Shown here: positions 1 through 64,000 of the stretch, piece after piece
How positions within the stretch are numbered: the first letter of the stretch is position 1
Layout of the letters: every line of letters begins with the position of its first letter
Source of the DNA: an uncultured Gammaproteobacteria bacterium
GTDB lineage: Bacteria > Pseudomonadota > Gammaproteobacteria > UBA9214
Length of the DNA: 64,000 nt
NCBI GenBank assembly: GCA_963773065.1
Contig: CAVYZN010000009.1
Span: 128,001 to 192,000, forward strand
Direction of reading: 5' to 3'
Notes under the pieces: model-generated
The model's input: the letters and a program-made list of their open reading frames with translations, nothing else
What the model was told of the DNA's origin: nothing
The model's database searches: none
Translations under genes and position numbers: made by a program

Positions 1-300
1 AAGGACTTGACCATGAGCGATGTTCAGGCGTTGATAACCGGCCGCGGGGAAACCGGATACCCGACCACCGAGGCTTTCCTCGGGCAGGAAGCGCTTGCCG
101 GGCGTGAGCTGAATGTGTCGATTGCCGTCAAGAGTAATTACTTCCTGGTCCACACCGATGTGCTCGTGGGCGAGAGCCAGGCACACCTTGAGAGTCTGCT
201 GGCGCGTGATAAAGGCAAGACCCGGATTCTGTATCGTCTCAGGACGCCGATCCGGGTTGAGCAGGCGCCGCAGGGCGATTCGCCCGGTATGCACGAATGA
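1..300 (+). CDS. gspK: T2SS minor pseudopilin GspK, C-terminal part (5' truncated by window)
   Basis: C-terminal 'IAVKSNYFLVHTDV…LESLLAR' pattern typical of GspK; directly upstream of gspL-M-N. Confidence 0.8.
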   Translation, partial: KDLTMSDVQALITGRGETGYPTTEAFLGQEALAGRELNVSIAVKSNYFLVHTDVLVGESQAHLESLLARDKGKTRILYRLRTPIRVEQAPQGDSPGMHE

Positions 301-358
301 TTGATCCGGAAGTGTTTTTTGGTAGGATGGGAGACCTTGTGGAAAGGGGGCACCGGTA

Positions 359-1576
359 ATGCGTAATACTCTGTTGATACGCGTTGGCCAGGATTGGGGC
401 GGGAGCTGTGAATGGTTGCCATTGGACGTTACCGGTCAGCCGGTCGGGCGGGTACGCCGCGGTGACCTGGCCGCTGCCGCCGGTGAAGCAAACGGCCTGC
501 GTGTGGTTGTGCTGATCCCCAGCATCGACTGTCTGCTGACACAAGCGACCATCCCGGGGCGTAACCGGCAGAAACTGCTCCGCGCCGTACCCTACGCACT
601 GGAAGAGCAACTGATAGAGGACGTCGAGAACCTGCATTTTTCCCTGGGTACCGCGCTGCCGGGGGGAGGATACCCGGTTGCCGTCATCGCCAACCGGCGC
701 ATGGATGCCATCCTGGATGCCTGCCGGAGCGCCGGTCTGGATGTGAATCAACTCATTCCCGACCTGTTGGCGGTGCCGTGCGCCGGCGACGCGATCTGCG
801 TGGTGATCGACGGGGATGTGGCTCTGGTGCGCACCGGAGCGTATTCGGGCTTCGCGGTGGATACGGAAAACCTCGGACTGATACTCACCGGCCTGCCGCA
901 ACCGGAGGATGCGCCGGGGCGACCCGTGTCTGTGCAGGTGCCCACCGGCCATGTGCTGCCGGATCTCGGCGGGGTTGCGGCGGAGGCGGACATCAAGCAC
1001 TACGAAGGCTCCGTGCTCACGCTGCTGGCGCAGGGGTTGAGCGGTCCCCTGATCGACCTGCTGCAGGGCGTCTACAGCCGCACCCAGGAGTGGGGCAAGA
1101 TCTGGCGGCTGTGGCGCGCGAGCGCCGCGTTACTGCTGGCGGGGATACTGCTCAGCAACATCGTCACGGGCGTCGACTATTTCCGGCTCAGCCGTGTACA
1201 GGATGAGCTGAATACCCGCATGGAGAGCGTCTTGATGGAGGCCTTTCCCGGGACCAAGCGGGTTGTCGATCCCCGTGTCCAGATGCAGCAGCAACTCGAA
1301 CAGTTGCAGCGCCGGGCGGGCGCCGGCGCCCGGTTCCTGTCCCTGCTGGCGCGCTCCGGCGATGTGCTGCGCGCGGCGAAGGATATCGAGATTTCCGGGG
1401 CCAGTTACCGTGCCGGCCGGCTTGACGTGGATCTGACCGCCGCCAATCTGCAGGTTCTGGATGAATTGAAACAGTCCTTGTCCGCGCGCGGTCTCACGGT
1501 CGAGATCCAGTCCGCCGCGGCGGATGCCGGGCAGCGCGTGAAAAGCCGTATGCGGATTGAGGGGAATGAAGCATGA
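359..1576 (+). CDS. gspL: T2SS inner-membrane protein GspL
   Basis: 'AVPYALEEQLIEDVENLHF' motif, actin-like cytoplasmic domain, single TM, periplasmic 'DPRVQM' region. Confidence 0.92.
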   Translation: MRNTLLIRVGQDWGGSCEWLPLDVTGQPVGRVRRGDLAAAAGEANGLRVVVLIPSIDCLLTQATIPGRNRQKLLRAVPYALEEQLIEDVENLHFSLGTALPGGGYPVAVIANRRMDAILDACRSAGLDVNQLIPDLLAVPCAGDAICVVIDGDVALVRTGAYSGFAVDTENLGLILTGLPQPEDAPGRPVSVQVPTGHVLPDLGGVAAEADIKHYEGSVLTLLAQGLSGPLIDLLQGVYSRTQEWGKIWRLWRASAALLLAGILLSNIVTGVDYFRLSRVQDELNTRMESVLMEAFPGTKRVVDPRVQMQQQLEQLQRRAGAGARFLSLLARSGDVLRAAKDIEISGASYRAGRLDVDLTAANLQVLDELKQSLSARGLTVEIQSAAADAGQRVKSRMRIEGNEA

Positions 1577-2064
1577 AGGGATGGCTGGCTGGTCTCGATG
1601 CGCAGCAACGCCTGCTGGTCTATGGTGTCGCCGCTTTGCTTGCCGTGCTACTGCTGTATGCCGTGCTGGTGCATCCGTTTCATGTCAGGTATGACGAGCT
1701 CAGGGATGGCGTGGAAGAACGGCGCGCAACCCTGCAGTGGATGCAGGAAAGCGCTCTCAAGGTCAAGCAACTGAAAGGGGCGAATCCTGCCGCCGGCAAG
1801 GGCATGGAAGGACGTTCACTGCTTTCGGTTACCGATGATTCGGCGCGCTCGGCCGGTCTGGGAGCCGCGCTGAAACGGGTGGAGCCGGATGGCAGCACCG
1901 GCGTGCGCGTCTGGCTGGAGGATGCGTCATTTGATTCCGTTGCCGGCTGGCTGAGTGTGATGGATACACATTACGGTGTCGATGTGGACAGCGCCACCCT
2001 GGAACGCGCCGCTACGACAGGGCGGATTAACGCGCGACTGAGTCTGCAGGCCTCAAAGCCTTGA
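1573..2064 (+). CDS. gspM: T2SS protein GspM
   Basis: N-terminal TM, 'LQWMQ', 'VRVWLEDASFD…WL' ferredoxin-like domain; overlaps gspL stop. Confidence 0.9.
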   Translation: MKGWLAGLDAQQRLLVYGVAALLAVLLLYAVLVHPFHVRYDELRDGVEERRATLQWMQESALKVKQLKGANPAAGKGMEGRSLLSVTDDSARSAGLGAALKRVEPDGSTGVRVWLEDASFDSVAGWLSVMDTHYGVDVDSATLERAATTGRINARLSLQASKP

Positions 2065-2807
2065 AGGCTTACTGGCGTCTTGCGGCGGCAGGGGCCATTG
2101 CCTACCTGTTGATCCTCCTCGTCACCTTCCCGGCGGAGCACGCGGGAAAATTGCTGGAGCAGAGCGTCGACGGCCTGGATCTGCAGTCCGTGAGCGGGAC
2201 GGTGTTTTCCGGGAAGGCGCAACGGTTGGTGATCAAGGGTCTGGGTCTGGGCCCCGTCAACTGGTCTCTGCGTCCTGTCACGCTGCTGCTGGGACGGCTG
2301 GAATACCATGTTACCCTCACCGACCCGGCATTCCAGGGTGAGGGTATCGCCGGCATGGGCCTGGGCGGACATGTTTATCTCGACGGGCTGAGGGCGGTGT
2401 TGCTGCCCGATCAACTGGTTAATCATTTCTCACCCCTGCCGGTACAATCGTCCGGGGGCGTGACCTTGCTGATCGAGTCGATGAAGATCGTTGACGGTTT
2501 TCCGCGGGAATTCTCGGGTAGAATGGACTGGGCCGATGCGCATATCATCGAGCCGGTGGAGTTGTCGCTGGGTCACGTCGAGGCAACGTTGCACAGCGAG
2601 GCGGATACCCTGGTCGGCCGCGTGAGCGGTTCCGGCGACACCGCGTTAACGGGCGATTTCTCGTTGACGCCGGCGGGCGATTACCGGCTTAACCTGCTGT
2701 TGACGCCGGGACCGGCGGTCTCACCGGATATCGTCGATGGACTGAAGACCTACGGACAAGCCCGGCCGGGCGGGGCCTACCTGATTACCGATTCCGGCCG
2801 GTTCTGA
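2061..2807 (+). CDS. gspN: T2SS protein GspN
   Basis: 'TFPA…SGTVFSGKA…W-LRP--LLLGRL' GspN signature; operon position. Confidence 0.9.
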   Translation: MKAYWRLAAAGAIAYLLILLVTFPAEHAGKLLEQSVDGLDLQSVSGTVFSGKAQRLVIKGLGLGPVNWSLRPVTLLLGRLEYHVTLTDPAFQGEGIAGMGLGGHVYLDGLRAVLLPDQLVNHFSPLPVQSSGGVTLLIESMKIVDGFPREFSGRMDWADAHIIEPVELSLGHVEATLHSEADTLVGRVSGSGDTALTGDFSLTPAGDYRLNLLLTPGPAVSPDIVDGLKTYGQARPGGAYLITDSGRF

Positions 2808-3008
2808 CGCCCGGTAAAATTGCTCGGCTTCCTTGGGCGTAGTCACAGACCGGCGTCGCGAAAAGTTGCTATTATTGCGTTGGCCCGCTAACCGGGTGTT
2901 TCAATATCAACTGCTACGCGAGCGCCCGATTAGTCGCCGGGCACAAGTAAGCTCATTCCCGCGATAACTTCGTTTCGAATTTTCCGGGCGCCCGATAAAA
3001 TTTTCGCG

Positions 3009-4541
3009 ATGGAACCCCTGACCCTCACCACACCCGAACAGCATGACTATAACGATCCGACGGTGGAGCGGGATGCAGAACGACTGCGTGCCTGGTTGTC
3101 CAACCTGCCCATTATGGATGTGGTTCAGGCCCTGCGTCTGGTGCAGGGTGCGCTGGACTCACTGAATGAACAGAAACTGGAGCCTGAAAAACGTTATCAG
3201 TTGCTGGATATGTTCCGGCACACGACCGAGCGGCTGTATGTCACGGTCGATCCGCTGCGTATTCGGCAGCTCAGCCTGACCAAATCGCAACGGGAACAGG
3301 CCACCAGGGGTGTTGAACGGTTATCGCTGGCCATGGCCGGTGGCTACAAGATCATCGTCAAGGCACTTTACGAAGCCGCCGCGCAACGGCCGCCCGGTAA
3401 TCTGTTCGGACTGGCAATCAATCGCGCCATTGAACAACTGGGCTCGATATTGTTCGACGGCTATCGTTTCTACCGCGCCGCGCAGGAATCCCTGTTTGCC
3501 GAACTGCACCAGCTCTATCGACTGGCGCGGTATTTCGGTCTGCTTGCGATTTCCGCCGCCAATGAAGGCTCCGAGCGGCAGCTCGGTATTGCTGAGAGCT
3601 ACCACGCCATCATGCTGCTTACGTTGACCGACCCGTTCCGGCTGGCAGAAGGGGAGGCGGGCCTGCTCTATGATGTCCTGAAACAGCATGCCGGGCAGTG
3701 TCGCGTCATCCCGGGCAGTCACTGGTCAGTCGTCCCTGATGGCCTGTACCTGCTGGATCTTAAAAGTGATACCCCGCCTGAACGTTGTACACAACTGGGG
3801 CAGCAGGTGGCAGTTGCGCGGGAACCTTATCTGCTGGATGCGCGTGAGGCGCTGCATGCCATCCGCGAGCGCCTGGAGCTCACGCCGGTCAAGGTGCGAG
3901 GGCAAAGCCCCGAAGCCATGCTCCTGCGGCGGTTGCTGCCGGAGGAGTCGATTACGCAGCGCAGGGAATCGCGCCACCCCGACAACCGCGGCACGCACCT
4001 GGTTGCGGGGCTGGATGCCATACACACCTATTTGCTGCACGTGCCCCTGGGGGGCGTGGCGGCTGCCGAGAGTGCGATCAACAACGTGCCGGTCAAGCCA
4101 TCGCCCTGCCGTATCGTCGATAGCAGTGAACACGGCATGCGTCTGGCCTGGGATGAGGGCATCGCCGGTGATGCACGCGTGGGTGACCTGTTGGGCATCG
4201 TCGACGATGGTCAGTCTCTGCAACTGGCCATTGCCCGCTCGGTGCAGATTCACCCGATGGGGGGTATGGAAATCGGCGTCGAGATAATGCGCGGCAACTG
4301 CGGTCCGGTCTACTGCCACGCGCAAGCGGACGATGAGGCGAAGCCGATCCGCGCGCTGTTCATGCTGTCCAGCGGGGAAGATGACTTCGCGGCCACCCTG
4401 GTAATGGCCAAGGGGTACTATGAACCGGGCAGGCGCCTGCTGATCGATAGTTCCGGCAGAGAGGTGCGAGTTCGTGCCGGACACAATGTTTCCGACAGCC
4501 CGATGTTTGATCGTTTCGAGTTCGCCGCGGATGATTCGTGA
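3009..4541 (+). CDS. FimW-like protein with C-terminal PilZ-type c-di-GMP-binding motifs
   Basis: 510 aa; helical N-terminus, RxxxR (RRESR) and DxSxxG (DSSEHG) motifs. Confidence 0.6.
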   Translation: MEPLTLTTPEQHDYNDPTVERDAERLRAWLSNLPIMDVVQALRLVQGALDSLNEQKLEPEKRYQLLDMFRHTTERLYVTVDPLRIRQLSLTKSQREQATRGVERLSLAMAGGYKIIVKALYEAAAQRPPGNLFGLAINRAIEQLGSILFDGYRFYRAAQESLFAELHQLYRLARYFGLLAISAANEGSERQLGIAESYHAIMLLTLTDPFRLAEGEAGLLYDVLKQHAGQCRVIPGSHWSVVPDGLYLLDLKSDTPPERCTQLGQQVAVAREPYLLDAREALHAIRERLELTPVKVRGQSPEAMLLRRLLPEESITQRRESRHPDNRGTHLVAGLDAIHTYLLHVPLGGVAAAESAINNVPVKPSPCRIVDSSEHGMRLAWDEGIAGDARVGDLLGIVDDGQSLQLAIARSVQIHPMGGMEIGVEIMRGNCGPVYCHAQADDEAKPIRALFMLSSGEDDFAATLVMAKGYYEPGRRLLIDSSGREVRVRAGHNVSDSPMFDRFEFAADDS

Positions 4542-4548
4542 GACGTTA

Positions 4549-4797
4549 AACGTGAGAAGTAAGAAGTGAGAAGTAAGAAGTGAGACGGAATTCAATGGCC
4601 ACGGGTCGCTCCCGGCTTCCTCGGCAATTGCTCCTGCATTGCCCTATCTCCTCGGTAACTGCTCCATGCGTTACCCTACCTCCTACATCCCTGTAGTCGT
4701 GCATCCCTGCAGTCGTCGGCAATTGCTCCTGCATTGCCATAATTTCTCGGTCCCTGCGTTTCCTTCTCACGCTTCACATCTCACTTTTTGAATTCCG
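4549..4797 (+). repeat. Intergenic composite element: (GTGAGAA/GTAAGAA)n + ATGGCCACGG arm + nested hairpins
   Basis: Heptamer array after stop codon; 4596-4720 is a near-exact reverse complement of parts of 50350-50494. Confidence 0.85.
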
Positions 4798-4818
4798 GTA
4801 GGGTGCGCCGTGCGCACC
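4798..4818 (+). repeat. GTAG-type REP (GTAGGGTGCGCCRTGCGCACC)
   Basis: Same 21-mer at 5368, 5409(rc), 8551, 8656(rc), 40634(rc), 42489, 59834(rc). Confidence 0.85.
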
Positions 4819-4930
4819 GCTGCCTGGCCGTGTTTAAAGACAGAATAAGGTTGCCGTGTTAGGCTAATGTCCCACGTACACCGCTTGACCGGAACGCCGG
4901 CTGTTCTTGTTGACCGAAAGTGTTGACGCC

Positions 4931-5347
4931 ATGGAAAAGAAAATACCCATTGATATCAAGATCACCCCGGAGAACAAATGTGGCTTCTGCACGAATTCGA
5001 AGTGCTGCACTTATATCACCGAGCAACTGACCACGCCGCGATCGATGCATGACTTCGATCACCTGTTGTGGCAGTTGTCACATAAGGACGTGCAGGCCTA
5101 CAAGGATGAGGACGGCTGGTATCTGCTGGTGAACAATCCCTGCACGCATCTGCTGCCGGATGGGCGTTGCGGCATCTACGACGACCGCCCGCGCATCTGC
5201 CGTGAATATACCAATGATTATTGCGAATATGATGAACCGGCCGAAAACGGTTTTGCTTTGTTTTTCGACGGCTACGACTCCCTGCTCCGGTATGTCCGCA
5301 AACGCTTCAAATCCTGGGACAAGTACGCGGCGAGCCGCGATAGCTAA
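4931..5347 (+). CDS. YkgJ-family cysteine-cluster (Fe-S/Zn) protein
   Basis: CxxCxxxxCC N-terminal motif and 'C-HL-PDGRCGIY--RP-ICR-Y' motif. Confidence 0.85.
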   Translation: MEKKIPIDIKITPENKCGFCTNSKCCTYITEQLTTPRSMHDFDHLLWQLSHKDVQAYKDEDGWYLLVNNPCTHLLPDGRCGIYDDRPRICREYTNDYCEYDEPAENGFALFFDGYDSLLRYVRKRFKSWDKYAASRDS

Positions 5348-5367
5348 CCGTTTCCCGGAATAGAACC

Positions 5368-5429
5368 GTAGGGTGCGCCATGCGCACCGATATATTCCGA
5401 TTGATCACGGTGCGTATGGCGCACCCTAC
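5368..5429. repeat. Inverted REP pair between convergent genes
   Basis: GTAGGGTGCGCCATGCGCACC (5368-5388) and GGTGCGTATGGCGCACCCTAC (5409-5429). Confidence 0.85.
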
Positions 5430-6094
5430 TGACGCGGGTTGTGCGCCGGCATGATTTCCTCGAAGCTGTCGATTGCGGGGAATTCATCGATTTCCCGGGG
5501 CGGCGACCGGCTGTCCGGACGGCGCACCGCCAGCAGGTGACGGATGCCATAAATGCGCGCCGTGCGCAGCACCGGCAGGCTGTCATCGACAAACAGGGTC
5601 GATTCCGGATCGAAGGGTTCGCACTGGCCCAGCCGTGCCCAGAAGCGCAAATCCTCTTTCGGGTAACCGAAGTCGTGCGCGCAGATGAGCGCGTCAAAGT
5701 GATCGTTAAGGCCGGTGCGCGCCATCTTCAGCGCCAGGCTCTTGGAATGCGCGTTCGTGACCAGCACGGTGCGTTTGCCGGCAGCGCGCATGGAATCGAG
5801 AAATTCGATGACGTGGCCGTGCACCGCGATCAGATGGTCGATTTCCTCCTTGAGACCGGCGATGTCCAGGCCGAGCTCGCGGCTCCAGTATTCCACGCAG
5901 TACCATTCCATGGTGCCCTCCTTGTCGCGGAATTTGGCATACAGATGCGACTTCGCCGTTTCCAGATCAAGCCGGTTGGACTCGGCATAGCGCGCGGGCA
6001 CGAGTTCGCGCCAGAAGTGATTGTCGAAATGCAAATCGAGCAGGGTCCCGTCCATATCGAGAAACACCCTGTCGATTTCGTGCCATGGGACCAT
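5426..6094 (-). CDS. yrfG: GMP/IMP nucleotidase, HAD family
   Basis: 'W--ID-V-LDMDGTLLDLHFDNHFW' N-terminus; 'TLFVDDS--VL--A'. Confidence 0.9.
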   Translation of the reverse strand: MVPWHEIDRVFLDMDGTLLDLHFDNHFWRELVPARYAESNRLDLETAKSHLYAKFRDKEGTMEWYCVEYWSRELGLDIAGLKEEIDHLIAVHGHVIEFLDSMRAAGKRTVLVTNAHSKSLALKMARTGLNDHFDALICAHDFGYPKEDLRFWARLGQCEPFDPESTLFVDDSLPVLRTARIYGIRHLLAVRRPDSRSPPREIDEFPAIDSFEEIMPAHNPRQ

Positions 6095-6233
6095 AATCTG
6101 AGTAACATGGGTTGCCGGTGAGGCTATGTTAGCAGATATGTAGCTGACGGAATGTCGTGGGCGGCGGCACTGTTACCGCGACAGCGTGACGGTTATTATT
6201 CCCCGCATGTCAGGATCGAGATAAGGAAAGAGT

Positions 6234-7046
6234 ATGAATGCAAGCGAACACAGCGCCGCCCCGTCTTCACTGCTCGAACCCGTGGCCGGACTGGCGCGCG
6301 CGGCGGGTGAGAAGATACTCGCGATCTACGACAGTGATTTCGCCATCGAGGAAAAGGAAGACCGCTCGCCGCTCACCGAGGCGGACCTGGCCTCGCACCA
6401 TGCCATCGTCGCCGGCCTGAAGGAGCTGACACCCGGGGTACCGATACTGTCGGAAGAGTCATCCAGCCTGCCCTATGCCGAGCGTTCACTCTGGCAGCGC
6501 TACTGGCTGGTCGATCCGCTCGACGGCACCCGGGAGTTCATCAAGCGCAATGGGGAATTCACCGTCAATATCGCCCTGATCGAAGCGGGTGTCCCGGTGC
6601 TGGGCGTGGTGCATGTGCCGGTCAGCGGCGTGAGCTACCTCGCCTGCCGCGGCCGAGGCGCGTTAAAGCAGGAACCGGGGCGCAAACCCCGGCCCATCAA
6701 GGTGCGCAAGCTGGCGGATGGTCCGGTCATGGTCGTCGGCAGCCGATCACACCGCGGCGATTCACTCAATCGCTTTCTTGAGAATCTGGGTGAGCATGAA
6801 ATGGTCGGCATGGGCAGTTCCCTGAAACTGTGCCTGGTCGCGGAAGGGGCCGCCGACATCTACCCGCGCCTGGGACCGACCTCCGAGTGGGATACCGCCG
6901 CGGCGCAATGCGTGGTCGAACAGGCCGGCGGCCATGTCACCGACACGGACATGCAGCCGCTGCGCTACAACACCAAGGACTCCCTGTTGAATCCCTACTT
7001 CCTGGTGTTCGGAGACGACAGCCGCGACTGGTCGGTGTATCTGTAA
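6234..7046 (+). CDS. cysQ: 3'(2'),5'-bisphosphate nucleotidase CysQ
   Basis: '[11 protein letters not shown]', '[13 protein letters not shown]', '[28 protein letters not shown]'. Confidence 0.95.
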   Translation: [270 protein letters not shown]

Positions 7047-7082
7047 GTGCGTGATGGATCGCAGGGTAGCTACGCCAGGCGC

Positions 7083-7466
7083 TTATCCCGGATCCTGAAT
7101 GCGCGGCTTGATCACACGGGCGAACAACCATACACCCAGCATGCCACCCACCGCATCGGCCATGACGTCATAGATATCCGGTGTCCGGCCGGGTACAAAA
7201 TGCTGGTGAAATTCGTCCAGCACGCCGTAGCCAATCACCAGGCCAACGGCAAGCCAGAGCTGGAACACACGATAGCCCTCCACCGTGGTCTTCATGGCGC
7301 CCAGCGCGAAAAAACCGAGTATGCCGAAGACGATGGCATGGAAGAGCTTGTCCTTGCCGAAAAACAACGGCGGAACATCCACTCCGGGCAGGTGTGAAAG
7401 GTAGAAAATCACGGCTGCCCAGCCCAGGGCGCAGAGCAGGAACAGGTTACGCAAGTTATTTGGCAT
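7083..7466 (-). CDS. VanZ-family membrane protein
   Basis: 'DKLFHA--FG-L', 'DEFHQ-FVPGR----D--AD--G' motifs. Confidence 0.9.
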   Translation of the reverse strand: MPNNLRNLFLLCALGWAAVIFYLSHLPGVDVPPLFFGKDKLFHAIVFGILGFFALGAMKTTVEGYRVFQLWLAVGLVIGYGVLDEFHQHFVPGRTPDIYDVMADAVGGMLGVWLFARVIKPRIQDPG

Positions 7467-7540
7467 GGCGTTATCCGGATTTATCGCACGACCATAAGCA
7501 TATCGATCCGCGGGTGCATGTTACGCCTCGTGACTGCTCA

Positions 7541-8524
7541 TCACCGTGCTTCCTTACGGTGCCAGTCCCAGGCCGTGCGGATGATGTCATCGAGGCGTTC
7601 ATAGCGCGGTTTCCAGCCCAGTTCCGCGCGAATCCGGCCGGAGTCGGCGATGAGAATGGCCGGGTCGCCGGCGCGCCGCGCCGCGGCAAGGGCCGGGATC
7701 GGATGGCCGGTAATCTCCCGCGCGGTATCGATGACCTGCCGGACGGAATAGCCGGTGCTGTTGCCCAGATTGTAGGTCGTATTGCCTCCGTCCTCGAGCA
7801 GGGCTTCCAGCGCCAGCAGGTGCGCCTGAGTGAGGTCGGAGACATGAATATAGTCGCGCAGGCAGGTGCCGTCCGGGGTGGGATAATCCTCGCCGAATAT
7901 GCTGATGGCATCCCGCTCGCCCGTGGCCACCTGGAGCACCAGCGGAATCAGGTGGGTCTCGGGCCGGTGGCGTTCCCCGATGGCCCCGGCGGCATCCGCG
8001 CCCGCGGCATTGAAGTAACGCAGGATGCTGAAGCTCATGCCGGCGGCCGCGCCGACGTCGCTCAGCAGGCGTTCCACCGCGAGCTTGGTCGCGCCATACG
8101 GATTGGTCGGCGCGCAGGGATGCGCCTCGGTAATGGGAGTCCGCCGCGGTTCGCCATACACGGCGGCGGTGGAGGAAAAGATGAAGCGTCTGATGCCGTG
8201 CCGCTGCATCGTCTCGAGCAGGGTGATGGTGTCGGCGACGTTGTTGCGATAATACGCCAGCGGCTTCTCGACCGATTCCCCGACCAGAGACCAGGCGGCG
8301 AAATGCATGACCGCCGCGACCGGATACCGGAGGAAGACCGCGTCAAGATCGGCAGGATTTCCTAGATCACCTTGCACGAAGTCCCCGCCGGGCACCAGCT
8401 CGCGATGGCCGCGGGAAAGGTTGTCCAGTGTGATGACGGGATAACCGGCCCGCAGCAGGTCGAGCACCATGTGCGAACCGATATAACCGGCGCCGCCGAT
8501 GACCAGTATGGCGGGTTTGCTCAT
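7541..8524 (-). CDS. galE: UDP-glucose 4-epimerase
   Basis: GGAGYIGSH, 'FSSTAAVYG', YxxxK, 'LRYFNAAGA', 'DGTC-RDYIHV-DL'. Confidence 0.95.
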   Translation of the reverse strand: MSKPAILVIGGAGYIGSHMVLDLLRAGYPVITLDNLSRGHRELVPGGDFVQGDLGNPADLDAVFLRYPVAAVMHFAAWSLVGESVEKPLAYYRNNVADTITLLETMQRHGIRRFIFSSTAAVYGEPRRTPITEAHPCAPTNPYGATKLAVERLLSDVGAAAGMSFSILRYFNAAGADAAGAIGERHRPETHLIPLVLQVATGERDAISIFGEDYPTPDGTCLRDYIHVSDLTQAHLLALEALLEDGGNTTYNLGNSTGYSVRQVIDTAREITGHPIPALAAARRAGDPAILIADSGRIRAELGWKPRYERLDDIIRTAWDWHRKEAR

Positions 8525-8550
8525 GTCGGTCGTTCCTCAACCCGGCTGTG

Positions 8551-8676
8551 GTAGGGTGCGCCATGCGCACCACGTGCCGCGCACAGGGGTTTTCACGGTG
8601 CGCACGGCGCATGCCACGAAAAAGCCAAACACCTGGACGGTTCCGCAGCGACCATGGTGCGCACGGCGCACCCTAC
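8551..8676. repeat. Cluster of three GTAG-type REPs
   Basis: 8551-8571 forward, 8597-8617 degenerate rc, 8656-8676 rc. Confidence 0.8.
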
Positions 8677-8688
8677 TGGATAAAGCCG

Positions 8689-9957
8689 TCATGTGGGATC
8701 ACGAATCAATAACGCGGAAATCTGCTCCACCAGCAGGCGGCCGAATTCCGGATTACCCCGTCGCAGACTGAGCTTGGTAGCCATGGAGTCGTTTAACAGC
8801 ACCGGTTTGGGCCAGTGATCGAGCAGTTTGCCCAGCGTTGCGGGTAACGGTGTCGCATCCTCGCACCGGTCGATAAGAAGCACATCGTGTTCGGTCAATT
8901 CAAGGCCGCCGAGGAATTGTTCGTTCAATGGGCCGGCGCTGACGACATCGATCCCGTAACTCTCCAGCAGTCTGTTCAGGTACCCGAGCAGTTCCGGCTG
9001 GCCGGCAGCCAGCGCTAGGCGAGCCCTTTTTTTTTAGTGACATCATGGTCCGGTGGTAGGGCGGGTTGCGGATGGGTCTGTGGCGCCGGTTCCGCCCGTG
9101 TGCTGGCGCCGGGCGCCGCGGCGGGCCCGGCGGGATGAAAGGTTGGAAAGATCCCCCCCTGCTGTTTTTCACGGGCCACGTCGGTTACCAGGGCGCTGTC
9201 GATCCGCTCGCACTGCTCGGCATAGCCATAGACCAGCGCCGTATCGCAGAGGAGGTTGATGAGCCGGGGCACGCCATTGCTATAGCGATACACGGCCCGG
9301 CAGGCGGCCTCATCGAACAGGGAGGGGTTGCCGCCCGCGACATCCAGACGGTGACGGATGTAGTCAACGGTTTCCTCCTCCGACAGCGCTTCGAGATGAT
9401 AGTCCACCGCGATACGCTGGGCGAACTGGACCAGATCGGGGCGGCGCAGCGTGTCCCGCAGTTCACGCTGGCCCACCAGGATGACCTGCAGGGCCTGGTC
9501 CTTGTCGGCGTTGACGTTGGAGAGCATGCGCAGTTCTTCCAGCGTGTCGGCGGCCATGTTCTGGGCCTCGTCCACGATCAGCACCACGCGCCGGTTGTGA
9601 GCGTATTCATCGATGATGAAATCGATGAAGCGCCGGTACATCTCGACCTTGCCCAGATTGGCGTGTTCGAGGTTGTAGGCCAGCAGAATCCACTGCAGCA
9701 GTTCGCCAAAGGAACGGTGGGTATTGGTAGATGAGACCCACGGTGTGTTCCCGGTCCATGTGGCCGAGCAGGTGGCGGATCAGCGTGGTCTTGCCGGTGC
9801 CGATATCCCCGCTGATGACCGTAAAGCCGGCCTGGTTTATCAGTCCGTACTCAAGCAGGGTGAGCGCCATGCGGTGCTTGTTGCTCAGAAAGAGAAAACC
9901 CGGATCCGGCAGCAGCGTGAAAGGCTTTTCCCTCAGCTTGTAGAACGACTCGTACAT
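8689..9957 (-). CDS. ExeA/XrtA-system-type AAA ATPase (frameshifted at ~9720; possible C-terminal extension past A9 tract at 9027-9035)
   Basis: 'FYKLREKPFTLLPDPGFLF', Walker A GDIGTGKTT, Walker B 'LIVDEAQNM', 'GVPRLIN-LCD-ALVYGY'; split over ORFs 9607-9957, 9015-9641 and 8689-8928. Confidence 0.8.
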
Positions 9958-9977
9958 GGCGTTGGTAATTGTCTCGC

Positions 9978-10772
9978 TCAGGATGTCTTCGATTCGGCCT
10001 TGTTCAGCACCGTGCCCACGATATTGATGTTGCTGAGGAGTTCGACGGCGCGTTCGACATCCTGCTTTCGCGTCAGGCCTTCCTCGATCACCAGCAGGGC
10101 GGCGTCCACGTAGGGCGAGAAGGCCAGCGCATCCGCCGAGCTCAGGACCGGCGGCAGGTCGAAGATGATAATCCGGCTGTGATAGCGGGATTTCATGTCC
10201 CTGACCAGCCCGGCCATCTTCGGGGAGTTCAGCATCTCCGCCGAATTGGCCAGCGGCTTGCCGCCCGGCAGCAGCACCAGGTGCTCGACCCGGCTCGGCT
10301 GTATCAGCAGTTCCGCCAGGGGGACATCGCCGGTGAGGTAGTCGCTGAGACCCTTGCGCTGGGAAAGGCCGAAATGTTCCAGCATCCAGGGGTGGCGCAG
10401 GTTGGCATCGACCAGCAGCACCGTGTAGTCGACCTCACGGGCGATGCTGATGGCCAGGTTGATGGCGGTAAGCGTCTTGCCTTCACCGTTTCCCGGACTG
10501 GTCACGGCCAGCACATTCCAGTGGTTCTCCTTGAAGCGCTGCAGGATCTGGGTGCGCAGAATGTTGTAGGACTCGGTGAAGGCGCTCGGCTCCAGACCGG
10601 TCACGATGCGGTTTTCGCGTAACACGTCATCATCCAGGGTGATGGACTGGGTCTCGGCGTACTGGATGTCGCCGCTCCCGGTCCGTTGGCCCATGGCCGG
10701 GCCGGGCGCGGCGCCTTGCCTGATCGCGCGCTCCTGGCGCGCCTTCTCCAGGGCCTGTTTGATGCGTTCCAT
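9978..10772 (-). CDS. CpsD/CapB-family tyrosine-protein kinase (EPS/PEP-CTERM-associated)
   Basis: 'MERIKQALEKA' start, 'VTSP--GEGKT--AINLA', 'LLVDANLR-P', 'IIFDLPP', 'GTVLNK'. Confidence 0.9.
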   Translation of the reverse strand: MERIKQALEKARQERAIRQGAAPGPAMGQRTGSGDIQYAETQSITLDDDVLRENRIVTGLEPSAFTESYNILRTQILQRFKENHWNVLAVTSPGNGEGKTLTAINLAISIAREVDYTVLLVDANLRHPWMLEHFGLSQRKGLSDYLTGDVPLAELLIQPSRVEHLVLLPGGKPLANSAEMLNSPKMAGLVRDMKSRYHSRIIIFDLPPVLSSADALAFSPYVDAALLVIEEGLTRKQDVERAVELLSNINIVGTVLNKAESKTS

Positions 10773-10933
10773 AATCTGTCTTTCCTATGAGCCTGTTTTT
10801 ACAGGTAGATAATCTTTATATCCCAGCCACTGATGGCTGTCACGCGCTGTTCGCAAAACGTATCGAAAATCTTAGATGGACATCCTGGTTTTGTGGGTGG
10901 ATTACCTGCAACGATCGTGTTCCCGATAATATC

Positions 10934-12706
10934 CTAACCACCCACGATCGTACCCATCTTCCGCAACACCCGGAACCACAGAACGTCCAGTGGGGAGTAC
11001 AGGAAGTGGATCAGCAGCAGAACAAGAACGAACCCCCCGACTACCCCGGCTAGCATGAGATGCCGTCGTTTGCTTTTGTGACTGATATCCGCGTCACTGG
11101 CGAGGTAGGGTATGACCGCCAGCGGCGCCGTATTGAGGATGGAAACCACCCCCTTGGCGCCCCTCACGGCGGAGTCCATGTTCTCCGCCGTAGCGGCGGA
11201 TCCGATGCCCGCGCCCAGCGCCAGCACCAGGGACAGGAAGATGATGGCGGGACGGTTCGGGCTGACGGGTTCTTCCGGCAGGATGGCGGGGTCGATCAGG
11301 GTGAACTTCTCGCCCTTGCGCTCCTTTTCCATGGACTGCGCGACCTCCGCCGACATCTGCTTGTCCTTGATCTCCTGGTAGCGTTTGGTGTTATTCTCAA
11401 AATCACGGACGAGTCCCCGGTATTCGCGTTCAACCTGGGGGGTCTGTAGCAGGCGTTGTTCATATTCGGCCAGTTTATCGCTGAGTGTTGCCCGCTTGGT
11501 TTTAAGCGCAGTGATATCGCTGTTGGTGGCTTCCAACTGTGACTGCAGAGTAATATACGCGGGATTGTCCGGGGTTACCGGCGCTGCTTTCGGTGCCGCC
11601 TTGGCACCCGGCTTGCGGAGTATCTTCTTCGAGCGAGGCAATCTGGCGTTTCAGGCTTTTCACGTCCGGATGTTCGTCCGTGTAGGTTTTTTCCGCGATG
11701 ACCAACTCCTTGCGCAGCGCATCCAGCCGTGCAGCGTTTCTCCGACGATGTTTCGGTGATGCCGGTTTCCTTCTCCAGCGCCTCGATTTCCCGCTTTTGG
11801 CTGATGCACATCCGGATGGTTGGGCGAATAGCGGCTGGCATTACTGATATATTCCGTGCGCAATTCCGCCAGTCTGGCGCCCGGACTCTGGACGGTGCCG
11901 GAACCGTAGGGGTCGAGGATGGCCAGTTGTCCTTCCAGGTAGGTTTTCCGCTCCTCCAGTGAGCGCATCTGGGTATCATTATCGCTGATCTCGTTTTCCG
12001 TACGCTGGAGGACCTGCGTGTTCAAGTCCCTCAGTTCAGGCAACTTGTTGGCATTCTTTTCCTTGAATTCCGCCAGGGCGGTTTCCAGGCGGGAGATTTC
12101 CGCGCTCAGACGCTTGGCCTCTTCCGTCAGGAAGGTGGTGGTTTCCTCCGCCTTCTCGGTGCGCGTCCTCAGGTTCTCATTCAGATAGAGTGTCGTCAGT
12201 TCATTGGCGACTTTCTGCACCAGTTGGGGGTCTTTACCTTTAAAGCCGACCGTGAAGGCGATGGTGGCCGCCGTCGGGTGGCCGGTGCGCGGGTCCATCA
12301 CGTCTGCGTTGATCATGTCGAGCTTGATGTCATCGCGCATGTCGGCAAGGACTTCTTCCGTCGTTTCACGTTTGCGCTTGCTCTGGTACAAACCGTATTT
12401 ATCCATGATTTCCAGAAGATTACTGCGGGTCATGACGCGCTGGCTGATGACCTGGATACGTTCCGAGGCATAGCTGGTGACGGTGGACTGGATCAGTTCA
12501 GACGGAATTTCCTGTTCCTCGATCAGGATGGTGGCCGATGATGCATAGGTGGGCGGCCAGACAAAGGCGGTGATGAGTCCCAGGATGAAAACGATCCCGG
12601 CGATCAATATGATCATGCCCCGCCGGCGGCGAAAGGCGTCGAGGTAATCCCCGAGATCCAGTGTCTGTTCGAGTGCAAGTTCAGCCATGGGTGTCTTGTC
12701 CAGCAT
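10934..12706 (-). CDS. Wzz/Wzc-type polysaccharide chain-length determinant (frameshifted)
   Basis: Two TMs flanking coiled-coil, 'Y-PNHPDV', 'YTDEHPDV', 'GEKFTLIDPA-LPE-PVSPNR'. Confidence 0.85.
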
Positions 12707-12761
12707 CAGGTGTAATGGCAGGTATTTCGGGATGATCCGGAAATACCTTGGAAATAAGAGG

Positions 12762-14040
12762 TTAACGGGAGGTGAATATCTTAGTAGGTCGGTAGGTGAG
12801 CGTCAAATAGACCGCATTTTGCGTAGCGGCATCGCCGTTGGTGTTTTTACTCTCGGAATACTGAGTACTCACCGTCCAGTGTCCACTGTGGTTGCCATTG
12901 CCAGGCGATACTGGGCTGGATTCTGAAAAAATTATTGGGTTTTGTCTGCAAGTTGCCCCCCGATGAATTGACGATGGTATCCTGCTTATAGTAATCGACC
13001 GACAGGCGGGAGGTCAGGGTTTCCGTGAAATGGTGCTCCCCGGTCAGGGATAGATGCGTGGTATCGAGGAGCCCTCCGGTGCCGCTCGGTGTGGCAAGAC
13101 GTGACGCGGAAGCGCTCAGACTGCCTCGTTCCAGTGACTTGGTAATACTTGCCGAGTACACCGCGCCGGTGTTATTGACTTGTTCCGTGTCCGTTCCCGT
13201 CTGAACGGGAAAGCCGCCATTACATTTCGGGAAACTGGCGCCGGGGTCCGCCCCCACACAGAATCCCGTCGGTATCAGGGTATCCGAGGTGGTCTGGCGC
13301 CAGCCCGCCAGCCACGAGGTGGACACTGTCTCGCTATGTTGCCTGGTTAGGCCGACCTGAATCGCATAGGTATCGGAGTTGAGGTTTGTTTCCGGTAGAT
13401 AGTGGCTGAATGATGTCGATACGGTCCCTTGAGTGAGCGGCGTGAACTGACGAATCAATGACGCAGAGGCGGTATTGAAGTCATAGTTGACCAGGCTGGA
13501 CTGTCCGACTATATCTGAATAGTCGACCCGGTTGAATGCGTAGTCCAGATCCAGTTGGGTCTTTTCATTGAGGCTTCTTGTCCAACTGGGATTCAGGACG
13601 GTGCTCAAGCGGGTGGCAATATTTTCGATCACCTGGCCAGTCTGGGTCAGTTCCGAGTCGAGCGTGCTGTCCTGGGTGATATCCACATTGGCCCCAAAAT
13701 TATTGCGCTCGGTCTGTTGATAGGAGTTGACATTCAGGTGATAGTCCTCCCGGTCCAGCAGGTTGCTGCTGGTATCGCCGCTGCCGCCATAGAAGCGCAC
13801 GATCGAGACGTCCGCGTTTCCGAACAAGCCCCTGGTTTTCGTTTCTACGCCAAATTTGACGGCGGGCGTAAGGTCCGCTTCCCACACCGAATCATGAGGC
13901 GCCGTGGTCAGCCGGTAGTTGTCGTTGTAGCCAGAGCGCAGGGAAACCGTCGGCTCCGCCGACCATTCCGCCGCCCACACGGATTGCGACAAGGCCAACA
14001 GCAAGGTCAGTGGCAGGCTTGGAACATAAACGATGCGCAT
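12762..14040 (-). CDS. EPS-associated outer-membrane beta-barrel protein (C-terminal frameshift)
   Basis: Signal peptide, 'AEWSAEP-V-LR-GYNDNYRL', alternating beta-strand pattern; alternative frame ends 'AVYLTLTYRPTKIFTSR*' at 12762. Confidence 0.75.
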
Positions 14041-14122
14041 CAGCTAGATCGATTTCTTGGCCAGAAAACGTTTCTATGCAATGGGCGAATCTTGTGTCTT
14101 TGTTCATCCCTGAAAATATCTG

Positions 14123-14264
14123 TTTTCCGTGTATTTCCGTGTGCTTCGAAGTTCAGGGACGAACAAGTGTCGCGGGAGGCAGGAAGCCGGAAGCGACCCG
14201 TGGCCATTAAATTATCTTTTCTCGCATATCACTTCTCACTTCATTACCTCTTACTCTTTCCTTC
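14123..14264 (-). repeat. Composite element arm after wza stop (heptamers + TAATGGCCACGG arm with level-1 hairpin insert)
   Basis: Reverse complement matches 59719-59790. Confidence 0.8.
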
Positions 14265-14842
14265 TCACGGCACCACCACCACATCCCCGCTCTGCAGGAT
14301 GATGTTCTGCTCCAGGTCCTCTCCTTTCTCGATATCGCCATAGCGGAACGGGATTGATACCTCTTTCCCATTTTCCCGGCGCAGCACGATAATCTTGTTG
14401 TCGGCGGCATACGGTGTCATGCCACCCGCCACACTCAGCGCCTGCACGACGTCCATATACCGGTTAGCCAGAAATTCTCCAGGTTTAGTAACCTTTCCGA
14501 TCACGTAGATCTTATTGCCATCCAGCTTCAGCATGGCCACCGTCACAACCGGATCCGGAATATATTTCGTGAGCCGTTCGGTAATCATCTCCTGCAGACT
14601 CCGCAACCGATTTGCCCGCGGCCTGAATGTCGCCCGCCAGGGGAAACGACATGCCGCCATCGGGTCTGACCATGACCTGCTTCAGAAGGTCTTCTTCTTT
14701 CCAGACGGAGACTTCAAGAATGTCTCCGGGTTGTATTTTGTAGGTTGTTATCACCAGCAGCGCCATCATCGGCCAGGGCGAGCTGAAGTGACTGGAATGC
14801 CAGAATCGCAATCAGTAATACCGTCGGTGATTTAGCCATCAT
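14265..14842 (-). CDS. wza: Polysaccharide export protein Wza/Poly_export-SLBB (frameshifted)
   Basis: 'YKIQPGDILEVSVWKEEDL---V-VRPDG-MSFPLAG-I-AAGK', 'IYVIGKV-KPG', 'LQSGDVVVVP'. Confidence 0.85.
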
Positions 14843-15177
14843 TGGATCCCAAATTTCCCCAGGGTGGATTGCAGATAACCATAGATCGTTTCAGTCTGGG
14901 TCGATAGTATCGTTTCTTTATCGATCAGTGGAGTGAAACAATTGCTGAATTTTAATGATTCAATCAAATAGTCCCATGCCCGTCAACCTAAATGACGGAT
15001 TTCCTGGGATTGTATCGTTTTCCGTGTGTGGGTGCGTGTACCTCCGGGCCTGTTTCAATGGCTACACCTTTGGTGAACTTCTGTCCGTGCGATTTGAATG
15101 AACTGGCCTGAATTCATCGAGTCCGCGTTTTGCAACCGCTGATGGTCTCTGAGTGGCGGTAATGAACAAGAGTAATT

Positions 15178-17472
15178 TCATGCCTCCACGACGATATGAG
15201 TTGGGGACAACCCGGACTGATACCGTGCATGCATCTTTCTATAGGCCGCTTCGATGTGGCGGGTGAAGCGCGCCGTGTCAAAGAGCGGCTGAGTGGTTCT
15301 GTTGACCGCCAGCTTCTGGCGGAGGGCGGCAAGCTGTTCCGGCCGGGTCGCCAATGCCAGCGCCAGTGATTCATACTCGGCATGGCTATGTGTGATCAAT
15401 TCGGGCAGACCCACGGCAGTGAGCAGACTCGCCGCGACCCGTCCCGCGAAGGTGTCGCCCAGACAGGTCAGCACGGGCAGGCCGGCCCACAGGGCATCGC
15501 TCGCGGTGGTGTGGGCGTTGTAATAAAACGTGTCCAGAAACAAATCCGCCTGGCGCTGGCGGGCCAGATGATCCGCCAAAGCCATGCGTGGGGCAAACAC
15601 CAGTCGTTCCGGCGCGATACCGCGTTTCCCGGCTTCAAGACGCAGGTTCCTGGCGGCGGTCGCGTTTCCTTCCAGCAACCAAAGCACGCTTCCCTCAACC
15701 GTGTGCAGCAGGCGCATCCAGATGGCGAACAGATCCGGGGTGATCTTGTAGCTGTTGTTGAAACAACAGAACACGAAGGCATTCTCGGGCAGACCCAGCT
15801 CGGCGCGGCTGAAGGAGCCTGTCCGAGATCACCTTGGTCGAATCGTTAAACCTGATAGGAGTGCGGCAGATAGACGATCTTTCGTGTAATACGGCTGGTG
15901 TTCCGGCGGGATCAGCATGGGGTCGGCGATGAGATAGTCGATGTAGTCGGCGCCATAGTGCCAGGATATCCCAAGTAATTCACCTGCACGGGTGCGGGGC
16001 GCAAGGCAAAGACCGCTGTGCGGGCATTTGCCGTATGTCCATTAAGGTCAATGGCGATATCGATTTCCAGTTCCGGGCAAGGCGGCGATTTCATGATCGT
16101 TCCGGGTCCTTACATCGATGAAGCGGTCAAAGGAATTTTCCAACGCTGGCGCATAGGTGTCATCCGACTGGGGGTCCGAAAACGAAAATCCGATAATTTC
16201 GAACTTTGAATGATCATGGCGTTCAATGAGTTCGGCCATCAGGTGGCCAGTCGCATGATTACGAAAGTCGGCAGAGAAATAGCCAATTCGAATCGCGGTC
16301 ATGTGTGCATAGCGTTCGTCCGTGCCACAGGGGTGTGGAACTGGCTGGAAATTTGTCGGTGAGGTAAGTCTGGGCGCAGTGATGTTGCTGGGCGGGACGG
16401 GAGGGGATTGCCAGAAAAAAAATGGAGATCGAGGCTTTTTCTCCAAGATCAACCGCATGGATAATCCTGGCGTAGGCATCTTCGAGGTCACCCCAATCAC
16501 AACAGTGCATTTTGCTGTGCAGCCAGGAGCCAAGGACGTAAGGCAAATCAGGGCTGATGGCAATCGCCTTGCTATAACTCGTCAAGGCTTCATCGTATCG
16601 ATTCAGGTCCTGGAGAACATTCCCCGGTTATTATACGCATCGGCGAAATCCGGCTTGAGGGCGATGGCGCGGTCATAGCTCGCCAGGGCCTCGTCCGGGC
16701 GTTTGAGGTCCTTGAGCGCATTCCCCCGGTTGCTGTACGCCTCGGCGAAATCCGGCTTGAGGGCGATGGCGCGGTCATAGCTGGCCAGGGCCTCATCCAG
16801 GCGTTTGAGGTCCTTGAGCGCGTTGCCCCGGTTGTAGTGCGCTTCGACGAAATCCGGCTTGAGCGCGATGGCGCGATCACAGTTGACCAGGGCCTCGTCC
16901 AGGCGCTTGAGATCATTAAGCGTATGGCCCCGGTTGTAGTACGCTTCGGCGAAATCCGGCTTGAGGGCGATGGCGCGGTCATAGCTGGCCAGGGCCTCGT
17001 CCAGGCGTTTCAGTTCTTTGAGCGTATTGCCCTGATTGTAGTACGCCTGGACATAATCCGGCTTGAGGGCGATGGCGCGGTCATAGCTGGCCAGTGCTTC
17101 GTCCAGGCGTTTGAGGTCGTTAAGCGTATTGCCCCGGTTGTAATACGCCTGGGCGAAATCGGGTTTGAGTGCGATGGCCCGGTCATAGCTGGCCAGGGCT
17201 TCGTCGGGGCGCTTCAGGTCTTTGAGCGCATTGCCCCGATTCATCTGCGCGTTGGGTTGATTGGGGTTAATTGCCAGCGACCTCCCGATCAACCCGATAC
17301 CTTCCTCGAGATGGCCCTGTTGCAAATGAAGCGTGCCGAGATTGGTAAGGGCGTTGACGTGCCTGCCATCCCTGGCAAGGATTTGTTCATAGAGGGCTTG
17401 TGCCTCGACTAGCCTGCCCGCTTGATGCTGCGCCAGGGCTTGTGTGAACAAAGCGGTCACATTTATGCTCAC
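15178..17472 (-). CDS. TPR-containing GT41 O-GlcNAc-transferase/SPINDLY-family protein, copy 2 (multiple frameshifts)
   Basis: TPR array; '[14 protein letters not shown]', '[15 protein letters not shown]', '[10 protein letters not shown]', '[24 protein letters not shown]'. Confidence 0.85.
16600..17240 (-). repeat. 102-bp tandem TPR-coding repeats
   Basis: Near-identical units encoding [34 protein letters not shown]. Confidence 0.9.
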
Positions 17473-17500
17473 GATTACATGCCCTTCGCCCCGGTTCTTC

Positions 17501-19778
17501 TCATGCCTCCACGACGATATGAGTTGGGGACAACCCGGACTGATACCGTGCATGCATCATTCTTATAGGCCGCTTCGATGTGGCGGGTGAAGCGCGCCGT
17601 GTCGAAGAGCGGCTGAGTGGTTCTGTTGACCGCCAGTTTCTGGCGGAGGGCGGCAAGTTGCTCCGGCCGGGTCGCCAATGCCAGCGCCAGTGATTCATAC
17701 TCGGCATGGCTATGTGTGATCAATTCGGGCAGACCCACGGCAGTGAGCAGACTCGCCGCGACCCGTCCCGCGAAGGCATCGCCCAGACAGGTCAGCACGG
17801 GCAGGCCGGCCCACAAGGCATCGCTCGCGGTGGTGTGGGCGTTGTAATAAAACGTGTCCAGAAACAAATCCGCCTGGCGCTGGCGGGCCAGATGCTCGGC
17901 CAGATTTTCCATGCGTGAGGCAAACACCAGACGATCCGGCGCGATACCGCGTTTGCCGGCTTCAAGACGCAGGTTCCTGGCGGCGGTCGGGTTTCCTTGC
18001 GACAACCAAAGCACGCTTCCCTCAACCGTGTGCAGCAGGCGCATCCAGATGGTGAACAGATCCGGGGTGATCTTGTAGCTGTTGTTGAAACAACAGAACA
18101 CGAAGGCATTCTCGGGCAGACCCAGCTCGGCGCGGCTGAAGGAGCGGTCCGAGATCACCTTGGTCGAATCGTTCACCTGATAGGAGTGCGGCAGATAGAC
18201 GATCTTCTCGTCGTAATACGGTTGGTGTTCCGCTGGGATCAGCGTGGGGTCGGCGATGAGGTAATCGATGTAGTCAGCGCCGAGCGTGCCTGGATAGCCC
18301 AGGTAATTCACTTGCACCGGTGCAGGACGCGGTGCAAAGACGCCCGTGCGGGCATCCTGGGTGTGTCCATAGAGATCAACCGCAATATCGATCTCCAGTT
18401 CACGCGCCAGGGTGGCGATCTCCTTGTCTGTCTGGGTCCTTACATCGAAGAAGCGGTCAAAACTCTTCTCCAATCGCTGACGCCATGTGTCATTTGCAGG
18501 CGGTCCCAAGGAGAAACCGATAATTTCGAACTGTGTGCGGTCATGGCATTCGATAAGGTGACTTATCAGATGGGCTACGGGGTGATCACGAAAATCAGTG
18601 GAGAAGTACCCAATACGAATGCGGTCATGGATATAGCGTTCACCCTGCCACAGTTGTGTGGAACTGGCGGGATATTTGTCGCGGATGTAAGTCCGTGCGC
18701 AGTGTTGTTGCTGGGCGGGACGGGAGGGTAGCGCTAAAAAAGCAAAGGGGGATGCGACATTTTTGCCAAGATCAACCGCATGGGCAATCCTGGTGTAGAC
18801 GGTGTCAAGATCTTCCCAGTTACAACATTGCATCTTGCTATGCAGCCAGGAGCCAAGAGTGTAAGGCAAATCAGGATTGAGGGCGATGGCGCGGTCATAA
18901 TTGGCCATGGCCTCGTTGAAGCGTTTGAGGTCGTTGAAGGCATTGCCCCGGTTGCTGTAGGCATCGGCATAATCCGGTTTGAGGGCGATGGCGCGGTCAA
19001 AATTGGCTATTGCCTCATCGTAGCGCTTGAGGTCGTTGAGCACATTGCCCCGGTTGCTGTACGCCTCGGCATAATCCGGTTTGAGGGCGATGGCGCGGTC
19101 AAAACTGGCCAGGGCCTCATCCAGGCGTTTGAGGTCGTTGAGGGCATTGCCCCGGTTGCAGTACGCCTGGGCGAAGTTCGGATTGAAGGCGATGGCGCGG
19201 TCAAAATTGGCCAGGGCCTGGTCCATGCGTTTCAGGTCTTTGAGTGCTATGCCCCGGTTGTAGTAGGCCTGGAAGTAATCCGGCTTGAGGGCGATGGCGC
19301 GGTCATAGCTGGCCAGCGCTTCGTCCAGTCGATTGAGTCCTTGGAGCGCATTGCCCCGGTTGTAGTACGCCTCGGCATAATCCGGCTTGAGGGCGATGGC
19401 GCGGTCATAGCTGGTCAGGGCTTCGTCCAGACGCTTCAAGGCTTGGAGCGCATTGCCCCGGTTGTTATGCGCATTGGGTTGATTGGGATTGATTTCCAGC
19501 GACCTCCCGATCAACCGGATACCTTCCTCGAGATGACCCTGTTGCAAATGAAGCGTGCCCAGATTATTGAGGGCGTTGATGTGCCTGCCATCCCTGGCAA
19601 GGATTTGTTCATAGAGGGCTTGTGCCTCGACTAGCCTGCCCGCTTGATGCTGCGCCAGGGCTTGTGTGAACAAATCGGTCGCATTGGTTTTGGCCGGGGA
19701 GAATGATTTAGGGTTTTTCTCGCTGCCGTGTGCCGACGGCTTAGGCGACGGCGGTTTTGATCTACTTCTTTTCTTCAT
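17501..19778 (-). CDS. TPR-containing GT41 O-GlcNAc-transferase/SPINDLY-family protein, copy 1
   Basis: 767-aa ORF with all GT41 motifs; probable true C-terminus '[10 protein letters not shown]' in adjacent frame, same as copy 2. Confidence 0.9.
18860..19470 (-). repeat. 102-bp tandem TPR-coding repeats
   Basis: Same unit as 16600-17240. Confidence 0.9.
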
Positions 19779-19965
19779 TTCTCAGCGTGTCGTCAGTATA
19801 TTTCCCCGGACAGGGACATCGTATCTACCGACGGTTATTCATGAAGGACGACGGCATCCCGTTACCTAACGAACCGCCAATGTCGCTCTTGCCTCTTGGA
19901 GGAACCCAATAGACATATCGCCAGTAACACTGCCTGGTTGTCAAACGGAATCCAGCATTACCCTC

Positions 19966-21192
19966 TCACTGTACATCGACCGTGGCCGATCCGCTCGAAT
20001 TGTTATCGCTTGCATCGGAAGCCGTCACATCCAGTCTGATACGCTGATGAAACTGATTCAGATTGGTTCCGGCATTTGGCGTCAGCACCAATGCATACCC
20101 ATCCACGACATCCAGCGCCTGTGTCGGGGTCAGTACCGCACGGTATTCCGATGCCTCATCGCAGGCATCCTGTACCACGATATGGGTTATCACGCGCTGG
20201 CCTTTCCCGACGACCGTTACCGTCTGACTGCTTGCCGTACTGATGAACCCCGCCTCGATGGTCGGGGGGGTCGTATCCTGTACCGTGACAATTAAAGAAT
20301 CATTCGCCGTCAGGCCATTCTTGGTTTCGAGTATGGCAACTACCGTGTGCGAACCCAATGCAATGAAAGGTAGTATCGTTGTTCCACTGCCGCCCGCTGT
20401 GCCATCGACGAGCCAACTGATCGACGCGACCTGATCCCCGATTGGGACAACCGTGTTGGCGGTCATCTCGACATTCGATCCACCGGGTGACGCACATTCC
20501 TGCACTTCTCCGCCGGTCACTTCGATATTGATCTTCAGGATGGGCGGCGGAATTGCGACCGTACCTTCAAGGTGCAAGCGGTACCCGACGCCTCCGAATC
20601 CTGACGGATCACCCGCTGGTACGTGGGCCTGGTAGTTGAGCACGTAGCTATCCCCGATCTGGCAGGCCGGCGAACTGCAATTCAGAATCGCTACTCCAGT
20701 ATCCGCGGGGATATGTGCCGGATCACCGCCCAAGGGAATATTCGGAATGCCGTTCCAAGTCATACCCCAGGCGGTGAATGCCAGTGTGTAATTGCCGGTT
20801 CCGTCATTATTGATGACAGTGACGCCGTTGCTACTCGCGAGCGTCTGATGCATACCGGTGTTCCCGAAAAACGCCCAAGGTTCGTCGACATCGGGGGATT
20901 CGCTCCCATCCGGTCCGCCGGGATGGCTCCCGGTTGCCGCTTGGGCCTGACCCAGGACGATACCGTTAAAGGATTTTATCGGCGTAGACACGAAGAGATT
21001 TGGTCCTACCTCGAATGCGAAGTAGGAGCCGGACGCCGGTAGTCCAAGCCCCTCCACTGGTTCCGCGGGATCAAACACCAGCGCATCGCCGTTGGATAGC
21101 GCCCAGGCGGATGCAGACAGATGGGAGCCAAGCACCAGGAACAGCAGGTTGAAACAGAATCTTATAACGGGTTTCATGGTTTTATACCTCAT
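19966..21192 (-). CDS. Secreted protein C: signal peptide + 'GDPSGFGGV' domain + PKD/HYR-like Ig domain
   Basis: Sec signal ending 'ASAWA'; shared domain motifs; 'W--DG…LGSH-V…VTVQDTTPP' Ig-like pattern; no C-terminal anchor. Confidence 0.75.
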   Translation of the reverse strand: MRYKTMKPVIRFCFNLLFLVLGSHLSASAWALSNGDALVFDPAEPVEGLGLPASGSYFAFEVGPNLFVSTPIKSFNGIVLGQAQAATGSHPGGPDGSESPDVDEPWAFFGNTGMHQTLASSNGVTVINNDGTGNYTLAFTAWGMTWNGIPNIPLGGDPAHIPADTGVAILNCSSPACQIGDSYVLNYQAHVPAGDPSGFGGVGYRLHLEGTVAIPPPILKINIEVTGGEVQECASPGGSNVEMTANTVVPIGDQVASISWLVDGTAGGSGTTILPFIALGSHTVVAILETKNGLTANDSLIVTVQDTTPPTIEAGFISTASSQTVTVVGKGQRVITHIVVQDACDEASEYRAVLTPTQALDVVDGYALVLTPNAGTNLNQFHQRIRLDVTASDASDNNSSGSATVDVQ

Positions 21193-21509
21193 TGTTATCG
21201 CACGCCAGGATAGTTGAAACAGGTCGTGGCTATGTTGTGGCTATGTAGTTATTAAAGATGATCTGGTGGCGGGATGATGCACCCCGATTACGCGCTTGGT
21301 TCCCCCGACTCCGGATTATTGTGTGATTACGCTTGTAATGAAACAAACATATCCGAACATCGCCAACATAACAACTCCCGATGTTAAGGTGGGGTAGTTT
21401 CAAGTGTCTAAGAAGCCGGGCAAGCGCGCTTCTTCGAACTTGGTGGGGTTGAACTCTACCCGACAGGTTTTCGAAGGATACAGTCTATCCATCTGACCAG
21501 GGGTAGATC

Positions 21510-21666
21510 CGAATGGCACATACTTAAGACATTTTCCGGCCATTCGTCATTCCGGCCGGAGCGAAGCGCAGAGCCGGAATCCAGAAATTCATGAACCTTC
21601 CTGGATTCCCGCTTCCGCGGGAATGACGAAAAATGCGGGACTCTTGCCTTAAGTATGTGCCATTCG
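21510..21666. mobile_element. MITE-like element, 157 bp, perfect 19-bp TIR
   Basis: CGAATGGCACATACTTAAG / CTTAAGTATGTGCCATTCG enclosing GTCATTCC…GGAATCCAG / CTGGATTCCC…GGGAATGAC hairpins. Confidence 0.7.
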
Positions 21667-21677
21667 TGTAGCCCCAT

Positions 21678-21711
21678 AAAAAACGGCGTAGCCATTTCTG
21701 GCTACGCCGTT
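21678..21711 (-). terminator. Intrinsic terminator of surface protein A
   Basis: AACGGCGTAGCCA-tttc-TGGCTACGCCGTT hairpin followed by T-run on the minus strand. Confidence 0.85.
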
Positions 21712-21733
21712 GCCAATCATACAGACAGGTTAT

Positions 21734-24211
21734 CTAACGACAAGTCCGGCTGCGTCGGCTCCACCCAAGCCAAACAATAAAACCTGCCAGCAACCACCAA
21801 TCACCGCGATGCGACGGGTTGGCGCTACTTGCCAGGGTGCAGCCGCCGCTGTTGGTCGTGCGGTTGTCGACGAAAACCACACCGCCGCCGGCGCGCCGCC
21901 GCCGCCCATTCCGCGGGATCGGTGATCGTTCCAACTGCCGGGTCCTTGTCGTTGGGACCGTTGTCCTGAATGGTCAGTTGCAGACAGAATGGCCGGTAGT
22001 CAGAGGCCCATAGGCCGGACTGCCCGGGTCCGGGCACTGCGTGTCTCCGGGTACGAAGGGGGCGGACAGAATGGTATCGCCCTGGGTCGTATCGAAGCTG
22101 ACCCAGTCTGTATTAAAAATGCGCCAGACGGGTTTATTTGGAACACCGCCCGCCAGTGGAATCACAACGGAAACACTGGGGGTGGTGACATTGCTGACGG
22201 TGAAGTCAAAGCAATCGCCGACACACTGCTGATCAACCTGGGTGTCGGCGCGTTACCTGATCGACAGTCAGCCTGTTTGCCGAGGTAAGGGTGCCATTGC
22301 TGGTCTTCAGGTTGCCATCGAGAAAACCCACCACGCCATTGAGGAACAGCGTATAGGGCACCCCGTTGAAACCGGATGGTTCTCCCGGAAGATCCTGTAC
22401 ATGGGCGGCGTAATTTAATTCAAACGTCGATTGATCCGCGCAGGGCGCCGGTGTGCAGGTAATCAATGCGAAGCCAAGGTCCTGCGGGAAGTCGCTGCTG
22501 CCCCCCAGATTGATCGCGGCAATTCCGTTCCAGCCAACGAACCACTTGGTGATAAATTCCAGAGTACCGTCAGGGTTGCCGGTGACGCCATTGTTCCGGG
22601 TCAAATGGAAACCGGTATTGCTGAAGAAACTCCAGGCCGCGTCGAGTCCTGTTTGTTCGTTGCCGTTGGGAGCCCCCGTATGCGAGCCGGTGGCCGGCTG
22701 GGCATGTCCAATCACAACCCCGCCGGCGGGTCCGGGCGTCATCGTCGTATAAATGAGGGTGGTCGGGGTCACCTGCATGGTGAAATAGGAACCGGATTTG
22801 GCGGCACGCTTGAATTGGTTGGATCCCCAGGGACACCCGCCTCGAAGAACAGCACCGGGATGATGTCAGGGTCCAGCGCCGGGGGCCAGTCGGAAGCAAT
22901 TTCTGTGACATCGATAGTGACCGTGGCGATGTTGGATTGTAGCGGGGGGTTGAAGGTATCGATATCGCTGACCTGGTAGGTGCAGGAGAATTGCCCGGAT
23001 GCCGAGGGCGGTGTTTGTGAATAGGTAATGGTCCCGTTGGCGTTGGCGATGCAACTGCCCACTGCCGGCTGGGTCAATACGGTCACCGACGCGGGGTTGA
23101 TCCCGCCCGGCAGGCCCGGGGCGTTGTTTGCATCCGTGTCGTTGGCCAGCACATCGATGACCAGGCTGCCGCCGGCATTATCCAGAGCGGCGGTATTTGT
23201 CTGAGCGGAATCATTGCCTGCCACCGGCGCCACGTTGGCCTGTACATCGACTGAAACCGTCGCCGCATTGGAAGTGCCGAAGGCGTTGGCGACGGTGTAG
23301 TCGAAGGCGTCCGCGCCCTGGAAAGGCGTACCCGCGGTGTTCGGTGTATAGGTGGCGGTGTTGTCCGCGTTGCCGATGGCCGTGCCATTGGCGGGCGGGG
23401 TCGTTATGGTCACGGAAGCCGCGTGTAAACCCGGTGGCGGAACTATCGTTGGCCAGGACATTCACGGTAACGGGATTGCCAACGATGGTCTTGGCCGAGT
23501 CGGGATTGGCGACCGGGACCGCTCCTGACTGGTTGACGACGCCCTCCAGGTGCAGCTCGTAATTGCACGCCACCGAAGCCGGAGGGATCGCCGACCGGCA
23601 CGGTCGCACGGTAGTCCAGGCTATAGGCGTCGCCATACACGCCGTCCCAGGTGAAGTTGCCCACGCCATTGGTGAAGGTGCCCGTGGCGCCGGTATGGCC
23701 GGCGCCGGTGCCGGTCGCCCAGGCGCCGGTACCCATGGGGATAGCGGGGATGCTGTTCCAGGTCACGGTCCAGCCGCTCATGTTCAGGCCGGCGGTGGTG
23801 CTGCCGGTGACGCCGACGGTCGTGTAGTCGCTGCCGGTGTTGTTAAAGAAGAACCACGGGGCATCGATGGCATTGGTGTCGCCCGCGGTCGGCGCGCCGC
23901 CATGGCTGGCGCCGGCCGCGGTGGTCGTGCCGATGATGAGACCGGTGGTGCCCTGCTGAGAGCGGGACTTCTCGGTCTGTTGAATCTTGGAGTTGCCGTT
24001 GGTGTCCATCGCGAAGTAGGAACCGGTAATCACCAAGGCGTTCGCTGCCGGTGTTGGTGCCGGTGATGGTCAACTGATCCCCGTTGTTGGGCGTAGCGGC
24101 CTGCGCGCCGATCGCGGTAAAGCCCATGACAGCCGCCAGAGCGGCGCTAAGTACGGTTTTTTTGATGTTGCCGGCGGACCGCGCTTGGCGAGTGTTTTCA
24201 AATTGAAACAT
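21734..24211 (-). CDS. Large surface protein A (~825 aa, frameshifted): signal peptide, two 'GDPSGFGGV' domains, two Big_9-like Ig repeats, choice-of-anchor-U-like domain, Cys-containing C-terminal sorting tag
   Basis: Stitched from ORFs 23843-24229, 23443-24036, 23211-23669, 22769-23461, 22233-22778, 21974-22165, 21825-22037, 21734-21934; RBS GAGGAGGT; tail 'SGGCTL…GDWWLLAGFIVWLGWSRRSR'. Confidence 0.75.
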
Positions 24212-24337
24212 GGGAAACGACCTCCTCATCTACAGAATAATTATCATGCGGCCTTGCCGGGCAGGTATGTCAGTGCCGAGGGTTCCGCGACTGTTGTTCG
24301 TATGTTCGGGGCAGTTGCGATGTGCAAGGTATGCCTG

Positions 24338-25645
24338 TCAAAGCTTGTACCCGAAGCTCACCCCGAATGCATCCTGGTGCATTTTCAGTTTCGCGGTATT
24401 GCCGATCAGCGTGGGACCTTCCTCCTCATGCTCGAAGGCATGCACGTAGGAGAAGCTCCACTCCACCTGTTTGCTGGGACTGTAGGTCGTGCCCAGGGTC
24501 AAATGGTTCTGGACCACCGCGGGCGCCACGATGCCAAACAGCAGCGGGCCCCTGGCGCCGGAAAGGTTGGGATTGTCGCCGTTCGTTACCTCGCGCATCG
24601 GGCTCTTGCCGTAGTCCCAGCCGGTGCGGAAGGTCCACTCGCTGTTGTAGTCGTAAAGTATGCCGATCTTGAAGACCGTCTGGTCGCGCCACTCGAAGCC
24701 GAGGCCGTCATCCTGCCCCAGGGCATTTTGCTGCTGGCTCTCCGGGAAGGGCGAGCCGCTCACGTTGACGGTTTTGTTGCCGATGGCGGCGACGTCCGAG
24801 TAGAGGGTGCGGGTCACGTCGAAGCCCACGGTGAGTTTCGGCATGAACTTGTAGGCGATGCCCACGCCGAAATTCGCCGGCGTGTCCAGATCGCCCTGCT
24901 CGGCAAACAGGTCCTCGTAGTCCTTGAATCTCGTCATATAGATACGGGAGGTGTAGACGGCGCCGAGTGACAGTTTCTTGTCAAGAAATTCGCCCATCCA
25001 GCCGAAGCGGGCTCCCGCGCCATAGGCATAGTCGTTGCCGTTATTGGTCAGCTTGTCGGTAAACAGGCCGGTGCTGGTGAAGTTGGAGAAATAATCCAGG
25101 CCGAACGCGCGGAATTGCTGGATGCTGATGACCGGCGACAGGCCGATGGTGTTCTCCTTGTTGATATGGTAGGAAACCGTCGGGGCCATCTGCAGGATGG
25201 CGAGGTTGACGCCCAGGGTCTTGTTGACGTCGGCGCCCGTCAGATTGTTGTACAGGTTGGTGTTGTAACGGCTGCCGCCGCCGCCGGCCGGGATACCGGA
25301 AAAGCCGAAGGACAGCTTGCGATTGAAATTGTAGACAAACGCCATCGCCGGAAAGGCATAAAGATCGGCGGTGCTATTTACCTTTAACCCGCCGAGCTCG
25401 GCCGAGGCTTTGGGTATGAAGATATCCATGCCGGCATCGACGCGGCTATCGACAAAACCGATGCTTGCCGGATTGACGGCCCCGGCAACGGCGTCCTGCG
25501 GCATGGCGATGGCGACGCCGCCCGCTCCGCGCGCCTTGGTGCCCTGGCCGATCAGGAACATGCCGTTGGTGGCATGGCTTGCGGTCGGGAAGGCAATTGC
25601 GGCTACGATCGTTATCGTCGGCAGCCATTTGTATATTGGTTTCAT
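24338..25645 (-). CDS. OmpP1/FadL/TodX-family outer-membrane transporter
   Basis: 'ATNGMFLIGQG-KA-G-GG--IA-PQDA-----NPA' hatch motif; C-terminal beta-signal 'GVSFGYKL'. Confidence 0.9.
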   Translation of the reverse strand: MKPIYKWLPTITIVAAIAFPTASHATNGMFLIGQGTKARGAGGVAIAMPQDAVAGAVNPASIGFVDSRVDAGMDIFIPKASAELGGLKVNSTADLYAFPAMAFVYNFNRKLSFGFSGIPAGGGGSRYNTNLYNNLTGADVNKTLGVNLAILQMAPTVSYHINKENTIGLSPVISIQQFRAFGLDYFSNFTSTGLFTDKLTNNGNDYAYGAGARFGWMGEFLDKKLSLGAVYTSRIYMTRFKDYEDLFAEQGDLDTPANFGVGIAYKFMPKLTVGFDVTRTLYSDVAAIGNKTVNVSGSPFPESQQQNALGQDDGLGFEWRDQTVFKIGILYDYNSEWTFRTGWDYGKSPMREVTNGDNPNLSGARGPLLFGIVAPAVVQNHLTLGTTYSPSKQVEWSFSYVHAFEHEEEGPTLIGNTAKLKMHQDAFGVSFGYKL

Positions 25646-25961
25646 CAAGCACTCCTCCGGATATTTAGGGTCTTTTTGGGACTTATTCATCCATCGTCAA
25701 GCCGGCAGACTACGCATGTGACCGTAACCTGGGTGACTCCATATCAGTATCAAACCAGGTGTTTATTTCCTCGACTCGAGGTTTTTATGCTGAATTTTGG
25801 TATGGTTCTCTTTAAGGTCCTTTGTTATCAAGCTGGTTCTTTCTTGGTTTGTTATTTAGACCTTAAGATAGTGACAACGAATTATTAGGATGCAGGGATA
25901 GTGTATAGGCGGTCGCGTTTTGTCAAGGCTGCCGGCGGAATTTATCGTTAGAGCATATCGT

Positions 25962-27485
25962 ATGCGGCCAAACAGACCATCCTGCCCCTGCGGCAGCGGG
26001 AAACCCTACCGGAAATGCTGCGGGAAGGGGACGCCGGTACCCGGCGCCAAGCCGCGTCTGGTCGCATCTGCCGGATGGCCGGCGCCTGCCGGCAGCGCAG
26101 GTGATCCAGGAAGGCATGGCCTTGCATCAGGCCGGGCGCGTGCGCCGCGCCGCCGAACTCTACCGGCTCGCCCTCGAAGTCGAGCCGCGCCAGGCCGACG
26201 CGCTGCACCTGCTCGGGCTGACGGAGCACCAGCTCGGTAATAACGCCCGCGCGGTCGAACTCATCCACTCCGCCATCGAGATCAATCCCCGGGTGGCCAT
26301 GTTCCACAGCAATCTCGGCGCGGCGTATCGCGCCCTGGGCGAGGCGGCGCCGGCCGAGGCCGCCTGCCGTCGCGCCCTCGACCTCGATCCGTCGCTGCCG
26401 GAGGCCCATCTCAATCTTGGCGGGGCGTTGCTGTTGCGACAGGAGTTCGATGCCGCCTTGGCCGCCTATGCCAGGGCGCTGGCGCTGCGGCCGGGCTATG
26501 TCGATGCCCTGCTGGGACAGGGCGATGCCTTTCTGAGCAGGGACAGGCACTCATCGGCATTGCAGAGCTATCGACAAGTCCTCGAGGCGCAACCCGCCAA
26601 TGCCGCCGCGCTGACCCGCATCGGCATCACGCTGCGCAAGCAGGGGCGGATGGAAGACGCGATCCGCCACTACGAGGAGGCGATCCGCCGCTGCCCGGCA
26701 ATCCCTGAATTGCACAATAACGTCGCCATCCTGTATCAGCGTGCCGGGCGCCTGGAGGATGCCGCGGCCAGCCTGCGCCGCTTGCTCGAACTTACCCCGG
26801 ACGACGCCACGGCACGGCACCTGCTGAACGCCGTGGAAGGCACGACCACGGCGGCGTGCCCCGGCCGGGTATGTGCGCGATGTCTTCGATGGCTATGCGG
26901 AGAATTTCGAATCGCACCTGGTGGAAAAGCTCGGCTATCGCGTTCCTGAGCAATTGGCCCAGATCGTGAAACAGAGCTGGGGTGAGGGTGCGGCTGAAAA
27001 GACAGCGTTGGATATGGGGTGCGGCACTGGTTTGTTCGGGGCTGCCATTGCCGATGCGTGTCAGCGGTTGGTTGGTATCGATATAGCGCCAAAGATGGTG
27101 GCCAAGGCGCGGGAGAAGGGCATCTATACGGAGCTAGTCGTTGCCGACATCCTGTTGTCTCTACAAGAATTGTGCGGCGGCAAGTTTCGATCTGGTTGCG
27201 GCAACGGATGTATTTGTTTACATGGGCGACCTGGCGGCGATATTCATGGAGACTCGTCGGGTACTGCGCTCAGGCGGGCTTTTTGCGTTTTCTGTTGAGT
27301 CCGTATCCGATGGTGGTTCCGATTATGTGCTCGATATTACCGGACGTTACCGGCAATCGGAAACCTATCTGCGCCGGCTTGCCGGGAACTGTGGTTTGAG
27401 GATTGCGCATATCGCACCTGTTGTCATCCGCCACGAAGCAGAGCAACAAGTCTGCGGTTATCTCTGCGTGTTTGTCGCCCCGTAA
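25962..27485 (+). CDS. SEC-C + TPR + class I SAM methyltransferase (frameshifted)
   Basis: 'CPCGSGKPYRKCCG', TPRs, 'FDGYA--FE-HLV--LGY-VP', 'LDMGCGTGL', 'AATDVFVY-GDL'. Confidence 0.85.
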
Positions 27486-27608
27486 AATTTGCATGTGAGC
27501 TATCGAAATGCACTGGCAATTTAGCGGCGTTCCACGGGGCGGGTGCATAGGCCGCAGCTCGTAATGCACTGGTTATTTTTATCATCTGAGGGCTAGTGCC
27601 ACAGTCAG

Positions 27609-29740
27609 TTACGCATTGCCAGTGCACCAAGCTTCCCACTTTTCAGTGTAGCATCTTCTCCAGGTTGCGGGTGAGGAGAAGGGCGTCTGTGAGCGGTGAG
27701 TTTTCCATTCTCGTTCGAAGTCCCTGACGAATTCCATCCAATTTTACCCAATCAGTAGCCAGTCGGTTGGCGATCGCAAGGTACTCCTTGTTGCTGTGGG
27801 CAATGAGCTCTGGCATGCCCAGATTACTGAGTTGACTGAAACCAACTCGAGATACATGGGTGTTCCCTTCGAGTGTAATGACTGGCACACCCATCCACAG
27901 TGCGTCACAGGTCGTAGTGGTGCCGTTATAAGGGAAGGGGTCGAGCCGAATATCGATGTTGTTGTAATGTGCGAAATGTTCTTCGGACGAAGTGCTGTGG
28001 CAAAGCAGGTGCAATCGCCCCTCGAGTGGGGCATGTGAAAAGAAAGCGTTCTGCAGTGCCTGACATCTGGCGGGGTCATCAAGGGCATTGGTCTTTAATA
28101 CCAGGCGGGAATCGGGTGTTGAATCCAGAATCCTGGCCCACAAGGCGATGACTTCCGATGTGATCTTGGTCAGATTGTTGAATGAGCCAAAGGTTATGTA
28201 GCCATTTCGGAAAGCTGGGAGTTGTGCAACCCGGGGGTAGTTGTCGGGGGGTTGATAGCATGAGAATGAGTGCGGCAGTCTGATTAGTCGCTCGCTATAG
28301 TACTGATCTGTAACGCCAGTCAGGGTCCGAGTATTCGTCCGTGATGCGGATATCCATCGAAGACAGCCCGGTCGTGTTTGGATAGCCTATCCATGTTATC
28401 TGTATAGGTGCCGGCTTGCGAGCAAAAACCAGAAGTCGATTGCCGCCTGTATGCCCGTTCAGATCAATCAGGATATCAATCTTGTCGTCACGTATCTGCC
28501 GTGCTGCTGCGTCGTCTGACAGGCGGGCAATGTTGCACCACGTTCCGGCGTAATCCTGGATTCGGCGCGTTACATCATCTTCAGTGAGCGAATTTGAATA
28601 GCAGAAAATCTCGAATTTGTTACGATTATGATTGCGTAATACGGGCTCGATGAAGTGGGCAACCGCGTGCTTTCTGAAATCGGAAGACACGTAGCCTATC
28701 CTGATCCGCCTATCGGCTGAGCGGTCATTGTGATGGGGATGGACAGATGAAAGTAACGGTGTTTCAAAACGTTGCGCGAATTTCAGATGCTCTAGGTATA
28801 TGGCCTTGGCGTCTTGGTGAGTCAGGTAATTGAGTGCCATCAGCAGGCTGCTGTTTGTGTCTGCGTAGTTTGGCGCGAGTGTCTGCGCCTTTTGATAGTG
28901 TGTAATAGCTTCCTCGGCGCGACCTAGAGAGGCGAGTGCGTTGGCAAGATTATTTTCTGCCTGAGCGAAGCTGGGGTTGCGCTCTAATGCGAGCTGATAA
29001 TGTGTGATCAGGTCGCTGGTGCGATTCAGCTTTAACAGTGCAATTCCAGTTGCGCAGACCAGCGTTGGATTGTCCGGATAGGTGATTATTGCCTTTTGGC
29101 AGATGGCTAAGGCTACATCCGCTCGATCCTGTCGATACAGAATTTCAACGAGGGTCGGGTAGGCGTTGAAGAAATCTGGTTTGGATTCCAGTAGCCGTGT
29201 TATGAAGTGAGCTGCATCATCCGGTTTGTTTTCCGCAAGTAACGCATTCGCCATGAGGTAGAGTGATTCAGGCATGTCCGGTTGCAATGCCAGTGCTTTT
29301 CCGCAGGCCATCGTGGCTTTGTGATGCATGTGCAGCGCCAGATAGATTTTAGCCAGATTATTGTAATAGATGGCGATGTCTGAATTTATCCCTATAGCAT
29401 TCTCGACCAAGGTGGCGGCGCCCTGATGATTTCCCATCTGATGCAAGATCAGGCCCTTCAGGTGTAGTGCGTCGCTATTGCCGGGAACGACCTGCAGTAT
29501 GAGTTCGTAAATGGCCAAAGCCTGCCCAAGCCGTCCGGATTGATGGAGTTGAACGGCGCACTGAATAGCTGCCGGGACTGGGGTGACCGTGCCATTTGGA
29601 AGCCTGACTGTGGCGTTGGTTGCGCCGTCTTTTATCCGCTTATCCTTGCTGATTTGTTGTCTTGTGCCTATTCTGCCGCAGCAGTTTTTGAATTTTTTGC
29701 CGCTGCCACAATGACAATTCCTGCTGCGTTCAGAGTTCAT
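27609..29740 (-). CDS. SEC-C + TPR + GT41 (SPINDLY-like) glycosyltransferase, copy 3 (frameshifted)
   Basis: 'CHCGSGKKFKNCCG', TPRs, 'IRIGYVSSDFRKHAV', 'PAPIQITWIGYPNTTG', 'PFPYNGTTTTCDALWMGVPV'. Confidence 0.85.
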
Positions 29741-29788
29741 TGTTAATATCAGGCAGGCTGCAAAATGCCAACGATCTGGGTTGGGGAG

Positions 29789-31595
29789 TCAGCTTTCGCT
29801 ATATCCAAAATAATCAATGTAGCGTTCTAATACCGGTAGCACTGGTACCATATATTCCTCGTAGCGTTTCCAGCGATACTTGGCATGCTGATAAATGGGT
29901 TGCGTTACCTGGTGATAACTCGGCGTATGGATGTGGTGCGTCCGTGCATGCTCGTCGTGGTGCATCACCCTCTCGTCCCACTCCAGCCCAAGGAAATCCA
30001 GCAAGCGCCGCGACTCTCCGGCCGGGTCCGCCACTAGATCCTCGTAGCGGATGCGATGGTAGTCGACCGGCAGCACCGCGATATATTCCCGCCACAGCGA
30101 CATCACGCCGGCATAGGCCGCGGCGGTTTTTTCCAGGGTAAAAAAGGTCGACATCGCATTGTTGATGACGAAATTCTGCATGAAACAACTGAAGGTAACA
30201 TCGCAGGGGTGGCGTATGGCCAGGATGCACTTGGCCCTGGGGAAAAGCCGCCAGATCAGCGGGACCTCCACGGTGTTGAGCGGCATCTTGTCGACGAGGA
30301 TACGGTTCGGGTCGCGCCGCACGAAGCGTGCCGCGGCATCGAAATATACCTGGCGCAGCCGGCGCACATCATCCAGGGCCAGGGAGGATAGCGGTTTTCC
30401 CTTCAACGCTAGTTCGACCTCCGCGATAGTGGGTTTTTCCGGAATGGCCTGGAGGCGCGGATGGCTGTCCAGTATCTGCTCCAGCAAGGTGGTGCCGGAA
30501 CGCGGGAAGCCGAACAAAAAGATCGGGTTGCCGGTGCAGTCGTCATCCGGGAAGGACTGCCAGGTTTCGGGGTGATCGGCATGGAATTGCCGGCGCTGTG
30601 TTTCAATATGTGTCAGATACTGTTCACTTGCCGTGACGTCCGATAGCATGGAACGGGCCTTGAGGCGGTTGCCTTCGCTCAGGCAACGGAAGGCGCGCGC
30701 CGTCTCCTTTTTCTTGTCGTACAACTGTCCGAGCAGTAACAGGATGTCATGTTGCACCGATTCGGGGATCCGGGTACGGAGTTGTTCCAAACGGGCGATG
30801 GCCTCGTCGGTACGTCCTTCATGGCGGGCGATGCGCGCAGCGGCCAAATTCATGGAAGGGGAGTCTGGGTCTATAGCGAGTCCGCGCTTGACCCAATCCT
30901 TTGCATCGTCATACTGATTGGATTTCTCGTGCAACTCCGCCAATATGATCATGGCATCCAGAAAATTCGGGTCCCGCCGCAAAGCCTCCCGGCAATAAGC
31001 TTTTGCCTCGTCATAATCACCTTGCATCTGATTTAGCACGGCGAAATTGCACAATACCTGCGGCGGCCCGGGTTGCAGCTCATTGGCGCGCTGTAAACAC
31101 CGCGCCGCTTCCTCGATATTTCCCAGGGCGAGCAGGAGCGCGCCCCGGTTACTCAGTGCCTGCAAGGTAGTCCGGCTGCAGCTCGATCGCCCGGGCGTAA
31201 CTCACGTCCGCCTCCACGCAGGCGCCGGTCTCGCGCAGGGCGTTGCCGAGCAGGTAATGGGTTTCGGCGACCTCCGGCTGCAGACTCAATGCCTTGCGAT
31301 AGCAGCCGATCGCCGCCGGCAGTTGTCCCTGGTATTGCAGCGCCGTGCCGAGGATCTGGTGGGCGGGTGCAAAATCCGGGTTCACGGACAAGGCATGCCG
31401 GGCCGCCTGTTCAGCCTCGATATAATGACCGAGCTTGCGCTCGATCAGTCCCAGCAGGGTCCACGCCTCGGCGTCCCTGCGGTCGGCCTGGCAGACCTGA
31501 GTGCACAAGCGGTGAGCCTCGGCGAATTGGTTGCGGTTGAGCAGTTCCTCTGCCTTGAGTTTCTTGGAGCGGGTCAGGATGTTTTTCTTGCTCAT
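29789..31595 (-). CDS. TPR-containing sulfotransferase 1 (frameshift ~31160)
   Basis: PAPS-binding 'FGFPRSGTTLLEQIL-SHP', 'DKMPLN', 'RHP-D---SCF', 'TPSYHQV-QPIY-----RW--Y'. Confidence 0.9.
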
Positions 31596-31625
31596 GGGTC
31601 ACGATTCTGTGGGGTGCGATAGAGA

Positions 31626-31762
31626 TTGTGTCGATTCATAAAACCCATTTTCACCGCAGAGACGCAAAGATCGCAAAGGAATTCTTATAAATAAAAACAA
31701 TTAACCAGCTTTGCGATCTTTGCGTCTCTGCGGTGAAATATAGTGTATTAGGTGGGCACTAG
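31626..31762. repeat. MITE-like element with perfect 30-bp internal inverted repeat
   Basis: TTTCACCGCAGAGACGCAAAGATCGCAAAG (31649-31678) and exact complement (31709-31738); homologous to 34370-34510. Confidence 0.75.
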
Positions 31763-31877
31763 AATCGTGCATCCTAAAGAACCGCTGCTCAATTGACAAT
31801 TTATCTGACAATTCATCACCTTCGCATGTGGCGGACAGGATTCTTGTATCTGACTGATAAATAATGATAAAGGCATT

Positions 31878-32007
31878 TGTCGGGTTTACTTACAATTAAA
31901 TGTAGAAGTGAATATTCACGCATTACAATAGCTTATATTTGATTGCAGCGAATTCCGCACCCATGACAGATCTGTAGGCTGCGGATTTTCTGTCGGTTGA
32001 TCTTACA
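31878..32007 (+). promoter_or_regulatory. Two TGT-N11-ACA boxes, candidate sigma54 activator (bEBP) sites
   Basis: TGTCGGGTTTACTTACA (31878-31894) and TGTCGGTTGATCTTACA (31991-32007). Confidence 0.6.
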
Positions 32008-32093
32008 TTCTGGAATTTGAGCCGGGCGCCCTGTTTGCGTGAGTTTAATGCATCTATATGAATGTAAAGTAGATATTATTTTTTTCAAGGAGC

Positions 32094-32109
32094 TGGCATG
32101 GGCATTGCT
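32094..32109 (+). promoter_or_regulatory. Sigma54 -24/-12 promoter
   Basis: TGGCATGGGCATTGCT = GG-N10-GC consensus, ~150 bp upstream of the 32258 ATG, with AT-rich tract between it and the boxes. Confidence 0.75.
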
Positions 32110-32257
32110 TTAATGTTTGGTGCCAAGGTGAAGCGTGTTGGCTGAAGTCCTGGCAAATTACGTGAGACGAAAATAAGACAACACTTCTTCGAAACCTAAA
32201 TTTAACTAACATTCAATTAGGTTAATTAACACTTAACTCATTTGAGAGGAGTACACG

Positions 32258-32999
32258 ATGAACATCAAAAAAACTGCCCTTGCCACAGCTCTTGCGACTG
32301 TCATGGGTTTTACCGCAGTCGCCGCACAGGCCGCCGCGGTTGTCAATGGTGATACACTGAATATCCAATCTCCCACATTAGATGCCAGTGGGTATGTTGT
32401 TACCGGCAGCGGTTCCTACTTCGCTATGGATAACAACGCTAACAGTAAGATTGCCAATACTGAGAAGGTTGGACTCTCACAAGGGCACCACCGGTCTCGT
32501 CATCGGCGTGACTACTTCGGCCGGCGCCAGCCACGGCGGCGCGCCGACCGGCGGCGACACCAATGCCATCGATGCCCCGTGGGGCTTCTTTGGCAACACC
32601 GGCAGCGACTACGTGACCGTCGGCGTCACCGGCAGCACCACCGCCGGCCTGGGCATGAGCGGCTGGACCGTCACCTGGAACGGCATCGCCGCCATTCCCA
32701 TGGGCACCGGCGCTTGGACGGCTGTCACTGGCGCTGGTTCCACCGGCGCCACGGGTACTTTCGCCAATGGCGTGGGCAGGTTCACTTGGGATGGCGTGTA
32801 TGGCGACGCCTACACCCTGGACTACCATGCGACCGTGCCGGTCGGCGATCCCTCCGGCTTCGGTGGTGTGAAGTACGAACTGCACCTGCAGGGCCTCGTG
32901 ACCGAACCCGCTCGTCCCGGTCCCGGCTGCTGCCTGGCTGTTCGGCTCGGTCTGATGGGCTTGGTGGGCATTGCCCGCCGCAAGACCAGACAGGTCTAA
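32258..32999 (+). CDS. Surface protein B: signal peptide + 'GDPSGFGGV' domain + VPLPA-CTERM (PEP-CTERM class) tag (frameshifted)
   Basis: RBS GAGAGGAG; signal 'MNIKKTALATALATVMGFTAVAAQA'; from 32914 reads VPVPAAAWLFGS then GLMGLVGIARRKTRQV*. Confidence 0.85.
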
Positions 33000-33012
33000 G
33001 CGATCGAGTAAC

Positions 33013-33087
33013 GGCGTACGAGCGCAAGCTTGTACGCCAAGCTCTTAAGATGGCCGGTATGGCGCAAAGCCTGCCGGCCATTTTTTT
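33013..33087 (+). terminator. Tandem hairpins ending in an intrinsic terminator
   Basis: GGCGTACGAGC-GCAA-GCTTGTACGCC then ATGGCCGG…CCGGCCAT + T7. Confidence 0.8.
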
Positions 33088-33371
33088 ATCTGTATACGCC
33101 GTCCAGCCGGCGCCGCGTTCAATCTCGCCGGTATAACCGCGGGGCGCCCGTACCCTCGTATGTATTGAGCTTCACGGACGGGCGTGCTAGGTTTCTTAAT
33201 ACAACGACAAGAAACACCACATAAAGCGACACATACACTTGAATAACTACGCATTGGGCGTGGCGTTGGCCGCAGCGGTGGCTGGCGCAAGACCCGTGGT
33301 CAATCGCAGTATTATTGATGGGCGCTGTGCTGACCATGAGCCTTAGGCTTGGATAATGAAGGAGCGCGACG

Positions 33372-34319
33372 ATGTATCGAAACAGAATAGTGCGGCATAG
33401 CGGTGTGACGGTCTACGTGCGCCTGGGCGCTATGGCGTTGCTGCTGCTCGGCTGGCTGATCGGCCTGGGTGGCTGCACCGCCGTCAATACCTTCCCGATG
33501 GCGGCGCGCTCCGGCGACACGATTTCGGTCATGATCGGCGGCAGCGAGCTGGCGCGCAAGGAAACCATCGGCGCCGTGCTCACGGATGCATCAGGCGGGC
33601 AGCATGACCTGCAGGCGCTGGGGCTAGTGCGCTCGGTGTTCAACCTGCGCCCCGACGGACGTGCCGAGGGTTTGCATTATTCCGACTACCTGGATACGTA
33701 CATCTCCTGGTTCTTCGGGCATGAACCGGTGCAGACGGTGCTGGTGGCGGACCTGCCGACGGGCCTGCCGCCGGGTATCGCCACCCTGGCGGTGAATCTG
33801 AACGCATCCGACAACAGTTCCGGTATCGGTGACCCGGCGCGCATCAAGCTCGAAGTGCTTAGCGGCGCCGGCGCAGCAGATTCCTTTTTGCGGAAAACCA
33901 CACAAGGTCCGACGCCGGCCGATCTCCTGGCCCTGGAACCCGCGCCCTACGCCAAGCTGACCTTCCCCGCCGGGGCCATCATCGGTGCGGCCGATCTGGT
34001 GATCGATGTCGATCAGTCCGCCGTCAATCTGGACGATCTGAATGTCTATGTGCCGGAGTCGACCGTGCGCGGCTCGGTTGGAGATCCCGGCGCCTTCGGC
34101 GACAAGCAGCGCATGGTGTACTGGCATCATGACACTAACCGGCTATATATCGACATTGTTGCGCCACAAGGTATCGATGGCCGTTTTCTGATGCTTTACG
34201 TCATGCACCCGCGCGATTTGCCGGCTTCGCCCAACTTCGCGCTGAACAGCGCCACGGTGTATGACCTCAACGGACAGCCGCAGTCGATACAGCCGGTGCT
34301 GACCTATATGCCGAACTGA
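33372..34319 (+). CDS. Hypothetical lipoprotein
   Basis: Hydrophobic stretch ending in lipobox-like 'LGGC'; beta-rich body; intact 315-aa ORF. Confidence 0.65.
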   Translation: MYRNRIVRHSGVTVYVRLGAMALLLLGWLIGLGGCTAVNTFPMAARSGDTISVMIGGSELARKETIGAVLTDASGGQHDLQALGLVRSVFNLRPDGRAEGLHYSDYLDTYISWFFGHEPVQTVLVADLPTGLPPGIATLAVNLNASDNSSGIGDPARIKLEVLSGAGAADSFLRKTTQGPTPADLLALEPAPYAKLTFPAGAIIGAADLVIDVDQSAVNLDDLNVYVPESTVRGSVGDPGAFGDKQRMVYWHHDTNRLYIDIVAPQGIDGRFLMLYVMHPRDLPASPNFALNSATVYDLNGQPQSIQPVLTYMPN

Positions 34320-34369
34320 GGCAGATCCGTACTGATGGTGATTAGCCGGGTCTTGAGGGAATAGCGCTT

Positions 34370-34510
34370 ACTTAGTGTTCATCCATAATACACCATTTTC
34401 ACCGCAAAGACACAAAGTACGCGAAGAAACTTATTAACCAAACAATTAAATAGCTTTGCGTTCTTTGCGCCTTTGCGGTGAGTTTATTTCTTTATGGATG
34501 GACACTAAGT
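34370..34510. mobile_element. MITE-like element with 19-bp TIR (1 mismatch) and internal CGCAAAG inverted repeat
   Basis: ACTTAGTGTTCATCCATAA / TTATGGATGGACACTAAGT. Confidence 0.75.
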
Positions 34511-34633
34511 CAGTGCCATTCGGGTCATGGGCCGATCGGTGCAGTGGCGTCTCCGGTCCATTCTATCGTTGCCCGGTTGGGCGCTGCTACGGCCGGATGT
34601 CCACAACCCGTGAATGATCGGTTGAGATAGGCG

Positions 34634-36322
34634 ATGAAGCGTACGGCGCCCGATGCGGGGCTGGGACAGTTGCTGGAGTTGTTCCAGGCGGGGCGGCTGA
34701 TCGAGGCGCGCGCGCTGGGACAGCAACTCGGCAAGTCTTTATCGAAGCATCCACAGTTGTTGAATCTGCTTGGCGCCATCCATGGCCGTCTGGGCGAGTT
34801 CGCTCAGGCGGAATCCTGTTATCGGACCCTGTGCTCGCTCGAACCGAAGTCCCATGAATATCGGTATTACCTGGGCATGGCGCTGATCATGCAGGGCCGG
34901 CTTCAGGAGGCCGTGGCGCCTTTCATGGAAATGCTGCGGCTTCAGCCGGAGTTCGCGCAGGGTCATATGCAGATGGGGTGTCTGCTGCGTGATCTTGGTC
35001 ATCACGATGCCGCGATCAGGCATTTCGAACAGGCGTTGCGGCTGAATCCCGCCCTGGCGGATGCCGCCGTGTTTCTGGCCAACCTGCTGGTTTTTCGCGG
35101 GCAGTTCGATCCGGCCTTGCGCTGGCTCGACCGCGCGCTGCAACTGCGTCCCGATCATCAGGATGCCCTGGCCGCCAAAGCGCTGCTGCTGGAAAAGCGC
35201 GGTGAGCCGGCGGCGGCCTGGGCCTGCATCCAGCCGGCGCTTGCCGCGCCGGTCCCGTCGCCCGGGCTGGCGATCGCCTACGCCACGCTCGGCGCCGCGC
35301 CATGAGCAGAGTGCGTCCGCGCAGGCCCTGCTCAAACGGGTGTTGTCCCGTAACGATCTGGCGCCCTCCCAGCGACAGGAACTGCATTTCGCGCTGGCGG
35401 GCCTGTGCGATACGGCCGGGGAGTACGATGCGGCCTTCGAACATTATCATGCCGCCAATGCGCTGAATCGTTTCCCCTTTGATGTCGCCGCATTGCGTGA
35501 CAAGGCGGAACGTGTCATGCGCTTCTTCGCCGAGGTCGAAGTTCCCATCTGTGACGGTGCGCGCGGGAGAAGGCCCCAGCCCGATTTTCATTGTCGGCAT
35601 GCCGCGCTCGGGCACCTCCCTGATCGAACAGATTCTCGCCTGTCATCCGGATATCGCCGCGGGAGGGGAGCTGGAAACGATGGCGGAGATCGAGCGCGAC
35701 ATGCCGGGTCTGCTGGGGCGATCGGAGTCTTATCCCGACTGTTTGCGCGGGGCGACGGCGGCCGGGCTGGAGCCGTTGGCGCGGCGCTATCGGGAGCGGA
35801 TCGCCGGGATCTCCCAGGGGCGCCGCTATGTGACTGACAAGCTGCCGGGCAATTACGAGCGGCTGGGGCTGATTGCCAGCGCTCTTCCCGGATGCGCGCA
35901 TCGTGCACATGCAACGTGATGCGCGCGATACCTGCCTGTCGTGCTATTTCCAGAATTTCGTCAATACGCAGGCGTACTCTACGAACCTCGGCGCGCTGGG
36001 CGAGGTTTACAAACTATATGAAGCAATGATGAAGCGCTGGCGCGAGATATCGCCGATCGGAATCCTGGATATTCGTTATGAGGCTCTCGTTGATCATCCC
36101 GAGGAAACGGTTAAGAAATTGCTGGCCTTTTGTGATCTGCCATGGAACGCGAAATGCCTCGAGTTCCATAAATCGGATCGCTACATCAATACGGCCAGCT
36201 ATGCTCAGGTCAGAGAGCCTATTTATCATCGTTCGGTCGGCCGGTGGAAGAACTATGAGTCGCACCTGGGAGAGTTGATTGCTGCACTATCGAGACAACC
36301 TCAAAGTGGATCACCTGCATAA
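34634..36322 (+). CDS. TPR-containing sulfotransferase 2 (frameshifted)
   Basis: TPRs; 'PIFIVGMPRSGTSLIEQIL-CHP', 'TDKLPGN', 'RDARDTCLSCY', 'TASYAQVREPIY--SVGRWKNY'. Confidence 0.88.
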
Positions 36323-36380
36323 AACTGCGGCATGACTGACCTTCATAATTACCAGTAAACAATGTCCTTATGGGCGCTGG

Positions 36381-36985
36381 TCAGCGAAAAGCTGGGCCAT
36401 GCACCCAGGCAACAATAGCGTGGCGTGTACCTCGTGACACCGGCGTGACACGATGCCCAAGGAAGGATGGGAATACAATAACCGAACCCTGATTATTATC
36501 GCCTACACCCCCTCCCCCAGGAATTCAAGCTGACCACCGTCGTAGTCTGCGGGATCGGAAAGTTGCAGGCTGATGCTCAGTTTGCGAGTAGATTCACGGC
36601 CTGGTCCGAGATCGATATGCCAATCGTAATGTCCACCATCAGTATAGGAAGCATATTGGAACATCTCGAATCCTTGAAGATCGTATCGGTACTGCTGATT
36701 CACAAATTCGACGAGCTTTTCCATTTTCGCGAATACCCATTCCGTTTTGTCGGTTGGTGGAAGGTAGCGTACCACTGACTTACGGATACGATACTGGGTT
36801 TCCCAGTTGTCCGCCTCCGTACTCCTGCTGATACGACCTTCTATCGGCTCCAGGGACTGCCCAATCGAATTGATCTGTTCACATTCTTGCTTTGTGAAAC
36901 AGCCCTGAATAGAGGCATAGAGGGCTACATGATCATTGCGCCAACGTGCTACTTGAGATTCCAGATACCGGCAAACAAGACTCAT
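36381..36985 (-). CDS. 2OG-Fe(II) oxygenase, prolyl-hydroxylase/PKHD-like (frameshift ~36505)
   Basis: 'HYDWHID…RKLSISLQLS---YDGGQLEF', then 'GSVIVFPSFLGHRVTPV-RGTR--IVAW--GP-FR*'. Confidence 0.85.
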
Positions 36986-37152
36986 ATCTTCACCTGCATA
37001 TTAAAATCACAGTTATGATCCGCCACGACAGGCTCATGGTCTCTAGACTAACGAGGAATTGAAGGCTGCACACCCGTTATGGGTTTGTATTTTATTTTTT
37101 ATCGAGGCTTGTCATCTCGATGAGATAGCGCCGTTCGAAATTGACAGGCGAT

Positions 37153-38928
37153 TCATGCCGCATGCTCGCACCACTTCTTCCACATGACACGGTAGGCATC
37201 TTCAACCGACGTCGTAAAATCTTTCTCGGCGCACAGCGGTGAAGTCGAAACCCGCTCGCGCAGGGATGCGCGCAGTCGCGCCAATTCATTCAGGTCGTTG
37301 GCCAGATCCACGGCACGGCGGATATAGTCGTCCGGTGAGTGCGCAACCAGGTCGGCGAGTCCCGCCTGCGATAACAAACTCATACCCACGCGACTCGCGT
37401 GTATGGCCCCTGCCAGGGTGACCACCGGAATCCCCATCCACAGCGCTTCGCACGTGGTGGTGGTGCCATTATACGGAAAGGTATCCAGCGCAATATCAAC
37501 CTTGCCATAAACATTCATATGGCCGGACTGCGACGGCACCGGGCCGAGCAACTCAAGACGTTCTGTATCGACGCCGTGTTCGCCAAAACTCCGGTAGCAA
37601 ATCTGTCGCGTTCCGGCATCGCCGAAAGAGGGGTTTTTCATGATAAGGCGCGCACTCGGCAGCGCCTGCAGAATCGCGGCCCACGTCGAAACAACCTGCG
37701 GGGTGACTTTCATGAAATTATTGAAAGAGCCAAAGGTAACGCTGCCGCGGGTACTGGCGGGCAGCGAGGTGATCTCAGGGGCATCCTCCAGGCAGCGATA
37801 ACAGAGGAAGCCCTGCGGCAGTCGTATGAGCGTCTCCGTGTGGTAGATCTCCGTAGTCCCGGGGGGATCGGCCCATGCGTCCGTAAATCGGTAATCCATG
37901 GCTGGAATTCCGGTGGTATTTGGATAGCCGAGGTAAGTCACTTGAATCGGGGCAGGCTTGGCGGTGAACACCATGAGACGGTTGTCTGTGTTATGACCTG
38001 CAAGATCCACCAGGATGTCGATACGGTCGGATCGAATCCGCTCGACGAGTGCGGCGTCGCTCATGCCACGGGTGTTTAACCAATGCTTCGCTATGGCGCG
38101 CAGCCTTTCGGTGACAATGTCCGGTGTGACCTCCTCGGCGTAACAGTAGGTTTCCACCTGCTCTGGATCGTGGTTGGCAAGTAGCGGCTCGAAGAAGGAT
38201 ACGACCGAGTGCCGGTGCAGGTTCGGGGATACGTATCCGATGCGCAACTTGCGGTCCGGATTGCGGTTATTAGGGTGTTTGTGAATGGGTTGCGTGCCCA
38301 GTTGATGAGTTTGACCCCAGCGAAGGTGTTCTGCATAGATCGAGGCCGCGTCGTAGTCGGCGCTGTAATTCAAGGTGCTGACCAGATCGCTGTGTATCTG
38401 GTGGGAGCGTGGCTGGAGGTTTAATTCATGCCGGTAACACGATACCGCGCCGGCAATTTGTCCGCGCCGCTGAAGGATGCAGCCTATCAAGGCGTGCACC
38501 TCGGGAATGCCCGGCGCCAGCGCCACCGCCCGTTGATAGCATGCCAGCGCCTCGTCATATCTGTCTTGCAGGTGAAACACCTTGCCGAGTTGCACGTTCG
38601 CCGGCACATGGGCTGGATTGATCCGCAATACGCGATGAAATACATCAGCGGCTTCATCGTGCCTGGCCTGCAGCAGAAGCGCGCACGCCAGATGATAATG
38701 GGCATCGACTGACCCGGGTTGGATGGCGATGATCTCGCGACAACATCGTTCAACCTCAGACGCCTGGCCCAGTTGCGCATGGATCTGCGTCAGGCAGATC
38801 CATGTCTCCATATCGCTGGGATCCAATCGAGACACTTCGCCAAAAAGTTCTTTGGCTTTCAGCAATCTGTTATTTTGAAAGTAGGCCATCGCCCGCTTTT
38901 TTTTCTCATTCAGTAACAGATGACTCAT
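37153..38928 (-). CDS. TPR + GT41 (SPINDLY-like) glycosyltransferase, copy 4
   Basis: Intact 591 aa; 'LRIGYVSP', 'PAPIQVTYLGYPNTTG', 'TFGSFNN--K', 'DTFPYNGTTTTCEALWMG-PV'. Confidence 0.92.
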   Translation of the reverse strand: MSHLLLNEKKKRAMAYFQNNRLLKAKELFGEVSRLDPSDMETWICLTQIHAQLGQASEVERCCREIIAIQPGSVDAHYHLACALLLQARHDEAADVFHRVLRINPAHVPANVQLGKVFHLQDRYDEALACYQRAVALAPGIPEVHALIGCILQRRGQIAGAVSCYRHELNLQPRSHQIHSDLVSTLNYSADYDAASIYAEHLRWGQTHQLGTQPIHKHPNNRNPDRKLRIGYVSPNLHRHSVVSFFEPLLANHDPEQVETYCYAEEVTPDIVTERLRAIAKHWLNTRGMSDAALVERIRSDRIDILVDLAGHNTDNRLMVFTAKPAPIQVTYLGYPNTTGIPAMDYRFTDAWADPPGTTEIYHTETLIRLPQGFLCYRCLEDAPEITSLPASTRGSVTFGSFNNFMKVTPQVVSTWAAILQALPSARLIMKNPSFGDAGTRQICYRSFGEHGVDTERLELLGPVPSQSGHMNVYGKVDIALDTFPYNGTTTTCEALWMGIPVVTLAGAIHASRVGMSLLSQAGLADLVAHSPDDYIRRAVDLANDLNELARLRASLRERVSTSPLCAEKDFTTSVEDAYRVMWKKWCEHAA

Positions 38929-39075
38929 GCCAAAAGAACCTCATACCGACACCGGCCACGACATGGCGAGGCTAGTTGTACAGCGCTATTCCTGATTTTC
39001 ACGGCCCTGGCCGATGCAGTTGTGGTCACAGCCCATATCGCATGAGAGTCGGGCAGTTAAGTTGTTATTCATTTG

Positions 39076-39723
39076 TTAGCTGATTTTTCCATGGCAATGT
39101 TTGAACTTTTTCCCGCTACCGCAGGGACAGGGCTGGTTACGCCCAGTTTCCTTATTCATTGATGCGTCAGTTGACTCGGAACTACGGCGTTTTTCGGCAA
39201 TCATATTCAAGCTGATTGGTACTCCCTTGAATATCATGGAACTCGTGTCATTGAACAAACCAAAAACTTTCACCCTTTTTATATTTACATATCCAGAGGT
39301 ATTGAGGAATTCAGTGAGAAATTCTTCATTTAATCCGACGACGTGATAGTCGTATTTATCTATGTGGCCTCCAAAGATCATGCGCATGACAAAGAACCGT
39401 TCCCCAACGGTTAGCTTGTTCTTCGCCAGAATTAACCCCGCGAGCGTATCCAGGTCGGGAACGCTGATGAATACTCTTCCGCCTGGTTCGAGAACCCTGT
39501 TCCATTCTTTGAGGGTATCCGTCAGTTCACCGTTATAGTCGAGATGTTCGACGACGTGAGATGCGTATATTTCGGTAAATGTGTTATCAGCAAACTTAGA
39601 TAGATTATTAGCATTACAGACATGATCGACATAGGGGGCTGGTATCGCATTCAAAACCTCCCACCCATCGGATTTAATCTGCCCACCTATGTGCAATCTT
39701 CTAGGCATTGGCGCTGTACTCAT
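39076..39723 (-). CDS. SAM-dependent methyltransferase with C-terminal SEC-C motif
   Basis: 'RRLHIGG', 'IYASHVVEH', 'EW-RVL-PGG---ISVPD'; 'GRNQPCPCGSGKKFKHCHG'. Confidence 0.85.
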   Translation of the reverse strand: MSTAPMPRRLHIGGQIKSDGWEVLNAIPAPYVDHVCNANNLSKFADNTFTEIYASHVVEHLDYNGELTDTLKEWNRVLEPGGRVFISVPDLDTLAGLILAKNKLTVGERFFVMRMIFGGHIDKYDYHVVGLNEEFLTEFLNTSGYVNIKRVKVFGLFNDTSSMIFKGVPISLNMIAEKRRSSESTDASMNKETGRNQPCPCGSGKKFKHCHGKIS

Positions 39724-40136
39724 GGTCGTCTAAGGAACCTATGATCAATTCATGCGATGCTTCGACTGCGTTGATAGGAGCCATATACCTGTGGAGAGTA
39801 TTGCAAATATGAACTCCTGGGTAGGCGCAATACTGGCAGAAACATTACGACGCGTCGTTTATCTCTTATAACCGGGCAATAGGTTGGTTGTTGAGTGGTT
39901 GTATTATCCCGTGAATTCAATTTGTACGCGCGACTCTGTCTGGTCGGTCAGAAATTGAAGCTATTTTTAAAATATGCGGCCATATGTTAATAAATCGTGA
40001 GAATTAACACCAAAATTCCATGATCTGGACAATTTGTCTGAATGATGCATAATTACGAAATTTTACTGGAGTGTTATACGTAAAAATTTGGCCAGCGCTT
40101 CGATCTGCTGTTTATTCTCCAGGAAAGAGTCCATAA

Positions 40137-40595
40137 ATGGCCGCTTATAGAATTCTAGTTCTCAACGGGCCCAATCTGAACCTCTTGGGAACACGCGAGC
40201 CCGAGCATTATGGAGTCACGGCGCTTGAGGACATCATAAAGCGATTAGCCGAACTGGCCGAGGTGGAAGGTGCGGAACTGGCAAACTTGCAGAGCAACGC
40301 CGAGCATGAGTTGATCGAGCGAGTTCATGCGGCCCCGAAAGACGGCATCGACTTCATTATTATCAACCCAGCGGCATTCACCCACACCAGTGTCGGGTTG
40401 AGGGATGCCCTGCAGGCCGTCGGCATTCCCTTCATCGAAGTCCATCTGTCAAACATCCATGCGCGTGAGGAATTCCGGAAGCAATCCTATTTTTCGGACG
40501 TCGCCGTGGGGGTGATCTCGGGGTTGGGACCGATCGGCTATGAGCTGGCCTTGCGGGCGGCGGTGCGGTATCTGGAAGGGAAAAGTGAGAAGTAA
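40137..40595 (+). CDS. aroQ: Type II 3-dehydroquinate dehydratase
   Basis: '[18 protein letters not shown]', '[10 protein letters not shown]', '[14 protein letters not shown]'. Confidence 0.97.
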
Positions 40596-40671
40596 AAAGT
40601 GAAACGTGAAGCGTGAGGGGCTAGTGCTTCAATGGTGCGCGTGGCGCACCCTACATTAACCAGGCTTTAAC

Positions 40672-41142
40672 ATGGACATACGCAAAGTCAAGAAGCTGAT
40701 CGAGCTGCTGGCGGAATCCAACATCGCGGAGATCGAGATCCACGAAGGGGAGGAGTCGGTGCGGATCAGTCGCATGGCCCCGGCCATGCAGGCGCCTCAG
40801 TATATGCCGGCCTATGCGCCGGGGATGTACGCGACCATGCCCCCCACTGCGCAGGCGCCCGCGATCGGTCCGGATCCCGTGCCGGCGGCCGAAAAACCGG
40901 CGCCCCAGGGTCATGTAGTCACTTCCCCGATGGTCGGGACGTTCTACGAGGCCCCGTCGCCCGGCGCCAAGCCGTTTGTCGAGGTGGGACACCACGTCAA
41001 CATCGGTGACACGCTCTGCATCATCGAGGCCATGAAGATGTTAAACCAGATCGAGGCCGACAAGGCCGGCAGGATTACCGCCCGGCTGGTCGAAAACGGA
41101 CAACCGGTTGAGTTCGGTCAGGAACTGTTCGAGATCGGCTGA
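40672..41142 (+). CDS. accB: Acetyl-CoA carboxylase biotin carboxyl carrier protein
   Basis: '[12 protein letters not shown]', 'SPMVGTFY', biotinylation motif EAMKM. Confidence 0.97.
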
Positions 41143-42483
41143 TGCTGGAGAAGGTCGTCATCGCGAACCGGGGCGAGATCGCCCTGCGGATCCTGCGGGC
41201 GTGCCAGGAACTCGGCATCAGCACGGTGGCGGTGTATTCCGTCGCCGACCGCGATTTGAAACATGTATTGCTGGCCGATGAGAGCGTCTGCATCGGTCCG
41301 GCGCCTTCCACCGCCAGTTACCTCAATATCCCGGCCATCATCAGCGCCGCCGAAGTGACCGACGCGGATGCCATCCATCCCGGTTACGGGTTCCTGTCCG
41401 AGAACGACGATTTCGCCGAGCAGGTCGAGCGCAGCGGCTTCGTGTTCATCGGTCCGCGGCCGGAAACCATACGCACCATGGGCGACAAGGTCGCCGCGAT
41501 CCGCGCCATGAAGGCCGCCGGCGTGCCCTGCGTGCCGGGGTCGGATGGCCCGCTGGGCGATGATGACAAGGCCAATATCGCCATGGCCCGCAAGATCGGC
41601 TACCCGATCATCATCAAGGCGGCGGGCGGCGGCGGCGGGACGCGGCATGCGCGTGGTGCACGCGGAAGCCGCGTTGCTGGCCGCGATTTCGCTGACCCGC
41701 ACCGAGGCCAGGAACGCCTTCAACAACGACGTGGTCTACATGGAAAAATACCTCGACCGGCCACGACACATCGAGTTCCAGGTGCTGGGCGACGGGGAAG
41801 GCAATGCCATCCATCTGGGCGAGCGCGATTGCTCCATGCAGCGCCGCCACCAGAAGGTGGTGGAGGAGGCGCCCGCGCCGGGTATTAGCGAGGAACAACG
41901 CCAGGTGATGGGGCAGCGTTGCGCCGATGCCTGCAAGCGGCTGCGTTACCGCGGGGCCGGGACATTCGAATTCCTCTACCAGGACGGCGAGTTCTACTTC
42001 ATCGAGATGAATACGCGTATCCAGGTGGAACATCCGGTCACGGAAATGGTCACCGGCGTGGATATCGTCAAGGAGCAGTTGCGCATCGCCGCCGGTGAAG
42101 GCATTTCCTACCGCCAGGAGGACATCAGGATCCGCGGTCACGCCATCGAGTGCCGCATCAATGCCGAGGACCCGAAAAACTTCATGCCCTCGCCCGGCCG
42201 GATCGAGATGTACCATGCACCGGGCGGCCCCGGCATCCGCATGGACACCCACATCTACAACGGCTACCGGGTCCCTCCCTACTACGATTCCATGATCGGC
42301 AAGCTGATCGCCTATGGCGAGACCCGTAAATCGGCGCTGGCGCGCATGCGCGTGGCGCTCAACGAGATCGTCATCGACGGCATCAAGTCCAACGTGCCCC
42401 TGCAACTGGACATCATAACGGACCATGCCTTCATGGAAGGCGGGACCGATATCCACTACCTGGAGAAGAAGCTGGGGCTTTGA
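41142..42483 (+). CDS. accC: Biotin carboxylase (single frameshift at ~41640, probably sequencing error)
   Basis: '[10 protein letters not shown]', '[10 protein letters not shown]', 'KAAGGGG-RGM', '[11 protein letters not shown]', '[14 protein letters not shown]'. Confidence 0.95.
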
Positions 42484-42510
42484 CGGGGGTAGGGTGCGCC
42501 ATGCGCACCG

Positions 42511-42547
42511 TAATGGCCACGGAAGCCACGGAAATACACGGAAAAAT
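42511..42547 (+). repeat. Left arm of GGCCACGGAA element (no insert)
   Basis: TAATGGCCACGGAAGCCACGGAAATACACGGAAAAAT; complementary arm at 50291-50494. Confidence 0.75.
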
Positions 42548-42626
42548 CAAAGCATCACTCGTATGGTGCACCGTGCACACCGAAGGGTATGAAATCACGG
42601 AAGAGACAGAAAGGAGTAGAGAAATT

Positions 42627-45239
42627 GTGACTCACCAGATACTTCGTTTTGGCTCACCGAGCGATCCAACGCTCACTGTGCGCATCAAGGGCAACGTCAA
42701 AGTCTGCGTACCCAACAACATCTCCCTGATGACTCCTTATGTGCTGCTCGAGCAGGAAGATTGGTTTGAGGACGAAATTAGTTTCGTCCGCAGCGTACTT
42801 GGTTCGGGAGATCGCGTTATTGACATTGGAGCAAACTACGGGATTTATACCTTGACCGCGGCCGCGGTGGTTGGGGCGCAGGGCGAGGTGTGGGCATTCG
42901 AACCATGCACCGAAACGGCTGGATTCTTGCGGCAGAGCGTGGGCAAGAATGCATTTGGCAATGTGGAGGTAATGACCACCGCTCTGTCGGATCGTCAGGG
43001 CAGCGGCTATTTGAGTCTGTCGCCCAACTCGGAGTTGAACGCTTTAACCAATGATCGCAATCCGCGAAGGCTCTTACGAAGAGATTCAGACGGATACCAT
43101 GGATCAATGTATGTCACGCTACGGTTGGTCTGACATCGCTTTCGTCAAACTCGACGCCGAGGGACATGAAGAGAGGATATTGAAAGGCGCAGCGAAGTTT
43201 CTTGCAGCGGCTTCGCCTCTTGTCATGTACGAAATCAAGGCAGGCGAGCGGGTCAATTTGGATTTGGTCGACGCCTTTCGGACCCTGGAGTATGACAGCT
43301 ATCGATTGGTGCCAGGGCTCGGTGTACTCGTGCCGTTTGATGCGACACAGAATATCGACCCCTACCAACTCAATTTGTTCGCCTGCAAGCGCGATCGCGC
43401 AGAAATGCTTGCACGCAAAGAGTTGCTAGTGACAGCGTACGAGTCGGTACAAGTTCCCGCCGACAGTTTCCTAACGATATCGTGGATCGAACCGGAAGAG
43501 TGGCAGATAAAGTTGCGTCAATCCTGGATCGCGGCCTGGCCGCAGTTGCAGGGTACAGAAAGCGGCAAGGCGTATCTTCAAGCACTCGAATGTTACGCCG
43601 CAGCCTATGACGGTGGAAAACCGCTCACGCAGCGGATCGGGTATCTGGCGCAAGCATGTGATCTTCTCTTGGCAGTTGTGCAGGGATCTGGAAATAGTTT
43701 CAGTCGTTTATTGTCATTCGCGCGCGCGGCAGCAGATTGGGGACAGCGCAACCTCGCGGTAATCGCGTATGAGCAATTACTCGTGGCGATGCAAAACGTC
43801 ATGCCAGTATAGATGAACGAGAACCATTTCTGCCGCCGCAAGCTCCCGGGTTGATGCGCCCAATCGCAGACCACTCGTCCTCATGGATAGTTGCCGCTAT
43901 CGCGGAGCAATTCGAACGACTGTCTGAATATTCGTCCTATTTCTCCGGGGCAGGACACCACGCTCTGCTCGAGAGTTTTCGCAGCCTAGGCTATCCGTCG
44001 GCCGAGATGGAACGCAGACGCCAACTATTGATAATTACATAACCACGTGACATCAGAACAACTCTGCCTGTTTCCAGAACGCTGCGACCAGCGTGGTGCG
44101 CGCTGCGCGGATTTGAGCTTGCTGCGTGTCGTGTGGGCCAGGTCCGCAATGGAATTCGGACAGAAATTCGCCAGCGCGTGACGCTTGAGCCAGGCCCATA
44201 GGTATTCGACTGGATTGAGCTCCGGTGCATAAGGCGGCAGGAAGGCCATGGCGATATGCCCGTTGAGGGTATCGACGTAGTCGCGTAACATCCGGGAACG
44301 GTGCGCCCGAAGTCCATCCCAGATGATTAGCAGCGGCTGCTTGATCTGTGCGATCAGTGCTTTCAGGAATGCCACGATCTGCGGACTCTTGATCGTACCC
44401 GGATGCAGACGAAAGTAGGCGCTGGTGAAACTGACGCTGGCGATCATCGACAACTGTTTCCAGTTGAAATGGAACTGGATGACTGGCGTTTGCCCTCGCG
44501 GCGCCCAAGTGCGTACCCGCGTGGGCCGTTCGGACAGGCCCGACTCGTCGATAAAAAGGATTACCCGGCCTTCGCGGCAGGCTTTTTTTTGAGTGCAGGC
44601 CACGTGCGCCTCTTCCAATGCGCCACGGCCTCTTCGTTGCGCTCGATCGCGCGCTTCTCGGGTTTCTGGCTGGAGAAGCCCATGGCACCCAGGATACGCC
44701 ACACGTGGACGTCGCTGTAGGTGATGCCGAAATGGTTCTCGATCAGCAGGCGTACCCGCTTGAGTGTCCACAGATCGGTGCCATATCCATTGGCGATGGG
44801 CCCGGCCAATAGCAACTCGCGCAGCGCGTCCAATTGTTCGACCGATATCCACGCCGGACGGCCTCCCTTGCTCATCTGGCGCAAGCCCTGGAATGCCGTG
44901 TTCCTGCAAAACACTGAACCAGCGATACACGGTCTGCCGCGGTGCGCCAACGGTTCTGGCTACCTCGGGTGGTGTCTTGCCTTTTAACAGCAGACGACCG
45001 GCACGAATTCGGCGCTTGGTCGCCGCGTCCATCTTCACCGCCATGGCGTACTCCCGATGTCACACTGACATCGCTATTATACGTGAATAGGCGATAACAT
45101 GTCATATGGTTATGTAATTATCAATAGTTCGTATGCGCAGCGGCCTTTCAAACGTCCCGAACCGAATTCGTCTCTGGCGGTCAGATCTGAATTCAATCTG
45201 AATTGCGAGCTATGGGCAGGTGCCAAGCCACTGGAATAG
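42627..45239 (+). pseudogene. FkbM-family methyltransferase interrupted by IS630
   Basis: 'VIDIGANYG-YT', 'AFEP', 'FVKLDAEGHE'; reading 'ERRRQL|VRMRSG' is restored when the IS and one TA are removed; tail 'NLNCELW…*' ends 45239. Confidence 0.8.
44028..45124 (-). mobile_element. IS630-family insertion sequence
   Basis: TIR TTGATAATTACATAACCA / TGGTTATGTAATTATCAA, TA duplication (44026-27, 45125-26), HTH ORF + DDE ORF ('FIDESG', 'IWDGLRAH', 'LPPYAPELNPVEYLW'), A8 frameshift site 44583-44590. Confidence 0.93.
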
Positions 45240-45283
45240 GGTTAGCCGGCACGCGTTGCTGGCGTGTTGTCTTTTTTGCTTCG

Positions 45284-46138
45284 CTAGCGGAATAGTTTTT
45301 GAACAAGACCGGTCTTGTTCCCCTCATCGAACAAGCGGAAGCAATGGTATGACACATCCGGGCTTTGATATAAATAAGTCAACACCCCCAATTTTATTAA
45401 CTTTTCCGCGGGAAGGACGGCGAGTTCTTCGATATTTCTCATGAATAGCGCATCCGCCCACATGTGCTGAACCGCGAAGTTGAGGTCATTGTTTACGACT
45501 AGCGGCCTGATCGTTCGGCCAGCCAGGCCGAGAAACTTGTGGAACATGAATCCCCGATCCGTAAGGTAACTACAGACGTCGCCAAATAGCGGTTGATCAA
45601 TATAGAGCGGAATAAACTCCACTTCGCTAACAATCGCGACCACTTGTTCCAAGGTATGGATGCCGCCCTTGAATACGTCCAGTTCGGCTCCTTGGATATC
45701 GATTTTGATAAAATCGACGCCGGCGATTTCATGCTCTCTAGTAAAATGATCCAGACTCACCGTGTCGATCTGACCAACGGATTTCAGCATCGCGACATCC
45801 AGGTTATGATACAAACGCATTAGCTCTTCATTCGGTTTGAAGAGCGAGGTGCACATCGGATGTGATGTTTCGTAAAGCGCACGGTGCTCCTGTTTGCGAC
45901 CGAGCGCCACCGGAAAGTACTTGAGCCCCGGTATTGCCTTGCCGTTCAGGTCCGCACATAATTTCTCGTCGATTTCGAACGCAATGATTTCGGTTCCAGG
46001 AAATGCGTCTAATAGCGGGTGAAACGGTTCCGTCACGCCCTCCAGTGGCAATGCGCCGATTTCCAGGATTCGAAAGGTGAGCGGGCCGTATATTTCGCTG
46101 ATTATCTTCGCTACCGCGCCAATTTTGTTTATAAGCAT
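45284..46138 (-). CDS. FkbM-family methyltransferase
   Basis: 'ILEIGA', 'IAFE', 'VDFIKIDIQGAELDVFKG', 'EVEF-PLY-DQPLFGDV'. Confidence 0.88.
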   Translation of the reverse strand: MLINKIGAVAKIISEIYGPLTFRILEIGALPLEGVTEPFHPLLDAFPGTEIIAFEIDEKLCADLNGKAIPGLKYFPVALGRKQEHRALYETSHPMCTSLFKPNEELMRLYHNLDVAMLKSVGQIDTVSLDHFTREHEIAGVDFIKIDIQGAELDVFKGGIHTLEQVVAIVSEVEFIPLYIDQPLFGDVCSYLTDRGFMFHKFLGLAGRTIRPLVVNNDLNFAVQHMWADALFMRNIEELAVLPAEKLIKLGVLTYLYQSPDVSYHCFRLFDEGNKTGLVQKLFR

Positions 46139-46377
46139 TTCGTAATTTGCTCCTTATTGATCCGATTGCCGACTGCGGCTCGGAACTCCGCGTATCTTCG
46201 TTGGGTGGTAGTCTGACTACGTTTGAGCGTTATACCACTTAACACACATCTCCCGTATGCCCGTTCAAGGTGCTGTGCAAAGGGTTTACCATCGCACAGT
46301 GCCGTGCGCTGCATTCGCTCGCGTAATCCGGCTCTCAGCGTCAAGAGGTGATTAAGATTGCTGCTTCTTGACGGCAA
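46129..46377 (-). pseudogene. C-terminal remnant of a GT41/SPINDLY protein
   Basis: 'LNHLLTLRAGLRERMQRTALCDGKPFAQHLERAY' aligns with the C-terminus of 37153-38928. Confidence 0.7.
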
Positions 46378-46489
46378 TGTTCACATACACGTCTGGAGTC
46401 TGAGCGATCAATTCCGGCAGGCCACGTATAGGACTTTTAAAAGGCCTTTTTCCTCAAAAGTGAAAGTACTGCTGAACCTGCGGGGTGTC

Positions 46490-47430
46490 AATCACCCGTC
46501 TCCTGGGTCCAGGATTGGGGACTTTTCTATCCACTCATAGGCCCTCGGTGCCAAGTGTAAGCCGTTCGTTAGCAATAGCCGGACGGGTAATGTATCGGCA
46601 TAAGTGTTCGAGTTTGTGGCGCTGATCGATGGCGCAGCGTACCTCGGCATGGAGGCTGAAGCCGTACGCGCCGACACAGCATTGTTGCGTGGGTACGCCG
46701 GTTGACTGATGACCGTTTGCAGGCTCAACACTTCCTGACCCGCCCCCGGGCCCAAGCGCAATGCGGTAGGTGCAGGCCGCTGATTGCAGGGGCGCCAGCG
46801 CGGTATGCGGATCGGTTTCGGCCAGACAGGTCATTCCCTGCTCTTCAATGAGATAACCTTTGCGGGTTAATAGCTGCAGCAGGCGTTTTATGATCCGGCT
46901 GAGTAAAGCCTTCAACTCTCCCGAGGGGGTAGGGGCGCGAACGGAATGGAATACCGGTACGCCGCTAGTGGTGCGATAGACCCCATCGAGCATGAGGCAA
47001 TGCAGATGAATATTGAAATTGGCGGCCTAGCCAAAGCGCTGGATGAGGGTGACGGCGTCGGTGTCGGCTTGGGTGCGTTTTATTCCTGCTTATTTGATCA
47101 GAAATGCCGCAATGACCCGGTGGATGATCTGCAACACGGGTGCGAGCAGATGGGGATGGGCGGCAAAGAGGTAACGCAGCGGGATCGGAAATGACAGCAC
47201 CCATTGGCGCACCGGCACCCAGGGAATGACGAAATTAACCAGGTGGGCGTCTGTCTCCACCATGCGTCGGGCACCGCAGGCGGGGGCAAAAGCCACGCTA
47301 TAGGAGAAGGCCACGAGCTTCTCATAGGCGCAGTCGGCGCAACGCAGGCGTAGAAAACGATGGGCCAGTACGCCGCATTAAAAAATGACATCGAACTCCT
47401 CTTCAACAAAGTCGGGCAATCCCACCCGGT
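46490..47430 (-). mobile_element. IS91/ISCR-family (HUH Y2) transposase remnant
   Basis: 'CGARRM---AHLV--V-P-VPVRQWVLSFP-PLR', 'LDGVY', 'GFSLHA', 'LE-LCRYITRPAIANERL'; stops and frameshifts, truncated. Confidence 0.85.
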
Positions 47431-47486
47431 TTCAAGCTAGACTTGAGTTAAAAAGGATTCAAAGGTTGAATGGCACTTACTTAGTA

Positions 47487-48935
47487 CTACTGTGTTATTA
47501 AATTCGCCTCACTATTGGGCGCCCGCAACAGGGACACTGTAGCAGTGTTCTGGCGATGGCGCGTGCCAGCCGGAAACGGCAGGTGGCGATCGACGTCGGC
47601 TCATGTCGCTGCATCGGTTCCAGCCCCGCGCGGGCGCAAGCGGGTGGGTAGGGTAGGCGCTTTGAGTTGAACGGAGTTTTTTTTACTGCCGGCGAGGCGT
47701 TCCAGCATCAGAAAACCGTAAGCGGCAATGCACAGACTCGCGTGATGATGGAAGCCTCTCCAGTTGCGGCCTTCGTAGTGACCCAGCCCAAGCTACTGCT
47801 TGAGCTCCTCGTAATCTCGCTAGATGCGCCAGCGTACCATCACCATGTAGATCATCTCCTGCTAGGGCAGGTTCCTGGGAAGATTGCTGCACCAGTAGTG
47901 GGCCGGTTCATCGGCACCCTCTGCCCATTCGATGATCAGCCACTCTTCGTCCCGGGGACGGTGACGGTGAGACGCACGCACGCGCACCCGCGCGAAAGCG
48001 AGCAACGGCCAGACACCCCCGGGCGACAGGTCACCGTCCGCCATCGCTTCCCCGGCAGCACCTGCGCCGACTCGGCTACGGAAATCGGCTGATGATCGTC
48101 GTCCCGCTGGAGTCGCCGGCGCGCTCTGCTGCGTTGGCCTTGAGGCTTCGGCTCGGTCAGCGGTTGATGTTCACCCCACCATACCGTCGTCCCCGGCCGT
48201 ACGCACACCGCATAGGTGAACTCGTGCGCAGCCAGTTGCTCGCGCCACGCCGTGTAGTCGCCGTAGGCGGCATCCGCCAGAACGACGCCGCGCGGATAAC
48301 CAGACGCCAAAGCCGCCTCGATCTGGCGCATCGCCAACGCCGGCTTGGTCTCGAAGCCAACCGCCTCGGGCACGCCGACCTGGCGGCGACGCGCCACATC
48401 GCCGGTCCACGCGGGCGGCAAGTACAATGGATAGGTGATAGGAAGGCTGCTGAAGGGCATGGCGATAGACAGCGACACCGCCACTCGGCAGTTGTCCTGC
48501 TCACGAGTCTGGCCGCAGTACTGACGCGCGACCCCCACCGAGTGGTTACCCTTCTACGCAAACGCCGTGACGTCCACGATGCAGAGCACTGGCATATCCT
48601 CACGCACCAGCTTGGGAAGCACGGCCCCGGCCACCGCCGACAACATCGCCTCGTCGCTCCAGGCCGCTTCGGCCGCCAGGTGATGCATCGACTGATGCGC
48701 CGAGCGTACATTCTGCGGCTGCACGCGCGCCGCCATCGGCTCCACGCTCTTGCGCTCACCCGGCAACATCGATCGCTTGATGTACCAGCGCGCCGGTTGC
48801 TCACGATCGGCGGGCATCGGCGTGTTCGCGATAGTGTCACTGTACTTCTTAAACTGTGCTTCCAGACTCAGACCCATGGCGAACCTCATAAAGCACTTGA
48901 AGAGGCCGGCATGATGCCTTATTTTATGACACGAA
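47487..48935 (-). mobile_element. IS701-family element, degraded transposase
   Basis: 'RKSVEPMAA', 'SMHHL-A-A-WSD', 'GVARQYCG----DNC-VAVSLS', 'LADAAYG'; ends CTACTGTGTTAT / TTTATGACAC. Confidence 0.85.
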
Positions 48936-48970
48936 GAGTATTAGCGAGCTTTTCAGTATATACATGACAT

Positions 48971-50278
48971 CACTGCTGTCCAAAACAGCCCCGAGCTGGC
49001 ATACGGCACCAAGGCCAGGGCGGCCTCAGGGTTGTCCAGCGGATCGGGCGGGATGGCAAAGGGCTTGTCGAGCCAGGCCATCAGATCGCGATGGGTGAAG
49101 AGATTCATGCGCAGCAGGGCCACCAGATTGGAGAGACTCCAGCCGAAGCGCGAGGATAGTTGCAGGTAGCGCAGCAGGAGCATCGAGATCAGTGCGGTCC
49201 AAATCTGGGTCTTCACCGCGTTGGCCGTGGTGCCCACGAAGGTCTTGATCTTCAAGTTCTGCTTCAGGGCCTTGAAGAACAGCTCGACCGCCCAGCGGTC
49301 CTTGTAGATGGCGGCAATGGTGCTGGCGCCCAGGCCGTGATGGTTGGTCAGAAACACCAGCGTCTCGCCGGTGTCCTCGCGCACGGCCTCGATGCGGCGC
49401 AACCGGTGCGGGCACTTCTCTTGCGCACCAGCGCCGCTCAGTTCAATCGTCTGGTCGCGCAGGATGCGGCGGTTTTGCGGCGGCTCGCGCTCCTCGATGA
49501 CTTCGAACTGGGCGTTGTCCTTCATGCGGGTGACGAAGAACACGCCCGCTTCGGTCCATTTGGCGAACAGCCGGTAGTCGTTGTAACCCCGGTCATCGAC
49601 CACGATGGTGCCCGGGCGCGAAAGGTGAATCTGCTGGGCCACCTTCACATCATGCACCGAGCCCTCGGTGATGATGCCGAAGCAGGGCAAGTAGCCGTCG
49701 TGATCGAGCACCAGGTGCAGCTTGACCGCCCCCTTGGTGCGCCGGAACTTCGCCCAGTCGTACATCGACAGGCACAGGTCGATTACCGTGGAATCGCAGG
49801 CTCACCAGTTTGTGCTTGAAGCGAAACTTGCGCGGTGCGCGCACGCTGGCGGCCACGGTCTCGAACAGCCCGTAGAAAGACCTGCTGGAACAGCTCCCAC
49901 GGACGATGGCGCGTTGGCGTAGGAAAGCGAGGAGCGCGCCGGCGCCTCGATGCCCAGGTGAGCAAGCTTGCCCTCGCAGCTCTTCAGCCCGCCTTCAATC
50001 TCGCGCAACGAATGCGCTCGCCCCAGTTGGCAGAACAGCATGGCCACGAACTGGCTCCAACTCGGAAAACCCTTTCGCAGCATACTCGGCACTGGTCTGC
50101 CTTGACCATGCGCTCAAACTCAATACGTGCGGAACCAGCTTGAGGATCTGGCTGAACATGCTGCATGATGCTCTCACGTTGGGCCTCCTTCGGTCCAGGT
50201 CAGGTGGGTTTGGCGACTTCACCTCTACCCTACACCTGCGGGACGGCCCAACGTCATATCCTGTTTTGGACGAGAGTG
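48971..50278 (-). mobile_element. IS4-family element (DUF4372 + DDE transposase, frameshifted)
   Basis: Imperfect 18-bp TIR CACTGCTGTCCAAAACAG / CTGTTTTGGACGAGAGTG; 'WAKFRRTKGAVKLH', 'DRGY', 'YKDRW-VELFFK-LKQNLKIKTF-G'. Confidence 0.9.
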
Positions 50279-50290
50279 TTCACGTTTTTT

Positions 50291-50548
50291 ATTTCCGTGT
50301 ATTTCCGTGTGTTTCGATGTACAGGGATGTACAAGTGTCGCGTGAGGGCACGACTGCAGGGATGCACGACTACAGGGATGTAGGAGGTAGGGTAACGCAT
50401 GGAGCAGTTACCGAGGAGATAGGGCACCAAATGTAGGCGCTTTAGGCAATGCAGGAGCAATTGCCGAGGAAGCCGGGAGCGACCCGTGGCCATTCTTTGC
50501 TCTCACTTCTCACTTCTCACTTCTCACTTCTCACTTCTCACTTCTCAC
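50291..50548 (-). repeat. Right arm of GGCCACGGAA element with multi-level hairpin insert + (TTCTCAC)n abutting prmA ATG
   Basis: TTTCCGTGTATTTCCGTG…CCGTGGCCATT followed by about 7 TTCTCAC units. Confidence 0.85.
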
Positions 50549-51454
50549 ATGACCTGGCTGCAATTATCTGTTGTAGTCACTGGTGAAAGGTCAGAAGCTG
50601 CCACCGAGGTCTTGGTCGATGCCGGCGCGCTTTCCGTGACTTACCAGGATGCCGCCGATGAGCCGATTCTCGAACCGGCCCTGGGAGAGCATCCGGTGTG
50701 GTCGGCAACCCGCGTGGTGGCGTTGTTGCCGGACGGCTGTGATCCGGCCCGAATAACGCAACGCCTGCGCGAGGCGTTGCATGACGCGGAGATCGAGCTT
50801 CGGATTGACTATCTGGAAGACCGTGACTGGTCCAGCGCCTGGCGGGATAGTTTCCACGCCATGCGGTTTGGCGCGCGCCTGTGGGTGGTGCCGAGCGGTG
50901 AGTCACCTCCTGTAGCGGATGCCGTCACGGTCCACATGGATCCGGGGCTCGCCTTTGGGACCGGCACGCATGCCACCACCGCGCTGTGCCTGGAGTGGCT
51001 GGATGCGCATCCGCCGCTGGATCGGGATGTCATTGATTATGGTTGCGGATCCGGAATACTCGCCATCGCGGCCGGCAAGCTGGGCGCAAGTCAGGTGCGC
51101 GCCGTGGATATCGATCCGCAAGCGTTGCAGGCCACGCGGGAAAATGCCGTGCGCAATGGTATTGGAGAGGATCTGGAAGCATTGTTTCCGGACGCCCTGG
51201 ATGCGCAACCGGCCGATCTGGTGATTGCCAATATCCTCGCCAACCCGCTGATCGAGCTTGCCGAGACCCTGGCCCGCCACGTGTCCCTGCGGGGCCATAT
51301 CGTTTTGACGGGTATTCTTGCGGAACAGGCCGGCGAGGTTATCGCGGCGTACCGGCCGTGGTTCGAGTTTCGCGAGCCCGTGAAACGTGAAGGATGGGTG
51401 CTGCTGGAGGGGGTGAAAGAACGTGAGACGTCAGAAGTGAGAAGTAAGAAGTGA
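50549..51454 (+). CDS. prmA: Ribosomal protein L11 methyltransferase
   Basis: 'MTWLQL', 'DPGLAFGTGTHATT-LCL', 'DYGCGSGILAIAA', 'ANILANPL'. Confidence 0.96.
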   Translation: MTWLQLSVVVTGERSEAATEVLVDAGALSVTYQDAADEPILEPALGEHPVWSATRVVALLPDGCDPARITQRLREALHDAEIELRIDYLEDRDWSSAWRDSFHAMRFGARLWVVPSGESPPVADAVTVHMDPGLAFGTGTHATTALCLEWLDAHPPLDRDVIDYGCGSGILAIAAGKLGASQVRAVDIDPQALQATRENAVRNGIGEDLEALFPDALDAQPADLVIANILANPLIELAETLARHVSLRGHIVLTGILAEQAGEVIAAYRPWFEFREPVKREGWVLLEGVKERETSEVRSKK

Positions 51455-51660
51455 GAAGTGAGAAGTGAGAAGTGAGAAGAAAGATGGCCACGGAAGTACA
51501 CGGAAGTACACGGAAATATTCCAAAACTTTTATGTAGATTCCGTCGTGCCTACTAGGGACGCACGCCTACCCGTGCACTCATGCCCGAGCGGGTTTTCTC
51601 ACTTCTCACTTTTTACTTGTTACTTTTTTCTGTGGGTTCAGTGGATTCCGTGGCCATAAT
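51423..51660 (+). repeat. Intercistronic composite element
   Basis: (GTGAGAA)n - ATGGCCACGGAA(GTACACGGAA)2 - core - (TTCTCAC)n - TTCCGTGGCCATAA. Confidence 0.85.
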
Positions 51661-51724
51661 CCGTGACCATAAAAAGTGGGGACACCTTTTACCTTTCCTA
51701 TAGTGAAAGAGTAGACTAGCCGCC

Positions 51725-52525
51725 GTGTATACCTTCTGCCCGACATGCTCGACGATTTTTGCCATTAAGGCCGAGCATCTGCTTGCGGCCGCTGGACGGG
51801 TGCGCTGCGGGGAGTGTGGCCAGGTCTTTCGCGCCTTTGATTATGTGTATGAGGATCTGGCGACGGTTCAGGCGGCGCTTGCCGAGTACCATGCCCCGCA
51901 AGCGAATCAACACGTGTATGAACGGCCGGTTGGGTCTGGTGATGCCGGCGGAGAGGTCGAGGCGGATGACGGGTATGATGTCTTCGCTGACAACAGCGCC
52001 GCCGGCATCCTGATGCAGCCGGAGTTTTCCGGCGCCATGTCAGGAAGCACTCTTACCTGGCGGAATCTCGCTAAAGGGGTCATCATCGGCGCGCTGTCGT
52101 TGCTGCTGGGCGGGCAATGGCTGTTCTTCAACCGCACCGAATTGGCGGCGGAGAGCGTCTGGCGCCCCAAACTGGAAAGTCTCTGTTCCTTCCTGCATTG
52201 TGAGCTGCCCCTGCGGGTCGACCTGTCCCGCATCGAACTGGTCAGCCGCGATGTGCGCAAGCATCCGCAGGTCGCGGGTGCGTTGCAAATCAACGCCACC
52301 CTCGTCAACCGCGCCGGTTTTACCCAGCCTTACCCGGTCCTTGCCATCACCTTCTCGAATCCCTCCGGTACACCCGTCGCGGCGCGCCGTTTCAAACCCG
52401 CCGAATACCTCGGCGAGCAGACCGATATCGAGGCGGGTATGGCGACGGATACGCCGCTGCAGGTGATGCTGGAGATCGAAGATCCGGGCGAGGACGCGGT
52501 TTCCTTCCAGTTCGAATTTCTCTGA
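51725..52525 (+). CDS. Zinc-ribbon + DUF3426 membrane protein
   Basis: 'T-CP-C-T-F…GRVRCG-C-QVF', TM, 'LVNRA-F-QPYP-L---F'; conserved position between prmA and dusB. Confidence 0.88.
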   Translation: MYTFCPTCSTIFAIKAEHLLAAAGRVRCGECGQVFRAFDYVYEDLATVQAALAEYHAPQANQHVYERPVGSGDAGGEVEADDGYDVFADNSAAGILMQPEFSGAMSGSTLTWRNLAKGVIIGALSLLLGGQWLFFNRTELAAESVWRPKLESLCSFLHCELPLRVDLSRIELVSRDVRKHPQVAGALQINATLVNRAGFTQPYPVLAITFSNPSGTPVAARRFKPAEYLGEQTDIEAGMATDTPLQVMLEIEDPGEDAVSFQFEFL

Positions 52526-52634
52526 TTTTCAGGCCCTTCCGTACGGCGCTTTGCGCCACTTTATCCTGACCGTGGATGCGAGTATCATTCTGCGTCCTTC
52601 ACCCCCGGAATCCCCAAGAAAAGACACAAATCCG

Positions 52635-53621
52635 GTGCGAATAGGACCTTACACACTACCGAACAACGTGATACTCGCACCCATGGCGGGCGTTACCGAC
52701 CGGCCGTTTCGGCTGCTATGCCGTTCGCTCGGCGCCGGTCTGGCCGTGTCCGAGATGGTTTCCTCAAACGCGCTCGTGTGGGGCAGCGAAAAGACCCGGC
52801 GTCGAATTGACCATGCCGGTGAAACCGAACCGGTTTGTGTGCAAATCGCCGGGGCCGATCCGGACATGATGGCGAATGCCGCCCGCTACAACGTCGCGCA
52901 GGGAGCCCAGATCATCGACATCAACATGGGGTGCCCGGCGAAGAAGGTCTGCAACGTCATGGCGGGCTCCGCCCTGTTGCAGGACGAGGCGCTGGTTGGC
53001 CGCATTCTCGATGCCGTGGTTGCGGCCGTCGATGTCCCGGTTACCCTGAAGATCCGCACCGGCTGGGACCCCGCACACCGCAACGCCCCGCGCATCGCCG
53101 CCATCGCCGAACAGGCCGGTATCCAGGCCCTGGCCGTGCACGGGCGCACCCGCGCCTGCGGTTACCGGGGCGAGGCCGAGCATGACACGGTGCGCGCCAT
53201 CAAGGCCGCGGTGTCGATACCCGTCATCGCCAACGGCGATATCGCCTCGCCGCGAAAGGCCGCCGAGGTCCTGCGCTTCACGCAGGCCGATGCCGTCATG
53301 ATCGGGCGCGCCGCGCAGGGCCGGCCGTGGATATTCCGCGAGATCACCCATTTCATGGCCACCGGCGAGCCGCTGCCGCCGCCGGCGCCCGAGGAGATCG
53401 GCCGCATCCTCGCGGGGCACCTCGACAAGCTCTACGAGTTTTACGGCGAGTACACCGGCGTGCGCGTCGCGCGCAAGCACATCGCCTGGTACAGCAAGGG
53501 CCAGCCGGACGGCAACCGCTTCCGCCAGCATATCAACCAGGCGGAATCGGCTGATGAACAGTTGAATCAGGTCAGGGATTATTTCGCCCTGCTGACCGAA
53601 CAGGAAGCATTGGCCGCATGA
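52635..53621 (+). CDS. dusB: tRNA-dihydrouridine synthase B
   Basis: 'LAPMAGVTDRPFR', 'IDINMGCPAKKV', 'HGRTRAC', 'IANGDI', 'IGRAAQGRPWIF'. Confidence 0.96.
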   Translation: MRIGPYTLPNNVILAPMAGVTDRPFRLLCRSLGAGLAVSEMVSSNALVWGSEKTRRRIDHAGETEPVCVQIAGADPDMMANAARYNVAQGAQIIDINMGCPAKKVCNVMAGSALLQDEALVGRILDAVVAAVDVPVTLKIRTGWDPAHRNAPRIAAIAEQAGIQALAVHGRTRACGYRGEAEHDTVRAIKAAVSIPVIANGDIASPRKAAEVLRFTQADAVMIGRAAQGRPWIFREITHFMATGEPLPPPAPEEIGRILAGHLDKLYEFYGEYTGVRVARKHIAWYSKGQPDGNRFRQHINQAESADEQLNQVRDYFALLTEQEALAA

Positions 53622-53881
53622 TGACGTCGACGGTAAGACGCGAGCGACGCAAACAGCCGATCCGGCGCAGCGTGCAGTCGGCGCTCGAACTCTACCTGGA
53701 TGACCTGAACGGCCACCAGGTGAATGACCTGTATCACATGGTACTGGGCGAGGTGGAACCGGCGTTGCTGAATGTCGTCATGCAGCATGTGGACGGCAAC
53801 CAGTCCCAGGCCGCGGAAATGCTGGGGATCACCCGCGCGACCCTGCGCAAGAAACTCAAGCAGTACGGGCTGGAGCAGTAG
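53618..53881 (+). CDS. fis: DNA-binding protein Fis
   Basis: 'LYHMVL-EVE--LL', 'GNQSQAA-MLGI-R-TLRKKLKQYG'; downstream of dusB. Confidence 0.93.
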   Translation: MMTSTVRRERRKQPIRRSVQSALELYLDDLNGHQVNDLYHMVLGEVEPALLNVVMQHVDGNQSQAAEMLGITRATLRKKLKQYGLEQ

Positions 53882-53920
53882 CTTCGCCGGTTCTTGATCG
53901 GCGCGAATTCCACAATCGAT

Positions 53921-54080
53921 GTAGGGTGGGTTAGGCACGTCAGTTTGTGCCGTAACCCACCGGATGTGCCGCCAGGCACTCACTAAAAAATGCGTTGTGT
54001 TGCTGCGCAACGCTTGGTGGGTTACGCAAAAAACGCTAACCCACCCTACTTTCTATTGTAGGAGCGGGCTTGCCCGCGAA
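53921..54080. repeat. REP cluster: inverted GTAGGGTGGGTTA pair plus a GTAGGAGCGGGCTTGCCCGCGA REP
   Basis: 53921-53961, 54016-54049 (rc), 54058-54080. Confidence 0.8.
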
Positions 54081-54094
54081 CCTGAGATGCCCCT

Positions 54095-55660
54095 ATGAAC
54101 AAAATACAAAGAGCGCTGATCAGCGTATCCGACAAGACCGGTATTGCCGAATTCGCGCGGGGGTTGAGCGCGTTGGGCATCGAGATCCTGTCCACCGGCG
54201 GGACCGCGCGCCTGCTCGCGGAAGCCGGCGTTCCCGTGGTCGAGGTGTCCGACTACACCGGGTTTCCGGAGATGATGGACGGGCGCGTCAAGACCCTGCA
54301 TCCGAAGGTGCATGGCGGCATCCTCGCCCGGCGTGGCATCGACGAGGCGGTCATGGCGGAAAACGGGATCGCGCCCATCGACCTGGTCGTGGTCAATCTC
54401 TATCCGTTTGAACGGACCGTGGCGCGCGCGGACTGCGACCTGGCGACGGCGATCGAGACGATCGATATCGGCGGGCCCACCCTGCTGCGCGCCGCGGCCA
54501 AGAACCACGCGGCCGTCACCGTGATCGTCGACGGCGCCGATTACGCGCCGGTGCTCTCGGAACTGCGGCAGCATGGCGCCATCGCGGATGCCACCCGCTA
54601 CGCGCTGGCGGTCAAGACCTTCGAACACACGGCCCGTTATGACGGGGCCATCGCGAATTACCTGGGCGGCATCACCCCCGATGGTGAGCGTGAGCTGTTT
54701 CCGCGCACCATCAATTTCCAGTTTCGCCGGGTGCAGGCGATGCGCTACGGGGAAAATCCGCATCAGCGCGCCGCCTTTTATGTCGAGCATGAGCCCACCG
54801 CGGCCTCGGTTGCGACCGCGCGGCAGTTGCAGGGCAAGGAACTGTCCTATAACAATGTGGCGGACACCGATGCGGCGCTGGAGTGCGTGAAGTCTTTCAC
54901 CGAGGGGCCGGCCTGCGTGATCGTGAAGCACGCCAACCCCTGCGGCGTGGCGCTCGGCGCCACCCTGCATGAAGCCTATGAGCGTGCCTTCAGGACGGAT
55001 CCTACCTCGGCGTTTGGCGGCATCATCGCCTTCAACCGGCCGCTGGATGCGGGCACGGCCCAAGCCATCATCGAGCGCCAGTTCGTCGAGGTCATCATCG
55101 CCCCGGCGGTCGAGGCGGCGGCACTGCCGGTACTGGCCGCCAAGAAGAATGTGCGCGTGCTGGAATGCGGCGCCTTTGGTGACGAGCCGGCTGCGGGGCT
55201 GGATTTCAAGCGCGTCAACGGCGGCCTGCTGGTGCAGGACCGCGATCTCGGCCGGGTGAGTGAACGCGATCTCAAGGTCGTGACCCGGCGCGCACCCACG
55301 CCGGCGGAAACGCAGGACCTGCTGTTTGCCTGGCGGGTCGGCAAATTCGTCAAATCCAATGCCATCGTCTACTGCAAGGACGGCATGACCATCGGCGTCG
55401 GCGCCGGCCAGATGAGCCGGGTCTACAGCGCCAGGATTGCCGCGCTCAAGGCGGCGGATGAAGGCTTGGAAGTGCGCGGGTCGGTGATGGCCTCGGATGC
55501 CTTCTTCCCGTTCCGCGACGGCATCGACCAGGCGGCCGCGGCCGGCATCGTCGCCGTCATCCAGCCGGGTGGCTCCATGCGCGATGACGAGGTCATCGCC
55601 GCCGCCGACGAACACGGCATGGCGATGGTGTTCACCGGCATGCGCCATTTCCGGCATTAA
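54095..55660 (+). CDS. purH: AICAR transformylase/IMP cyclohydrolase
   Basis: '[11 protein letters not shown]', 'GRVKTLHP', 'RYGENPHQ', 'KHANPCG', ends 'FTGMRHFRH'. Confidence 0.98.
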
Positions 55661-55663
55661 AGA

Positions 55664-55975
55664 AAAAGTGGGAATGAGAAGTAGACGGAAGTACAAGTGA
55701 GAAGTAAGAAGTGAGAAGTGAGAAGAAAAACCCTGATAGCCACAGAATCCACCGAAGAACACGGAAAGTAAAAAGTGAGAACTGAAAGGTGAAAAGTGAA
55801 AATTTCCGCTCGTGCGTCGTGCGTACCAGAGATACTGCATTTCAATCCTCTGCAATCGCCACTGAAGTTCCTCGCTATCCATGCACCAGCGCCCAACGGT
55901 CTTTCTCACCTCTTCTCACTTCTTACTTTTCACTTAATCATTTTTCCATGTTCTTCCGTGGATTCCGTGGCTATA
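55664..55975 (+). repeat. Intercistronic composite element
   Basis: Heptamer arrays, ATAGCCACAGAATCCACCGAAGAACACGGAA arm and complementary TTCCATGTTCTTCCGTGGATTCCGTGGCTAT arm. Confidence 0.85.
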
Positions 55976-55985
55976 AGATAGAGCG

Positions 55986-57272
55986 ATGAACATTCTGATT
56001 ATCGGCGGCGGCGGCCGTGAACATGCCCTGGCGTGGAAGGTGGCGCAGTCTCCGCAGGCGGAGACGGTGTTCGTGGCGCCGGGAAATGCCGGAACCGCCC
56101 ACGAATCCGGTGTCCGGAATATCGCGATTGAGGCCAATGACATCGATGCGCTGGTGGCCTTTGCCAGGGAACACACGGTCGGGTTGACCATCGTCGGGCC
56201 CGAGATCCCGCTGGTCGCCGGAGTGGTGGATCGTTTCAACGCGGCGGGCCTGCGCTGCTTCGGGCCGACAAAGGCCGCCGCGCAACTGGAAGGTTCCAAG
56301 ACCTTCAGCAAGGATTTCCTCGCGCGTCACGGTATCCCTACCGCGCGCTATGCGGCGTTCACCAGCGTACCCGAGGCGCTCGACTATATCCATGAATGCG
56401 GCGCGCCCATCGTGGTCAAGGCCGACGGCCTGGCGGCCGGGAAGGGGGTGATCCTGGCGCGGACCGAGGCGGAAGCCATCGCGGCGGTTAATGATATGTT
56501 GAGCGGCAACGTGTTCGGGAAAGCCGGTCACCGGGTCGTCATCGAGGAGTTCCTGGAAGGGGAAGAAGCCAGTTTCATCGTCATGGTGGATGGCGCGCAG
56601 GCGCTGCCGCTCGCGACCTCGCAGGATCACAAGGCGCGCGATGACGGCGATACCGGGCCCAATACCGGCGGCATGGGCGCCTATTCACCGGCGCCGGTGG
56701 TCACCTCCGAGATACATCGGCGCGTCATGAACGAGGTGATCCGCCCGACGGTGCGCGGCATGGCCGAGGAAGGCCATGCCTACACCGGGTTCCTCTATGC
56801 CGGGTTGATGATCGCCGCGGACGGCACCCCGAAGGTGCTTGAATTCAATGTGCGCTTTGGCGACCCGGAAACCCAGCCGATCATGCTGCGCCTCAAGTCC
56901 GACCTGGTGGGGCTGTGCCTGGCGGCGCTTGCAGGCAGGCTCGATGACGTGGACGCAGTATGGGATGAGCGCGCCGCGCTCGGGGTGGTGCTGGCCGCCG
57001 GCGGCTACCCGGGTGATTACCGCAAGGGCGATGTCATCGAAGGGATACATGCGGCTGACGACGAGAACTGCAAGGTCTTTCATGCCGGCACGCAGGAAAA
57101 GGACGGGCGTGTCGTGACCGCCGGCGGACGCGTGCTGTGTGTCTGCGCGCTGGGCGTAACGGTCGCCGAGGCGCGGCAAAAAGCCTACCGGTGCATCGAC
57201 AGGATCAAATGGCCGGACATGTATTACCGCACGGACATCGGTTACCGGGCGATAGCGCGTGAGAAAAAGTGA
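55986..57272 (+). CDS. purD: Phosphoribosylamine-glycine ligase
   Basis: 'GGGGREHALAW', 'KADGLAAGKGV', 'GPNTGGMGAYSP', 'EFNVRFGDPETQ'. Confidence 0.98.
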   Translation: MNILIIGGGGREHALAWKVAQSPQAETVFVAPGNAGTAHESGVRNIAIEANDIDALVAFAREHTVGLTIVGPEIPLVAGVVDRFNAAGLRCFGPTKAAAQLEGSKTFSKDFLARHGIPTARYAAFTSVPEALDYIHECGAPIVVKADGLAAGKGVILARTEAEAIAAVNDMLSGNVFGKAGHRVVIEEFLEGEEASFIVMVDGAQALPLATSQDHKARDDGDTGPNTGGMGAYSPAPVVTSEIHRRVMNEVIRPTVRGMAEEGHAYTGFLYAGLMIAADGTPKVLEFNVRFGDPETQPIMLRLKSDLVGLCLAALAGRLDDVDAVWDERAALGVVLAAGGYPGDYRKGDVIEGIHAADDENCKVFHAGTQEKDGRVVTAGGRVLCVCALGVTVAEARQKAYRCIDRIKWPDMYYRTDIGYRAIAREKK

Positions 57273-57600
57273 GAAGTGAGAAGTGAGAAGTGAGAAGAGA
57301 ACCCTGATGGCCACAGGTGCTCCCGGCTTCCTCGGCAATTGCTCCTGCATTGCCTACTCCGCACCCTGCAGACGTGCCCCACGCGACATTGTTCACCCTG
57401 AACATCGGCACACGGAAATCCGGAAGGAATTCAAATCTCCACGCAGGATACACATGGCGCACCCTGCGAGTTATGCGTGATGTACTTTGTAAACTGCTGT
57501 GGATCCTTGACTATTACTGTCTATCCATGCACGCGGCCAAGTGGTTTTTTCACTTCTCACTTCTCACTTTTTACTTTCCGGTGTTCTTCCGTGGCCATAA
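57259..57600 (+). repeat. Intercistronic composite element with level-2 hairpin insert
   Basis: (GTGAGAA)n overlapping purD stop; GGCAATTGCTCCTGCATTGCC insert; core homologous to 58270-58420. Confidence 0.85.
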
Positions 57601-57625
57601 CCCGGTGCTATAAAGGAGAGCAAGA

Positions 57626-58183
57626 ATGGAAATATTCGGATGGGTGTTGGTGGCGATCATCATAGGAGTCCCCCTGCTGGGGATCGTGTTCTACAATCGC
57701 CTGGTCGGCCTCAATAACCAGGTTAAGAATGCCTGGCGGCAGATCGATGTGCAACTCAAGCGCCGTCACGACCTGATTCCCAATCTGGTCGAGGTCGTCA
57801 AGGACTACATGTCCTACGAGCAGGAGACGCTGCAGAAAGTGATCCAGGCGCGCAACCAGGCCGTCGGTGCGCACAGCCCGGAAGAGGCGATAGCCGCCGA
57901 GGGGGTGCTGGGCGGCGCGCTGGGCAAGCTGTTTGCCCTGATGGAAAACTACCCGGATCTCAAGGCCAACGAGAATGTCGCGCGCCTGATGGAGGAACTG
58001 AGCGCGACCGAGAACAAGATTTCCTTCTCGCGCCAGTTTTACAACGACAGCGTCATGGCGCTCAACAATGGCGTGCAGTCCTTTCCATCCAATTTCGTGG
58101 CCGGCCTGTTCGGCTTCCGTGAGGCGACCTATTTCGAGACGCCGGAGGCGGAAACCGCGACGCCCAGGGTCGATCTGCGCTGA
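57626..58183 (+). CDS. lemA: LemA-family protein
   Basis: 'YNRLV-L-N-V-NAW-QIDVQLKRRHDLIPNLV', 'ENYPDLKAN', 'RQFYND-V--LN--V-SFP'. Confidence 0.95.
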   Translation: MEIFGWVLVAIIIGVPLLGIVFYNRLVGLNNQVKNAWRQIDVQLKRRHDLIPNLVEVVKDYMSYEQETLQKVIQARNQAVGAHSPEEAIAAEGVLGGALGKLFALMENYPDLKANENVARLMEELSATENKISFSRQFYNDSVMALNNGVQSFPSNFVAGLFGFREATYFETPEAETATPRVDLR

Positions 58184-58191
58184 CAAGGCAG

Positions 58192-58480
58192 GTGAAAAGT
58201 GAAAAGTAAAAAACGTGAGAAGTGAGAAGTGAGAAGTGAGAAGTGAGAATCGTGAATAGCCACGGAATCACACGGAAAACACGGACGGAGTTCATAAAAA
58301 TCACACGCAGGATGCGCTCGGTGCACACTGCGAGTGACGTATAATGTTCTTCCCTGAGCTATCAGTGGACCCCGTGGTCATCACCGCCTATCCATGCCCC
58401 AGCGCCCGAGCGGATTTTTTCACTTCTCACTTCTTACTTCATTACTTTTCGGTGTTCTTCCGTGGATTTCGTGGCCATCA
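58192..58480 (+). repeat. Intercistronic composite element
   Basis: Same architecture and core as 57259-57600. Confidence 0.85.
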
Positions 58481-58534
58481 GAATTCAATGTTTCACTTTG
58501 CACCTTTAACGTCTCGAGTTTTCAAAGCCATTTG

Positions 58535-59632
58535 ATGGAATCCTCACCCACCAAACCATGCCCGGAGTGCGGTACCGCCAACCGCCCGCACGCCAGGACC
58601 TGTCGGCAGTGCGGTGCGCCGCTGATCAGTGACTGGCAGGAAAAACCCCTGCTGCGCAACAAGGTCCTGCGACGGACCGACTTCATGGCGGCGGCGCGCG
58701 CCAATCAGCGGGCGACGCGGCGACTGGTGCTGGTGCTGCTGCTGGTCCTGGTCGTGCTGGGCTACCTGCTGGGCTGGAGTCTGCAGGCCATGACGGGAAA
58801 TATCCCGGTGGAAAACGAAACCATCTGGTTTGCCAGCCGATGGGGAGGATGGACGGCTCTTGTCCTGTGTTTCATCGGCGCCGTCTGGTCATGGATCTCT
58901 TTTCGCGCCGGAGACCGGATCATTCTGCGCATGACCGGGGCCGATCCTGTCAGCGTTGATGAGGAACCGCAACTGCACAACGTGGTCGAGGAAATGGCCA
59001 TAGCGGCCGGCATACGCAAACCGCGCGTCTGCGTGATCGAGACGGATGCGCTCAATGCCTTCGCCACCGGCATGCACCCCGCGCGCGCCTCGATCGGGGT
59101 GACGCGCGGCTTGTTGGATGCGCTCAATCGTGAGGAACTGCAGGGCGTCATCGGGCACGAGATGGGGCATATCGTGAACTGGGATATTCGTTATGCCACC
59201 GCGGTCGGTGTCATAGTCGGGCTGATTGCGCTGGTCTGTGACGGCGCGCTGCGCTCACTGCGTTTCTCCGGCCGTTCGCGGCAATCAGGCGGCCGCGCGG
59301 GCGGCGGCGCGGTCGTGATTGTGCTGTTTCTACTGGTCTTTGCCGCACTCGCGCCGTTGTTTTCCCGTCTGGTGCAAATGGCGGTGTCGCGGCAGCGGGA
59401 GTTTCTCGCCGACGCCACCAGCGTGCGCCTGACGCGCCACCCGGAAGGTCTGATTTCCGCGCTGGAAAAACTCGAGCTCAGCGCAAAACCCTTCACGGGC
59501 GCCAACCGCGCGACACAGCACATGTTCATCGTGAATCCATTCAGGAATTTCTCCGAACAGGCCAGCAGCTTGATGGCTACCCATCCGCCGCTTGAGCTGC
59601 GCATACGGCGGCTGCGGAACTTGGGAGAGTAG
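58535..59632 (+). CDS. HtpX-like M48 zinc metalloprotease with N-terminal zinc ribbon
   Basis: CPECG…CRQCG; 'NAFATG', HExxH 'HEMGH', 'SRQREFLADA', 'ATHPPL--RI--L'; lemA-htpX pairing. Confidence 0.9.
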   Translation: MESSPTKPCPECGTANRPHARTCRQCGAPLISDWQEKPLLRNKVLRRTDFMAAARANQRATRRLVLVLLLVLVVLGYLLGWSLQAMTGNIPVENETIWFASRWGGWTALVLCFIGAVWSWISFRAGDRIILRMTGADPVSVDEEPQLHNVVEEMAIAAGIRKPRVCVIETDALNAFATGMHPARASIGVTRGLLDALNREELQGVIGHEMGHIVNWDIRYATAVGVIVGLIALVCDGALRSLRFSGRSRQSGGRAGGGAVVIVLFLLVFAALAPLFSRLVQMAVSRQREFLADATSVRLTRHPEGLISALEKLELSAKPFTGANRATQHMFIVNPFRNFSEQASSLMATHPPLELRIRRLRNLGE

Positions 59633-59967
59633 GAAGTGAAAGTGAAAAGTGAGAAGTGAGAAGTAAGAAGTAAGAAGTGAGAAGTGAAACGTGATATGTG
59701 AAGGGTTAAAAAGATCGTAATGGCCACGGGTCGCTTCCGGCTTCCAGCCTCACGCGACACTCGTACATCCCTGTACATCGAAGCACACGGAGGAAGTAAC
59801 TAGAAATCGTTAAACGCTGATCTTGGTGGAGTCGGTGCGCACGGCGCACCCTACAAAAGCCGGGCCTGAATGATCTGGGGTGATTGAACTGTTTCCGTTT
59901 GCTCCAGTGGCTATTATTTTCTCACTTCTCACTTCTCTACTTCTCACTTCTTACTTCTTACTTCTCA
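59633..59967. repeat. Composite element between convergent genes: GTGAGAA arrays after both stop codons, level-1 arm, REP
   Basis: 59633-59690 forward array, 59719-59790 arm, 59834-59854 REP, 59918-59967 reverse array. Confidence 0.85.
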
Positions 59968-61230
59968 CTATCCCTGCCGTTTCATCGATTCGAAGAACTG
60001 GGCATTGCTCTTGGTGGCCTTCAGCTTGTCGAGCATGAATTCCATGGCGGCCAGTTCGTCCATGGGGTGCAGAAGCTTGCGCAGGATCCACATCTTCTGC
60101 AGTTCGGCCGGGTCGGTCAGCAGTTCCTCGCGGCGGGTGCCGGAGCGGTTGATGTTGATCGACGGGTAGACGCGTTTCTCGGAGATCTTGCGGTCAAGAT
60201 GGATCTCCTGGTTGCCGGTGCCCTTGAATTCCTCGTAGATGACATCGTCCATGCGAGAGCCGGTGTCGATGAGGGCGGTGGCGAGTATGGTCAGGCTGCC
60301 GCCTTCCTCGATGTTGCGGGCCGCGCCGAAGAAACGTTTGGGACGCTGCAGGGCGTTGGCATCCACGCCACCGGTGAGTACCTTGCCGGAGGAGGGCACC
60401 ACCGTATTGTAGGCGCGCGCGAGGCGGGTGATGGAATCGAGCAGGATGACCACGTCGCGCTTGTGCTCAACCAGGCGACGCGCCTTTTCGATGACCATCT
60501 CGGCAACCTGCACATGGCGGCTGGCCGGTTCGTCGAAGGTGCTGGAGACGACCTCGCCCTGGACCGATCGCACCATCTCGGTGACTTCCTCGGGGCGTTC
60601 ATCGATGAGCAGGACAATCAGGTAGCACTCCGGGTGGTTGGAGGTGATCGACTGCGCCACGTTCTGCAGCAGCATGGTCTTGCCGGCCTTGGGCGGTGAT
60701 ACGATCAGGCCGCGCTGACCCTTGCCGAGCGGCGCCACCATGTCGATGACGCGCGCCGTGATGTCTTCGGTGCTGCCATTGCCGCGTTCCAGGGTCATCC
60801 GTTCATTGGGGTGGAGCGGCGTCAGGTTTTCAAAGGCGACCTTGTTCTTCGCATTTTCCGGTTTTTCGTAGTTGATTTCACTCACCTTGAGCAGAGCGAA
60901 GTAGCGTTCGCTGTCCTTGGGCGGGCGGATCTTGCCATCCACGGTGTCCCCGGTGCGCAGGCTGAAGCGGCGTATCTGGCTGGGTGAAACATAAATGTCA
61001 TCCGGGCCGGCGAGATAGGAACTGTCCGCCGAACGCAGGAAGCCAAATCCGTCCTGGAGTATTTCCAGCACCCCGTTGCCGAAGATGTCCTCGCCCTTTT
61101 TGGCGTGGGATTTGAGTATGGCGAAAATGATGTCTTGCTTGCGGGACCGCGCCATTCCCTCGATACCCATTTCCTGGGCTATGGTGATGAGTTCGCTGGC
61201 GGGTTTCAGCTTGAGTTCGGAGAGATTCAT
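59968..61230 (-). CDS. rho: Transcription termination factor Rho
   Basis: '[15 protein letters not shown]', '[12 protein letters not shown]', 'PPKAGKT', '[13 protein letters not shown]'. Confidence 0.99.
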
Positions 61231-61405
61231 AGGGTGTCTTGGATGCGTATTTTTTGAATGAATGGATACGGCCGTGGCCGGGGAACATGAAAATGGAAAC
61301 TGGGAAATGCCGTTCCGAGCGCGTGCGGGATCCGGAACGAAGGTGATTTTAAATTTTGCGTTACGCTAGCATGTGCCGCATTAAACGTCTACCCCCGTCA
61401 GTGAT

Positions 61406-61732
61406 TCAGATATTGCTGTCGATGAATGCGGTCAGTTGCGACTTGGAGAGCGCGCCCACCTTGGTTGCTTCGACGTTGCCGTTCTTGAACAGCATCAGCG
61501 TGGGTATGCCGCGTATGCCGTACTTGGGTGGAGTCTGCGGGTTGTCATCGATATTGAGTTTGGCTACCTTGATTTTGCCGGTGTATTCGCTGGCAATTTC
61601 ATCGAGTATCGGCGCAATCATCTTGCAGGGGCCACACCATTCCGCCCAGTAGTCGACCAGCACGGGAGCAGAAGCGTTGAGGACTTCGGTTTCAAAGTTA
61701 TCATCTGTCACGTAAATGATGTTGCCACTCAC
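61406..61732 (-). CDS. trxA: Thioredoxin
   Basis: WCGPC active site; conserved trxA-rho order. Confidence 0.98.
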
Positions 61733-61997
61733 AGTTCGATGTCTCCTGCCTGATTACATGCAACCTGATAATTCACCACCATGCCGCGTGCATTGCCACG
61801 CCCGTAATGTTCTTATCAATTTGGAATGTAGCCGGTTAGGCATGGCGAGGCGCCGTCCGCTAGAACAGCTTGACCGGCCTGGTGACGGGTGTGTGCCTGT
61901 ATCAATTGCGTCACATGTCAACTAATAGCGCATTTGAGCTTAATTCGAATCATTTTACAAGCCCGAAAAACAATAAATTACGGTATCCTAGACGGCC

Positions 61998-63290
61998 ATG
62001 AGTGAAACCCATTTAACGGATATATCCTTCTCCGATCTCGATATACCTGCCGTGCTGATGCAAGGTATTGATGAAGCGGGGTTTTCAAAATGCACGCCGA
62101 TACAGGCGGAAACCTTGCCGCTGGCCTTGCAGGGCAGGGATGTTGCCGGACAGGCGCAGACGGGTACCGGGAAGACGGCCGCGTTCCTGATCGCGGTTTA
62201 CAAACGCTTGTTGACCCATCCGGCCGATGGGAAACGCAAACCTTCACAGCCGCGGGCGCTGGTGGTGGCGCCGACACGCGAACTGGCCATCCAGATTCAT
62301 TCGGACGCCGTGGTGTTGGGTCGCCATACGGGTCTGAAGCCGGGCCTCGCCTATGGCGGGACCGGTTATGACACCCAGCGCGAGACCATCGAGGCCGGCG
62401 TGGACATCCTGATCGGCACACCGGGCCGGCTGATCGATTACCACAAGCAGCATGTTTACGATCTGAAGAAAATTACCGCGATCGTGCTGGATGAAGCGGA
62501 CCGGATGTTCGATCTGGGTTTCATCAAGGATATACGTTATCTGCTGCGCCGCTGTCCGCCGCCGGAACAGCGGCTCGGTCTGTTGTTTTCGGCGACACTC
62601 TCGCACCGGGTAACCGAGCTTGCCTATGAGCACATGAACAATCCGGTGCAGGTCGATATCGAACCGGAGCGGGTGACGGCTGCACGCGTGCGGCAGGTCC
62701 TTTACCACATCTCGAATGATGAAAAGATCCCCCTGCTGGTCAGCATACTCAAGCACGTAGACCCCAACCGCAGCATCGTATTCGCCAATACCAAGCGCGG
62801 CGCCGAGCAAATCTGGGCCTATCTGGAAGGCAACGGGTTCAAGAGCGCCGTCTTATCGGGCGATGTGCCGCAGAAGAAGCGGCAACACCTGCTGCGGGAG
62901 TTTCAGCAAGGCGATCTGCCGATACTGATCGCCACCGATGTCGCCGCGCGCGGCCTGCACATCCCCGATGTCAGCCATGTTTTCAATTATGACCTGCCGC
63001 AAGATGCCGAGGACTATGTCCATCGCATCGGCCGCACCGCGCGGGTCGGCAAGGATGGCGATGCCGTCAGTTTTGCCTGTGAAGAGTTTGTCTATTCACT
63101 GCCGGACATAGAGGAGTATATTGGACAAAAGATCAGGGTGGAGCCGGTGCCCGAGGGATACATCCAGGAACTCGACCCGCCGGTCAAGATAAGGCGCGAG
63201 GGTGGGCAGGGCCGCCGGGGAAAAGCACAGCACAAGCCGGGAAACAAGGGTTCCGGGCCAAAACATAAGCGACGCTCCAGGCACGGATAA
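61998..63290 (+). CDS. rhlB: ATP-dependent RNA helicase RhlB
   Basis: 'AQTGTGKT', DEAD, SAT, 'HRIGRTAR'; divergent from trxA. Confidence 0.93.
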
Positions 63291-63330
63291 CCAGCAACCG
63301 GGTGAAGCACGCGGCAAAGACCTCTTGAGA

Positions 63331-64000
63331 ATGAAGGCGCTAACACTACAGTCAACCGACCTGCTGCGCTTGATGCAGAGCGACTGGGCACGGCATGCCA
63401 TCAGGCTTCTCAACCTGCTGCTGGTCGTGTGGATCGCCTGGCTGCTGGCGGCGACGACCTGGAGTATCTTCAACAAGACGCAACCGGTTGAGACCGCGCC
63501 GCCTGAAGCCGTACCGGTCACGCCGCAGGTCAATCAACAGGAAGAACTGGTACGCCAACTGCCGAACTGGCATCTCTTTGGCGAGGCCGCGCAAGAGGCG
63601 GAACCCGTCAAGCAGGCCGTGCCTGTCGATGCGCCGGATACCCGTCTCAAACTGATATTGCACGGCACTTTTTCCTCTGCCGATCCCGAGCTTGCCCGCG
63701 CCATCATCGCCGATGAACGCGGCAATGAGGAAATGTATGCGAAAGGGGATATCCTGCCCGGCGATGCCGAACTCAGTGAGATCCAGTCAGACAAGGTGAT
63801 CCTGCTGCGTGGCGGGCGTTACGAGACACTGCGTCTGCCGCGTGAAGAGACAGCGGGTGGCGGTACGATCATCAGTGTCGCAACCGAGAGCACGTACAGC
63901 CCGGAAACCGTGGACAACGATACCTCGGAACGTCTGCAATCGTTGCGACAGAACCTGAAGCGGAATCCGAACTCACTTTTCGGTCTGGTGCGAACCATCC
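63331..64000 (+). CDS. gspC: T2SS protein GspC (3' truncated by window)
   Basis: N-terminal TM, 'WHLFG', 'DAPDTRLKLILHGT…ARAIIA…Y--GD-LPG-A-L-EI--DKVILLRGGRYETLRLPR'. Confidence 0.9.
   Translation, partial: MKALTLQSTDLLRLMQSDWARHAIRLLNLLLVVWIAWLLAATTWSIFNKTQPVETAPPEAVPVTPQVNQQEELVRQLPNWHLFGEAAQEAEPVKQAVPVDAPDTRLKLILHGTFSSADPELARAIIADERGNEEMYAKGDILPGDAELSEIQSDKVILLRGGRYETLRLPREETAGGGTIISVATESTYSPETVDNDTSERLQSLRQNLKRNPNSLFGLVRTI

Follow-up and report, generated by a model that had tools for sequence, protein, structure and literature searches.

The window analysed here, 64,000 nucleotides of contig CAVYZN010000009.1 from an uncultured gammaproteobacterium, contains a module in which TPR-fused enzymes predicted to be cytoplasmic, above all sulfotransferases, may tailor sorted surface proteins before export, a reading that we hold with moderate confidence. 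It rests throughout on neighbourhood and homology. Which genes the module holds, which families they belong to, that active-site residues are conserved and that the neighbourhood recurs are established; what the enzymes act on, by which chemistry and at what stage, is inferred. As part of the same reading, and with equal reserve, the module, which has the export genes on one side and aroQ-accBC on the other, is placed as a variable accessory part of an XrtA/PEP-CTERM exosortase-exopolysaccharide locus. The features are listed with their coordinates and strand.

6234–7046, +: cysQ-type 3'(2'),5'-bisphosphate nucleotidase, which removes PAP (PF00459, E 6.5e-53); conserved flank
7541–8524, −: galE-type UDP-sugar 4-epimerase (PF01370, E 3.7e-59); conserved flank
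8695–14742, −: XrtA/PEP-CTERM exopolysaccharide genes, several frame-disrupted
15176–17553, −: GT41 no. 2, TPR and OGT-type catalytic domain, interrupted (PF13844; tblastn to GT41 no. 1)
17475–19778, −: GT41 no. 1, intact, 767 aa, TPR and OGT-type catalytic domain (PF13844, 288.8 bits)
19966–21192, −: secreted protein, intact, 408 aa, with signal peptide, shared domain and Ig-like C-terminal part (from the translation)
~21700–24175 (approximate), −: large secreted protein with two domain copies and at least 5 frame changes (three-frame reading)
24338–25690, −: FadL/OmpP1-family outer-membrane protein, a porin (PF03349, E 2e-19)
25905–27485, +: SEC-C motif, TPR and SAM methyltransferase, at least 2 frame changes (TPR Pfam matches)
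27655–29740, −: GT41 no. 3, N-terminal SEC-C, TPR and SPINDLY-type catalytic domain, one frame change (PF13844, PF02810)
29789–31595, −: TPR-sulfotransferase no. 1, one frame change (PF13469, 133 bits)
32094–32108, +: sigma-54-like -24/-12 motif, deviating from the consensus at one position, 164 nt ahead of the PEP-CTERM gene
32258–32999, +: small secreted protein with a PEP-CTERM tail and the shared domain behind a signal peptide; frame changed at least 1 to 3 times
33372–34319, +: predicted lipoprotein, 315 aa, of no known family (lipobox-like Cys after a hydrophobic N-terminus)
34634–36322, +: TPR-sulfotransferase no. 2, three frame changes (PF13469)
36503–36985, −: 2OG-Fe(II) oxygenase, probably cut by a frame change (PF13640, E 3.2e-07)
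37153–38928, −: GT41 no. 4, intact, 591 aa, TPR and SPINDLY-type catalytic domain (PF13844)
39076–39723, −: SAM methyltransferase with C-terminal SEC-C motif (PF08241, PF02810)

All gene classes of the preliminary description were recovered, at or close to where it had placed them, from open reading frames, Pfam matches and tblastn. The genes at 8695–14742 encode an ATPase, a tyrosine autokinase, a chain-length determinant, an outer-membrane protein and an export protein; their top NCBIfam matches (TIGR03015, TIGR03018, TIGR03007, TIGR03027) all lie under the cut-off, on truncated open reading frames. The GT41s number four, two OGT-type and two SPINDLY-type. According to tblastn against the 3.84-Mb genome, the GT41 matches, both TPR-sulfotransferases and all four copies of the shared domain occur in this window only, a confinement that exceeds chance placement. 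The cysQ and galE genes, earlier counted in the enzyme set, are present but are assigned to the conserved flank and not to the island. Both keep their syntenic place in G001, a genome of the same genus without the enzymes at this site: cysQ is 85% identical there and adjoins XrtA locus genes in G200 and G224 too, and galE is syntenic in G001, G014, G017 and G200. A further island, with transposases, occupies 42.5–50.5 kb.

At least 24 frame disruptions fall in 8.7–42.5 kb, and most genes of the module are hit. Their confinement to this interval, with none in 1–8.5 kb or 50–64 kb as measured against G001, and the apparent splitting of one GT41 in the isolate Thiohalobacter as well, would fit genuine disruptions and a module in decay, no longer active in this organism. 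Such decay, a matter separate from the question of function, appears rather unlikely: all five coding indels alignable to G001 DNA are 1-nt insertions outside homopolymers, three of them within 185 nt of one gene, most frame changes are +1, large deletions are absent, and the source genome, assembled in 33 contigs, has 90.9% completeness and 6.3% contamination. The disruptions look like assembly errors, and a poorly polished stretch fits them better than natural decay.

Among characterised enzymes, those closest to the module's own are all protein-modifying (SPINDLY/OGT, human TPST1/2 and, weakly, prolyl 4-hydroxylase). The catalytic half of GT41 no. 1 has its best matches in the OGTs of Drosophila, Xanthomonas and human (E 1e-71 to 1e-75; SPINDLY, 1e-44), and GT41 no. 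2 is 65% identical to it over 746 aa in one tblastn alignment that spans the disrupted middle stretch. GT41 nos. 3 and 4 share 35–45% identity. The top PDB match of no. 4 is Arabidopsis SPINDLY (E 2.5e-132), and at the positions aligned with SPY H495, S496, N661, K665, H728, Y744 and T747–749, a residue list taken from PMC9715652, the two are identical; the fucose-selective Tyr of the SPINDLY active site is kept in the alignment. Similarity of these GT41s to NGT is weak (40.7 bits with a cut-off of 1000; PDB E about 1e-9). For the catalytic domain of sulfotransferase no. 1 the best solved matches are human TPST2/TPST1 (E 1.8e-14), a moderate similarity of 57 bits within a family, PF13469, that also covers non-protein sulfotransferases (the CurM domain and, as a weak match, NoeE); the PRSGTTL PAPS motif is kept in the TPR-sulfotransferase. 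The methyltransferase half of 25905–27485 is collinear with a G014 homologue, with the SEC-C motif at 25983. Just profile positions 1–50 of the 98 in PF13640 are covered by the 2OG oxygenase, whose PDB matches, to PiuC (1.4e-4) and prolyl 4-hydroxylase (0.0097), are weak. Three of the six SEC-C motifs of this genome are on island enzymes, and the motif is also found on two GT41s of locus L055. The earlier remark that the enzymes are without signal peptides agrees with their N-termini as read by eye, the sole basis for it. As supply genes the genome encodes APS kinase, gmd, SecB and an XrtA that scores near the cut-off; xrtA is on another contig, together with non-TPR sulfotransferases, gmd and APS kinase.

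The candidate substrates are three secreted proteins with four copies of a ~170-aa domain that matches no Pfam or NCBIfam model; it is undescribed, probably beta-barrel-like, and rare, being present in 3 of 400 class-level genomes and, among 1.84 billion representative proteins, in 522. The 19966–21192 protein is without a sorting tail or a Pfam or NCBIfam match and has full-length homologues in G224 and G161. The large protein combines its two domain copies with repeats of cadherin-like type and ends in a Cys-containing tail; it is collinear with an intact 878-aa protein of locus L028. Among the three paralogues the PEP-CTERM tail is confined to the 32258 gene, the tail of the large gene being of the different, Cys-containing kind. 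The tail of the 32258 gene reaches 22.3 bits against an HMM made from tails of this genome, and the tails of intact orthologues pass TIGR03370. Of the roughly 15 PEP-CTERM genes that the genome holds, just one lies next to the enzymes. A sigma-54-like motif precedes 5 of 13 enzyme-adjacent PEP-CTERM genes, compared with 0.023 expected per 400 nt, and in at least 9 of 14 loci a FadL-like protein forms a pair with Cys-tail proteins. The lipoprotein has no Pfam or NCBIfam match; the modules of G224 and G200 contain homologues 55–59% identical to it, and weaker ones are present in G002, G014 and G017.

The test proposed at the outset was whether homologues of the shared domain recurrently have TPR-GT41 and TPR-sulfotransferase genes as neighbours, and the sulfotransferase half is borne out: in metagenome loci collected by the domain, a sulfotransferase is present in 9 of the 15 long loci (15 kb or more) and in 19 of all 77, as it is in G224, whereas GT41 is found in 0 of 15 and 3 of 77. 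The long loci also contain FadL-like proteins (13) and PEP-CTERM tails (12), with XrtA export genes within reach in just 4. Some of these sulfotransferases have an N-terminus like that of TPR-sulfotransferase no. 1. Eighteen of the 25 sulfotransferase open reading frames in the domain-first loci are complete at the 5' end; all 18 are 537–951 aa, long enough to leave room for an N-terminal TPR-like extension, none has a signal-peptide-like N-terminus, and the PAPS motif lies at residues 296–450 wherever the search pattern matched. Starting from the SPINDLY-type GT41, the best 80 loci among at least 588 relatives include 7 with the domain, from several gammaproteobacterial lineages, and 5 of these 7 also have sulfotransferases. 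PEP-CTERM tails occur in 7 of the 16 sulfotransferase-bearing loci of this set and in 3 of the 64 others, a comparison made with a detector tuned to proteobacterial tails while the sulfotransferase-free loci include many other phyla. All such counts overstate independence, since the loci are phylogenetically related and many are metagenome contigs from similar samples.

Individual genomes differ in what they combine. G224 has two sulfotransferases, a GT41-like gene, the lipoprotein, FadL, three PEP-CTERM tails and XrtA locus genes in ~30 kb; G200 has two GT41s, two methyltransferases, the lipoprotein and FadL; and L055 interleaves in tandem, in 16 kb, seven PEP-CTERM paralogues, two GT41s, one sulfotransferase and two methyltransferases. 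Among 40 relatives, domain and GT41 are found together in G001 only, on different contigs, and the domain-bearing G003, G013 and G022 have no GT41 match. At the syntenic site of G001 the FadL gene and a three-domain protein are kept, with no enzyme within ~20 kb. In all four relatives' loci compared (G002, G017, G014 and contig C24 of G001) a small PEP-CTERM gene stands beside a GT41, a sulfotransferase or both; these adjacent PEP-CTERM proteins are without the shared domain and mutually dissimilar except for signal peptide and tail.

On the preferred reading, the TPR arrays would bind unfolded precursors of the domain proteins in the cytoplasm. The enzyme set would comprise the TPST-like sulfotransferases, adding sulfate to Tyr or to an attached sugar; the SPINDLY- and OGT-type GT41s, O-glycosylating Ser/Thr, with fucose as the probable sugar of the SPINDLY type; the SAM methyltransferases, methylating the precursors; and the P4H-like oxygenase. 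The modified proteins would then leave via Sec and be sorted by exosortase or by a Cys-tail route. The exported set would consist of the small proteins with domain and PEP-CTERM tail, behind their sigma-54-like promoter motif, the pair of two-domain Cys-tail protein and FadL, and the lipoprotein. Of the cytoplasmic tailoring of surface proteins first suggested for this DNA, the recurrence of sulfotransferase with domain and the protein-modifying relatives of the enzymes speak for retention; GT41 as a constant partner does not survive, and the enzyme-free site of G001 also counts against the suggestion, as do the polysaccharide export genes that the module always has next to it.

Several known systems resemble parts of the module. 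HMW1C/NGT, a GT41 member, is likewise a signal-peptide-free enzyme of the GT41 fold encoded beside an exported protein that it modifies before export, but it has no TPRs and N-glucosylates Asn, unlike the TPR-bearing SPINDLY/OGT-type enzymes here, and its cargo is two-partner secreted and not PEP-CTERM sorted. Plant SPINDLY, a protein O-fucosyltransferase, and animal and Xanthomonas OGT share the architecture of TPR plus GT41; they act on nucleocytoplasmic proteins, whereas the candidate substrates here are exported, and two of the present GT41s are described with an N-terminal SEC-C motif. TPST1/2 share the PF13469 fold family and PAPS-binding motifs and are the best solved relatives. The TPSTs are Golgi-lumen enzymes, whereas the sulfotransferases here are fused to long TPR arrays, predicted to be cytoplasmic and present in several copies per locus, with Tyr or sugar as the putative acceptor. 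Among bacteria, RaxST is a protein-tyrosine sulfotransferase acting on RaxX, and it is to our knowledge without TPRs.

With the PEP-CTERM/exosortase (XrtA) system as given in the available text of Haft et al. 2006 (PMC1569441), the module shares the tail on the small domain proteins, the upstream sigma-54-like motif, the adjoining XrtA-associated EPS genes and an XrtA-like gene in the genome; as that text presents it, the system comprises no GT41, sulfotransferase or methyltransferase, and neither the Cys-tail/FadL pair nor the shared domain belongs to it. OGT enters there solely by way of comparison with the TPR protein PrsT, and the text does not voice the view, previously taken as established, that PEP-CTERM proteins are presumably glycosylated. 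Hydroxylation followed by sulfation of secreted glycine-rich proteins is already in print as a related prediction (Iyer et al. 2010, PMC2938197), for operons in which 2OG oxygenases, sulfotransferases and methyltransferases are encoded with secreted Gly-rich or collagen-like proposed substrates; the portion of that paper available names no GT41, TPR-sulfotransferase fusion, PEP-CTERM sorting or this domain. The synechan xss cluster, in what could be consulted of PMC8205485, likewise encodes sulfotransferases with polysaccharide export genes, but also Wzx, Wzy and eight polymer glycosyltransferases, where the islands here have none and carry GT41s and sorted proteins instead.

The main rival is that the enzymes tailor the exopolysaccharide or lipid-linked repeat unit of the adjacent XrtA machinery, the polymer being sulfated, methylated and fucose-containing and the secreted proteins co-regulated matrix components. 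Wza/Wzc-like export genes, galE and cysQ abut the module in G000, G014, G017, G200, G224 and Thiohalobacter, the sulfotransferase weakly matches NoeE, a sugar sulfotransferase, and the sources as available to us report sulfotransferases in an EPS cluster as established for synechan of Synechocystis (PMC8205485) and sludge EPS rich in sulfated glycoconjugates whose responsible enzymes are not known (PMC10483923). We nevertheless judge it unlikely, since all solved GT41 matches are protein glycosyltransferases, a TPR array is ascribed to every enzyme, the solved structures closest to the sulfotransferase are TPSTs, and the islands lack a polymer-building glycosyltransferase (the gene map shows no Wzx, Wzy, GT2 or GT4 gene inside them). 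The non-TPR sulfotransferases, gmd and APS kinase beside xrtA could serve the polymer, and the metagenome sulfotransferases track the domain proteins, with XrtA export genes seldom near.

The targets could instead be other proteins, whether PEP-CTERM cargo in general, the export machinery or cytoplasmic regulators, which are among the targets of eukaryotic OGT and SPINDLY, the neighbourhood then reflecting co-regulation in a biofilm regulon. SPINDLY-type GT41s are indeed widespread: their relatives, at least 588, span many phyla, the domain is missing from 73 of the best 80 loci, and the adjacent PEP-CTERM proteins of G001, G002, G014 and G017 are domain-free; the joint recurrence of domain and sulfotransferase in the metagenome and the tandem interleaving of enzymes and domain genes in L055 nonetheless make this quite unlikely. 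That unrelated accessory genes have merely piled up in an insertion hot spot between the EPS locus and aroQ-accBC would agree with the lower G+C of the islands (0.50–0.56 against ~0.60–0.63 in the flanks), their absence from G001 and the neighbouring transposase-bearing island, but it is very improbable, as the combination recurs across different families in different gene orders.

A search of the literature available to us found no published description of the module. The recurring pairing of its enzymes with proteins carrying an undescribed domain suggests a putative pathway that would decorate surface proteins.

The assembly comprises 33 contigs and 3.84 Mb, with a completeness of 90.9% and a contamination of 6.3%, and the window lies on its contig C9 (CAVYZN010000009.1). 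A gene map of the window, built from Pfam, NCBIfam and tblastn, contains the following features:

359-2807: gspLMN-like genes, assigned by reading translations only and syntenic with G001, a genome of the same genus
6234-7046: cysQ
7541-8524: galE
8.7-14.7 kb: putative XrtA-associated exopolysaccharide (EPS) genes, for an ATPase, a tyrosine kinase, a chain-length determinant, an outer-membrane protein and an exporter
15176-17553 and 17475-19778: two OGT-type TPR-GT41 genes
19966-21192: secreted protein of 408 aa
about 21.7-24.2 kb: large secreted protein
24338-25690: FadL-like porin
25905-27485: SEC-C + TPR + methyltransferase
27655-29740: SEC-C + TPR + GT41
29789-31595: TPR-sulfotransferase
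32258-32999: small secreted PEP-CTERM protein
33372-34319: predicted lipoprotein, matching no family
34634-36322: another TPR-sulfotransferase
36503-36985: 2OG oxygenase, partial
37153-38928: SPINDLY-type TPR-GT41
39076-39723: methyltransferase with a C-terminal SEC-C motif
from 40137: aroQ, accB, accC

Since this map recovers the gene classes listed in the preliminary description, that inventory is correct. No GT41 catalytic domain, TPR-sulfotransferase or copy of the secreted domain shared by three of these genes was found elsewhere in the genome. Between the gsp genes and cysQ lie a 510-aa ORF (3009-4541), which has a counterpart ORF in G001, and a Cys-rich ORF of 146 aa (4907-5347), the DNA of both being syntenic with G001. 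A further island at 42550-50484, missing from G001, encodes three transposases (DDE_3, Y2_Tnp, DDE_Tnp_1) and two methyltransferases of the FkbM family.

Judged against orthologues or paralogues, the 8.7-42.5 kb stretch contains at least 24 frame changes, and the syntenic stretches at 1-8.5 kb and 50-64 kb have no frame change relative to G001. All five coding indels that are alignable to G001 DNA are insertions, and because these are of a single base, fall outside homopolymers and include three that are packed into 185 nt of the gene for the chain-length determinant, the 8.7-42.5 kb stretch is probably poorly polished sequence rather than a region in decay.

The shared domain, present in the window as four copies of about 170 aa each spread over the three secreted-protein genes, has no match to any Pfam or NCBIfam model in any of these copies. 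A profile of ten copies yielded 522 matches at E ≤ 0.001 among 1.84 billion representative proteins and, as judged by sequence comparison, the shared domain is a new domain family. When the architectures of the best 150 of the 522 matches were sorted by length, a PEP-CTERM tail was detected with a narrow HMM in 40 of the 54 proteins shorter than 300 aa, many proteins of 300-560 aa were found to be like the 408-aa window protein, and 27 of the 51 proteins of at least 560 aa contained a Cys-containing tail recognized by a regular expression. The AlphaFold model of the domain is all-beta with a mean pLDDT of only 65.7, and the best-conserved motif falls in a low-confidence loop. Comparison of this model with the PDB using Foldseek produced nothing better than E 0.19; the best VIA-align score, Z 7.3 to 8-stranded barrels (NspA, OmpW, YceI-like), is within the common range for the tool, and the possibility that the domain is itself such a barrel is therefore treated as a lead only. 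For the lipoprotein encoded at 33372-34319, the best protein-atlas score, 0.83, was uninformative.

As in the XrtA/PEP-CTERM system, cargo in this module possesses a C-terminal PEP-CTERM-type sorting domain. Two intact small orthologues from other bacterial loci (L028:5032-5763 and L020:16595-17074) score 29.5 and 30.7 bits with the VPLPA-CTERM model TIGR03370 (cut-off 25.35) and 13.9 and 15.2 bits with TIGR02595 (cut-off 16), and the frame-disrupted tail of the window gene 32258-32999 reaches 22.3 bits when scored by an HMM of tails from its own genome, which encodes about 15 PEP-CTERM genes. A sigma-54-like motif with one mismatch is located 164 nt upstream of the 32258 gene, and such motifs also precede 5 of 13 comparable enzyme-adjacent cargo genes elsewhere (expected, 0.023), in agreement with the sigma-54-type motif upstream of PEP-CTERM genes that is reported by Haft et al. 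(PMC1569441). The EPS genes at 8.7-14.7 kb have TIGR03015, TIGR03018, TIGR03007 and TIGR03027 as their best NCBIfam matches, all below cut-off, with ORFs that are frame-truncated. An XrtA-like gene on contig C6 (C6:36722-37489) reaches 201 bits on TIGR03109, against a curated cut-off of 208, and is found together with gmd (608 bits), APS kinase and non-TPR sulfotransferase matches within 32.8-82.6 kb of that contig, a region that may be the main exosortase/EPS locus, with a polymer that may itself be sulfated.

The GT41 domain (PF13844, cut-off 25) follows TPRs and scores 288.8 and 184.8 bits in the intact genes; fragments of the two disrupted GT41 genes pass the cut-off as well. The gene at 37153-38928 matches Arabidopsis SPINDLY with E 2.5e-132 and, in a HMMER alignment to 7y4i that covers this gene only, is identical at SPY K665, N661, H495/S496, T747-749 and Tyr744, residues involved in GDP binding, catalysis and fucose selection, with Tyr744 as the fucose gate (PMC9715652). 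OGTs are the best matches of the gene at 17475-19778. Identity with HMW1C/NGT N-glycosyltransferases was rejected, on account of both the NF049992 scores (40.7 and 29.9 bits, where the cut-off is 1000) and the presence of TPRs on the window GT41s. A TPR-sulfotransferase scores 133 bits (cut-off 27) with PF13469, a family that includes CurM-type and sugar sulfotransferases besides TPST-like ones; among solved structures, the catalytic domain matches TPST1/2 (E about 1e-14), more weakly CurM-type enzymes, and nothing else. It keeps the PAPS-binding motifs known as 5'-PSB and 3'-PB: its PRSGTTL segment is identical to that of TPST2, and two of its residues, an Arg and a Ser, line up with the 3'-PB segment of TPST2. 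The 2OG oxygenase fragment (36503-36985) bears a weak likeness to P4H/PiuC. Supply genes encoded in the genome include APS kinase, gmd and SecB.

Some module enzymes bear a SecA-type SEC-C zinc motif at their N- or C-terminal end, both in the window (25983, 29716, 39129) and in two loci of other bacteria, L055 (4515 and 11969, N-terminal on two GT41s) and L026 (1068). Three of the six SEC-C motifs in the genome are on island enzymes, the others being on SecA and two small ORFs. Through these motifs, the module enzymes concerned may dock to SecB or the ribosome.

In the window (21700-25690) and in loci L015, L018, L021, L025, L028, L034, L047 and L107, with variants in L033 and L083, a gene for a FadL-like outer-membrane protein forms a pair with one whose product ends in a conserved, Cys-containing tail. 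In this tail, a Gly/Ser-rich run is followed by a Cys, some 15-20 residues, a hydrophobic helix rich in Trp and a cluster of basic residues. The pairing is seen in at least 9 of 14 FadL-bearing loci, and no NCBIfam sorting-signal model matches the Cys-containing tails at E ≤ 1; the pair may represent an undescribed sorting system. Small CPBP/CAAX-like membrane ORFs, assigned by reading, occur near the pair in L033 and L095.

The distribution of the module was explored from several starting points, with locus counts that are not phylogenetically independent. By synteny, the two stretches that contain every one of the enzymes, 14.9-21.7 kb and 25.7-40.0 kb, are absent from the corresponding site of G001, which keeps FadL and a three-domain protein. 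Among 40 relatives, the shared domain was found in 4 genomes and GT41 in 12, and only G001 has both, on different contigs. Other genomes of the family carry versions of the module: in G017 and G014, the space from the XrtA genes to aroQ-accBC is occupied by FadL, the lipoprotein and TPR-sulfotransferases, accompanied or not by GT41 and methyltransferases, and in G002 and on G001 contig C24 a small PEP-CTERM gene is adjoined by GT41 and/or sulfotransferases. A search starting from GT41, which covered the 80 best of at least 588 relatives, revealed a sulfotransferase homologue in 16 loci and the shared domain in seven (Thiobacillus, Thiogranum, four more gammaproteobacterial MAGs and one MAG labelled only Proteobacteria), five of which also contain sulfotransferases. 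PEP-CTERM tails, counted with a detector that favours Proteobacteria, were present in 7 of the 16 loci with a sulfotransferase versus 3 of the 64 without.

Searches starting from the domain itself found it in 3 of 400 genomes of the class; in G224 and G200, the two in which the contigs are long, the module again lies next to XrtA genes. In metagenomes, a scan with a 4-row domain alignment recovered 77 loci. The 15 that are at least 15 kb long include FadL in 13, a PEP-CTERM tail in 12, a sulfotransferase in nine and GT41 in none; for all 77, the numbers are 19 with a sulfotransferase and three with GT41. Thus FadL, PEP-CTERM sorting and TPR-sulfotransferases are the constant partners of the shared domain, and GT41 is a lineage-specific addition to the module. 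The expectation that homologues of the domain would repeatedly be neighboured by both TPR-sulfotransferase and TPR-GT41 genes is accordingly borne out in part: the former recur beside the domain, and the latter are not a constant partner. The sulfotransferase ORFs of these metagenome loci that are complete at the 5' end (18 of 25) are all 537-951 aa long with a long N-terminal extension, and none of the 18 has a signal-peptide-like start.

The densest version of the module that we saw is L055, a 16.3-kb contig of an uncultured gammaproteobacterium, on which two SEC-C-TPR-GT41 genes, one sulfotransferase and two methyltransferases are interspersed among seven genes for PEP-CTERM proteins, at least five of which have the shared domain. 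On one contig of Gammaproteobacteria HyVt-541 (L034 and L057, about 3.5-51.5 kb), the module stretches over some 48 kb and sums to four GT41s, six sulfotransferase homologues, a methyltransferase, the lipoprotein, FadL and both classes of domain proteins.

Because sorted proteins are recurrently interleaved with TPR-fused, signal-less homologues of protein-modifying enzymes, the reading that best fits these neighbourhoods is that such enzymes would tailor the sorted proteins before export. Parallels are known in the action of HMW1C on HMW1, in the autotransporter heptosyltransferases and in the glycosylation of flagellin. Alternatively, the module enzymes might act on polysaccharide instead of proteins, an idea that stays alive because the module sits beside EPS export genes. 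We nevertheless regard action on polysaccharide as unlikely: xss-type sulfated-EPS clusters combine Wzx/Wzy and polymer glycosyltransferases with their sulfotransferases, whereas the islands at 14.9-21.7 and 25.7-40.0 kb contain no Wzx/Wzy or polymer-building glycosyltransferase ORF. Glycosylation of flagellin or pilin at this locus was rejected, as no such gene is present among the ORFs scanned at 1-50 kb.

Taken further, pre-export tailoring could amount to a dedicated bacterial pathway for sulfating a cell's own surface proteins before export, with O-fucosylation/O-glycosylation and methylation added in some lineages, a proposal that we consider possible but rather doubtful. Unfolded PEP-CTERM and Cys-tail cargo would be captured in the cytoplasm by TPR-fused TPST-like sulfotransferases and SPINDLY/OGT-type GT41s, some module enzymes would be recruited to SecB or the ribosome via their SecA-like SEC-C zinc motifs, and a matrix of sulfated glycoproteins would result.

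Protein tailoring before export and exosortase sorting are processes of already known kinds; what is new here is the shared domain family and, possibly, the Cys-tail/FadL sorting pair. Our literature search found no work that connects PEP-CTERM or exosortase to GT41, nor to sulfotransferases in a tailoring sense. The nearest printed idea found is a prediction by Iyer et al. 2010 (PMC2938197) of hydroxylase/sulfotransferase/methyltransferase operons acting on secreted glycine-rich proteins.

The module bears on the chemistry of exosortase cargo, and bacterial SPINDLY-type GT41s have no demonstrated function in the literature examined. To our knowledge, protein sulfation is nearly unknown in bacteria, RaxST acting on RaxX being the sole case that we can name. 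The module supplies concrete candidate genes, candidate substrates and an undescribed domain family of about 520 representative sequences, and a related module has a cultured carrier, Thiohalobacter thiocyanaticus Hrh1, whose locus L095 comprises two PEP-CTERM genes, two TPR-sulfotransferases, FadL and a split GT41. According to PMC10483923, the matrices of sludge and biofilms commonly contain sulfated glycoconjugates for which no biosynthetic genes are known; if the proposed pathway is real, the module would be one source of these unexplained sulfated glycoconjugates in environmental biofilms.
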